DNA from: Malacoraja senta
Taxonomy: Eukaryota
DNA length: 60,000 nucleotides
Direction of reading: 5' to 3'
NCBI GenBank assembly: GCA_038087875.1
Contig: CM075989.1
Location: 13,642,001 to 13,702,000 of the forward strand
Shown here: piece after piece, positions 1 through 60,000 of the stretch
Layout: each line of letters opens with the position of its first letter
How positions within the stretch are numbered: position 1 is the first letter of the stretch
Translations under genes and position numbers: made by a program
Notes under the pieces: model-generated
Told to the model about the DNA's origin: nothing
The model's input: the letters and a program-made list of their open reading frames with translations, nothing else
Database searches by the model: none

Positions 1-380
1 TTCATAAACCGACTGGGTGGTCAGCCATACACCCAACTCATTTGCTGGAGCAGGATTTAAATTGTGACAATTCCCATTGTTGGTTACCCAATCCTCTATG
101 TGTTAGCATTGTGATGGGACTGCTTAGCAGTTGGGCAAGCTGAGCAGCAACATTAAAGAAAATATTAGCGACGGAGAGGAGTGCAATTTATTTTCAGCAG
201 CTGGGAAGTGCAGTTCACTGGGTTCTTGTGGTGAATGAGCACCTCTGGTGGTGACTCGGGTCTCAGCCTCTGTACAAGGAAGAGGCTCAGTTGCAAAAAT
301 TGAAAAGACTTGCATTTTTAAAGAAGGCTTTCCTTTCAACTAAAACCCAACATTGCACCTGCGGCTGAAACGGGATTATG

Positions 381-633
381 TCACAGTAGTTTTGTAAACT
401 CGGGGAAGGGAATATTATGACTGACTTTTAAAATGCCATAACTTTCCAAAGCAAAACAGGGATTGACCAGATTCTGAAATTGCTGTGAAAAGGTGAAGAG
501 GAGCTGACAGATGTCGACATTGAAGAAGGAAAGTTTTCCTGTGTCGTAGTCCAGGAGAATTCCAATTCTGGTTGGTGTGATAGTGATTCTCAAGTCTGGA
601 GTCAGCCCTTTGTGAAGGAATTCAAATTTACTC
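381..633 (-). CDS. FSD2: FSD2 last coding exon (SPRY C-terminus)
   Basis: Acceptor ctgcag|G; (R)[40 protein letters not shown]...FTKLL*. Confidence 0.9.
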
Positions 634-3600
634 CTGCAGAGTTAAAAGAGTAAGAAATATCACGTACAAGACTGCAGCAGCTAACAGTTCACACTCACTT
701 AATTCCCATCCGTGGAGCTCATACCCCACTCCCACTCACCATGTTTACACCCACACTGCTCACATCCACCCTGCTTGCACAACCCCCCCAGCTCGGACCT
801 CACACTACTCACACTCAACTCCACACACTCAACTCAGAGACAACAGTCGTACCTCACGGTTGCTAATATTGGGCAGTTTTAGACAAGGGGACTGCAATCC
901 CTGCACTGGCTGTTGCTGCATAGGAGGATGGATAAGCCTGAACTGAAATTGTGGAAGAAAGTTTAAGTTACTACTGTGTGGAGATCAACAGAAATAAAAT
1001 GACTTCCTATTCCTAACATGCCAGATATTTCCAAATTCCTCACGAGTATAGAAGTTGGGAGGTCATGTTGCAGTTGTATAAGACGTTGGCGAGATCACAT
1101 TTAGAGTATTGTGTTCAGTTCTGGGCACCATGTTATAGGAAAGATATAGTCAAGTTTGAAAGGGTTTCAGAGAAGATTTACGAGGATGTTGCCAGGACTA
1201 GAGGGTTTGAGCAATAGGGAGAGGTTGAGTAGGCTGGGTTTCGATTCCTTGAAGCGCAGGAGGATGAGGGGTGATCTTCTAGAGGTGTAAAAAAATCATG
1301 AGACGAATAGATCGGGTAGATGCAAAGAATCTCTTGCCCAGAGTAGGGGAGTAGAGGACCAGAGGACATAGGTTCAGGTGAAGGGGAAAAGATTTAATAG
1401 GAATCTGAGTGGTAACTTTTTCACACAAAGGGTGGTGGGTGTATGGAACAAGATGCCACATGAGGTAGTTGAGGCGGGGACTATCGCAACATTTAAGAAA
1501 CAGTCAGACAGGTACATGGATTGGACAAGTTTGGAGGGATATGGACCAAGCGCAGGCAGGTGCGACTAGTGTAGCTGGGACATGTTGGCCAGTGTGGGCA
1601 AGTTGGGCTGAAGGGCCTGTTTCCACACGGTATCACTCTATGACTCTATGACGAGGTAAACACATGAGTGCCTGGAGCTCGTGATACCTCCTCTGGCAGT
1701 TCCTTGCACTCAATAATTTGCCCTATGTCTGAGGGGGTGGACTGACATGGGACTTGCAGACTTCCTAAAAGGGAATGGAGGGGTGGGGAGAAGCTAGCTA
1801 GTTTCGGGGTTGCTGCAATTACTCCTGTGATAGCAGTGCCTATGGTGGGGACTAAGTTGTTGGTATCATCTGAAAACCTGAGGCCAGAGATTCCCACCAG
1901 TGACTGGAAAGGTTGGAGGGTTTTGAGTACATGTTTCTGCTGGGGAAATGTTTTGCCCTGATAGAACTGGTTGTGAATGATCATAGGCTCAAAGCTGATG
2001 ATTGGGTTGGGAGAAAGTACTGGTGATGGTTTCTCTCTCCCACCAGATATGGAAGATGTTATGAAGAAGATATTAATGATATATCTCCAGTGTTTCAAGG
2101 TGCCTGCTATATGCTGCTGAAGCTTAGAGCAGGCCAGTGATCACTGTCACCCAGTGGATGAGGAGCTTGATGGTGAGTTTGAGATTTTTGAATCCTCTTC
2201 TCAGGTGGCAATGGTGGAATTATCATCAATATTTGGAATGAGGGATGTGATCCACATTGAACAAGGCCATGCTGGGAGACCTCATTGTCAGGGGTGGTAT
2301 TGGGCAACAGTCGAAGACATTGCTTTGCAAAATTTCGAGCAAGAAACATTCTCCTGAACACATCAGTGAAGGTGTCAAAGTTTCAAGATAATTTCCACAG
2401 GGACACCCTCATAATTGAAGTCAGATTTTCCCCAAACTGTCTTCTGTTGTCTCCACCCCAAAGAAACACTCCCTACTTAGAGAGGTTAGTTTTCCTGTTC
2501 AACCCCAACCTCCTATTCCTGTATGCTCTGAGTTTGACATTTATGCACCATTTCTCCTGTAGCCATCCCTTAGCATGGAGGATTATCTAATTTCACACTG
2601 GTTCTGAGGCTTCTGAACTGCTGCTGAGGCCAATATGAGGACCACTGATTCTCTCGCAGCTGGGGCAGGAGGGCTTGGGCGGGTCCTTGGAAAGCAAAGA
2701 GCTACTGCCACACACTGAGCTTGCAGTGCATGGTCTGAAGTCCTCCAGTGCCACGCAATTGCTGCTCCTTCACTCTGGGCAAGTATGGGCCAGAGGTTCC
2801 CAGGAGTGAGTGGGATGTTTTATACAGTGGACTGTTAAGAACTGATTGTGCTGTTCGTGGGCTTCCTGTCTCTGAGCCGAGTGACGTGCAGCTCATCACT
2901 TACCTGGATGAGGTGAGGATGTGTCGCATGCACCAGGAGGTGATGTTAGAGCCAAAGTGAGCATCCCGTGGGGTGTCCGTGCAGGCGATGCCAACCCTGT
3001 ACTCCGTGTCCTCAGCCACATCCACCTCCCAATAATGCCTTCCTCGAACTGGCACCAACTGTGCCATGATGGTGGCAGAACTAGGGGTGAGAGCAGAGGC
3101 GTGGTCAGACTCTCTTCTGCCCACAGCTGTGTGACCACTGACGGGACCCAGAGGGCAATCAGGAGTGGCCTCCTGGGACAATCGGTCAAAGGCACCAACT
3201 GCAGGAACCTTCTCCATTCCCAAAAGACCAGCTACAGATGTTCACATCCACTTGGAACCTGTGTGTTCCACCATCACAAAGTGGCATTCCCATGTCTGTG
3301 TCCAACACTGCCAGGACTGTTCTACGGACTGGTCAGTGGGCTGCTCATACATGGTAATGCACTACACTACCTCAAACCAGCCTCCCCTTCGAGCCATCTT
3401 CCCAACAGCCATCTAGCCAACCGTCCCAATCTGTCCATTATGAACAGATAAACAAAGTTCCAAGGCATGTCCCCAGCTGACTCTGTCCCATACATGGCAG
3501 AAGTCAGATCTACTTTCACGACGATAAACTGGGAAAGCATCTGCCCTGGATAGTATCCATGAAGGAGTTCAGTCTTCGCTCACATCTACAATCTCTCACT

Positions 3601-6600
3601 TCAACATCTACTGTTCCCATCTGATTCACGACTCACCTGGTGAACCTGTCATGGATTGTGGGAGGGTCTTTGAGCGGACTTTCTTCATTATAAACTATGG
3701 TCAGTCCGTCCTGCAAGATTGAGAGTGAGAGGTGCGCAGTCTGCTCCATCAGATAAAGCTGTGTACCTGTCGCAGAAACATTATCTTAGATTCCAGTCTC
3801 CACATGGTTCGAACGGTACCTTGGCTTTCAATGACAATAATACAATGGGAATGGCAAGGACTGTTTGTTTGCTGGAACAGATTCATTCTATGGATGTGAC
3901 TCCAGGAGTGGCCTTGAGATGCTCACCTGTTGTTCGAACGGTTATGGCCACACTCCTCTCACTGCTGCCTCCTCCATTTACTGCTCTGAGGTAGAAGATG
4001 TAGTTTTCACTGGGCTCCAGTTCAATTAATGCTTTACATGAACTTATCCCAGTCACAGATCTAGAATTTGAAAACAGGAACAATTAAAGACTAATACTGT
4101 AGATAAAATTGCCCGAAGTTTTACAAAGGGTCAACAAATAACATAAGAAACAGAAGCAAGAGCAGGCCATTCGGCTCCTCGTGCTTGCTGTACCATTCAG
4201 TGAGAACAGGGCTGAGCATCACTGCCCCACACATCCTAGTCACTCACTTCCTTTAACATCCAAAAATCTCTCAATCTCTGCCTTGAATGTACTGAGATTC
4301 AGCCACACGGCCCTCTGGATGAAAAGACTTTTTAAACTGTCCTGAATGGCTAACCCCTTGATGCTGAATGTGTAACCCCATTCTAGGCCACCTAATTATC
4401 AATCCTATACTTACCCTGTCAAACCCGTTGAACCTTGGATCAGAATAAATCCCTTGGTTTCGCTCACGTACGATAGCACAGCAGCAATGTTTTAGAGGTA
4501 TGTAGAGGCAAGGAATGGAGGGATACGGACCATGTACAGGCAGATGTGCAGAGTAAATTGACATCAAGGTCAGCCCAGCCATTGTCTGCTGAAGGCCTAT
4601 TCCTGTGCTTTACTGTTCTATGTTCACACTTTACTGCGAATCAGTAAAATCATTGCTAAAATGATTGTGCACAATCAATCAATCCCTGGTTACAGTCCAT
4701 CCTACTCTGCTTTCCTAACCAATTGCTTAATTAACCAATCCTCAATCCGTGTCAATACATTGCCACAATAGTAGGCACTCATTTTGTTTCACAATCCTTT
4801 CTCTAGCACCTTGAAGGCATTTTGAAAGTCTGAATACACCACATCAACTGGATTGTTCTTGCATGTACTGCTCGTTATGTCAAAAATTGTAACAGACGTG
4901 TCAATCACAATTTTCCTTCATAATTCCATGTTGACTGTCCATACTATTGCTACTTTCTCGGCATTGCTCCCCAAAGTATTGGTCACAGGTCCAAACCCGA
5001 GTAGCGACCGCTTAATGATGGGGAGAGTGACTTCAGAATCCAACCTGTCACTGAGTTCAGGCCAAAATCAACATCCAGCAGTGAAGTTGCCCTTTACAAA
5101 CAGCGATCAGAATTTTATATCAGGATTAAAAATTATTTAGGATAGATACAAAATGCTGGAGTAACTCAACGGGACAAGCAGCATCTCTGGAGAGAAGGAA
5201 TAGGTGATGTTTCGCAGACAGAAAATGATTTAGCTCAATTTGAAACCAGGCTGTTAAGTTTGAATAAAGCAAATAGTGAAGGCATGAAGTGCAAGATGAT
5301 GATAGGTAGATTGGAACTATGATCAAAGGTATGACAGTTTAGAAGCAATGACTTATTTATAAATGATTATACAAAATACTCCAAACTGGATGTGGACCAA
5401 CCTTGGCTGTCAAGCACAGTTAGTTGGTATTTGATCAAAGCAAAATGCCTACATAGTTGCTAAATTAGCTCCTATTCATGCATTGAAAGCAAAAGATGAG
5501 CAAAAGTTACTCTGCCCCTGCGGCAGGAGACATTTTACGAAAATAGCAGAGAAACTGAAAACGAACCTAGAATAATGGAGAACTTAGCAATAATAAAAAT
5601 TATTGAAGAAATATAATATGGAAAAATATTAGGACCCACTTAATAGCAAAACTATAGTTTCAAAGAATAATCTTGTTCATCCATAAAACACTAAAGCAGA
5701 TTGACAGAGTCAGAGAGGCTGTTCCCTCCAGCTGAAGAGTGAAGTGCCAAGGACACTAAATGTGAGAGTTTGAAAGATGTTGTTGTTCAGAGGACTTTGG
5801 TGTCCATGCACTATGACAATTCCTTCCTTCCTCAAATGCTGCTGGACTCGCTGAGTTCCTCCAGCAGATCGTATTATTGCTGGGAGGTGGACAGATCCTG
5901 GGTTTACTGACAGCAGTGTTCACCCCAGATTCCCTCTCACGGCCTGGCCTCCACTTACTCTGTGAGTGATTCTGTCCAATCACAGCCACTGCAGACTTGG
6001 CAGAAATCCAGGGCGTAGGACTGCGGTGGTCGGCTGCTCCCGGCCTCCCACTCCATGAACACTGCAGTCTGGCACACCGCCACCGCTCTGCTGCTGATCC
6101 TCGGAGGTGCTGGAACTGAGAAACAGGCAAGGTGAGGTTTTGGTGTCAGGCTGGGCTCCCACCTTCCAGCTCAGCCATTGCCGGCTATGGATCTACACCT
6201 GCGACCATGCTGGGCAAGTGGACAGCTTTCTCCATGTTCCTGGGAGAATGGCCTTCCTTTCCTGTTGGGCCTGGATATGTCTATGGCAGCAGCTTCAGCA
6301 GGACAGTGGGTTCCTGCCTGTTGCCTAATGATCACATCCAGCCCCAATCACTATTAAAATGCAAATGGCAGCAAAACCAAGCAAGCTCCACCATCCCCTG
6401 GGCAAATGGTGGTGCTGCTGGTATCTGTTAGTGTGTAGACAGGTGTCTGGTGTCTAGCACAGTGTCTGATGTAGTCTGGTGTCTGGCATCTAGTCTGCCA
6501 TTATGTTGGCTGATGTCTACACTGGTGCATTTTTTGGTTTCTAATTTTGTGTTTGGCGTGTTGTCTCGTGTCTAATATGATGTCCAGTCCGGTGTGTGGT

Positions 6601-9600
6601 GTCTGGTCTGGTGCATTGAATGCTGCAGACGGGGCTACTGGCTTTGTGCCAACAGTTCCACACCACTTTCTGTTCTTCTGAACACTTTGGTGCCTACACA
6701 AAACCTGAATGGATTACAGGCATGAACTGAGTGCGTCAGTGACCTCCCCATCGATGGCCCGCCCGATCACAGCCTGAGGCACGTCCAGTACGTTACCTGT
6801 CGTAAACACCGCACGGTCACTGCCGTCACTTGTACCGGCAGAGTTGGTGGCTGTGACCCAAAACTCGTACATGGAGCCAGTCTGCAGGTTCCTCACGGTA
6901 CAGAACATTTCCTTCACACTCAGCGACGCATCTGAGAGAACAGACTTTGGTTAGCTGGGCCGAACTGAATCAAGGACAGTGCTATAATGCTGGCATGGAT
7001 GGGTTTGCAATAAATGAGGTGGGCTGACAGGGCCCATATCTGTGCTATATGCTCCATGAAACAACCCGTCGAAGAATTAATACCAAGAAATTTCATATGT
7101 GGGTTCATGCATGGACAGGAGACAAGATTCTGCTGAGTCCCAGATAGCGCACGAGGAATTTGGGATGGCTGGTGCTGCAGAGTAAATTCTGTTCTCAACC
7201 GTCACCTTTGTCCCTGAGCCCCTCCTCCAACCCCAAGCCCACTCTCCCCTGACCTCTCTCCTGCAGAAGGTGGCAATGTCAATATAGCTGTGCCTGAGTG
7301 GCCACTTAGAATAAGGCCAATGAGTGCAAGAAGGCAAGAGAACTCCACATTACTGGAACAAGGAACAAGAAATAGGACTAGGAGCAAGCTAAGGAGTAGT
7401 CCTTTGAGCTTGGTCTGCATTCATTAAGATTGTGACTGACCCTATGCCTACAATTGTGTTGTATCAAAAGTGTCATTATATAACACGTATGAAGTGTTGC
7501 ATTTTGGTGTGTCATACCAAAGGCTGGGCTTACACAGTCAATGGTAGAGCCTGGAAGTGTGTTGCCTGCTTCCCTGAAGGTGGTGATTCAGGTGGACTGG
7601 GTCATGAGAAAGGTGTTTGGCACGCTTGCCTTCATTGGGATGGGGCATTAAGTACAAAAGTTGGGACATCAGGAAGCTGTGCAAGTCATTGGTGAGTCTA
7701 CACTTGGAGTACTGTGTGCAGTTCTGGTCACCCAGCTATAGTAAAGATGTCATTACGTTGGAAAGGGTGCAGAAGAGATTCACCATCATTTTACCAGGAC
7801 TTGCAGGCTCAGAGGGAGTTGTAGGGAGAGGCTGAATAGGTTGGGATCTTTTACTTGGAGCATAGTAAGGTAAAGGCTGACATTTAGTGAAGAATACAAA
7901 AGTATGAGGACAATGAATAAAGTAAACTCACACCTTTTCCCAGGGTAGAGGATTCTCAAACAGGAGAGCGTAGGCTTAAGGTGAGAGGGGAGAGATTTAA
8001 GAGGGACCTCAGGGGCAACCATTTCACTCAGAGGATGGTCTGTATCTGGAAAGAAGTTGTTACAAAAGTGGATACAAGTACAGCTTTCAAAAGACATTCA
8101 GACAGATACAGTGGCTTGCAAAAGTATTCGTACCCCTTGAACTTTTCCACATTTTGTCACGTTACAACCACAAACGTAAATGTATTTTATTGGGATTTCA
8201 TGTGATAGACCAACACAAAGTGGCGCATATTTGTGAAGTGGAAGGAAAATGATACATCGTTTTCAAATTTTTTTACAAATAAAAAACTGAAAAGTGTGGC
8301 GTGCAAAAGTATTCAGCCCACTTTACTCTAATACCCCTAAATAAAATCCAGTGCAACCAATTGCCTTCAGAAGTCACCTAATTAGTAAATAGAGTCCACT
8401 TGTGTGTAATCTAATCTCAGTATAAATCCATCATCCGAAAATGGGAAGAGTATGGCACAACTGCAAACATACCAAGACATGGCCGTCCACCTAAACTGAC
8501 AGGCCGGGCAAGGAGAGCATTGATCAGAGAAGCAGCCAAGAGGCCCATGGTAACTCTGGAGGAGCTGCAGAGATCCACAGCTCAGGTGGGAGAATCTGTC
8601 CACAGGACAACTATTAGTCGTGCACTCCACAAATCGGGCCTTTATGGATGAGTGGCAAGAAGAAAGCCATTGTTGAAAAAAAGCCATAAGAAGTCCCGTT
8701 TGCAGTTTGCCACAAGCCATGTGGGGGACACAGCAAACATGTGGAGGAAGGTGCTCTGGTCAGATGAGACCAAAATTGAAGTTTTTGGCCTAAATGCAAA
8801 ACGCTATGTGGGGCGGAAAACTAACACTGCACATCACCCTGAACACACCATCCCCACTGTGAAACATGGTGGTGGCAGCATCATGCTGTGGGGATGCTTT
8901 TCTTCAGCAGGGACAGGGAAGCTGGTCAGAGTTGATGGGAAGATGGATGGAGCCAAATACAGGGCAATCTTGGAAGAAAACCTGTTAGAGTCTGCAAAAG
9001 ACTTGAGACTGGGGCGGAGGTTCACCTTCCAGCAGGACAACGACCCTAAACATACAGCCAGAGCTACAATGGAATGGTTTAGATCAAAGCATATTCATGT
9101 GTTAGAATGGCCCAGTCAAAGTCCAGACCTAAATCCAATTGAGAATCTCTGGCAAGACTTGAAAATTGCTGTTCACAGACGCTCTCCATCCAATCTGACT
9201 GAGCTCGAGCTATTTTGCAAACAAGAATGGGCAAAAATTTCAGTCTCTAGATGTGCAAAGCTGGTAGAGACATACCCCAAAAGACGCAGCTGTAATTGCA
9301 GTGAAAGGTGGTTCTACAAAGTATTGACTCAGGGGGGCTGAATACTTTTGCATGCCACAATTTTCAGTTTTTTATTTGTAAAAAAATTTGAAAACCATGT
9401 ATCATTTTCCTTCCACTTCACAATTATGCACCACTTTGTGTTGGTCTATCACATAAAATCCCAATAAAATACATTTACGTTTGTGGTTGTAACGTGACAA
9501 AATGTGGAAAAGTTCAAGGGGTATGAAAACTTTTGCAAGCCACTGTATATGAATAGGAAGGATATAGAGGGACATTGACCAAATGCAAGCAAATGGGACT

Positions 9601-12600
9601 AGCCCAGAATGGCAGGTTGCTCAGTAAGGACATGTTGTGTCCATGCTGTATAGTTCTGTGGCTCAACAATCTACTCATTCTCCAGAAGAAATTTCCAATC
9701 CACTGAGCAACCAAACCTCTCCTCCTCTTATGGCTACTGCTATCCCAAGGCAGTGTCCCAGGCTCCTCGCTCTTCAGCCGGAGGGAACAGCTTCTCAAAC
9801 TCACCCTGTCAATCCCCTTCAGACTTTTATGGATGAATAAGATTATTCTTTGAAACTTGAGCTGTCTTGTCAGAAATCAGTTGTCAAAATTTGTCGGCAA
9901 TCAAAAGTTCACTTCATAAAACTCACATTTCTCTAATTCCCACACTGCCCTCAATACAAACCTGCAGCCCCCTCATCTTGTGTGTTGTCTCCTAATTTTC
10001 TGTAGTACAACTGATAATGTTCCACAGTATCGTCGGCTGAGAGGCTCCAACGGACTTTCACTGAGGTGGAGGTTGCTGTGTCAGGAGGCTGGGGACACAT
10101 TGATGGGGCTGACGGCACTGCACAGAGAAATACCCAGTCAGTAATGAGCACAGCTTCACAATCAAATGACCCAACGCCATTTCCTGTGGCACATCAACCC
10201 AGTGTTAGATTCCCTGGAGCTCAGACACACCTGGTTATGACCACACTCTCTAATCCATTAACCTGGTGGTAAGTACACTTTTCATATAACTCACGCAATT
10301 AGTGATGAGTACATTCAACTTCCCATTCATTACCTTGATGATGGATACACTCTATCCCTTCAACCCATTAACCTGATGATGGGTACATTATCCATGTTAT
10401 TCATTAACATGATCAGATACTTTTTCCCTGTAACACATTAACCTGTAATTAGACACTTTCTCCCTGTAACTCGTTATATCTAATTATATGTAATTATATC
10501 CAATCCAAACTGATGCCTATAACTTCACACAGCATGGAGGGTTCGTTAGTGCACCATGAAATTAGCTAGAGTTTGTTCTGGAGAAACCTACTGGGATGAA
10601 CGTTTCAAATGGTCTCAGAATGAAGTGCCTTACTCACAAAGTGAGCATAGTGGGGTGCACCTTGCTGACCTGTCGAACTCACACCAAGTCCCAGCCTCAC
10701 ACAGATGTGGAGGCTGGGAATTCTGTCAGACTGGGACGGCAGAACCAGTTTGTTTTCTTGGCCACTGGATTCCACATGGAGCAGAATAATGAGAGCCATA
10801 CTATTGGGCTCTCTAGTGGCGCATGGGAAAGTCACCTCATGGAACCTGCCTGCACCTGTTCAGTCTTGGATCAGGATGTGATCAATCGGGATCCTAGGAC
10901 AAAGGATCAAGAGGAAAGGGAAAGCTTATTAATTTGTTTGTATTATTTTGTTTAACAATGGTTTTAATTAATTATGTGTTCCAATGTAGAGGAGAAAGGA
11001 GGTGGAGGTGGAGCCTGGAGACAGTGGCTTCCTTATTTATTCCATTCACTATCTGCATTATCAGCCTTGTTTCCACATCACCTTCCAGCACCTGTCTCCG
11101 TTTCCACCCTCCCCTTCCACCACCTGGCGCCATCTGCCCATCATCTCCCTCCTCGCCTGGTTCCATCTATCTCCTGTCTACCCCTGCCACTCTGCTCCTT
11201 CTCACCTCTTTATGCTGTGGCCTCGCCTCTAATCTTTCAGTCCTGATGAAGGGTCTCCACCCAAAGCATCAACCATCCCTTTGCCTCCACAGATGCTGCC
11301 TTACCCGCTGAGTTACTCCAGCACTTTGTGTCTAACTTTGTGTTCAGTGGATGTTTGGGTGTGTCTGTGGGAGGCGTGTGCATGTGTAGGAGGTTGTAAG
11401 TGTGGGTGGGATGGATGTGTGTGTGTGCACGAGGGGTGCTTGTCTGTGAGTGGGAGTGTGTGTGTATGTGTGGGAGTTGTGTGAGCAGTAGGTGTGTATA
11501 TGTGTAAGAAATCTGTATGTGTGAGCATATGGGAAGAGTGTGTGTGTGCACATATGCATTGCTCACATACCTGGGATGCTGCAGATCGAGTCTATTAACC
11601 GTTGCACCTCAGCCATATCTGTTGGAAAATTCTCAAATTCATGTGGGGTCGGAAGTTCTGGGTTCAAGTCTTCTTGGAGAAACTCCTCCAGCCTGTGGAT
11701 TATAGAAGAAGCAGTGATATGTTGGGTCATGATATGTTGGGGACAAAGGAGGTGGGATGAGTTGGGTTTAAAGATGAGGTCTGCCTCAGGTGACAGGACT
11801 GGTACAGTTCTGGACACTCACTGTCACCTGCATTTTGGAAAAGGCTACTTTGAGGAGAAATTGCTGCTGACAGGTTAAAGCGCAGGCTTTGGTGAACACC
11901 AGGCTTTGGTGAGGAGGACAAGCAGCAACAAGATAAAGGCAAGAGGGATGCACAAGGAAATAAAGATGCTGGAATCTCGAGCAATACACAAAACTTTGTT
12001 TTTGCTTAAGATAAAGGCAGGATAAGAATTAGTATTTTTCTCTAATTCTGCGAGCTTTTAAAGGTGCAGTAATGTTAGGAGCATAAATTCCAACGCAGTT
12101 TCCATACTGGGCCATTTCATTGTTCACACACATACAATGAGCATTTCCAGTGTTAATACATATTAATACACAGTGTTAATACACAGTGGCGCAACGGTAG
12201 AGTTGCTGCCTTACAGCGAATGCAGCAGCGGAGACCCGGGTTCGATCCCGACTACGGGTGCTTGTCTGTACAGAGTTTGTACGTTCTCCCCCGTGACCTG
12301 CATGGGTTTTCTCCAAGATCTTCGGTTTCCTCCCACACTCCAAAGATGTATAGGTATGTAGGTTAATTGGCTTGGTACGTAAAAATTGTCCCTAGTATGT
12401 GTACGATAGTGTTGATAATAGTGTTAATATGCGGGGATGGCTGGTTGGTGTGGACCAGGTGGGCCGAAGGGTCAGTTTCCGTGCTGTACCTCTAAACTAA
12501 ACCACACAAACACTGTTATGATGACCCATTAAATGCTTTAACCCAACTACAATGGGGAGTTAAGCAAAAGCAAAAATCTGCAGATATATGAAGTCTGCAT

Positions 12601-15600
12601 TAAAAATACAAACATGTAGGTAGAAACAATCATCTGGTTAGACAGCATCAGTCGAAAGAGAAACAGTTATTGTTTCAGGTTGAAGAGTCTTACATGAAAT
12701 GTTAACTATTTCTCTTTCCATAAATGCTGCCGCATCTGCTGAATGTTTCTAACATTTTCTGGTTTGGTTCCAGTGTTAACACAAAAACAGTGCAGCATTT
12801 TACACTGACACAAACACAGCGATCCATTCCAATGTTACCTGCTCAAGATTGTTTCTCCATTCTGTTGTTATTAAATGGAAATTAGATATATTATTCATCA
12901 CAGAATGTATAACCTTTACTTTTACCAAAAAAAGTTAAATTATCTTCTAAACGTGGGATACTTCAATATATATATCATTAATCTTAGGAAAGATTTAGAG
13001 TGATATGGGCAAGTAAGTGGCTCAATTAGAGAAAATAAGTTGGTTTTCAATAGTTTTCAGCAGCAGACAAGGTGGGAGCAGGATGGGTAAAACAAAGTGA
13101 ATATCTCTGATATTCCACATTGTCCAGCAATGTGGATTATATCCAGTGAAGGCAGAACTCTATGCTGTTTCTATAGAACTTCTGTAAGGTATTAGACTAG
13201 GGAAGAAGATTGGGAGTAGGAAAGAACTGCAGATGCTGGTTTAAATCGAAGGTAGACACAAACTGCTGGAGTTACTCAGCGGGACAGGCAGCATCTCTGG
13301 AGAGAAGGAATGGGTGATGTTTCGGGTCTGAAGAAGGGTCTCGACCCGAAACGTCACCCATTACTTCTCTCCAGAGATGCTGCCTCTCCCGCCGAGTTAC
13401 TCCAGCATTTTGAGTCTACCTTCGGCTCAGATGGACAGCTTGATTGGCATGGACAAGTTGGGTGAAGGGTCAGTTTCTGTGCTGTCTAAACCTGTGACTT
13501 TACAGATCTAATCTCCCAGTCCATGCTGTAGTCTACCGACAACTACCAGTGGCATGTCCGTGCATTTCCTCATGTCTGGTCATAAGGAGATACAGTTCAC
13601 AGAAGGTTTATTAGCTGCATTCCTGGAATGAGCAGCTTGAATGAGGAAAAGTTGGGCAGATTATGCTTATATTCAGTAGAGTTAAGAACAGCAAGAGGAG
13701 AGTTGATTGAGGTTTCTTTCCCCTGGAGCGAAGGAGGCTGAGGGGTGACCATTTTGAGGTAAATAAAATCACAAGGGGCACAAGTAAAGTGAATGGTTAG
13801 TCTTTTTCCCTGGGAAGGGGCGTCTAAAATTAAAGGACATAGATTTAAGGTGAGGGAGAAAGACTTAAATGGGACCAGAATGGCAGTCTTTTGAAACAGA
13901 GGGTGGTGGGTATGTGGAAGGAGTTACTAGAGGAAGTGGTAGTGAAGGGTACAAATACAAGGTTTAAAAGACATTTGGACAGGCACATGGTTTGGAGGGA
14001 TATGGGCCAAAAGCAGGCAACTTGGTTGACAAGGACAGTTCTATATAATTGTATGACTCAATGAAGTAATAAGATCCTGAGAGATCTGACAGGGTCAGTG
14101 TGAAGAGGATGATCTTCCTTGTGGGAGAATCCAGAACTAGGAGTCACTGTTATAAAATAAGGCTCGCCCTTTTAAGGCAGAGATGAGGCACAACATTTTC
14201 TCTCCGAGGGTCATGAATCGTTGGCACTCTCTTCCTCTAAAGATGGTGAAGGAATGAAACAGATAGAAACTTTCTAAGCAAAAAAAGTGAAAGGCAACCA
14301 GGGTAGGGAGTAAATCATGGTTGAGGTACTGCTGGAATACCAGAGCAGCATTGAGATGCAGGGGAAAAACAGCAGAATGAGAATGGAAAAAGTGGGACTG
14401 CCAGAGGAAAATCCAAGATGAGTACTGGGAAAGCAGGAATGCCAGCATGAGGATCTATTAATATCTAATGAGGGTTCGAGAAACCGCAGACACCATCTTT
14501 GCTTGTGAGATCACCTTCAGGAAAGCTTGCTTGTCTTCAGTCGTGAAGAGCACGTCAGTGGCTTCCATCAGTTCCTTGTAGCCATCCATGCTGTGCCCAC
14601 AGCTCACCAGCATATTGTACAACTTCTCCAGCTTCAGCTTCTTCTCCTCCTCTAGCCCCTGGCTCCTGTCCTCGAAACGCTGAACTAAGAACTGCATTAA
14701 GTCGTCGTACTGCAGTTCCAGGTAGTGCTCCTGTTTACCAATGTTCTCCTGTTGTTCAAACACAATGTGGTGTTAACAATAATGATGGAGATATCAGTGC
14801 ATCATTGAACTTACAAAGCCTTTGATTAAATCAGCGAATGGCAAAAATATTGGGCAGCCTCCCTGCATCTGTGCGAAGAAAATCAAAATGAACAATTTGG
14901 GTCTGAAACACTTCACCAGATATGGGAAAGAGAGAAAACCAATTGGTTTTCAATAGTTTTCAGCAGCAGACAAGGTGGGAGCAGGATGGGTAAAACAAAG
15001 GGAATATCTCTGATATTAAGAAGACAAACAAGATAATGTGGCAATTTGCTCTTTTATCAATGTTATGTGTTATTTATTGCAGGACTCTGGGACTTGTCCA
15101 GCAATGTGGATTATATCTGGCGAAGGCAGAACTCTATGCTGTTTCTATAGGACTTCTGTAAGGTACTAGACTGGGGAAGAAGATTGGGAGAACTGCAGAT
15201 GCTGGTTTAAATCGAAGGTAGACACAAAATGCTGGAGTAACTCAGCGGGACAGGCAGCATCTCTGGAGAGAAGGACTGGGTGACGTTTCGAGTCTGAAGA
15301 AGGGTCTCGACCCGAAACGTCACCCATTCCTTCTCTCCAGAGATGCTGCCTGTCCCACTGAGTTACTCCAGCAGAAGATTTGGGAGAGGCTGTTTGAAAG
15401 CAAGTACACACCTGACGAGTGGGAATTCTTTACAGGACCAGCATATTCCCGTGAGGATGAAAGACGAGGATGTCATGGTTTGGGAACCATGGATGACAAG
15501 AAATATACGGATACAGGGAATTGCAGATGCAGGTTTACAAAAAAAGACAAAGTGCTGGAGTAACTCAGCGAGTCAGAAAGCATCTCTGGAGAATGTGGAC

Positions 15601-18223
15601 AGGTTATATGTTCACGCATTCAGCCCCAAAAAACATATGTTTAGGAAGCTAAAATCGGACAAGGCCTTGAGGAATATAAAAGGAGCAAGAAATTGTGGTA
15701 GAGTTATGGACATTGAGGAAGGATGTCAAAGAATACAGCAGGTTATAGATCCGTTATAGATGTGGGTGGAGAAATGACAGATGGAGGTTAACCCAGGTAA
15801 GTGTGTGGTGTTGCATTTTAGTATTTTAAATGTAAGGAGTAATACACAGTTAATGGCATGATCCTTAACAGCATTCATGTACAGAGAGATCTTGGGCTCC
15901 AAGTCCATAGCTCCACAAATGTAACAACACAGTTAGACAGAGTGGAAAAGGTAGTGCGTGAGGGAAAATAGATTGCTGAATATAGTGTTACAGCTATGGA
16001 GAAAGTGCAGAGAAAATAGTGTAAATGCCGTAACGAGGAAGATCGTGTGATCAGGAATTCATCCTTGGCACATGAGAGGTCCAGTCAAGAGTCTGATAAC
16101 CGAGGGAAAGAAGTTGTTTTTGAATCTTGTCATCCAAGGTTCCCAAACCTTGACATCATCGTCTTTCATCCTCACAGGAATCTGCTGGTCCTTTAAAGAA
16201 TTCCCACATGTCAGGTGTGTACAAGCTTTCAAACTTTTGTAACTTCTGCCTAATGGGGAAGGGGAGAAATGGCCAGGGTGCGAGTGGTCCTTGACTTGTT
16301 GGCAGCTCTCAAGGGAGAGTATGAAGTGTGGATGAAATTGATGGTGGGGAGGCTGGTTTCCATGATGGGCAAGGCTGCGTTCATAACCCTGTGATTTCCA
16401 TATGAAGGAAAGAGCATGCGGTAAGTTATTGGCTATGTGTAAGCTTCATTTATCAGGTGGCTGCTGGAATAAAAGGAGATTCGCTGAGGAGAAGCTGAGG
16501 CCAATGGGCCGACATTGTCTGGAATTTAGAAGAATGCGGTGACCACATTGAAACAGTTTGAAAGATAAGAGAATCTAGAACGAGAAGGTCAGAGTTAAGA
16601 GGGGGGACTTATTACACAGTTTATCATCTCATTGGAAAGACGGGTACATCCTTCCTGCTATGTACAATAGTGAAATGGAAAATGTGACAGATACGGCAAC
16701 GTAACATCAAGGTGAAGCTGTTGATGAAATGTTGAGCAAACTGTGAACACTGGAAGCAGGAAAAAATCAAAACTCTTACTTCAACAGTGACAAAGATTTC
16801 CTGCAGGTGGTTAGAAAATGTCTCCATCTGTATCAGTTGCTGCTCCAACTTCTTCAGATTGTTCTGACACTCGAGCTGGGGAAAAAGCCACAAAACTCTG
16901 AATAAGTCAGGGTTCAAAATGTTAATTGTGAAATCAGTGGATCAGTGGATTCTGTGCTGAAGGAGCCCCATCAATGCTAAGTGGCTCTTTAGAAGTAATC
17001 TAGTTTGCCCAACTCCCCATCCCTGGACCATTACTGGATCTGGATCCACCACACCATGTGGCAGCTCATCTCAATCCCATCCACTTAATTAAAGATCAAG
17101 TATTTCCTCATCTTGTTCTGATAGAAGGCCATCAAAGTGAAACGTTAACTTTTTTTTCTCTCTCCACCTGTGTTGCATAATCTGCAGAATATGTGCAATC
17201 TTTTCTTGTATTTCCTCATCTTGTGTCTGGTTCTGGTGTCTGGGATGGGATCCTATTCCTACCCAATAGCACTGTGGAAGCACAAAACATCACATGGACT
17301 GGATTGGCTAGAGTGGGCAGCATCCCCCTACACTTCTCTTCCCAGGGAAAGAGCTACAGCCAACAATCACTGGCCTTGTCAGCAACATCCTCAGCCGTTG
17401 CAGAGCTCTGAGGTCTCTGCTCTTCAGCATCGTGGAATTGGTTTGTCATACGTACCTTGGCAACGACTGCGGCCTCTGCTAATGGGATCACACTGTGATG
17501 TTTATGGAATCCAAAGAGCTTCTCAAAAGCGGGAATTGGAAGATCACATGACTGACAATAAACATCCGGGGTTGTGTCCTGGTCAGTCTCCTGGTCATCT
17601 GGCTCCAGTTCTGTCTCCTTGGAAGGGTTGCTTCTCGGGCTTCTGAGATCTCTGACGCTCTCTTCCACATCATCTCCCAACTTGGTTGTGGTACCCTCTG
17701 TCTCAGACTCTTCAAAAATGCTTTGCTCTGATATTGGGCTGAAGAGCCCTTCGCTGCACTGACTTGCGCTTTCTGAGTAATCCACAATTTGCTGGAAGGG
17801 ATCAAACTGCTTTTGCAAAGGGAGGATGTTGGCAAATTCCATTAGGTTCCGACAAGTACCAGACTCTGCTTCTGGAAAAGACAAACAGCCAGGGTCCTCT
17901 CTGTAGATGTCATGGCTCAGCAGATCCACAGGGAGTCCCTCTGCTACAAGCTGCTCCTCAATATGCAGGATACCTTGCGATGTATCCTGCAGGGCTGCCA
18001 CTTTGGATGTTGATTGTTTGTCTGCAAAAATCTTCAAGCGTTCCCAAGGTTCATAGAGGTCCATATGATAGAACCGGAATCCTTCAGGTTCTGCAGCCTC
18101 CGCACCTCCTCCCTCCTCTGCCCCTTGGGAGGGTGAAGGTTCCTTGCCTGTGCCCAGCTCTTTGTGACTCTCTATCACTGGTTCCAGACCACCAGGCACA
18201 TGTGGTGTTTCCTGGTTCTTCAT
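381..18223 (-). CDS. FSD2: Fibronectin type III and SPRY domain-containing protein 2, spliced gene span (12 coding exons, about 794 aa)
   Basis: Exons 17456-18223, 16780-16875, 14515-14748, 12839-12861, 11571-11692, 9962-10117, 6797-6931, 5959-6115, 3927-4060, 3637-3766, 2904-3080 and 381-633 join in frame (2385 nt) with GT-AG introns. Architecture: acidic N-terminus, B-box-like CxxC..H..H, coiled coil, two FN3, B30.2/SPRY ([24 protein letters not shown]). Adjacent to WHAMM. Confidence 0.92.
1040..1650 (+). mobile_element. CR1/HER1-type LINE 3' fragment
   Basis: Decayed [11 protein letters not shown] and [11 protein letters not shown] coding motifs followed by the GGGCTGAAGGGCCTGTTTCC...CTCTATGACTCTATGA tail. 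Confidence 0.85.
2904..3080 (-). CDS. FSD2: FSD2 exon (SPRY)
   Basis: cccctag|T...AG|gtaagt; [32 protein letters not shown]...[12 protein letters not shown]. Confidence 0.9.
3637..3766 (-). CDS. FSD2: FSD2 exon (PRY region)
   Basis: gacag|GT...AG|gtgagt; [43 protein letters not shown]. Confidence 0.85.
3927..4060 (-). CDS. FSD2: FSD2 exon (second FN3, C-half)
   Basis: ttctag|A...G|gtgagc; [44 protein letters not shown]. Confidence 0.9.
5959..6115 (-). CDS. FSD2: FSD2 exon (second FN3, N-half)
   Basis: tctcag|TT...GA|gtaagt; [53 protein letters not shown]. Confidence 0.85.
6797..6931 (-). CDS. FSD2: FSD2 exon (first FN3, C-half)
   Basis: tctcag|AT...G|gtaacg; [45 protein letters not shown]. 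Confidence 0.9.
8109..9545 (+). mobile_element. Tc1/mariner DD34E transposon, IR/DR type, defective
   Basis: 211-bp TIRs (8109-8319 and 9335-9545) starting CAGTGGCTTGCAAAAGT; TA duplication on both sides; internal direct repeat GCAAAAGTATTC. Confidence 0.95.
8424..9341 (+). pseudogene. Tc1-family transposase pseudogene
   Basis: [15 protein letters not shown] and [11 protein letters not shown] with 34 residues between D and E; N-terminus deleted, in-frame TGA at 8649-8651, probable frameshift near 9284. Confidence 0.92.
9962..10117 (-). CDS. FSD2: FSD2 exon (first FN3, N-half)
   Basis: gtgcag|TG...G|gtttgt; [52 protein letters not shown]. Confidence 0.9.
11010..11340 (+). mobile_element. Decayed Penelope-like pseudo-LTR / 3' end
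   Basis: Pyrimidine-rich tract, then CTGATGAAGGGTCTCCACCC...GATGCTGCC...GCTGAGTTACTCCAGCACTTTGTGTCTA as in the other copies. Confidence 0.6.
11571..11692 (-). CDS. FSD2: FSD2 exon (linker after coiled coil)
   Basis: ccacag|G...G|gtatgt; [41 protein letters not shown]. Confidence 0.85.
12183..12502 (+). mobile_element. tRNA-derived SINE (HE1/V-SINE-like)
   Basis: A box TGGCGCAACGG, B box GGTTCGATCCC, V-domain-like GGTTTCCTCCCACACTCCAAAGA, CR1-like tail ending CTCTAAACTAAA. Confidence 0.85.
12839..12861 (-). CDS. FSD2: FSD2 23-nt microexon
   Basis: caacag|AATGGAGAAACAATCTTGAGCAG|gtaaca (NGETILSR); bridges a phase-0 donor to a phase-2 acceptor. Confidence 0.75.
13220..13423. mobile_element. 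Palindromic Penelope-like pseudo-LTR unit with hammerhead-like core
   Basis: Inverted arms around CTGAAGAAGGGTCTCGACCCGAAACGTC. Confidence 0.75.
13328..13355 (+). ncRNA. Putative minimal type I hammerhead ribozyme
   Basis: CTGAAGA core, stem II GGGTC/GACCC, GAAAC, GTC cleavage triplet; flanks GGGT/ACCC can form helix I. Confidence 0.6.
14515..14748 (-). CDS. FSD2: FSD2 exon (coiled coil)
   Basis: caacag|GAG...AAG|gtgatc; [44 protein letters not shown]...KQAFLK. Confidence 0.9.
15192..15372. mobile_element. Palindromic Penelope-like pseudo-LTR unit with hammerhead-like core
   Basis: Inverted arms; core at 15294-15321; flanked by AGAAGATT(T)GGGAGA direct repeat. Confidence 0.75.
15294..15321 (+). 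ncRNA. Putative minimal type I hammerhead ribozyme
   Basis: CTGAAGAAGGGTCTCGACCCGAAACGTC. Confidence 0.55.
16780..16875 (-). CDS. FSD2: FSD2 exon (coiled coil)
   Basis: ccccag|CTC...GAA|gtaaga; [32 protein letters not shown]. Confidence 0.9.
17456..18223 (-). CDS. FSD2: FSD2 large 5' coding exon (acidic region, B-box-like motif); may extend to the acceptor at 18275
   Basis: Within ORF 17354-18259; motifs [10 protein letters not shown] and [29 protein letters not shown]; donor AAG|gtacgt. Confidence 0.85.
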
Positions 18224-18840
18224 TGTCTTCACGTGTGCAGGAAGAACCGGTGGTTTCACACTGAATTCACTTGCCCTGTGATCTTATAGAGGGCAGAAAT
18301 AAAAAACCAGATGAAATCAGAAACAAATTCCTAACCTATCAGCTGTCACAGTTCATTCCTAATAAATTGTGGATCGATTATTGTAGAGATTTATTAAAAT
18401 TCCATCATATTGGTTCCCAGATTGTGAAAATTGTCTATACATAGAATACATTGAGATGCTAAGACACTGGAAAAATACTAATAATACTGCAAAGTCCACC
18501 AAATTTACTGGAAGGGCAAGGGAAGCAAGGTTAATGATCTCTGCCAAGCTTGTGATCTCTGCCAAGCAAGTGATCTCTGCCCCAGCAGCAAGGTTGTCCT
18601 TACACACTGTTGGTTATTTTTGATGGGCTATGTCATTGCCCGAAACAGAAGACAGTCTATTCCGAGCTCCTTCATGGGGAAAGTTACTGGGTGGCGGGTA
18701 GAAAACATTCAAGGATGTGTTCAAACAATGATTCACAAAAGGCAACTGCATAGCAAAAATGTTCAGAAACTTCTGTTAAAGAATCTGCTTCTTAAATCAC
18801 AAAAAGCAACTTTCTGGTAACAGAAATTGGTCTCCAAAGC

Positions 18841-19090
18841 TTAAAAATAGTATGGTATATACACCAAACATTCGGGGACAAGTTTAGTTTCAGGCCACAG
18901 CTGTTCTTTTCAAATGTCTGGGATGCTTTTCAGTGACTGAATTATAGAGAACCAGAGCAGCTCAATATTTGTACCTGTTCATCAGTATTCCTGATTATTC
19001 TTGAAACCACGCTCTGTAGGCACCTCGCTTTTCCCCTCACTCCAGTCCTCTCATGGCTCTGGCAATCTGCCTGCTGTATATTTAGCTGCT
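18841..19090 (-). promoter_or_regulatory. Putative FSD2 promoter and short first exon with muscle-type motifs
   Basis: MEF2-consensus TTAAAAATAG at 18841-18850; E-box CAGCTG near 18898; TATA/MEF2-like CTAAATATAC (minus) at 19076-19085; donor AG|gtac at 18975/18974. Confidence 0.4.
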
Positions 19091-19293
19091 TGGTGACACA
19101 TGACCTTCAGCAAAGCCACTCCTCAGAGAGCAGGCTGGGAATGCAAACAGCATGTAGTCCAATTAAGTAATCAGCTCCAACTACGTTCATGCTGAATAAA
19201 GAAGATAGTAATAGGAGCCGGCCAATCTGCCCCTCACATCTGCCTGACCATTTAATAAAATTATGGATGACCCATCCCAGCCCCAACACACTA

Positions 19294-19769
19294 AAGGGCC
19301 TGTTCCACGAGCATGCGACTGCATGCGGCAAGCGCGACCAAACCGGAAGCGGGGGCCTCGCGGAGGTCGAGTGATCCCCGTACAGGGCCGGTCCCACCAG
19401 CATGCGACTGCATGCGGCGAGCGCGACCAAACCAGAAGCGGGGGCCACGCGGAGGTCGAGTGAGTTACGTGAAGTTCGAGCGAAGTCCACGGGAAGTTCG
19501 CGCGTGACGTACGGCGTCAAGACGCTGCGTACGGCGTCGAGACACTGCGCACGCCCGTCGAGGCGGCTGCGGGCCGGCAGGCCGTTGCCGAGCGGAATTT
19601 TTGAACAGTCAGTTTTTCGGAGCTCCGCGCGATGTCGGGACCAGCTTCGCACAACTCCATACAGCTCCGGTGATCGAAGTGGGACCGGCCCCGCGAGGCC
19701 GTACGGCTCAAGCGACCACGTTAGGTCGCGCTTGCCGCATGCAGTCGCATGCTCGTGCGACAGGCCCTT
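19294..19769. mobile_element. CpG-rich MITE (non-autonomous DNA transposon)
   Basis: About 46-bp near-perfect TIRs AAGGGCCTGTTCCACGAGCATGCGACTGCATGCGGCAAGCGCGACC, flanked by TA on both sides; no coding capacity. Confidence 0.85.
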
Positions 19770-19854
19770 TATTGCTCTCTTGGAATATCTCTTGCCTCTC
19801 TTGTGGTGTAAATATTTGTCAATCTCCACCACCACAGCTATCTGAGGAAGAGAA

Positions 19855-20175
19855 TTTCAAGAGATTCAAGAGAGTTTATTGTCATGAGTCCCTGATAGAA
19901 CAATGAAATTCTTGCTTTGCTTCAGCACAACAGAACATAGTAGGCATTGACTACAAAACAGATCAGTGTGTCCATATACCATTATATAAATATATGCACA
20001 CATGAATAAATAAACTGATAAAGTGCAAATAACAGATAATGGGCTATTAATGTTCAGAGTTTTGTCCGAGCCAAGTTTAATAGCCTGATGGCTGTGGGGA
20101 AGTAGCTATTCCTGAACCTGGTCGTTGCAGTCTTCAGGCTCCTGTACCTTCTACCTGAAGGTAACAGGGAGATGA
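19855..20175 (-). mobile_element. Rex1/L2-type LINE 3' fragment
   Basis: Plus strand TTTATTGTCATG...AAGTAGCTATTCCTGAACCTGG...CCTGTACCTTCTACCTGAAGG, homologous to the 3' end of the 33476-34565 element. Confidence 0.6.
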
Positions 20176-20744
20176 AAGATTCAGAACCCTTTGAGAGGAA
20201 AGTTTGATAATTTCACAAGGGGAAACATTCTCACAGTATCCATCCCTTAGAATTTTACTAATAAGTTGTTTTAATAAGATCACCAGTCATTCTTTTAAAC
20301 TTGAATGAGTAGTCTGTATTTCAATCAAGTTAATTCATCAAGCAAATTATTACTATAGATTGTAAATGAATGGTGTGTGGCGGGGACTGGCAGGAGTCCA
20401 GCCAAAAACTAGTCGGACACAGGTTGTGTGCTCTAGACGTGTTTAATCTTCTGCATACATCTCCCTACTCCTCAGCTGACACGGGCGTTGCCCGGCCTTA
20501 AATAACAACTCAGATAACGACCCCGTGACTCGCGCCTCCCCCACCAAGACGCCGCCCTCTAGAGCCGATGGTTCGTCGTGACCTTGGGTTGCTATCAGGT
20601 GCCGCCACAGGTGTCCAATTACTGACACCAGTAGTTGGGAAAATGTTAAAATTTACAATAAAGTGATAGCACGGCACTTAGGAAATAATATGTGACTAAA
20701 CAGAGTCAATATACACTTACAAAGGGAAATCATGTTTGACATCT

Positions 20745-21000
20745 GATCCGCTGAGACTGAGAGTAACCTAGCTGACCCGCTGTTACCTGGGCTGACCCAG
20801 GGTTACCTGGGCTGGCCTGCTGTGATCCAGAATTACTTGGACTGACTCGCTGTGCCCAGTGTTTGCTGGGCTAACCTGGGATCCCTGGGCTGAGCTGCTG
20901 TGACCTGCGCTCATCCGCTGTGACACTGGGTTACCTGCGTTAATCTGCCTTGACCTGCTGTGACCTGGGGTTACCTGGGCTGATCTGCTATGACCCAATG
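20745..21000. repeat. Degenerate ~10/20-bp tandem repeat (GTTACCTGGGCTGACCTGCT-like), resuming at 22555-22610 and 22783-22840
   Basis: Recurring TTACCTGGG, CTGACC and TGTGACC units. Confidence 0.7.
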
Positions 21001-21005
21001 TGTAT

Positions 21006-22555
21006 GAAGGAACTCCAGATGTTGGTTTAAATCGAAGATAGACTCAAAATGTTGGAGTAACTCAGCGGGACAGGCAGCATTTCTGGAGAGTAGGAATGGG
21101 TGATGTTTTGGATCGAGATCCTTCTTCAGACTGATGTCAGGGGAGTGGGAGGTACATACATATAGATACATAGAAAATAGGTGCAGGAGTAGGCCATTCG
21201 GCCCTTCGAGCCTGCACCGCCATTCAATATGATCATGGCTGATCATCCAACTCAGTATCCCGTACCTGCCTTCTCTCCATACCCCCTGATCCCTTTAGCC
21301 ACAAGGGCCACATCTAACTCCCTCTTAAATATAGCCAATGAACTGGCCTCAACTACCCTCTGTGGCAGAGAGTTCCAGAGATTCACCACTCTCTGTGTGA
21401 AAACGTTTTTTCTCATCTTGGTCTTAAAGAATTTCCCCCTTATCCTTAAGCTGTGACCCCTTGTCCTGGACTTCCCCAACATCTGGAACAATCTTCCTGC
21501 ATCTAGCCTGTCCAACCCCGTATTGGGGGTTCAGTATTTTGTAAGTTTCTATAAGATCCCCTCTCAATCTCCTAAATTCTAGCGATTATAAGCCGAGTCC
21601 ATCCAGTCTTTCTTCATATGAAAGTCCTGACATCCCAGGAATCAGTCTGGAGAACCTTCTCTGCACTCCCTCTATGGCTATAATGTCCTTTCTCAGATTT
21701 GGAGACCAAAACTGTACGCAATACTCCAGGTGTGGTCTCACCAAGGCCCTGTACAACTGCAGTAGAACCTCCCTGCTCCTATACTCAAATCCTTTTGCTA
21801 TGAATGCTAACATACCATTCGCTTTCTTCACTGCCTGCTGCACCTGCATGCCTACTTTCAATGACTGGTGTACCATGACACCCAGGTCTCGCTGCATCTC
21901 CCCTTTTCCTAATCGGCCACCATTTAGATAAGTCTGCTTTCCTGTTTTTGCCACCAAAGTGGATAACCTCACATTTATCCACATTATACTGCATCTGCCA
22001 AACATTTGCCCACTCACCCAGCCTATCCAAGTCACCTTGCAGTCTCCTAGCATCCTCCTCACAGCTACCCCACTAGTCACTGCCTGCCATTGTGAAAAGG
22101 ACCTGTTTACTCCTACTCTTTGCTTCCTGTTTGCCAGCCAGTTCTCTATCCACATCAATACTGAACCCCCAATACTGTGTGCTTTAAGTTTGTATACTAA
22201 TCTCTTATAAGGAAGCATACAGATAAGGAAGTGTAAGGTGTGAAAACAGGACAAAGGAAATGCAGAACTAGGAAAATGTAGACTAGATCATTGTTAGTTG
22301 GGGTAAGGTAACAACAAAGCAAACAGAGTTCAAATGTAGTCAAAGATAGTAAGACTGATCGGAGAACTGGAAAGGGGGAGGGGATGGAGAGAGAGGGAAA
22401 GAAAGTCAAATCAAGGCAAGAGAAGTCAAGAGAGTTTATTGTCATGTGTCCCTGACAGAACAATGAAATTCTTGCTTCTAGTTATAGTCAATGTTCATAC
22501 CGCTGGAGTGTAAGCTACCCAAGCGAAATATAAGAGGTTGTTCCTCCATTTTGAG
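21006..22555 (-). mobile_element. Penelope-like element 3' part, interrupted by a CR1 LINE
   Basis: Pseudo-LTR at 21006-21155; minus-strand KMEEQPLIFRLGSLHSSGMNID (GIY-YIG C-terminus-like) near 22485-22555. Confidence 0.65.
21166..22207 (-). mobile_element. Young CR1 LINE, 5'-truncated with an internal RT deletion
   Basis: Nearly identical to 56560-57712; [13 protein letters not shown] present; segment with the FADD motif absent. Confidence 0.9.
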
Positions 22556-22609
22556 CCTGGACCCGAGGTGACTTGCTGTGCCCAGGGTTACCTGGGATAA
22601 CCTATTGTG

Positions 22610-22782
22610 TTAAAGAAGGAACTGCAGATGCGGGAAAATCGAAGGTACACAAAAATGCTGGAGAAACTCAGCGGGTGCAGCAGCATCTATGGAGCTCTGA
22701 GGAAGGGTTTCGGCCCGAAACGTTACCTATTTCCTTCGCTCCATAGATGCTGCTGCACCCGCTGAGTTTCTCCAGCTTTTTT
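22610..22782. mobile_element. Palindromic Penelope-like pseudo-LTR unit with hammerhead-like core and 14-bp TSD
   Basis: TSD GATAACCTATTGTG at 22596-22609 and 22783-22796; core CTGAGGAAGGGTTTCGGCCCGAAACGTT at 22697-22724. Confidence 0.8.
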
Positions 22783-22839
22783 GATAACCTATTGTGACCC
22801 GGGTTCACCTGTGCTAACCCGCTTTGATCCTGGGTTATG

Positions 22840-23660
22840 TGGTCAGGCCCGGTGAGGGGACGAGTCAGGCCGGGCCTATCTTTGGGCCTGGCCGCCCTCA
22901 GCCGTTGCCACCGGCGCCTGGGCCTTTCCGTGACGTCACGGGGGACGCGCAGTTGGCTCTGACGTCGCGCCGCTGCCTCCGGGTGACGTCAGGGGGGAAG
23001 GTGACGTCGCGCCGCTGCCTCCGGGTGACGTCAGGGCGATGCGGCTGCCGGCCGAGCCGGCCCATGGACGCCGAGCGGATGGACAGCCTGGACGGCTGGG
23101 TGTCGGTGAAGAGCGGTCTGTTCGCGGAGACACAGCGCCCCCGCCTGCGCTTCCTGGCGGCCTGGAACGAGGTGGAGGGAAAGTTCGCCGTCACCTGTCA
23201 CAACCGGCGGCAGCTGCAGGCGCGGGCCGCCGAGCCCGAGCCCGAGGCCGAAGCCCCGGCTCCGAGCAGCTGGGCTGCGCTCTACTCCCCGCAGGAGCTC
23301 TGCTGCATCCACCGGGTGCTGGCGGCCAGCTGCGCCGCCCTGGAGCCCTGCTTCCCCGCGCTGCCCGAGCTTAGGCCCCGGGGTCTGTGGGGCCTGTTGT
23401 TCCCGGGCAGCTCTCTGGCCGAGGGCTCCGAGCCCGGCCCCGACCTGGACTCCGTCTGCCGCCAGCTCGAACTCTACCTGGACGCCGCCATCGAGCTCTG
23501 CGGACAACGCATCGCCCTGGATACTCTCTTCCCCGAGGGCGAGGTCGAGGATTACTTCGAGAGTGTGAGCGAGCTCCGCGGCCGCAGCCTGGAGCAGCGG
23601 GTGGCCGGCGGACGGGAGGCGCTCAGGAAGGTGCGTGAGGTGGTAACTTGGCGGTGGACG
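22840..23660 (+). promoter_or_regulatory. CpG island / WHAMM promoter with clustered CRE (TGACGTCA) sites
   Basis: Very GC- and CpG-rich; TGACGTCA at 22931, 22984 and 23026; TGACGTCG at 22960 and 23002; directly upstream of ATG 23064. Confidence 0.75.
23064..23630 (+). CDS. WHAMM: WHAMM exon 1
   Basis: cccATGG start; MDAERMDSLDGWVSVK...GGREALRK|gtgcgt. Confidence 0.9.
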
Positions 23661-26600
23661 GGTTCAGGTCTTTCAGGTTCCCCTATGATCTGTGTTTCTA
23701 TTTTCTTGCAATCGCAGTTCAGGAACTGATTCTTAGTTCTCAGCACGGAGGGGCCGAAGGTGAAGGCGTATACCTACCGGTTACAAAGTGCACACCGATT
23801 AGGGGCAGCGGAGTAAGGGATGGAACTAGCGTGCTGTCAGATGGGAATTTGATCCACAAGAATGGCTGACTTGTGCTCTGGCTATAGGGCTATTTACAGT
23901 GTGCGGCGCAACTTCACCGTGCGTCAATCGAGATTTGCAAACCAAGGTTATTGACATGTCTGTCCTTCATAATCCTGGTATTCGCCTGACCCTACCCCAA
24001 CACAGATGTACATGTTTGGCTTTGTTGTTTAATTATCTACTTCAATAAGTGCAATTGTTGATGCGATGTCAAGCTAAAAAGTTCTCAAATGGCTGGGAAG
24101 CGCTGACTAGGACAGTAAACCGCGGAGAGAGTGGTTCCTGCAGAAAACTTGTTGGAGGAGGAGAGTGTTGAAAAGAAGTTGCAGTTAGTGGAAATGACAA
24201 AGGATGATGTGCTGGGAGCAAAGTCTAGTAGGATAAAAGGACCTGGGGATCTCTATCTCAGTTCTGTCTGGGGAGGGAGGGGATAAAACCGCATGTGCAG
24301 AAAATCAGTTTGAAGGCTGGCAGAGGGGAAGCCATGATTCCACAGCATGAGAACGACATTTCAGAAGCCCTGGCATCTGGAAAGCCCTTGAACTGGAGAA
24401 ACTAAGGCAAAGGAATGGCACCTGTGTAAGAGACTGTGGGAGGAAGTGTGGACAAGTTAGTAGTGGTAGTTTATAGGTCTGTAGTAGATATTGTTGAATA
24501 AATTTTCTCCTGAAATGGAAACGGATCCAGAAAATGAAAAGTGTCAGAAATGTTCCAGGGAATTTGAGGGCATGGTGGAAGTTGGTGGAAATAGTGGTAA
24601 AAATGCCAAGTTCTGCACGAATGCAGAAAGCTGTAGCAACGCAGCTATCAAAGTAGCAGAGAATGAGTTGGAGAGTGGTGCCAGAATAGGTTTGCAACAA
24701 AGGAGGAATCAAAAGCAAAAGTTGCTGAGGGCGAAACAAGTTCTGCCAGGTGAGTGAGAGTTGGCATCGGGGAATTGGTTGTGTCTTTGTTCCAGAATGA
24801 AACCGAATCCTAAGGCCTTCCTGATCGGGGATGGTGCTTGGGACTGGACATCCGTGATGAAGATGAGGCAGTTGGGACCAGGGAATTGAAAATTGTCAAA
24901 ATAGTGGAGGGCAGGAGAGGTGTAGGTGGGAAGGGACTGGACATTGGGGGACTGGATAGAGGCAAGTCACGAAGAGAGAGGTTCGGCAAGGCAAGAGCAG
25001 GCAGAAACAATGAGCCCACCAGGATAGACCTGTTTGTGGATGGTCTACTATGTTGATTAGAATTCAGTGTTGTACTGAAACAAAGTTGGTGAGAGGTTCA
25101 ACTGTTTTTAGTGTGGGTCTTCAGTTGGGATGTTGTCTGACCCTGTGGTCCTTTGCTGTGTCCAGTACTCCCAGCTTTGTCTTGATATCATTGGAGTAAA
25201 TTGAATAGGGTACAGACTGGCATCTGTGATAATGAGGTTATCTCGAGGACCATCACAGTTTAGTCAATGATGGTGCTGATAGGCCATAGCTGAAGAAGAA
25301 CATGGTTTCCCACCTCTTTAATCTTTCATCTGAATACTGTCCAACATGGAGGAGCACTGATACATCAGCTGAGGGAGGATGGTCTAGTGTTGTCAGGAGT
25401 TTCCTGACCCGAAGACTACTTCTAAACCACCGTCATGCATGGGGCATCTGTTCTGCTGGTGCTACAGTGTGCACAGGATTTGTGAATGTCCGTAAAGTAT
25501 TCTGCGAGTACAACTATTGTCGGGCTGTTGCTGTTCTGTGGACTTGTCCACCCAGCCTCTTAAGGGATACCCACAAATGCTCTCTTCTCTGGGCTGCGTG
25601 TATGTGTTATTTTTATAATGTAATTATTCTGTGAAGGCTCTGGCCTTGGGTTGTGTTAAGGGGCCAATTGTCAGCTGCTGATTTTGCTAGGATGACTTTC
25701 TGTTTTCCAGATCTTGAACCAACACATTCAAGCTAAGAATCTGGTAACCCTTAAAAGGTTCTACCTGGAGGAAGATGAAGCCTATCAGGAGCTGGTCACT
25801 GCCGCCACGCAATTCTACCAGTGTTTACTGCAGCCTTTCCGGGATATGCGAGAGTTTGCCTCGCTGTGTAAACAGGAGGCATTGGTAATTCATGCAGTTG
25901 CTGTTTATTTCTTAGGGATGCTGCACTTTAACTAATAGTTTTAATTAGAAGCAACAGTCAGCCGTTAAGCAGTAGCTTTAGCAGTAAAGGGACATGGTTT
26001 GGGTTGCAGTACAATCAAAGGCTACAAATCTCTGCTGGCTGTAATCAGCTTGGTCAGCCAGTGCCTGCTCTTGAGAATCTCTGAAGCCACAGTCACTGGT
26101 GGAGGAGGAATTGCATCACAGTGGTACAGCTGGTTGTGGTCTTCAGTAGATTATGTGGGCCCTGATTTAGGACTATCTGTTGCTGACTGCCCACAATGGA
26201 TTTGGTTCAATTTCTTTCAGATTTTGAAGGATATTAATAATTTGTAAAATTCATTATTTTGAGTGCTTGTGCTCAGCTCAGGATGGGAACACATGTGAGA
26301 CTAATGAAGTGTTCCTTCTGAGGGCCACAAGGGGGCAAGTTTATTATGTAATTTGTGTTGTGAGAGTTCACCCTGGGTCAAACCAAAAGTACATTTTTGA
26401 GTGCTTCCATGCTTGACCATAACATATATACACAGTCGGGAGATCAGTTGCCTTCATCCAATATGACTTTCTGATCTAACTTGACTGAAGCTGCCGGAAG
26501 GGGGAGTGGACGCTGGCGCGTATTAGCAGCCGCTGCTCTCTCTTCCATACTGTGTTTTTGATTTTTGTGTTCGGATTGAATTCTGTTTTTAATTTGTGTA

Positions 26601-29600
26601 CTTGTGATGTCTTTACTATTTATTTCATTCCGTTTACATGTTTCTTCTGTAAAATCTGTAAGGTGTCCTTGAGATTTGAAAGGTGCCCATAAATAAAATG
26701 TATTATTATTATTATTATTATTATTATTACTTCCGATATTTGCAGAAATCATTGGAGTTTGACACTCTGGGTCCAAGGAGAATTCAGAGTCTGCAGAAAG
26801 AAGTGGAAGAATGGTCCCGGCGCATGCAAGATGCAGTCTGCTCAATCCAGGACATAACAGTGGATTATTTCCGTGAGACGGTGAAAGCGCTGGCAGGTAA
26901 TTTAGACTGGAGCAAAGGTGAACTGACAGCTACAGTTGCCAGGGTTTTCATTACTAGAGCATAAAGAGGGTTGAATTTTAGAGAACCAGACCAAACTACA
27001 GGTGGAGTGAGCCTGTCTCAGTCCCATTGTGCTGAGGTTGCAAGTGAAGAGGTCATTGCTCACAGAAATATGGGGCATGTGATGCACGCTGGAACAATAA
27101 TTTGGAGATCCTTGTACCTATAAAGAAATAGTTGGATTGTGTTTTATGCATCTGTGTTGTGATCTGAAACAGTCAGCCCATCTGTAGTTATTTAAGAATC
27201 GAAAAATGAGTGGGTTGTTTTGGGCTCTGATAGTCGAGTTATGGAAGCCCAGTAACGAGAACCTAAAATGCAAGCTGAGTTAAGGAGCTCACATAGGAGT
27301 AATGGACTCTTGGACTATCTACATTGTGATTTCCTTATTCATGGGGTCTTGTGTAGGGGGTCTACTCACTTTGTGACCTATCTAAGCAAGGTATCTTAAT
27401 TGTTCATAGAAAATAGCAAAGTATAACACAGGAACAGGTCCTTCGCCACAATGTCTGTGCTGAACATGATACAAGATAAAAAAATCTCATCTGCCCACAC
27501 ATGATCCATATCTCTCCATTCCATGCATATCCATGTTCCTTTCTAAAAGCCTCTTAAATGGCACAATATTTTCTGCCTCCACCACCACACCTAGCAGCAA
27601 GTTCCAGAAACCCATCCCTCTCTGTGTAAAGATTACTTGCCCCACACATCATCTTTAAACTTTGCCCCTCTCACCTTTAAGCTCTGCCCTGATCAAGTCG
27701 ATTTGATCCAAGGAAACATAGATTTGTAAGTTGCACACTGATACAGCTAGCTAATGTTTCTCATGATTTTTTATTCTGCAGCCATGCAGAAACGGATGGA
27801 AGAAGATCGAACTCACTTTGGCAAAGCTGCCTGGGCCAGTGTGGCACCCAGACAGGAGAAATTGAGGTTCATGTTTGCAAAGGAAACTTTACAATACACC
27901 CGGGCAAAAGAGCTGTGCTTGAAGCGCAAGAAAACGCAGATTCAGTACAAGGTAACATGCCTGCAGTCCTGCTTAAAAACTACTCTCTGCAGCTTGCCAA
28001 ATACTTCAGTAAAACTCTCTTTGAACTTAGATGGAGCATCTTGACACCAGGAAAGCAGTGGCGATGGTGGATGAGTTAGAAATGCAGTATTATGAAACGC
28101 AGCTGGAGTTGTACAACATTCAGCTTGAAACGTTAAAATATGAGGAGCTGCTGGTTGTCGCTCAGCTGGACACCATTCGACGTGAAGCCAGGGGTAAGTG
28201 GCTGTTCATCATTCCCATCTGTACTGCAGTGAATTGGGTTGGTTTATTCCAGCCAGCCCATTCATTCACCTGTTAAAATTTGTAGATATTCCTGAGGTAA
28301 GGGTTACCACTAGTATTGAGAGTTGGAAACAAAGAGCCAGTGGCTGATGCAGTGAAGAATGTTGTGCAGGCCAGAAGGGTATGCCTACCTAAGGTGCTCC
28401 ACCGTCCATGGCAATCTCTTTACGCACAAATACTTGCGGTATAGCTAGGCTTAAACAGGAAATCTGCCATTTGTTGTGTGCTCAGCAACATTCATTCAGT
28501 ATTGCTTGATGGACAATCAAGTCAGAAAACCGGCAGTTGCTTGGATCTAAAGTAGTGTCAACTATAGAATAAGGCAAGTGTTCATCATCTCATCTGAAGA
28601 GTGGTTAATGAGTGAGTATCCGCCAATGCTTTGGTGGCTGTGGTTATCACCAGAGGAAGAGTGAGGCTTGCTACTTAGGGGCACTAACTCTGGTCAAACC
28701 CCTTATCAAATAGTATAATTTAGATTTGGATTCTTTTGAAAATTCACCATGACCCCTCTCCTCACACATGGATTGACAGCAAAACCAGCGGCCTGATTTT
28801 TCTTTTGGGTTGTGGTTCCAGTGCCAGGCAAATGAGGCATTGATGCATGGTTCAGATCCCACTAATGCAAGGCCAATAAATCAGGATTTCTTCCTTTAAG
28901 CAGAGGTTTACTTGAGACGAAGGCACGTTGAGCCAAATGCACCTTAGCAAGGATTCACCTTTATATTTAATTCTTAATTTGTTAATGATGAAGCTCCAGT
29001 CATAGAAATCATACAATCTAATCCTACCCCTCCCCAAATCCCATCATGCTTTCAGCACCTAAACAATGTTTGGCTCATTCGTGAGTTGCATACCTGTCAG
29101 AAATTCTTATGTCGCTGTTCCTACTTACTCCAGGAAGTTTGCTTCACAGTAAGAGCCAATTGCTCTGCTGGCTTTGAGGTTGACTGTCCATCACGAAACA
29201 CTGAATGAAGAACGAGTCACCAGCATTGTTGCTGGGCAAACAACAAATGCCTGATTTCCAGTTTAAGCCTTGCTATACCTCACACAGCTCTGTGCGATGA
29301 AATTGCCAAGAAGCACGTTATGCAGAGGCTCCTTGTCCTTTCAATCCACAACTGTGCCAAGCCAGGGGGAAGTGGACCGAAACATTAACTAAAACAATCC
29401 AAAGACAGGTTGTATTGTCATGGATAGTGTTGCAGTACAGAGAGAGCTGGGGTTACAGACCCATAGTTCCCTGCAAGTGGCAACACGGATAGACAGGGTG
29501 GTAAAAAAGGCATTTGGCTTGCTTGCCTTCATTGGTCAGTGCATTGAGTATCAGAGTTGGGACCTTTTGAGGCGACCATACAGATATTGGTGAGACCACA

Positions 29601-32600
29601 TTTGGAATATTATGTGCGATTCTGGTCACCCATATATTAAAAGGATGTCATTAAGCAGAAAGGGTTGCAGGAAAGATTTGCAAGAATGTTACTGGGACTG
29701 GGGGGCTTGAGTTATTAGCAGAGGCTTGATAGCCTGGGAATTTTCCCTGGAGCATAAGAGGTTGAAGGGTGGCCTTATTGAGGTTTATAAAATCATAAAG
29801 GACATAGATAAAGTGGATGTGAAGTCTAAAGCAGGAGGGCATAGGTTTAAAGTGAGAGGGGAAAGATTTAAATGGAACACAGGGAACATGGAATGAGTTG
29901 GCAGTGGAAGCTGTAGAAGTGAATACAATTGTGATATTTAAAAGACATTTGCACACATATGTAGAGGAAAGATTAGAGCGATATATGCCAATAACAAACA
30001 GTTGGGAATAGCTCGGATAGACATCTTGGTCAGCATGGAGAGTTAGGCTGAAGGGACTGTTTCCAAGCTTTCTAACTCAACAATAGCAGGCCAGAGGACA
30101 CAACATGTGGTTACTTCCTAAAGGAGGGAGAAACACAAGAATAGTTTCTTCCAAAATAATAAGAAGCTAAATTACATTTGATTGGAATACTCCCTTATAT
30201 TTTTGCCATCTAATGAGGGCTTTATTTGTAACTCTAGAGAAAGAGGAAGAAGTGGTTTACTATGATGCCTGTGAAGACCCTGAGCAGCTTCGGGCCAATG
30301 AAGGGATGGGCCTGGTACATGACCGTCGCTCGGTAGACATTAAGATGTTGTTGCACAAAGTTCACCAGCTGGAGAATAAACGAGGTGCCATTTGCTCACG
30401 GCGATCGTACCTGAGGAATAAGAGGGTAATTGCTGAAACCTTCATTGCTCTGCAGGGTGGCGATTGCTTTCCCCTCTTGCATTTTGATTTGAAGGACCTC
30501 AATGCAACTATTTTCTCATGTAAATTGGATAACATTAATATGAATGCACCCACTGAACAAACCTTGTGAAAATATTATTTTTTTGCATTCAATTGTTTCA
30601 AGCTTTAGGTGAGCTGCTTGTGATCAATTCTCTCTTCATGCAGGCCAAAGTGATTCAAGGGTTTCCTCTTTGTTTTCTTGGTGTTAAGATTTTTTGGCTC
30701 CAGTTGCTTTATCAGCAGTTGGAGCAGAACATCATCTTCACTGTTAAGATTGTGCTGATGGGGTGATAACATGTTGTCTCTCTTGCCTGGAACAATGTTG
30801 GTGGTGGCACACGAACTTGGGCCTGTTGGTGATGAGGGCACGCAGACGGGTTATTAAGCAATGCAGTACTAAGTATCTTATTCATTGCCTCCACATTTGC
30901 AGTTGACTTCCAGAGAAGGATTCACAGTGATGGTTTCATGGATAAGTGCCAAAGAAACTGGGTGTAAACTGACTCAATGCCAGCTATCTAAAATGTAGTC
31001 TCTTGAGATGTTTTGTTGGATTTATTTTGACAACTGGGTGTAAATAGCTGAATCTGCACAATTCCAGTAAGCCATCATTGTCAAGGCTTAGGGGACCGGT
31101 GGAACCTGCTGAGGTCTATGTATAAAATAGACACAAAATGCTGGAATGACTCAGTGGGTCAGGCAGCATCTCTGGGGAAAATGGATAGGTGACATTTCGG
31201 GTCGGGACCCTTCTTCCGACTGAGGTCAATGTATATTTGGATCAAGATTCTCTATATCTCTCTGTGTCACCATTCAGCTGCTAAGGTATAGATGTGGGGA
31301 TGGTTGAATTAAACAGTTTTAACGTCGCTCGTGTTCAAAATGAAATAGCATTCTGTAATAGGGTTCAAAGGCTTATACAACCTTGGGATATTCTCATTTA
31401 CCTGCTTCACATACAATTCCTGCTGAACCAGTTAATTTGGGCTGTCTTCACTAGAGGATCCCTGATGGGGGGGGGGGCCTAATCATTGTCTGCCATTTCC
31501 AAGCATAGGACCTAACTGCATCTTCTCTTCACCAGGAGGAGTGTAAAGAAACACAAAGAGCTAAGCAGCAGCAGTTGCAAGGAGAGGAAGCTAATTTCCG
31601 ACAACACCATAGCATTCAGCTGGTAAGTGATTACAAATTGCAACTTGATTGATGTCTACAAGTAGATTGTTTGTTAACACACTGTATGAAATTATGTTTA
31701 CACAGAAACATGACCAGAATAAAGAAGAAAACATAAGGAGACGGGAGTGGGTAAACATGGAGAGGCAAAAGACTTTGCAAAGGCTGCGTAGTTTTAAAGA
31801 GGTAGAGATCGATTTCAACCCACTTGAGGGTGAAAGCCCATCTTCTAGCCCCCACGATACTAGCACCACAACTGTTCCATTACAGCTTGTCCTGAATTTT
31901 TTTGTGTGCATTTGGATTTAGTGACAGAGTCTATATTTATGCATTTTTTTAACAAGCAAGTTTTTTTATTCCAGAAATCCTCAGGACAGATTGCATTTAA
32001 ACCTCGTTGTCAAACTTCCAGAGTGCAGAACCAAGACACAGCAGCACCGCACTCTGCCAGCAAAAAGCAACCCAGAGCCTCCAAGTCTTCCAGCAATGTT
32101 CCAGTGCACATCTTCCTCCCGTCAGGTGCTGTAATATCTTCAGGAGAGGCAGACACAAGAGCAATCTCTTCAGTGACGCTTCCACCACCACCGCCCCCAC
32201 CACCACCACCACCGCCCCCACCACCTCCTCTTCCTCCGGTTCTCCTGAGCAGCAAGGGCACATCAGAAGGCATGAAAAAACAGCCACTCATCTTCACCAG
32301 TGAAAATTCAGCAAAGAAATCCCTAAAGGAAAATATAGGTAAGAATCCCACCTCTATCCTCCGCCATACCAGTTATAAAAGTTTTATGGTCCTTAACAAT
32401 AGATGTTTTTAAAGTCCATCCTTTAGGTTGCATATCATTGTAACTTTTGAGCAATTCACTGGTGTAGTAAGATTGTGAGTGACCATTCCTCAACCCTTCC
32501 CCCTCCAGGATCCATGGACGATGTGCTGGCTTCACTAAAGCGTGGCGAAGTGTTGCTTAAGAAGGTTGATCGGATTAAGGTGCTGTCTGCAGAGAAGCCT

Positions 32601-32807
32601 GTGGGTTTGCGAGAAAATTTGTTAGCTGAGATTCGCCGAGGTGTCCCATTGCGAAAGGTCCAAGAAGGCCCTGTCCAACCCTTGAACAATGACCCAACCA
32701 CCGAGTTAGAGCGCAGCATCAAAGCAGCCATGAAACGGATGAAGACGGTGTCTCCGGAATCTGAAGATGAAGATGAAGATGCACAGGCTGAGGAATGGGA
32801 CAGCTGA
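23064..32807 (+). CDS. WHAMM: WASP homolog-associated protein with actin, membranes and microtubules, spliced gene span (10 exons, 752 aa)
   Basis: Exons 23064-23630, 25711-25884, 26746-26896, 27782-27951, 28031-28193, 30238-30425, 31536-31622, 31706-31801, 31975-32338 and 32509-32807 join in frame (2259 nt). WHAMM/JMY N-terminal motif (DSLDGWVSVK, AWNEVEGKFAVTCHNR), coiled coils, polyproline, two WH2, acidic Trp C-terminus (EEWDS*). Lies between FSD2 and HOMER2. Confidence 0.93.
24100..25250 (-). mobile_element. Decayed Penelope-like reverse transcriptase remnant
   Basis: Minus-strand frameshifted motifs LIFITDVQS, IPDQEGL, LEQRHNQFP and LTHLAELV resemble PLE RT. Confidence 0.6.
25711..25884 (+). 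CDS. WHAMM: WHAMM exon 2
   Basis: ttccag|ILNQHIQAKNLVTLKRFYLEEDEAYQELV...LQPFRDMREFASLCKQEAL|gtaatt. Confidence 0.9.
26488..26729 (+). mobile_element. Retroposon 3' end with (TAT)n tail (L2-type tail)
   Basis: GTAAGGTGTCCTTGAG...GAAAGGTGCCCATAAATAAAATG followed by about 10 TAT repeats. Confidence 0.6.
26746..26896 (+). CDS. WHAMM: WHAMM exon 3
   Basis: ttgcag|KSLEFDTLGPRRIQSLQKEVEEWSRRMQDAVCSIQDITVDYFRETVKALA|gtaatt. Confidence 0.9.
27782..27951 (+). CDS. WHAMM: WHAMM exon 4
   Basis: ctgcag|(A)MQKRMEEDRTHFGKAAWASVAPRQEKLRFMFAKETLQYTRAKELCLKRKKTQIQYK|gtaaca. Confidence 0.9.
28031..28193 (+). CDS. WHAMM: WHAMM exon 5
   Basis: acttag|MEHLDTRKAVAMVDELEMQYYETQLELYNIQLETLKYEELLVVAQLDTIRREAR|gtaagt. 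Confidence 0.9.
29380..30080 (+). mobile_element. Old CR1 LINE 3' fragment
   Basis: Decayed RPHLEYYVRFWSP coding and GGCTGAAGGGACTGTTTCC tail. Confidence 0.75.
30238..30425 (+). CDS. WHAMM: WHAMM exon 6
   Basis: ctctag|(E)KEEEVVYYDACEDPEQL...LENKRGAICSRRSYLRNKR|gtaatt. Confidence 0.9.
31536..31622 (+). CDS. WHAMM: WHAMM exon 7
   Basis: caccag|EECKETQRAKQQQLQGEEANFRQHHSIQL|gtaagt. Confidence 0.85.
31706..31801 (+). CDS. WHAMM: WHAMM exon 8
   Basis: acacag|KHDQNKEENIRRREWVNMERQKTLQRLRSFKE|gtagag. Confidence 0.88.
31975..32338 (+). CDS. WHAMM: WHAMM exon 9 (polyproline)
   Basis: ttccag|KSSGQIAFKP...long poly-Pro run...KENI G|gtaaga. Confidence 0.88.
32509..32807 (+). CDS. WHAMM: WHAMM exon 10 (WH2-WH2-C-A)
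   Basis: ctccag|(G)SMDDVLASLKRGEVLLKKV...ENLLAEIRRGVPLRKV...ELERSIKAAMKRMK...EEWDS*. Confidence 0.92.
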
Positions 32808-33474
32808 CCTAGGCTGTTGCCTGGTACTTGTTGCAAATAACTCCATCTGCAACTTTGGATCTAGCCCATCTGAAATGGCTGATAGGATAATGCAGTTGTA
32901 GCAAAATAGAAATGGAAGTTTAGCAGATGACGCACCCAACCAGTTTTGATGCTGAAGGATCCAATTGGTGAGCTCTTCTACCACAAAACCTCACAACATT
33001 CAGTGTCACGTGAAGGTTGGAAAATGACCATCCAAAAGTACCCATGGTGCTTAATCGCAGTCAACCGGCAGTCAGACAATTCTGGCATAAAGAAAAATCA
33101 ATATTCAGTCATTTGAATTGTGCCTTTACATTATCAGATCTCGCCCTACTGCATACTAGCACAATATACACACTTGTGATGTGTGGACACTGCGTACATG
33201 CGCCTCTTCAAACATGTTTTAATCTTTTGTGCAGACTCTTCCTTTAGGCTGTTTTCCTTGCTCCCCATTCAATTCTTGCTGAGCTGCCTTGGTTCTGATT
33301 TGAAGCCTGATTATCCCTATTGCACTGAAGAGAATATTTTAAGAACCAAGATCTTGTATTATCACTGTGCCAACAGAGTTCATTTTTACAGTTCCTTTCA
33401 TGTATTTTGATTTCAGGTCCAGTGATTGAGGACAGGGTAGGGAAGTGCAGGTGAAGGGAGATGTCCACAATGGT

Positions 33475-33475
<1 letters not shown>

Positions 33476-33508
<33 letters not shown>

Positions 33509-34565
33509 TCTTTTATTGTCATTGCACGTCAGTGCAATGAGATTTAGTATGCAGCTCCACCGATGTACAAGAAAAGTAAAATAAATAAATAAGCAAGCAA
33601 GCTGAGTGACGTGACCATCCGAGGGAGACTGTCCAGGAGGGGTGGGTGGGGGGGCACTCAGCAGGGCCGGTTCAGAGCCGCTATAGCTCTTGGAATAAAG
33701 CTGTTTCTGAGTCTGGAGGTTCGGGCGTAGAAGGCCTTGTAACGTCTGCCGGAGGGAAGTAGTTCAAACAGTCCGTTACAAAGGTGTGATGAGTCCTTCT
33801 GGATGCTGACGGCCTTCCTGAGGCACCGTGTGTGGTAGATGCCCTCCAAGGCTGGTAGCTCTGTCCCAATGATCCTCTGTGGACGACGCGCTGAAGAGCT
33901 CTCCTCTCCGCCTCTGTGCAGCTGAGATACCACACAGAGATGCCATACGTTAATATGCTCTCTGTGGTGCAGCGGTAGAACGTTGTCAGCAGCTTTTTTA
34001 ATGTCCTCAGGAAGAACAGTCGTTGCTGTGCCTTCTTGACCAGCGCAGCGGTGTTGGTGGACCATGTGAGGTCCTCTGAAATGTGAGTGCCCAGAAACTT
34101 AAAGCTGGACACTCTCTCCACACTTTCTTCGTAAATGGAGATTGGGGCGTATTCTCCATTATGGGACCTCCTGAAGTCAATAATCAGCTCCTTGGTCTTG
34201 GAGGTGTTTAGTGACAAGTTGTTATGAGCGCACCAGTCCGCCAGGTTCTGCACCTCCGCTCTGTATTTTGTTTCATCACAGTTGGTGATCAGCCCAGTCA
34301 CTGTTGTGTCGTCTGCAAACTTCACGATGGTGTTGGTGTCGAATGCAGGGACACAGTCGTGAGTGAAGAGGGAGTAGAGCATGGGACTTAGTACACAGCC
34401 CTGTGGTGTGCCGGTGCTCAGGGTGATAGTGGAGGACAGGTGCGGGCCCAGTCTCACTGCCTGCGGTCGCTCCGTCAGAAAGTTCAGGATCCAATCGCAT
34501 ATCGGCGAGCTGAGGCCTAGTTTGGTGGTGAGCTTGGTGGGGATGACCGTATTGAATGCAGAGCA
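33476..34565 (-). mobile_element. Rex1/Babar-type LINE, 5'-truncated, with RT domain
   Basis: ORF 33681-34457: [22 protein letters not shown]...IVKFADDTT...FKFLGTHI; 3' AATAAA plus (TAT)n tail. Confidence 0.88.
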
Positions 34566-35694
34566 TTAAATGGTGATGCAGGCTGGCGGCACAGTATGAT
34601 GTTGCGTGGTAGTAGAAATATTGGAGAAGGAATGTCACTTCAAACATGGGAGGCAGGATGTGGAAAGAACAAAGGCTTTTATTTTTCATCTTTGAAGCCC
34701 GAGCCAGTACATTTTTTGGGGGAAAACATGTGTAGTTGTGATGTGTGAAATGCATCCGCCAAGTTGTTTATGACGAGATCCTGCTAACGGCAACCTGTCA
34801 ATGCCCCAATCAATCACGTTCTGTGAGAGGCTCCAGGGCAACCCTCCGGCTATTGGAATAGTGATAAAGGGCAATTTAAATGCAGCTCACCTAAGGTGAG
34901 GGTTGGGTTTGATGTTGGCGAGGGATCACATCCACCAGTACAGCACTCCCTACGTGCTGCATGCGGTGACTTTAAGTGACAGCATCACTTTTCTAAGGCA
35001 CTGGGATGTGATTATGGTGAGATTTAAACACAAGATTGAGGATTTTATATTTGTACTGGGGCATTAGGCTAGTGCCAGTTAGTGAGGAGAAATGGCGATA
35101 CCAGGAGGCAGAACAGCAGTGTTTCAGCCGATGAAAGTTAACTTGATGGAAACAGTTGCCTCTGCTGCCCACTGTGAGCTGGGGTTCTACGGAATGCATG
35201 CATATCTGGAAAGAGAATAATTGATTGAAAACTGGAAAGGGGCTGATTGGATTTAATACAGCACAAGATGCTTGAGCAATGAACTGTTGACGTTGTACTT
35301 GCAATGGGAGCAGTCCCGCTCTGGGTTTGATGAGGACCAGGACACCAGAGTGTGATTCTGGGGTTTAAAGGGAACCTTCCCAAGCAGAGGCAACCTTTTC
35401 AGTGCTGCTGTTTAACGTTTTTCGTTTCAGTCTCTTGTTGGATGACGGCTGTGTATTTGATTGTAATGCCCTCCATAGTTGAATAGGGATGCCAATATTG
35501 TTTGGACATGAGAAAGGTGGTTAGTAGGAGGAACTGAAAACCCATTTAAAACGATTCATTTGATTGAGAATTGCACAATAGCTGAGGGAGAATTGACTAA
35601 TATTGCATTGTGCTTTTCACTCTTTGCTGCAGAATTATTCCTCCCAGAATGTTGATGTGAATAAACCATTGCTAATCCTGGTAACTAAATGGAG

Positions 35695-36550
35695 ACATAA
35701 GAGACTGCAGATGCTAAAATCGTGAGCAAAATAACAAACTGCTGAGGAACGTAGCAGGCCAGTCAACAAAGTGGAGGGAAATGTTCAGATGACATTTTCA
35801 GTCAGGACCCATTTTCAGACTGATGGAGTAGAGGGCAGAAATCTGGTGTAGAGAGGCAAGGGGTAGGGATGGTCAAGAGATGGGCCTGCTGGATACTCTG
35901 GTTGCTCGCCATTTTAATTAGTCTGTCCTCGACCTCCACCACTCCAGACTGAAGCCACACACCAACTAGAAGAACAGCACCTTGTATTCCATTTGGTAGC
36001 TTGCAATCCAACGGCAGGAACATTGAATTCTCCAATTTCAGGTAGCTCGCCGCCCTTTCTTATACCCAGTTTCTCCCCACTCTCGTTCATGCTTCCCACT
36101 ACCCCAACCCCCACCCCCCTTCCCCCCCATTGATGCTATCACTGAATTATTTTCCCCACCCCCCACCCCCACATTCATCCCTCCTACTCCATATTCTTCC
36201 CCTATTTTCCTTCTCCCCACCCCCTCCTGGTCCCTTCCACACACTCTTCCCACCCCCTGGTTCTCCGTCTTCCTCCACACCCTTTCTTATCATATTCCAC
36301 TTTTGCACATTTGATTTCCCTCACCTCCAGCCTCGGTTACTATTTCCACCCATCTCTCCTCCACCCGCATCATTTGCTAATCAACTCCTCACTTGAATCC
36401 ACTTTGCTAGTTCTTGCCACAGCCCTACCCCTCGGCTTTCTTCCCTCTACTCCATTAATCTGAAGAAGAGTCCTGACTCAAAACGTCATCTGTCCACATC
36501 CTTCCAGATGCTGCTGCCCAGCTGAATTCCTCCACAACTTGTTTTTTTGC
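35695..36550 (+). mobile_element. Penelope-like element 3' end with inverted 5' pseudo-LTR
   Basis: LEEQHLVFHL..SLQSNGRNIEFSNFR* near 35965-36045; pseudo-LTR with CTGAAGA at 36460; inverted pseudo-LTR at 35695-35825. Confidence 0.7.
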
Positions 36551-39135
36551 CTCAGCTAATTATGGAAGTTTGTCTTTTCAGGAACTGCTTCTGCAAATAT
36601 ATTCTTAAATTATTATGCTTTGCACAGATCCATGACTGAAATTCATAACCATTTATTTTTAATATGAATATTATTACTCCATGGCATGATTACAGAGCAT
36701 ACTCTGTTTCAAAGGCTCTCTTGATAATGGAAATGTTTTTGTATTGTGAGCATTTATTGTACATTTTATTCCTTTGCTCTTCAAAGGTCTGCCTGCCGTG
36801 GAGAAGCAATTACTCATGGAAGTCTTTACCATCTGCTGTATGAGGTATTCTTTGTCTCTCCAGTAGTCAGTGCAGTTAATAAAGTGATTAAGTTCTTTCA
36901 GCAAATTTATAAAGTGAGCAACTGAGATGTCCCAGTATAACTGGAACTTTGACACTTCCTGAAGGAAAAAGAATGTGATTTACGCACTGGTCCTGTGCCA
37001 GATGATGGAATAATTGGTTTAACTCACAAAGTCTGCAGCACTGGTGACATCCTGTTGTTGCAGAATTTGAACAGTAAAGGTTCTTGTGTTGAGATGTAAA
37101 AGAGGCAGGGATAAGGTAACAGATTGCCACACAGTTCTAAGCTGGAAACATGCCATGGATTGGCAGTGAAGGAAGCTTGAATAGGGATTTCAGAAGTGAG
37201 CTGTATAAATATTTGGGGTAGCTGTTGGGAAGACTATGGGGAGCTGGAGAGTGTGCTAATGGGAGAGTGCTCGCACAGATATGATGGACAGAATGACCCA
37301 TTGTATATGGTGAGCTTTGCATGCCAACCCATCAAATGCTGTTCCATCATTAGACTCTGTCTTTGCAAGTTTCCAGATGCTTCAGGTGCCCTGGGGCCAT
37401 TTGTAGGAAATGCCTGGAAGTAGAGTTTGGGATTTCTGAGCTGTGTAGACAGCTGGTATCACAGGGGCAGCTCTGTGGTGCCACGTGTGGTGATGCTCTC
37501 TCCCAGCTCCAGGGCCTCTGGTTTAATCCTGACATCTGCTGAGTGTGCACATTCTCACTGTCACTATATGGGTTTCACCCAGGAGCAAAAACTAGAGGGC
37601 GTAGGTTTAAGATGAGAGGCAAAGATTTAACATGAACCCGAGGAGCAACTTTTTCACACAGGATAGTGGGTATGTGGAAGTGGTTGAGGCAGTACAATCA
37701 CTGTAAAAGACAGTTGGACAAGTACAAGGATAAAAAGGTTTGGGAGAGATTATGGTCCAATGCAAGCAAACGGGGCGATCTTTGATGGGTCTTGGTCGGC
37801 GTGGACGAGTTGGGCTGAAGGGCCTGTTTCCATGTTGTATGACTATTTGTCAGAGGTTGTTATACATTGAGGTTACTTCTATTGTGCCTCTCCATGGAAG
37901 GAATAAAGAATAAAGCATTTTGGCAAGAGAGGAGAGAATTAAGGAAGACCTAGCGTTGACAAGTCCCCTGGCAGACAGCAGGGAGACCCCTCTGGCGTTA
38001 ACACAGGCAAACTGGTCTCACGGAGAAACTCATGTTTCTGCCAACTCGCCCCGTTATCAGATGTAAAAACAAAGTTGTGATTGGACTTCCTCTCAGCAGG
38101 GATATCATCCGAGATGGGGAGACTGCTTGAAGTTCCCCAAGCTGCTAACAAAGATGATAGAGCAATTAAAGTTGAGGGAAATCAAGAGACTGCAACTGGG
38201 CTGTGGAGGGTAGATCACAGGCTGGAGATGAGTAGCTGAGGTGTTAGCCTGGAGCGAGAGCCAGCAAACAGGACCTGGTGCGGTTCTGAATGAGGAAGGG
38301 CAGGGAGAACTGAAACTCTGGGTTGGATGGGTGTTTGATCCTAAACCAAGCAGGATGGAACATTACAAGAGGCACAAGATACTGGAATCTGACACAAAAG
38401 ACAAAAAGCATCTGAAGGAACTCAATGGGTCATCTGTGGAGGGAAATCAACAGACTGATTCAGTCCAGAAGAAGGGTCCCAGCCCAAAACATCGCCCATT
38501 TTCCCTCCACAGATGCTACTTGACCTTCTGAGTTCCTCCAGTTGCTCTAAACATTACAGTAATCTAAAATATTTGGTTCAATAGCAGGTGGGCACAGAGA
38601 GTGTGTGGGAGGCAGGGAACAGAACTTCTGTCAATGCCACTGACTGGGAACTATCCAGACGTTGTGGGAAATGGGGAGTGTGGGTGGATCAGACCAGTCA
38701 GTGGTTCACATCAGTGCCCATACCTCAAGGATTATAGTTTGTGAGTCAGTCATTCAGAGAGAGAGTTCAAATCTCACAACAGCAGCTGTGCAATTTTAAA
38801 TCATTTAATCTGGAATTTACAAAATAGCTGGTTTTAGTAACAATGACACAAAACTCCTGGATACCTAACCTGGTCACGAATGTCCTTGGGGTGGGCATGA
38901 TTGCCAGTCTCAGCTGAGCAACTCCAGACCCATCTACGGTCCAGGGAGCCACTCGGACCACGGGTAGGTGTTACCAGCAACACCCTTGTGCCTGACTGAC
39001 CCTCCCAGGAGGCTGACCCTCGGGTCAAGGTAGAGCAGCAGCCAGATGTGGAGCATCTGGGTCAGGTGTTGAATCTCCCCCCACTGAATTTGAATGGTCC
39101 CCTCTCACGATTCCCACCCTGAGGGTCTCCCCTCA

Positions 39136-39324
39136 TCACTTGTTCATCCCCAATTTAGCCAGTCCCTGTCGGAATCCATGAAGCTCATCAATTTTCCCAT
39201 CTAGGATCGCAAGGAAGGTATTCAGTTCCTTCACCAGGTTCCCGTGCTTCCGATGGCTTTCCTCCACATTACACTTCATCGTCTTGGACTTGCTCTCCAG
39301 CTCTGCGTTGGTGCTCTCTGCGCT
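39136..39324 (-). CDS. HOMER2: HOMER2 last coding exon
   Basis: ccacag|[62 protein letters not shown]. Confidence 0.9.
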   Translation of the reverse strand, partial: SAESTNAELESKSKTMKCNVEESHRKHGNLVKELNTFLAILDGKIDELHGFRQGLAKLGMNK

Positions 39325-42300
39325 CTGTGGACACACAGGACAGTGTCAGTGATGGGGAGAGAGGGGCTGCGGTGCACATTATGTGTGGTACCCAGGCTGT
39401 GTATAACTGCCCCATGGTATCTAAACCACATGTAGAGGCTATGCTTCCATAGCATGGAAGTTAGACACAGAACCATACATCACAAGTCCTTCAGCCTACC
39501 AGGTCTGGGCAGACCGTGAGTGGGGCCCAAGTTGTGACAGCATTCCGTTCCTGAGAACCGAATATATTTATGGAGGTGGCGCAGCTGATAAGAGTTGCTG
39601 CCTCACAGCGCCAGAGACCCGGGTTTAATTCCGACCTCAGGTGCTGTGTCTATGTGGAGTTTACACGTTCACCCGGATGCTCTAGTTTCCTCCCACCTCC
39701 CAAAGGCGTGCCGGGTTTACAGGTTAATTGTCCCATGGTGGGTAGGGAGTGAATAAGAAAGTGGAATAACATGGAACAAGTCTGAACAGGTGATAGAACA
39801 GCAAAAAGGCCTATTTCCATGCTGTATCTCCAAGCTAAATTGTCCCAACTAGTAAACAAATAAGTGGGTGTTTCGGCAGCGGATCGGATAAATGACAGAT
39901 TGGTCAGTCCAAGCGGCAGGGACCAGAAGATGAGTAGGAGATGGCAGGGTTGGAGCGAGCAAGACCCCTGGATTCCCCAGTTCACCACCTCTGCCATCCA
40001 CCTCACATCTCCCAGACACCTGGCCTTGCTTACCTGCAGCTGGTGCTGTAACCCCTCACACTGCTCCAGCAGGCCTGGGATAACCTGCACCTCCGCTCTC
40101 AGTCTCTCCAGCTCCTGTGGGAAAGAACAGAGGTTACTGGGATTTTCGCGCAAAGAAACCCAGCACAGAAACAGGCCATTCAGCCCACTATTTCCATACC
40201 GACCATACAGCATCCACCATCTGCCCACATTTAGTCGGTAGCCTTCTCTGCCTTGATGATTCGTGGCCATCTAGACACGTCAACGTTGAGTCGCCCTGCC
40301 TCTTATCACCCCCCTCGTTTGAGATCAATGACCTCTCATCAGAACAAAGGAAGGTTCAGTGGGCGGGAGATGGGGGAGGCAACGAGCGTATGGCTATGAG
40401 GAAGGGGCTATGACAACGCTGGGACCGGAGGAGGGAACAGCAGATATAGAATCATGACCCTGAAATAGGCCAAGGCAGCCGAGCTGCTACTTTCACCTTA
40501 CGCGGGGCATTGTTAGGGTGGCAGTGGGAGGGTGAATTAAAGTGACGGGGCCTGGAAGTTCAGACTCCTACAGATGCCACACAAAACTAATACCCGCTGA
40601 ATTTCAATGCACTAGGCTGGAAGAAGGGCGAGTGAATCGCTGCTGTGCCCGCAAGGGTTGTTTAGCCCCGTTTTTTCTGGGTGGTACCAACCTGCTCCTT
40701 CTCGCTGATCTGCGCCTCCAGCAGCCGCGCAGTCTGGTTGAGCCGGGAATTCTGCTCCCTCTCCTTGCCGATGTCCACGCTCTGAGCTTCCAGTTCCACG
40801 ATCTGCAGGAGGAGGTGTCGGGATCGCAGGTCAGAACTCACCCGGCTAGCGGCTTCCCCGCATCAGTGGACGGGGCAGGGGAGAGGGTGAGTGGGGACTG
40901 GGTCATCAGTTCATGTGAAAGGATTAGAATTAGGCCTTTCGATCCATTCAAGCATGGCTAATATCTCCCTCCTTACCCCATTCGCCTGCCTTCTCCCTTC
41001 CACCCCTGGCAGGGTTGGGGGGTAACACTAACCCATACCCAGACCATAGGGCAGATGTTGCCACCGCCCACCGCAGTACCGCCAGGGCAGAGGAGCAAAG
41101 TCATCTTGACGCACACCCCCATGTCCGGGACCCCCTCCCCGACCAGGAATCCCGCGCCTCCCACCAGGGGCGGAAAACCCGGGGGGGCCAGAGGGGACAC
41201 ACACCCCCATGATTTGAGAGGTGGGGGACATCCCCCCCAAGTTTTTGTGATCCGTATTTTAAAATCTCCGCTTTCCGCGAGACAGTGGAGGTGGGACTGA
41301 CGATCGAGGGTGCGATGATTGGAGGAGGGAGGAGTGGGGGGGGGGGGGGGTGGGTGGGACTGAGGATAGAGTGTGGCGATTGGAGGAGGGAGAAGTGGCA
41401 CAGACCTGCGCCTCATCCGCAGGCAGGATCGAACCCGGCCGGGTCTCCGGCGCTGTCCCGAGTGCCCCCCCCCCCCGACAGGTGGCCAGAGACGTCGGGA
41501 GTCAGACGCGAGCTGTACCCCCAGGCCCACAGCCAGCGCAGAGAAACAGCCCTAAACCCAGCTCAACTCTGCCTGTCCTGCCTGGGCTTGCGGGAAATAT
41601 GGCCAGCGCGGAGAAGCAGCGCTGGTGTCCCGTCAGTCCAGACGGGGCTGTAGTTAACCCGGCGAGACAGGCAGAGTTGAGCTGCATTTAGCGCTGGATT
41701 GAGCCTCCGAAACCTCGCGCGCTTGTGTGTGAGTGCGCATGCGCGCGCAGCCGCCAAAAAATTGTGTCCCCCCCGTCCCCTCCATGTTTTGATAGCGAGT
41801 TCCGCTCTTGCCTCCCACGACCTCGCCTTCCTTCCCCGGGCCGGGACCTCACCTTCTCCCGCAGCCGCTCGCCCTCCTCCTTGCAGTGCACCAGGCGACT
41901 CCTCCAGTGCTCGGCAGTGCCGGCGGAGTCGTGCAGTGCCGCGCCCAGCCGCGCGTTGCTCTCGGCCAGTGTCCGCAGCTCCTGCTCCCACTTCTTCACC
42001 GGGCTGGGGATGAGGGGAGATCATCAGGGTTTCTGAGACCCCCCCCCCCCTCACCATCGCCGCCCACTGACCCATCCTCATCCTTCCCCTCACGGTTCGG
42101 ATACTTCATCCCCGTCCTAATCGATCCCATCAAACCTCTTTCTCGGTCTCTGTCCCGCTCCACCATCCGAACCACCCTTGCACCACCGTACGGACCCCGG
42201 TCCCGCCAGTACCCCACCTCCCACCCTGTGCGACCTCACCTATCCTCCCCACTCCCTCCCTCCTGACCTCACCTCCTTCCACACTCCCAATTCCACCAAC

Positions 42301-45300
42301 CTCACCCCTTCCCCTAAATGTCACAAAACCATTCCCCCACTCCTCACGTCCCAAACTAACCAGCCCTGAGCTAACCCGCCTCTAACCATCCTCCCTTCAT
42401 CAGCCGCATCCCATCTCACCCCCACCACTTCTCCAGCCATCCCCCTCACCATCACGACGTGTTCTTGTGAAATAAGGCAGGGCAGGTGACTGAACTGTCA
42501 GTGCCAGAGCACAGTTTCAATTTGTTTTAAAATAGTAATGGAAAAGTTCTAATTTAGGCCAAGGCCAACTTTGATGGTATCAGACAGGAACGTACACAAG
42601 TTGATTGCTGGCAAAAGAATGTCCAGAAGGTGGGGTGCTTTTAAAAATGTTATAGCCAGAGTCCAGGGTATGCATGTTCCGGATAGAGTGAAAGGCAAGG
42701 CAGGTAATTGTAAGGAGCCCAGGATGATGAGAGAAATTGAGGCACCAATCGAGACAAGGGAGGCAAAGGTCAGATATACACAGTTTGGATTAAGTGTATC
42801 TCTGGAGGAGTATTGAGAAGCATACTTAAGAAGGAAATCAGTGGGACAAAAGAGGGCAAGTGATACTATGTGTTTTAAGTTTTGGTCAGCCTACTATGGG
42901 AAAGATGCCAAGTGCAATGTACATGAAGATTTACAGGATATAGCCGGGGCTCGAGGTATGAGCTATGGGCAGAGGTAGGGCAGGCTAGAAATGTCTTCCT
43001 TAGAGCACAGGAGAGGGAGGGATGAACATAGAGGGTGTGTAAAATTGAGGGGAATAGATAGGCTGAATGCAATCTTTTCCCCCCAGAGTAGGGGAATCAA
43101 GCACCAGAGGGCCTCGTTTTATGATGAGAGGGGAATGATTTAATAGGAACTTGAGGGGCAACAGTTTCCACACATAGGGTGATGTTTATTTTGAATAAGC
43201 TGCCAGAGGAGGTAGTTGGGGCAGGTACAATAAAAACATTTACAAGATATTTTGACAGGTAGATAGGAGTGGTCGAGAGAGATATGGGCCAAACTCTGGC
43301 AAACAGGACAAGCTTAGATGGGTAACCCTGGTCAGCATGAATGAGTTGTGCCGACAGGCCAGTTTCTGCGCTGTACAATGCTATGCCCCCCCCCCCCCCA
43401 AAATAGTGGTGACAGTTAATCTCCATCGTGTGGTGCCAGATTGTGAACCCGATCCACTCACTGACGTCTGCCCACAATGACGGGGTGGTTGGCAATTGCT
43501 AGGGTGCTCAGTTTGAGTAGAGGCTCAAAAACACGCAGGTGGTTGCGAGGCCAAACATCAGTCCCAGATGGGGGCTGGTGGACAGTGAAGTCCCTGCTCT
43601 ACACTGCCTCCCCCCCCCCCCCTCCCTCTGCAGACTCACTTGATCCGGTGGTTGTTACTCTTCAGGAGGGATTCAATAGTGGACCGGCCATCGCCTTTCT
43701 CATCGTTGGATCCATTCACACTCGATGCTTGTGGTGAGGTTGGGGGCTCATGACTGGACTCCTGAAATAAACAGTGTAGAACCGGTGAAACCACAACCCA
43801 GGAACATATCCTTCAGTCTTATGGTCTTGTTACCTTTTGTTGTTGTGTTAATGTGCCCGTGAAGCTGCAGAATGGGTGGGACTGTAATGCACGGCTCGTC
43901 CCAGACACCCAGTTCCTCGCTGAGGCTACTGGAGCCCCTGTAAGAGCCCCTCTTTGAAAACGGAGAGAGGGCAGTGTGGAGTGGTTGGGTGGGGGCCCAT
44001 GGAGGGACGGGACCTAGTGATAAGTCACGGGTCGACAGGTAGATGATTGGCCAGCGAGGGCAGAGGTTTAACTAGAAATGCTGCTAAACCGTTGTACTCA
44101 CTGGCCAATGAACGAGTGCAAAGACTTGCCGATCACGGAGCTACTGAGCTCATTGCTGTCCCTCCTCCCTGCCCCGCATTACGCCCACCCCCCAGCTCTG
44201 TCACGCACCTGGGAGTGGGTGCTGCAACTCTCTGCCTCCTGTGAGCGGTCCCTCGCCAACCTCGCCGCCTCCTTCACCTCCTCAAACTTCTCGGCGAACT
44301 GTAACACAGTGAAGGGGGGGATGCAGACACCACGCCCAGCACGAGGTTAGTTGAAGGATCAGAGGCTCCTCGCACCCACCTTCTGCGATTCCCTCCCCTC
44401 CTCTCGTAATCCTCCTCCCTCCCCTCTATTCTCCCCCACCCCCACCCCCACCCCCGTGCACCCCTCCTCCCTCACGCCCACCTTGCTCAGCTGCTGCTCT
44501 GAGGGGAAGCCCAGACCAAAGACGGTGTTCGCTCTGCTGTCTGCCCACTGGCCGAACTTCTGTGAGGTTTTGCTGAAGGTCATGTTGGGGGTGACAGTGC
44601 TGTTCACGACCACCTGCGGGAACACGCACTCGGCTCTTATTCAATAGCTCATCCTTCTCACAAAGCCAGTCCCCCAGTCTCCACACCTCACCTCATGCCC
44701 CCCCCCCCTCCCCTCCACGAACAGGCCCAAAACCCGCCACACACCCCTTGTTCTAGACACCCAACCAGGGGAAACATCTTCTCTCCCTCCCTCCCTCTCT
44801 GTCATGGCCACATAGAATAAAGTTATACAGCATGAAATCAAGCCCTTCAGCACAACTTGCCCATGCTGACCAAAATGCCCCATCTATGCTAGTCCAAACG
44901 TGGCAGGTGGGACTATATCCCTCTAAACCATTTCTATCCATGTACCTGTCAAAATATCTTTTAAATGTTTTAAATGGATTTTGTAACTTTCAATCAGATT
45001 CTCCTTCATTCTTAACTCCAGTGAATACAAACCCAATCAGTTCTGTGTCTGCTCAGAGCTACAATGCTGCCATCCCAGGAGTCACAACCTTCTGGGCAAT
45101 CTCTCTCTGGCAGGTATTTCCTGTCTTAGGTGAGCCAACCAATTCTGCGTACAATACCAGAGATACAATTGTACAGAGTCTTGGTGAGATTGTGAGATGT
45201 CCTTGCTCCTGGACTCAAGTCACCTTGCAGTGAAGGCCGACATATCTGTTCCCTTTTTAACTGCTTACTATACCAACGTTTGGTTTTAGAGTCTGGTAAA

Positions 45301-46977
45301 CAAGGTCAGCCGACTGTCTGTCCATCAACACTTCCCAATCTAACACCACTTACATTACACACTAAGTTTCTGTTTCCCTTCCCTTACAACAGCTGCAGCA
45401 GGTAACAAGTAGTGCCGCTCTCTCATAATACAGGAGCCGAGTTCATTTCTGACCTTTGGTGCTGTCTATGTATAGTTTCCCAGTGCCTGTGGGGGTTTCC
45501 TCCCACACTGGTCCATGACATTTGCCAGCCATCAAACAGTGGGGACTGTTCCAAAATCTATAGGATTCCTCATCCACACCTCCACCCTGCCTCCTTCTGT
45601 TTTCTGGAATGCATGATCATCATCATGAGCTTTCAGACTCATTCTGTAATGAGTCTGAAGCGACGCCCATGTCGGGGCGGCCCGGCCCGAGGGAGAAGCG
45701 ACGCTCATGTCGGGGCAGCCTGGCCCGAGGGAGAAGCGACGCCCATGTCGGGGCAGCCCAGCCCGAGGCTGAAGACGGCACGGTACTCACGTGAGGGTGG
45801 CTGGGACGGTGTTGGCCTGAGTCCGGGGTTCGGCCGCGGGCCAGCGTCTGCGTCTGCAGGACTGGTGGGCGGCAGCTTCGACCACCCCGGGCCGCGGTGT
45901 TTGAGCCGCGGGAAACATCGCCCGGGGGGTATCGCCTCAGCGCAGAGGGAGAAGAGGAGGGAAGAGACTGCAGATCTAAGACTTTTGCCTCCATCACAGT
46001 GAGGAGATGTTGGGTGGACTCACTGTGGTGGATGTTAATATGTGTATATTGTTGTTTTATGTATGACTGTTGCAATTTCGTTCAGACTTCGGTCTGAATG
46101 ACAATAAAGGGCTATCTATCTATCTATCTATTCACTTATTAATACAATTTCCTCCATTTCATCAACTTGATTAGATTCTCATTCAATATCATCTCCGGAA
46201 GGTTGGTTACTTCCTTTTCCATGGTGCTAGAACCATTGTATATGTTTAATTGCTCTGTCACTCCCCTATTCCAAATAAGAGTTCTTCATTTTTTTCAAAC
46301 CGTATACATCCACTTTTATGTTTCCTGCTACTTTTATAAACTATTTTTATTTTATGGAACAATTTCTCCGTCCTTCTTTGCTGAAATCTAAACTGCACTC
46401 GAGGCTCACTTTCTCCTTTGTTCAACAATCTTGTCTCATTCCTCATTAGATCCAATACTAAACCAGCATCTGCAGTTCCTCCTTACACACTATCATTAAC
46501 TACTTTTGTTCAGCATGGTTGAGTTATTTAAAAATATTTTCACGTTCACGTCTACGTTTTTGGACCTATTACAAGCATGAGGTGCAATAGTAATTTAGAA
46601 AAACAAATAAATAAATAAAAGGTATCTGGACCTGGTAATGGGAGGTAAAACAAAAACAGACTTGGTTGGTAGTTCCTTCTCTATGAAGTATGTTATAAGA
46701 GTTATAATAGAGCGATTGTTCCTTCTTTCTTTCTCTTTCTTTTCTAGGGTCTATTTTCTAACTTTACTTCCTTCTCTAACTTCTTTTCTAAGGGGCTTTC
46801 TTTTCCCAACACTCTTTTGCACTTCACAACCTTTGCGCACTTTCTTCACTTTTCTCACTTCTTTCTTTTTCTTTCTTAAAGTTTAAAAAAGTGAAGCGGT
46901 ACAAAAAATGTATTAATATATACGTGTTGTACATTACTGTAATCTACCGTACTTCTATTAAAAAAATTATTTTAAAA

Positions 46978-47013
<36 letters not shown>

Positions 47014-50000
47014 CAATACCAGTCAGGAATGTATGACTGTTTCAGTTCCTGCATTGATTCCTTAAACATTAATTATTGCTCTTCCACTGTCATTACTTTC
47101 CAAGGAACCTCCCAACCCCCATCACAGCTAATTAATTCATCTGTACATCCCTCTGTTTATATTTAGGATCCTAGATTTGGATTGAACTTCTATACTTTCC
47201 AGTCTGCCATGTTATGGTCATTCTTCCTTAATGGGCCACCGGACAAGATGAGTAAATCCCATCTATAACCAGTCTAGGATAGTCTTTTCTTTATTTAAAG
47301 GCAGCAGGCTGGATCACTACAGGCCAGTGGTGAAATTATTGGAGAAAATTCTAACTGACAGGATTTACATACATTTGGAAAGACAGGGACTGATTAGGGA
47401 TAGTCAGCATGGCTTTGTGATGGGGAAAATCACATCACATAAATCTGACCATTTTTTTGAGGAGCTAATTTTGATGGCATTTGACTGGAATAAAAAAAAA
47501 ATTTGGGAGGACATTAGAAGGTTATAAAAAGTCTGGCAAGAGGGAGACTTTTAAGAATGAGCTAGGGGGAATTCAGGGCCAGCATGCAACTGTCAGAGTG
47601 GCAGGATTTGAGAACCTTGGTTGATGAGAGGCCTTGAAGCTCTAATGAAGAAAAAGGTGCATGCTAGATATAGGTAACAGATCATGCAAATCCCTTGAGT
47701 ATAGGGAATGTACGAATATGCTTATGAGTGAAATTAGGAGAGCAAAGAGGGTACATATTTGTCAGATAAGGCAGAGGAGAAGCCCAAAAAAATTAAATAC
47801 TTTAAAAGCAAAATGCAAGGGGAACATAGTATACATCCTCGCCCCAGAGTCATACAGACACGCACCTATCTAAATGTCTTTTAAATGTCGACAACATACC
47901 TGCCTCTACAGGTTCTTCTGGCAGCTCATTCCACATGCAAACCGCCATCTGTGTGAAGAAATTACCCCTCGGGTTTCTTTCAAATCTTTCCCCTCTCATC
48001 TTTCTGGAGCCACTGGAAATGGGCAAGGTTTTAAATGGATATTTCTCATCAGTATTTACTGCAGTGAAGGTCGTGGAAGGAAGGGATTTCAGGGAAGTGT
48101 ATTGTGATGTCTGGAAACATGTCCACATCAAAAAAGGTGGTGCTGGCAGTCTTAAATGATGGATGAATCCCTGGGGCACCAACCTGGAACATTGTGGGAA
48201 GGTCGGCCCCTAGCAGAGATATTTACATTTCTTTAGCCACAAAAAGTCTTCTTCTGTCTTGTGTCGTGTGTCTTTTAGACCTGCAGATCCGTTGAGGCGA
48301 GCCAGGCCAACGTGTCATCGTCCAGGTCAATAAGATCTCGTTCACCATTCGGTGGCCGGTGTTTGGGGCAACTGGTGACTATGTGCTCCACTGTCTGTGT
48401 TGGGTCCCCACACTCGCAGGAGGCGCTGGCTGTCCACGAGGCCCCACCTCTTCATCGCTACTCCATAGTGTCCGATGCCTGTCCTCAAGCGGTTGAGGGT
48501 TGTCCACTGCTTTTGGGGCAGGTCCTGGCCAGGGACGCCCATGGGGTCATCGATGTAATGATGTAGCCTAGATGGTTCCGCTGACTTCCACTGGTCTCTC
48601 CTTCTCGTCTTGACCCAGGCAGCCTTAGAAGCGTCAGCCGGTGTTGTGCAGAGCAGCTCTTGGGCTTGCGTGGCAAAGGGGTGCCGTGACTTGAGGCGCA
48701 CTCGTCGTGGTGTCTCTGTGACGATCTGATGGAGGAGGTGGGATTCACTGGTGTGTGCCTTTCGAGAGAGGGAAGCGTCCCACGACATGAACGTCATGGT
48801 GGATAACGCCCGATTACGGTCCCAGCCTGTCCCCACGTACCTCGGCGTGAAGCTCGACAGAACGTTGTCATTCAAACAACACCTGGAAGGTGCCAAGGCA
48901 AAGACAAGCGCCCGTGCCGCACTGATTCGCCGCCTAGCCGGCACCACATGGGGAGCCACGACGAAGACACTGCGCATGTCCACAGTGGCCCTGGTGTTCT
49001 CAGCCGCCGAGTACTGCGCCCCGGTCTGGTGCCGTAGCCCTCACGCCAAGAAGCTGGATGCTGCCCTCAACAGCACCCTGCGGACTGCCTCCGGATGCCT
49101 ACGAGCCACCCCAGTAAACCAACTGCCCGTCCTCGCTGGCATCGCCCCAGCCAACATCAGACAAGAAGCAGCCACAAAAAGTCTGTAAGACTGGAAATTG
49201 GCTAATAGTGACCCTTTATTGAAGAAGGGCTGCAAGGAAATGTCTGGGAGCTGCAGACTGGTGAGCCTTACTTCCATGGTGGGCAAGTTACTGGAGGGGA
49301 ATCTGAGAGACAGGATCTTTGTGCGTTTGGAACAACAAGGACTGATCAGGGGCATTTGTTTTCTGTGTAGGAAATTGTGCCTCATGACTTTATTTTTAAA
49401 CAGTGACCAAAATAATTGATCCTGTTCTAATTCAGACAGAGGGTGGTGGGTGTATGGGATGAGCTGTCAGAGGAGAGAGTTGAGGCAGGTACAATAACAA
49501 CATTTAAAAGACATTTGGAAGGTACATAGATAGGAAAGATTTGGAGGGATGTGGGCCAAATGGGACTAGCTTGTGTTGTATCTCAATGATGAGGGCAGTG
49601 CAACCACAGCAAGGATTTTGACAGATCTCACATGGTAGGCTGGTCTCAAAGGTTAGATCACATGGGATCCAGGGTGAGCTAGCCAATTAAATACAACATT
49701 ACCTTGGTGGAAAGAGCCAGAAGATGGTAGTGATGGATTGTTTTCCGGATTGGAGGTTTGTGGCCACCAGTATGCCCCAGGGATTGGTGCTGTCCACTGT
49801 TCTTGTCATTTATGTTAATGACTTGGATAATATAGTTCATGTGGCCTCAGATAACATTAGCAAAGACCGCTCAGAACTCCATCATTCTCTCTACTGAGCT
49901 ATGGGGAGAGGTCGAGTAGGCTGATTTCTATTCCTTGGAGTGCAGGAGGATGAGGGGTGATCTTATAGAGGCGTATAAAATCATGAGAGGAATAAATCGG

Positions 50001-51964
50001 ATAGATACACAGAATCTCTTGCCCAGAGTGGGAGAATCGAGGACCAGAGCACATAGGTTTAAGGTGAAGGGGAGGTAGTTGAGGCTGGAAGTATCCCAAC
50101 ATTTAAGAAACAGTTAGACAAGGTACATGGATAGGACAAGTTTGGGGGGATATGGACCAAACACAGGCAGTGGAACTAGTGTAGCTGGGACATGTTGGCC
50201 GGTATGGGCAAGTTGGGCCGAAGGGCCTGTTTCCACATTGTATCACTCTATGACTCCCAGCAAAAATACACGTGGTCACAGGGAGAACAAGCAGACTTGA
50301 CAGATAGCACCTGAGGTCAGGATTGATCTGCGGGGCAGCAGATCTACCAGCTGGGCTAATCTCCCCCATATATTTTATACTCTTATTTATTTTCACTTCT
50401 GCTCTACCACTTGTGCTCATGCATGCCAATGATATGCCAAGATAGCATGCGAAACAAAGTTATTCCACTGTATCTTAATACACATGGCAATAATAAACCA
50501 ACACCACTGCAAAATGCCTGAAGTTCCACATCACCAGGTTCAGGAACAGCTACTTCCCTACTACCATTCAGCTTTGACTGACTTGCACAACACTAATCCT
50601 ATCTCAGCAACAGAACACTATGGATGATCTCTTGCACAACCACAGAGCTTTAAAAAAATTATGCAAAAAACATGACATTGGTTGAAACTAGTTTCTTTCA
50701 AAAATGTCTTGCAAAAATTGTGTCAATGATATTTAATTTATGTTTAGTGTGTGGTCCGAGTCTATATGCCAGTAATGCTGCTGCAAGCTCGATGTTCATT
50801 TACCTGTACCTCACTGTACTTTTGCATATGATCATAAACTTGACTTGTTGGAGTCTGGAATCTGCCAGAGAGAGGTAGGTCCAAATATAGTGTTCCAGAA
50901 GGAGCTGATTAGTCTTAGGAAGGAGAGGATTTGCAGGGGTGTGGAAAAGGATCTGGCTGGTATTGATTTGATGGGCTGAAAGGCCCACTTTCACACTCTA
51001 ACCTCCCCATAGTAAAGGGAATGCAGTCAATAAGCAGAGGCTTGGTGTGAAATGTTTGTTCTGAGATTATATCCATGGTCTGTGACACCCCCACAAAAAT
51101 CACACACACTTCAGAGCCTGTTTTAGCTCAGAGATATCAGCATGCAAAATGATGTAACCATGGCAACACAGCAAAAGATACCTTATTCCTAGTCATCCAG
51201 TCCCAGTTCAATTGCATTCAAGGTAAAAGCCTCTCCCGGGTTCCTTCAACACTGTCCTCAGCCGCACCATCATCCTACCTCCGCTGTTACTTCCAATGCC
51301 ACAACTCATGCCTCTTTTATCCTACGGACCCTCCCATCTGCCCTGGACCTGGCCTATTACCCACCCTCTGTCTCAACCTCCAAGGCCACTCTCATTATCC
51401 TACCAGATCACTCACCCTCACTCTGGACTTTACACACCTTGTCCCTCCCCTCTATGGCCCCTTAACCTCACTCCCAAGGTCCCTTGACCCCTGTTGTTCC
51501 TCTGCCTTTCCCTTTACCCTTTGGTCCAATCCTTCTCCCCCTTGCAGGCCCCACTTCTATTGGGCCTGCCCCCAGCGCAGCAACCACCCCCCCCCAACCT
51601 CTGCCACTTTCCTCCAGCTGTTACCAACCTGTCCACTCAGACATCAACTGCAGGTGAAAGCATCTCAGTTTGTGCACCTCAGTCCTGCCGCCTCAGCCCT
51701 GCAGATTCTCCCACCCTCGCCCCCATTCACCATCTCTCTACATTTTCCCAGTCCAGCCACCCGCCGTGCCGCCAACCCACGGCCCCTTGTTGCCTCCGAC
51801 CCCTGACCTTGGCTCCATCCACGCTGATGATGCGATAACTGTTCCTCGATCCATCGAAGAAGTATGAGACGGTGAGCGGGTATTTGCCGGAGGGCAGCCA
51901 GTTCCTCTTGGTGGTGGGGTCGATCTGGAAGACATGAGCTTTGCTGGTGAAGATCGGCTGCTCG
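39136..51964 (-). CDS. HOMER2: Homer scaffold protein 2, spliced gene span, exons 2-9 (short ATG-bearing exon 1 not located)
   Basis: Exons 51808-51964, 44482-44613, 44209-44298, 43640-43761, 41853-42003, 40692-40802, 40034-40114 and 39136-39324 join in frame. EVH1 domain ([33 protein letters not shown]) plus C-terminal coiled coil ([19 protein letters not shown]). Synteny with WHAMM and FSD2 supports the HOMER2 paralogue. Confidence 0.9.
39575..39840 (+). mobile_element. tRNA-derived SINE (HE1/V-SINE-like), older copy
   Basis: GGTGGCGCAGC..AGAGTTGCTGCCTCACAGCGCCAGAGACCCGGGTTTAATTCC and GTTTCCTCCCAC, homologous to 12183-12502. Confidence 0.8.
40034..40114 (-). CDS. HOMER2: HOMER2 exon 8
   Basis: ccacag|[27 protein letters not shown]|gtaagc. 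Confidence 0.88.
40692..40802 (-). CDS. HOMER2: HOMER2 exon 7
   Basis: ctgcag|[37 protein letters not shown]|gttggt. Confidence 0.87.
41165..41810. mobile_element. hAT-type non-autonomous DNA transposon
   Basis: 8-bp TSD CCTCCCAC at 41157-41164 and 41811-41818; imperfect short TIRs CAGGGGCGGAA / TTCCGCTCTTG; subterminal GGGGACA motifs. Confidence 0.8.
41853..42003 (-). CDS. HOMER2: HOMER2 exon 6
   Basis: ccccag|[51 protein letters not shown]|gtgagg. Confidence 0.87.
42480..43385 (+). mobile_element. Decayed CR1 LINE fragments
   Basis: [19 protein letters not shown] coding remnant and CR1 3' tail. Confidence 0.65.
43640..43761 (-). CDS. HOMER2: HOMER2 exon 5
   Basis: tttcag|[42 protein letters not shown]|gtgagt. 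Confidence 0.83.
44209..44298 (-). CDS. HOMER2: HOMER2 exon 4
   Basis: ttacag|[30 protein letters not shown]|gtgcgt. Confidence 0.88.
44482..44613 (-). CDS. HOMER2: HOMER2 exon 3 (EVH1)
   Basis: ccgcag|[44 protein letters not shown]|gtgggc. Confidence 0.93.
45640..46130 (+). mobile_element. GC-rich retroposon 3' end with (TATC)n tail
   Basis: Internal ~39-bp tandem GCGACGCCCATGTCGGGGC units; ends AATGACAATAAAGGG(CTAT)n. Confidence 0.55.
48250..49169. mobile_element. Vingi/Ingi(I-group)-like LINE insertion with 5' inversion, nested in a CR1 remnant
   Basis: Plus segment [32 protein letters not shown]; minus segment [22 protein letters not shown]...HIVTSC; 15-bp TSD AGCCACAAAAAGTCT. Confidence 0.8.
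49895..50255 (+). mobile_element. CR1/HER1-type LINE 3' fragment
   Basis: Close match to 1210-1650, with an internal deletion. Confidence 0.8.
51808..51964 (-). CDS. HOMER2: HOMER2 exon 2 (EVH1)
   Basis: ttccag|[53 protein letters not shown]|gtcagg. Confidence 0.93.
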
Positions 51965-54689
51965 CTGGAATGGAGTGGGAGAAGGAGGTCACCACTGAGT
52001 CGACAACAGATGTGATGCAAATACAGACACTACCAAACTTGCGCAATAGGCAACTTACATTGAATTGAATTGAATTATTTGCTTGCATAAACCAAGGTGG
52101 GCAAATAGTCACCCAAAAAGGTCGCTTACAAAGTTACAAATTACACCCCATGCCAGGTCCCCCTTTGTTCTCCCCCCCCTCCCCACGGCGGTCCCCACAC
52201 ACCGAGTCCTCCATTGTCTATTACGTAAACTCGCACTTACGTTAAAATTTCTGTACTCAGTGCAATCAAGGCAGTTTGTAATTTCCACAACACTATGATC
52301 ACTCAAGTTTATATTGGAAACAAGCCAGCAATGGCGGCAGTGCTTACCCAGAAGGCCTCGTGCTGCTGGATGCAGTTGAGACCGTTAATACTCCCAGTAA
52401 TGGACACAAAGTGCTGGAGTAACTCAGCAGGCATCACTGGAGAAGATGGACAGGTGGTGTTTTGGGTCGAGGCCCTTCTTCAAACTCAGTGCGTTATTTT
52501 GGGCAGGAGATAGGGATGATGATTCAGACTTGTGTAAAATCTGACTTACACAGGTGCTCACGGAACATAAAGGAATTGGGAGCAGGCTTTTTTCAAAGCC
52601 TGGCAAGTGATAGGAGGATACAGTTGAGAGGGGTTTTGTTGGTTGTTGGGTGGACAAAGTTTAGAGATGAAAAGACAGAAGGCAGTGAGATAAAAAGTGA
52701 AGCCAAAGGAAGGATTTAAATGGTAGCCACCCCCCCTTCCCCCCTCACCAAGCAGAGCAACCAAGTGAATAATTCAGTGAAACGGGATCAGATCACCCTG
52801 CGAGCTGTGCTGTGAATTATTGATGCAGGGAGACCAGAGGGAGGGAAGGTTACTGGGACTTGGAGCTTGCCCACGCTGCCAGTTGGTACAGAAGATGTTA
52901 GGGAGTGAAGGAGGAGCAGAAGTGTGGTGGAATACCCTCCAGTTATGGAGGATGGAGCCAGGATGGAATCTGCCCCAAAATTCTCAAAGCTCAACACCAA
53001 GCAGAACAAACCACAATGACTCTAAACATTCATCCTCTTCTTGTCATCTGTGGCATCTACAAAATGCACTGCAGTTCCTTGTTCAGGTGCCTCTGACTCC
53101 ACATCTCAAACCTATAAGCTCAGCCACCAAAGACAAGGGCAGTTGGTACAAGGACAATCATTCCCTGTAGCTACCTTCCAAATCATTCATCATCCCTACT
53201 TGGAAATATATAGGTGGTCATTTATCTTCTGTAGGTCTAATTCTAGGAACTCCCAAGGACCTAGAATTAGGTCCAATACCACTAGTAACGGCTTTGAACT
53301 AGGATTTCCAATGAGATGAACAAACCCTGGATTTAGATAACAGACAAACAAGGCAAGTTCCTGCAACCTTCTGCTGAGAGTTTGAAACCGATCTCGCACC
53401 CAGTATCTAGTCAGCCTTGATCAAAAACAAAGTTAAAAACGTTGAGCTTTTTTTGTAGATTTAGTGTTTTTGTGTTGATTGCTGTCTAAAATACGTCACC
53501 AGCTCAACTGAATGGCATCTTACTGCTGTGGATCAAGGTATGCACCTAATGCCAACAATTGGATGAATGGAGATACACAAAAAGAACAGTAGGCTGAAGG
53601 GGTTCTGTGTTGTACGACTCTGACCCCATTGCTGGAGATGCACAGATCCTGGAGAGGTGGCAGACTGAGAGTCTGGGCTGTAACCACTTCAGACCTGGTG
53701 CTGCTGTCAAGCGTCATGTAATTGGGAAAGGGGCACAAGGGAGGTTCTGGCAATTGAGAGCAAGGAGCATCTATTGAAGAGGAGGTACGTCTGTACGGGG
53801 ATACTGCAAACAGAGAGATGCAGAAAAATGTGATGTATTAATTGCCACACACCCTCTGTAAAAGCAGGTCAGCCCAAAGTCATGGTATGACAAGGTTGCT
53901 GACAGCTTGAATGCCATGATATTAGCTCCCAATATTGTCCAGCAGTGAATCAAGTTCAATAACTCAGAGGAACTTTGTGAGGGTAAGAATAAGACTCTTC
54001 CTTCGAAGCCCTTGACACCTCCCTCCCTTCCCACAACCTCTATCTTCCCTTCAAATCCTCCTCATTCTACCCCTCGACATTCACCGGGCTCCACAGCTCA
54101 ATGGCTGCATCATGAACGACATTCTCCAAACACCATGTGACTAACATACCAGGGATATGTGTACAAAAGACTTATTAACCTTGTGTAAACCATTCAGTTG
54201 AGCTGGTGACATACTTTGGACAGCAATCAACACAAAATCCACGAAAAAAGCTCAACGTTGTTAGCTTTGTTTTTGATCAAGGCTGACTGGACACGGGGTG
54301 TGAGATCTGTTCCAAACTCTCAGCAGAAGGTTGCAGGGACTGCCAGTAAACAGTCCACCTGAACCGTGGGAGATCAGTTGGACCATGTCATACTTTGCTG
54401 AACAGTAAGCCTAAGGCGTGGTAGGAGATGTTAGGCAATGACTGCCCACAGGTAATGTCCAAAACAGCACCAAGGGGGACTTTAAAAAGTGATCTGCCAT
54501 TGGCTTTTTGGCCTCATTTCTGCTAACCTCTCTCTCCAACTGTGCAGGTGAGAGCAGAATAGTTCACACACCAAACACTAGACCTTCAAAAAGGTCAAGG
54601 CTTTTAGTTTTGTTTTTGCTATTTCCAATCAAACTTGTTGGGAAATAGAGAGTATGGATTGTTTGTTAAACCTGGTGTTCAGATAAAAT

Positions 54690-54825
54690 GTTTAAGAAGG
54701 AACTGCAGATGCTGGAAAATCGAAGGTAGACAAAAGTGCTGGAGAAACTCAGCGGGTGCGGCAGCATCTATGGAGCTCCATAGATGCTGCCGCACCCGCT
54801 GAGTTTCTCCAGCACTTTTGTCTAC
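54690..54825. repeat. Pseudo-LTR-derived unit with a perfect 100-bp palindrome (54726-54825)
   Basis: GTAGACAAAAGTGCTGG...GGAG|CTCC...CCAGCACTTTTGTCTAC; flanked by GTTCAGAT(A/T)AAAT repeats. Confidence 0.9.
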
Positions 54826-56295
54826 GTTCAGATTAAATCGCCAGGGCAGGCCTGAACTACAGAATCCATCAGCGCCACATACTGCCCAGCAGGAACCCAC
54901 TAATGACTGGCTGTGGCATTAAACAGTTTGCAGAGCCAATGATAAGTAAGTGTTGTCATGCTGGGCTGAATCCATTGCTCCGATTCCTCTGACATACTGA
55001 GCCTGCAGTAAGCGCACTGCTGCTTTCAGTATCCAAGGATGAAGACAGGAATAGTATGATGCACTGATCATCTGCTCCAGGTGACAGCGCTACAGAAAAT
55101 CCCCCAAATTAATGATCTTGGCATTTCGTATCTGGGACCATTTTGGGCACAAGAGAATGACAGCAGAACAGATGCCGGAAACTTGAGTGAGATCGCTGGA
55201 CCAAGGTACACCAAGGCTCTGTGATAAAGATGATCCACTCTGGACCACATGTTCTACACTGACCACAGACCAGCATTCATGCCATCCCCCTAACCCAGTG
55301 TACAGGGAGCTGGCAGTTGTCCCTGGCAGAGTCTGCTCACCACTGCCCGACTAATCCATCTGAAATCACCAGCTGCATCCATCCAGATCAAATTCACCCC
55401 TTCCCACAGTGAGGCTAGAACGACAGCACTGGTTGCTACAGGAGCCTAATTTGTGGGTGGCACACAGAACATAGAATGGCACAGACAGCCTCCCTGGGTG
55501 TGAGGCTGCCAAGTTCAAACAGTTTTGGAGTTTCAAGGTCAGAGAAGGAACAGATTGGGAGGTAGGTAGGGAGGGGGGGAGGGAGGGGGGGGAGAAGGGA
55601 GGAGCCTGCCCGTGACTGCCCGCCAACAGTCCTCCAGCTTACAGCTGCATCACCGTCGCACACAAAGCAGCAGCCGATGGCATGTTCTCTATAAATAACA
55701 TTGACTCTCTACTGAACTGCTCTGGGACATTGAGCTGTGATCAAAAGCCTGACAGGAGGCAGCTCAGAATCTAACATTCCTCCAAATCAGTTCCCTCCAT
55801 TAACACAAGAACTAGCTGACCTGGTAACAAGACAATGATTTTCTTGGAAGCAAATAGAGGTGTTATAATCCAAGAATGTTCAAGCTTACTGATAACATGG
55901 CAAGAGATGTGTCAGCCAAAAGTGCAGACATTCTACTTTACACCACACGGGGATCATTAAGGCACAGATGGTGTCCTACTGACATGATACACCTGACACC
56001 AAGCCACAGCAACTCTGGGCAAATAGACTGGTTTTAAGGATCTTCTTAAAGTGAGAGAGGCTCTGAGCTCAGCCTTGGCAGCTGAAGGCACAGCCACAAT
56101 GGCAAATTGTCTACCTTCAGAGAGAAACCAGAGATTGTGGGACTGCCAGTGGGGCTGTGAGAGGGAGGGGCAACGCCACAAATCCTGGGGTTGAATGTTT
56201 AGAATCCAGGTTGTGGGTATATGGAAGGAGGTGCCTGAGCAAATAGTTGAGGCAGGTGCAATAACAACATTTAAAAGACATTGGGGCGGGTATAT

Positions 56296-56550
56296 GTTTA
56301 AGAAAGAATACAGATGCTGGAAAAATAGAAGGTAGACAAAAATGCTGGAGACACCCAGCGGGTGAGGCAGCTTCTATGGAGCGAAGGAATAGGCGACGTT
56401 TCGGGTTGTGACCCTTCTTCAGACTGATGGGGGGGTGGCAGGAAAAATAAATGAAGAGGCGGAGACAGTAGGCTGTGGGAGAGCTGGGAAGGGGAGGGGA
56501 AGGAGGGAGAAAGCAAGGACTACCTGAAATTGGAGGTGTCAATGTTCATG
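56296..56550 (-). mobile_element. Penelope-like element 3' end with hammerhead-like core (56395-56422)
   Basis: Minus strand MNIDTSNFR*, then CTGAAGAAGGGTCACAACCCGAAACGTC and the pseudo-LTR. Confidence 0.7.
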
Positions 56551-56559
56551 GTATATGGA

Positions 56560-58360
56560 TAGAAACGTAGAAAATAGGTGCAGGAGTAGGCCATTCGGCC
56601 CTTCGAGCCTGCACCGCCATTCAATATGATCATGGCTGATCATCCAACTCAGTATCCTGTACCTGCCTTCTCTCCATACCCCCTGATCCCTTTAGCCACA
56701 AGGGCCACATCTAACTCCGTCTTAAATATAGCCAATGAACTGGCCTCAACTACCTTCTGTGGCAGAGAGTTCCAGAGATTCACCACTCTGTGTGAAAAAT
56801 GTTTTTCTCATCTCGGTCCTAAAGGATTTCCCCTTAATCCTTAAACTGTGACCCCTTGTCCTGGACTTCCCCAACATCAGGAACAATCTTCCTGCATCTA
56901 GCCTGTCCAACCCCTTAAGAATTTTGTAAGTTTCTATAAGATCCCCCCTCAATCTTCTAAATTCTAGCGAGTACAAGCCGAGTCTATCCAGTCTTTCTTC
57001 ATATGAAAGTCCTGACATCCCAGGAATCAATCTGGTGAACCTTCTCTGTACTCCCTCTATGGCAAGAATGTCTTTCCTCAGATTTGGAGACCAAAACTGT
57101 ACGCAATACTCCAGGTGTGGTCTCACCAAGACCCTGTACAACTGCAGTAGAACCTCCCTGCTCCTATACTCAAATCCTTTTGCTATGAATGCTAACATAC
57201 CATTCGCTTTCTTCACTGCCTGCTGCACCTGCATGCCTACTTTCAATGACTGGTGTACCATGACACCCAGGTCTCATTGCATCTCCCCTTTTCCTAATCG
57301 GCCACCATTTAGATAATAGTCTACTTTCCTGTTTTTGCCACCAAAGTGGATAACCTCACATTTATCCACATTATACTGCATCTGCCATGCATTTGCCCAC
57401 TCACCCAGCCTATCCAAGTCGCCTTGCAGCCTCCTAGCATCCTCTTCACAGCTAACACTGCCCCCCAGCTTCGTGTCATCCGCAAACTTGGAGATGTTGC
57501 ATTCAATTCCCTCGTCCAAATCATTAATATATATTGTAAATAGCTGGGGTTCCAGCACTGAGCCTTGCAGTACCCCACTAGTCACTGCCTGCCATTCTGA
57601 AAAGGACCCGTTTACTCCTACTCTTTGCTTCCTGTTTGCCAGCCAGTTCTCTATCCACATCAATACTGAACCCCCAATACCGTGTGCTTTAAGTTTGTAT
57701 ACTAATCTCTTATGTTGGACCTTGTCGAAAGCCTTCTGAAAGTCCAGATATAACACATCCACTGGTTCTCCCTTATCCACTCTACTAGTTACATCCTCGA
57801 AAAATTCTATAAGATTCGTCAGACATGATTTACCTTTCGTAAATCCATGCTGACTTTGTCCAATGATTTCACCACTTTCCAAATGTGCTGCTATCCCATC
57901 TTTAATAACTGACTCTAGCAGTTTCCCCACTACCGATGTTAGACTAACTGGTCTGTAATTCCCCGTTTTCTCTCTCCCTCCCTTTTTAAAAAGGGGGGTT
58001 ACATTAGCTACCCTCCAATCCTCAGGAACTACTCCAGAATCTAAGGAGTTTAGAAAAATGATCACTAATGCATCCACTATTTCTGGGGCTAGTTCCTTAA
58101 GTACTCTGGGATGCAGCCTATCTGGCCCTGGGGATTTATCGGCCTTTAATCCATTCAATTTACCTAACACCACTTCCCGGCTAACCTGGATTTCACTCAG
58201 TTCCTCCATCTCATTTGACAAGCGGTCCTCTGCTATTTCTGGCAGATTATTTATGTCTTCCTTAGTGAAGACATAGTGCAGTTAGTTTTTATGTTCCCTG
58301 CCAGTTTTCTTTCATAATCTATTTTCCCTTTCCTAATTAAGCCCTTTGTCCTCCTCTGTT
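56560..58360 (-). mobile_element. Young CR1 LINE with near-intact RT (ORF2)
   Basis: ORF 57274-58221 (NYRPVSLTS, YLDFQKAFDKV, QGSVL, KFADDTKL) continues in frame through a single TGA into ORF 56746-57261. Confidence 0.93.
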
Positions 58361-58364
58361 GGAC

Positions 58365-58563
58365 NNNNNNNNNNNNNNNNNNNNNNNNNNNNNNNNNNNN
58401 NNNNNNNNNNNNNNNNNNNNNNNNNNNNNNNNNNNNNNNNNNNNNNNNNNNNNNNNNNNNNNNNNNNNNNNNNNNNNNNNNNNNNNNNNNNNNNNNNNNN
58501 NNNNNNNNNNNNNNNNNNNNNNNNNNNNNNNNNNNNNNNNNNNNNNNNNNNNNNNNNNNNNNN
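58365..58563. other. Assembly gap (199 N)
   Basis: Run of N. Confidence 0.99.
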
Positions 58564-59159
58564 NGTGGAAAGAAGGGACTTATTTCATTTGGTAGCAAGG
58601 TCAGTATTTATGGGCCATAGATTTAATGCAATGGGTAAAGAGATAGAGGTTTCACCTACTGTTTATGGAAGTCGCAAATAGTGGATGCAGAAATCCTCAT
58701 CGTATATAAACAGCAGCAGGATGAGCAGCGAGGGAGAGGAGAGCTGCAGGGGTGGGGTTAGGTGATGGGGAGCTTGGCTTCAGCTCACATGGACACTTGG
58801 TGTACTCTTCAATGGTTCCATGAGCTACTTAAGAGGAACAATTACTCAGTGTGGGCCTTGTACTTAGTAGAGTTTAAAGAAATGAGAGGTGATCTTAATG
58901 AAACATGCAAGATCCCAAGGTTGATTGACGGAGTAAGATCTAAGTGGATCTTTCCCCTTGTGGTGTATCTTGGGCATAGTTTTAGAATAAAAGGGTTAAG
59001 AGATCAGAAGTTTCTTTGTTCAGAAGGTCATAAACCTACTGTAATACATTTTAAAAAAGGCACCAGTTCTTTCTACTCTAGAGAGCTGAGTCTCTGAGTA
59101 AAATTGAGATCAAGATGGAGATTTGTGTTTGATAGGGTTATGGATAAGAGTCCTTCTAA

Positions 59160-59720
59160 ATCCACTTTTGGTGTACTGTGTACAAACCTCATTGACCAAC
59201 TGTAGAAGATATGTCATTAAACTGGAAAGGGTGCATTAAAGATTCACAAGAATGTTACGGATACTGGAGGGTTTGAGTTACCAGGAGAGACTGGATAGAC
59301 TAAGACATTTTCCTGGAGTAAAGGAGGCTAAGGACTTAGTATCATCTGCAAACCTACACCTTCTTGAGGTACATTAAATTATGAGGGGTCTGGATAAGGT
59401 GAACTGTCACAATCTTTTTCCTAGAATAAGGGAGTCTGAAATTAGGGAGCATTGATTTAAGGTAAGGGGGGAAGAGCTAAAAGGGACCTTAGGTGCAACA
59501 TTTTCTCACAGAGGGTCATGTGTAGATGGAATGAACTGTCCAGTATGGAAGTTCACTCTCCATGTGAAGTGATAGAGGTGGGCACAATTATAACATTTGG
59601 ATAGGTACATGGATGTGAAATGTTTGGAAGAATATGGGCAGCAGCTCGGTTTGGCAACCTGGTCAGCATGGACAAGTTGGGCAGAAGGCCCTGTTTTCAT
59701 TCTGTATATCTCAATGACTT
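59160..59720 (+). mobile_element. Old CR1 LINE 3' fragment
   Basis: Decayed LERVH.RFTRML coding and GGGCAGAAGGCCCTGTTTTC tail. Confidence 0.7.
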
Positions 59721-60000
59721 ATCAATGTCTTATATAGCTGTAACATGACATCTCACCTCCTGTATGCAATATCCTGACTGATTAAAGCAAATGTGCTAAA
59801 TGCCTTTCTCACTGCACTGTCTATCTGCGTAGTCTCTTTCAAGGAAATATATACCTGCACCCCTAATTCTCTCTGTTCTACAACCGTTCCAGAGCATTTA
59901 CCATTTGTTCCAAAAGTCCCGCCCAGGTTTGGCCTACTAAAACAAAACTCCTCGCATTACTCCTAATTAAACTCAATCTGCCATACTCCAGCCCATTGGC

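Follow-up and report, generated by a model that had tools for sequence, protein, structure and literature searches.

The short hammerhead-like repeats scattered through the 60,000-nucleotide stretch of DNA analyzed here (the window) are very probably pieces of the hammerhead-bearing pseudo-LTR (pLTR) of a Neptune-type Penelope-like element (PLE), present as short 5′-truncated insertions for which uncut, unspliced RNA was the likely template and which are likely inert today. The copies begin just before the hammerhead rather than at its cut site, so that the template was likely RNA that had been neither cleaved nor spliced. The element type, the motif and the architecture were already known; what is added here is in vivo evidence from several hundred thousand insertions, which together form a natural primer-extension record.

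Craig et al. (10.1101/2021.04.23.441226) call the role of the hammerhead in EN+ PLEs and the reason for intron retention open. The record would answer that templates are uncut and unspliced, that each start site is used once per inverted insertion, and that the cDNA stops at one place, and it names exact positions that could be mutated in the in vitro PLE system already available. The introns and promoters of this genome also hold a large class of short, hairpin-forming repeats that would be debris of PLEs and neither precursors of miRNAs nor ribozymes with a regulatory role.

The hammerhead motif and its parent element

Positions in the element are counted from the C of CTGA as +1, which puts the cleavage site after +28. 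The pattern CTGANGA-N4-30-GAAAC matched five times in the window against 1.38 expected (at least five matches in 0 of 100 shuffles). Four of these matches, 13328+, 15294+, 22697+ and 56422−, belong to the family and are the four intact motifs that an earlier note on this DNA had placed there; the fifth, at 30411, is a chance match from outside the family. The seven degenerate motifs listed in the same note each align to the family, each with at least one core change, and its description of the motif as the window's commonest short repeat agrees with a self-BLAST depth of 15, vs. 10 for the runner-up family. Copies that it overlooked lie at 5143–5214−, 5819–5866+, 12682–12758+, 15514–15592− and 54687–54834.

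An Rfam scan returned no match to the hammerhead models and only sub-threshold hairpin models on inverted arms. In a family sample of 1.03 Mb (five blocks on four contigs), a minimal hammerhead descriptor gave 56 matches, 15 of them from one satellite, vs. 0–1 in five shuffles. The minimal type I features are present, namely core C3–A9, G12–A14 and U16.1–H17, the bulge, helix II and palindromic 15.2–16.2. Core and parent element, set beside PMC4209133, uphold the earlier proposal of a minimal type I hammerhead with a vestigial, palindromic helix III in a Penelope-like pLTR, and in sequence the motif is truly that of a minimal hammerhead ribozyme of that origin.

All core bases are kept in 56 of the 121 copies that cover the motif. 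G12 is changed in 34 of 117 copies and decays as a CpG; non-CpG core differences (52/1189, 4.4%) are rarer than non-core ones (97/1425, 6.8%; p = 0.008), as expected from selection on source elements, with which selection on some individual copies is also compatible. One pair of helix II varies (U-A 91, U-G 12, C-G 3) and its remaining pairs just decay. Helix I has 2 contiguous bp in three subfamilies, and positions 2.1–1.1 are U-A (72/121) or U-G (31/121), with pairing retained. Protein-coding constraint on the hammerhead region was ruled out by a frameshift between subfamilies and by an ATG downstream of the tail.

The parent is laid out as pLTR, RT, Cys linker, GIY-YIG and pLTR. One full-length natural copy (L101:1588–5597) has the architecture pLTR-ORF-pLTR, the order of RT followed by C-terminal GIY-YIG was observed in L101–L104, and a Cx4CxxC linker was found between RT and endonuclease. 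Related natural copies matched Pfam RVT_1 (E = 8e-6) and GIY-YIG (E = 3e-4), neither reaching the gathering cut-off, and none of the element copies examined has an unbroken ORF. The hallmarks of EN+ PLEs were found: pLTR-ORF-pLTR or partial tandem arrangement, inverted pLTRs, a one-sided tail and target-site duplications (TSDs). A CX2-5CxxC linker between RT and EN marks the Neptune and Nematis clades (10.1101/2021.04.23.441226), and the element appears to be a Neptune-type EN+ PLE, a clade name taken from the linker motif, which Nematis shares. The hammerhead lies 100–220 nt past the stop codon, behind a pyrimidine tract plus CAG, and a weak donor overlaps the stop; these donor and acceptor signals are common to subfamilies whose 100–220 nt introns are dissimilar.

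The host's repeats are suggestive of a cartilaginous fish. Its 1.94-Gb genome contains 18,728 occurrences of one exact 28-mer of the family (control 0), and the 1.03-Mb sample held 372 family matches (reversed control 0), which extrapolates to about 0.6–0.7 million copies. The sample was taken as representative because its nine exact 28-mers scale to 17,000, close to the true 18,728. Both figures bear out the very high copy number that had been claimed. Copies are short (median 97 nt; ≤160 nt in 180/205), and the 21-mer at the pLTR–ORF junction has just 44 exact copies genome-wide.

Insertions in the window and their host genes

The window holds a SPRY-bearing FSD2-like gene on the minus strand, WHAMM on the plus strand from 23064, and a HOMER gene on the minus strand; the names FSD2 and HOMER2 we take partly from synteny. 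The motifs at 13328, 15294 and 22697 are right arms of head-to-head inverted insertions, an arrangement on which the earlier note did not remark. The first of these insertions (13216..13425) has a tailed left arm on the minus strand (+16 to +128) and a right arm on the plus strand (−1 to +98), the latter with a core-intact hammerhead at 13328..13355+ that is antisense to the FSD2-like gene and predicted to be tied up in pairing with the 82-bp inverted arm. The second (15190..15373; TSD at least 8 bp) carries a core-intact hammerhead at 15294..15321+, also predicted to be sequestered and antisense to the FSD2-like gene, and has its left flank in common with 13216–13425 through a local duplication. 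Because ∼290 bp of duplicated flank plus element are shared by the 13328 and 15294 copies at 92% identity, the two are probably one insertion event. The third (22608..22790; left arm +42 to +129, right arm 0 to +93; 14-bp TSD) lies upstream of the WHAMM start and contains a core-intact hammerhead of the UUCG-loop subfamily (22697..22724+), with a U-G closing pair and a GUU triplet.

The fourth core-intact hammerhead (56395..56422−; helix I 2 bp, helix II pairing probability 0.5–0.6) sits in a single 5′-truncated copy at 56296..56549−, sense to HOMER, which runs from −133 to +128 and comprises the last nine endonuclease codons, the predicted intron, the hammerhead and the tail. The predicted pLTR intron (56424..56523−) has a weak donor that overlaps the ORF stop codon, a pyrimidine tract, and a CAG acceptor 1 base before the core. 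An inverted insertion without hammerhead (54687..54834) has arms that both begin at +42 and end at +131 and +100, between TSD-like flanks. An older inverted insertion (35795..36534) consists of a motif at 35795–35822− (G8>A and G12>A at 35822−), an endonuclease C-terminus at 35945–36045+ and a motif at 36460–36487+ (G12>A at 36460). Degenerate copies are found at 11227..11338+ (G12>A, motif at 11243), at 20998..21158− (tailed; G12>A, motif at 21132−), at 31128..31224− (inside WHAMM and antisense to it; U4>G at 31219−; 5′ end at −5), as an inverted insertion at 38401..38541 (G12>A at 38465), and at 52403..52489− (C3, G12 and U16.1 changed, with G12>A at 52484−; in the sense direction of HOMER, ahead of its EVH1 exon). 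The copy at 5143..5214− is truncated within helix II (+20 to +91). Three copies had been said to follow a GIY-YIG-like C-terminus, which holds for 35945–36045+ (ahead of 36460) and 56549–56523− (ahead of 56422−); the third piece (22487..22552−), a fragment of this element's endonuclease C-terminus, stands by itself with no motif after it, and the 22697 motif is on the other strand.

The earlier note also located the motifs in introns of the three genes and supposed that they cleave themselves there. The 56422− copy is indeed sense to the HOMER gene, with EVH1 exons at 51817–51960− and 44482–44652−. The placement fails for 22697+, whose position, ∼340 bp ahead of the start codon of WHAMM, is outside any intron, and WHAMM's sole internal copy is the antisense, core-mutated one at 31128..31224. 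That dispersed copies are active ribozymes cutting host pre-mRNAs, as monomers or as dimers, would fit the retention of every core base in 56 of 121 copies, the excess of descriptor matches over shuffles, the abundance of the motif in a related organism's poly(A) RNA (14,056 reads), and the HOMER-sense copy whose helix II is predicted to be able to form. Among the four intact copies this last one is, however, the only one both host-sense and free for helix II: at 13328+ and 15294+ the predicted helix II pairing probability is 0.00 because helix II, GAAAC and GTC are taken up in pairing with the left arms, and 22697+ is predicted to fold otherwise (0.00). With a helix I of 2 bp, the dimeric hammerhead fold reaches about −6 kcal/mol vs. 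−26 to −29 for rival dimers. In PMC4209133 single minimal hammerheads (min-HHRs) failed to cleave and dimers hardly cleaved, and the anole hammerhead requires the element protein for cleavage (PMC11167929). G12 decays neutrally, at the CpG rate, a small gene sample used for the intron strand-bias check that the earlier note had suggested gave 16 sense vs. 18 antisense copies, with no sense depletion, and the genomic 5′ ends described below have no excess at the cleavage site. Poly(A) reads of the related organism, weak evidence since they come from a fragmented library of uncertain strandedness, have flat depth over the cut site, equal strands and no pile-up of ends. We therefore regard cleavage of host transcripts by these copies as quite improbable, and the host-intron ribozyme reading as weak.

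Ends of the copies and alternative origins

We mapped 5′ ends with an anchor downstream of the cut site, so that the motif was not selected for; after references were trimmed and duplicate flanks collapsed, 359 copies became 328, of which 205 had ≥85% identity. The 5′ ends concentrate at the 5′ edge of the hammerhead (−5..+2), where 68 of the 110 copies reaching the edge stop (11% per nt), compared with 4/168 at the cleavage site (+27..32; 0.4% per nt). Among non-inverted copies the numbers are 48/85 at the edge (p = 5e-29) and 2/106 at the cut site vs. 4.4 expected from background, and the stop at the edge is present in all five blocks on the four contigs. This bounds only the templates, of which no more than about 7% end at the cut site; cleaved RNA could exist uncopied. 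Edge copies are true truncations and not further subfamilies, since their flanks are unrelated and not pyrimidine-rich (no shared flank; pyrimidine fraction 0.50 vs. 0.81) and TSDs of at least 8 bp occur in 25/48 of them vs. 0.65 in controls. Their junctions mostly have 1–3 nt of microhomology. Beyond the edge cDNAs are processive, with 5′ ends upstream of the donor scattered from −41 to −880 (30 loci). The 3′ ends form two clusters, at +88–96 and +128–132.

The 5′ edge of the hammerhead coincides with the predicted splice acceptor. Unspliced donors number 8,865 and spliced junctions 0, and no spliced genomic copy with 17 nt of upstream exon was found. Among copies preceded by WYTTCAR (the first 100 of 1,612, inspected by eye), exon-like sequence did not exceed 11 nt (two copies at 11), and most of these copies were palindromic junctions. 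No start site directly upstream of the donor was seen in the first 100 of 6,326 copies, all 100 of which extend upstream, one with a deletion. The predicted donor–acceptor joint was absent among 15 RNA joints listed from the related organism's poly(A) reads (412 more were found).

The same 5′ stop could mark a transcription start, with TCAGTC as initiator, helix II and GTC doubling as MTE and DPE, and the short copies being run-off cDNAs with priming close to the 5′ end of the RNA; we hold this to be possible, though unlikely. With A(−2) as +1, the Inr agrees at 6/6 positions (5/6 in one subfamily), the MTE at 8/10 with a perfect CGANC at +18–22, and the DPE at 4/5 with exact spacing, a score equaled in 1 of 3,178 non-family Inr sites (consensus from PMC5580651), and Penelope has an Inr+DPE internal promoter (PMC2377424). 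Many short copies also reach 50–145 nt into the ORF 5′ region, so RNA of the 5′ pLTR and ORF was used. This motif comparison was, however, post hoc, its background is CpG-poor, and several of the matches are forced by the hammerhead core. Penelope's own start precedes its intron by 46 bp (PMC2377424). Among copies of the pLTR–ORF junction (all 44 loci covered; L363 omitted for its doubtful alignment), only 7 of the 14 that reach the edge stop there, which departs from 95% stopping (p = 2e-6) and agrees with 60% (p = 0.59). A cap-derived extra G, scored by eye, was seen in 33/100 copies (p = 0.11) and in 53/100 (p = 0.03), the latter count inflated by palindromic junctions. Very doubtful, in our judgment, is an origin of the short copies as a SINE, MITE or retrozyme, a non-autonomous family that propagates itself: well-defined boundaries at both the 5′ and the 3′ end, TSDs, a possible internal promoter and the very high ratio of short to long copies (given the 44 exact junction 21-mers) would suit it, but 5′ ends trail continuously into intron and ORF, palindrome centers are unlike between insertions, subfamily variants are common to short and ORF-bearing copies, and tandem arrays of intact motifs are absent, the sole array being a 2.45-kb satellite with mutated motifs.

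Inverted insertions bear on how many cDNAs are made. Among 39 inverted pairs, 32 were classifiable, as 30 tailed plus short, 2 short plus short and 0 tailed plus tailed (p = 1e-7), and palindrome centers vary among insertions. Snap-back self-priming of a single cDNA at the TCAG.CTGA palindrome, as had been proposed (PMC3846280), would account for the 482 perfect palindromes centered on this hammerhead edge and for private variants common to both arms in several loci. It also fixes on which side of the asymmetric center base the longer arm lies, and in 30 of the 482 palindromes the longer arm lay on either side (20:9:1), which is incompatible with one snap-back cDNA and fits two cDNAs annealing over a one-base mismatch. 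Those 9 of 30 loci on the forbidden side largely refute the snap-back model, unless repair or conversion later switched center bases, and the 5′ stop is equally strong among non-inverted copies; we consider self-priming highly improbable.

Proposed mechanism and comparison with known systems

In the reading that we prefer, of short insertions copied from uncut and unspliced element RNA, the endonuclease would nick both target strands 8–15 bp apart and reverse transcription would begin at two internal sites, one for each nick. About 55–60% of cDNAs would then stop at the 5′ edge of the hammerhead, most likely because the enzyme is halted by factors sitting on the 3′ splice site or the pyrimidine tract. 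One cDNA alone would join the target through microhomology, and two cDNAs could anneal via short palindromes (TCAG.CTGA, helix II, GAGC.GCTC) to give inverted insertions. The hammerhead would be retained in source elements, yet not as the cutter of the template. A protein roadblock on the acceptor and pyrimidine tract of unspliced RNA is the preferred reading of the stop since it fits the constant 55–60%. The Penelope start is upstream of its intron; splicing of the intron here is itself only predicted.

These genomic patterns fit known PLE anatomy (one-sided tail, inverted pLTR, junction palindromes) and the biochemistry of the anole system, in which both strands are nicked and extended, two internal start sites are used and unprocessed RNA is the main substrate in vitro (PMC11167929). 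Hammerhead cleavage was proposed as a template-making step in PMC4209133, and the patterns argue against a template made in this way, at least for the RNA that was copied. An antisense template (PMC3846280) is unnecessary. It is conceivable, though improbable, that the minimal hammerhead serves not to cut but as an RNA-pairing module whose palindromic ACGU helix III joins two unspliced nuclear transcripts for a dimeric RT-endonuclease; cDNAs would be primed at +130 and +93 from the two nicks and both would arrest at a spliceosome-bound acceptor. If true, this single mechanism would account for why introns are retained, why the tail is one-sided, why inversions are head to head and why a barely active ribozyme is conserved.

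In the literature we found no report of such a 5′ stop or of an arm-pairing test, and none of a hammerhead in PLEs of cartilaginous fish; such a report might be found in subscription papers or in the supplementary figures of PMC11167929. Helix I is 2 bp here and 4–5 bp in min-HHRs (2 bp in a D. virilis variant). Dimer cleavage of minimal hammerheads was reportedly treated by Lunse et al. in 2017.

The motif resembles the min-HHRs of metazoan PLEs (Cervera and de la Pena 2014, PMC4209133) in its CUGANGA core, the bulge before helix II, the G-C first pair, palindromic 15.2–16.2 without loop 3, and its pLTR location, and there, too, copies are mostly single and truncated, with dual copies on opposite strands. 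As in D. virilis, the end of the pLTR intron, here a predicted one, abuts helix I. Helix II has 4 bp here vs. 7–8 in schistosomes and 6 in D. virilis, and the copy number far exceeds the 4,000–9,000 of coelacanth and Xenopus (PMC4209133). Non-LTR retrozymes likewise carry a type I hammerhead, within a repeat that descends from PLE pLTRs (PMC7229834, 10.64898/2026.07.22.740005). Theirs are tandem arrays with canonical motifs and circular RNA (PMC7229834, PMC6765202), whereas the copies here are scattered singly or as inverted pairs, and their motifs are minimal. A retrozyme is defined by tandemly repeated units that all hold an intact type I hammerhead; no such units were found, the sole array having mutated motifs in its 2.45-kb unit.

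Neptune and Nematis EN+ PLEs (Craig et al. 2021, 10.1101/2021.04.23.441226; Arkhipova et al. 2013, PMC3846280) share RT, CX2-5CxxC and C-terminal GIY-YIG, 5′ truncation, a head-to-head inverted copy, a 30–40 bp tail at one end only, 8–15 bp TSDs, junction palindromes and, as it appears, intron retention. Unlike those cases, most copies here measure ∼100 bp and the 5′ stop at the edge of the hammerhead could be quantified, and, in contrast to the antisense-RNA self-priming of PMC3846280, arm pairing here argues for two cDNAs from sense RNA. The anole Poseidon element PAc (Frangieh et al. 2024, PMC11167929) belongs to another clade, the likely start codon comes after the hammerhead in the present element, and our evidence is genomic, not biochemical; the two systems are nonetheless alike in that two internal RT starts define the tail, both strands are extended, and insertion proceeds without need for hammerhead cleavage.

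Inverted insertions and related remains in and near the host genes

Two segments inside the FSD2-like gene, at 12900-13430 and 14800-15380 of the window, are local duplicates that share 92-95% identity, and the duplicated unit comprises flanking sequence together with an inverted insertion of the short, hammerhead-bearing terminal-repeat family. An inverted insertion was also observed at 22608-22790, where it borders the CpG island common to the head-to-head WHAMM and FSD2-like genes; if transcribed, this insertion could form a long hairpin. Inside WHAMM, an older reverse-transcriptase-region fragment of a related Penelope-like element (60-68% identical) lies on the minus strand at 24089-25041. 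In the parent element itself, the N-terminal part of the ORF contains a variable tandem repeat (L101:2560-2790 and L061:2533-3510, two element loci elsewhere in the genome), which is built of 24-nt units in L061 and differs in length among element copies.

Repeated loci outside the window and transcript strand balance

A satellite-like tandem array of about 14 units with a period of ~2.45 kb was found at G000:C1:4000001-4036000 (loci L161-L164 on a genome contig); every unit has one family copy on each strand, both with mutated motifs. Seven further loci on small contigs (L085, L089, L093, L094, L096, L098, and L100) were 98-99.7% identical across 3.4 kb, flanks included, and represent either a segment that recently became multi-copy or redundancy in the assembly. 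Among the RNA reads of run X24 at another element locus (L035:1300-2091), first mates from the endonuclease region mapped to the plus strand 2-3 times as often as to the minus strand, whereas hammerhead-region reads were balanced by strand. If the library was stranded, long copies are antisense-biased in transcripts and short copies are unbiased.

Other transposable elements in the window

LINE reverse-transcriptase fragments occur at 56746-58281, 33681-34565, and 48342-49188, and we take these to be CR1-, L2- and RTE-like by their motifs. Several family copies are placed at CR1-like 3' ends or within such elements. MITE-like elements with inverted termini of 82 and 113 nt occupy 28409-29308 and 53356-54341, respectively. 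The element at 8103-9551, with 226-nt inverted termini (94%) and a transposase-like open frame at 8652-9341, presumably resembles Tc1/mariner.
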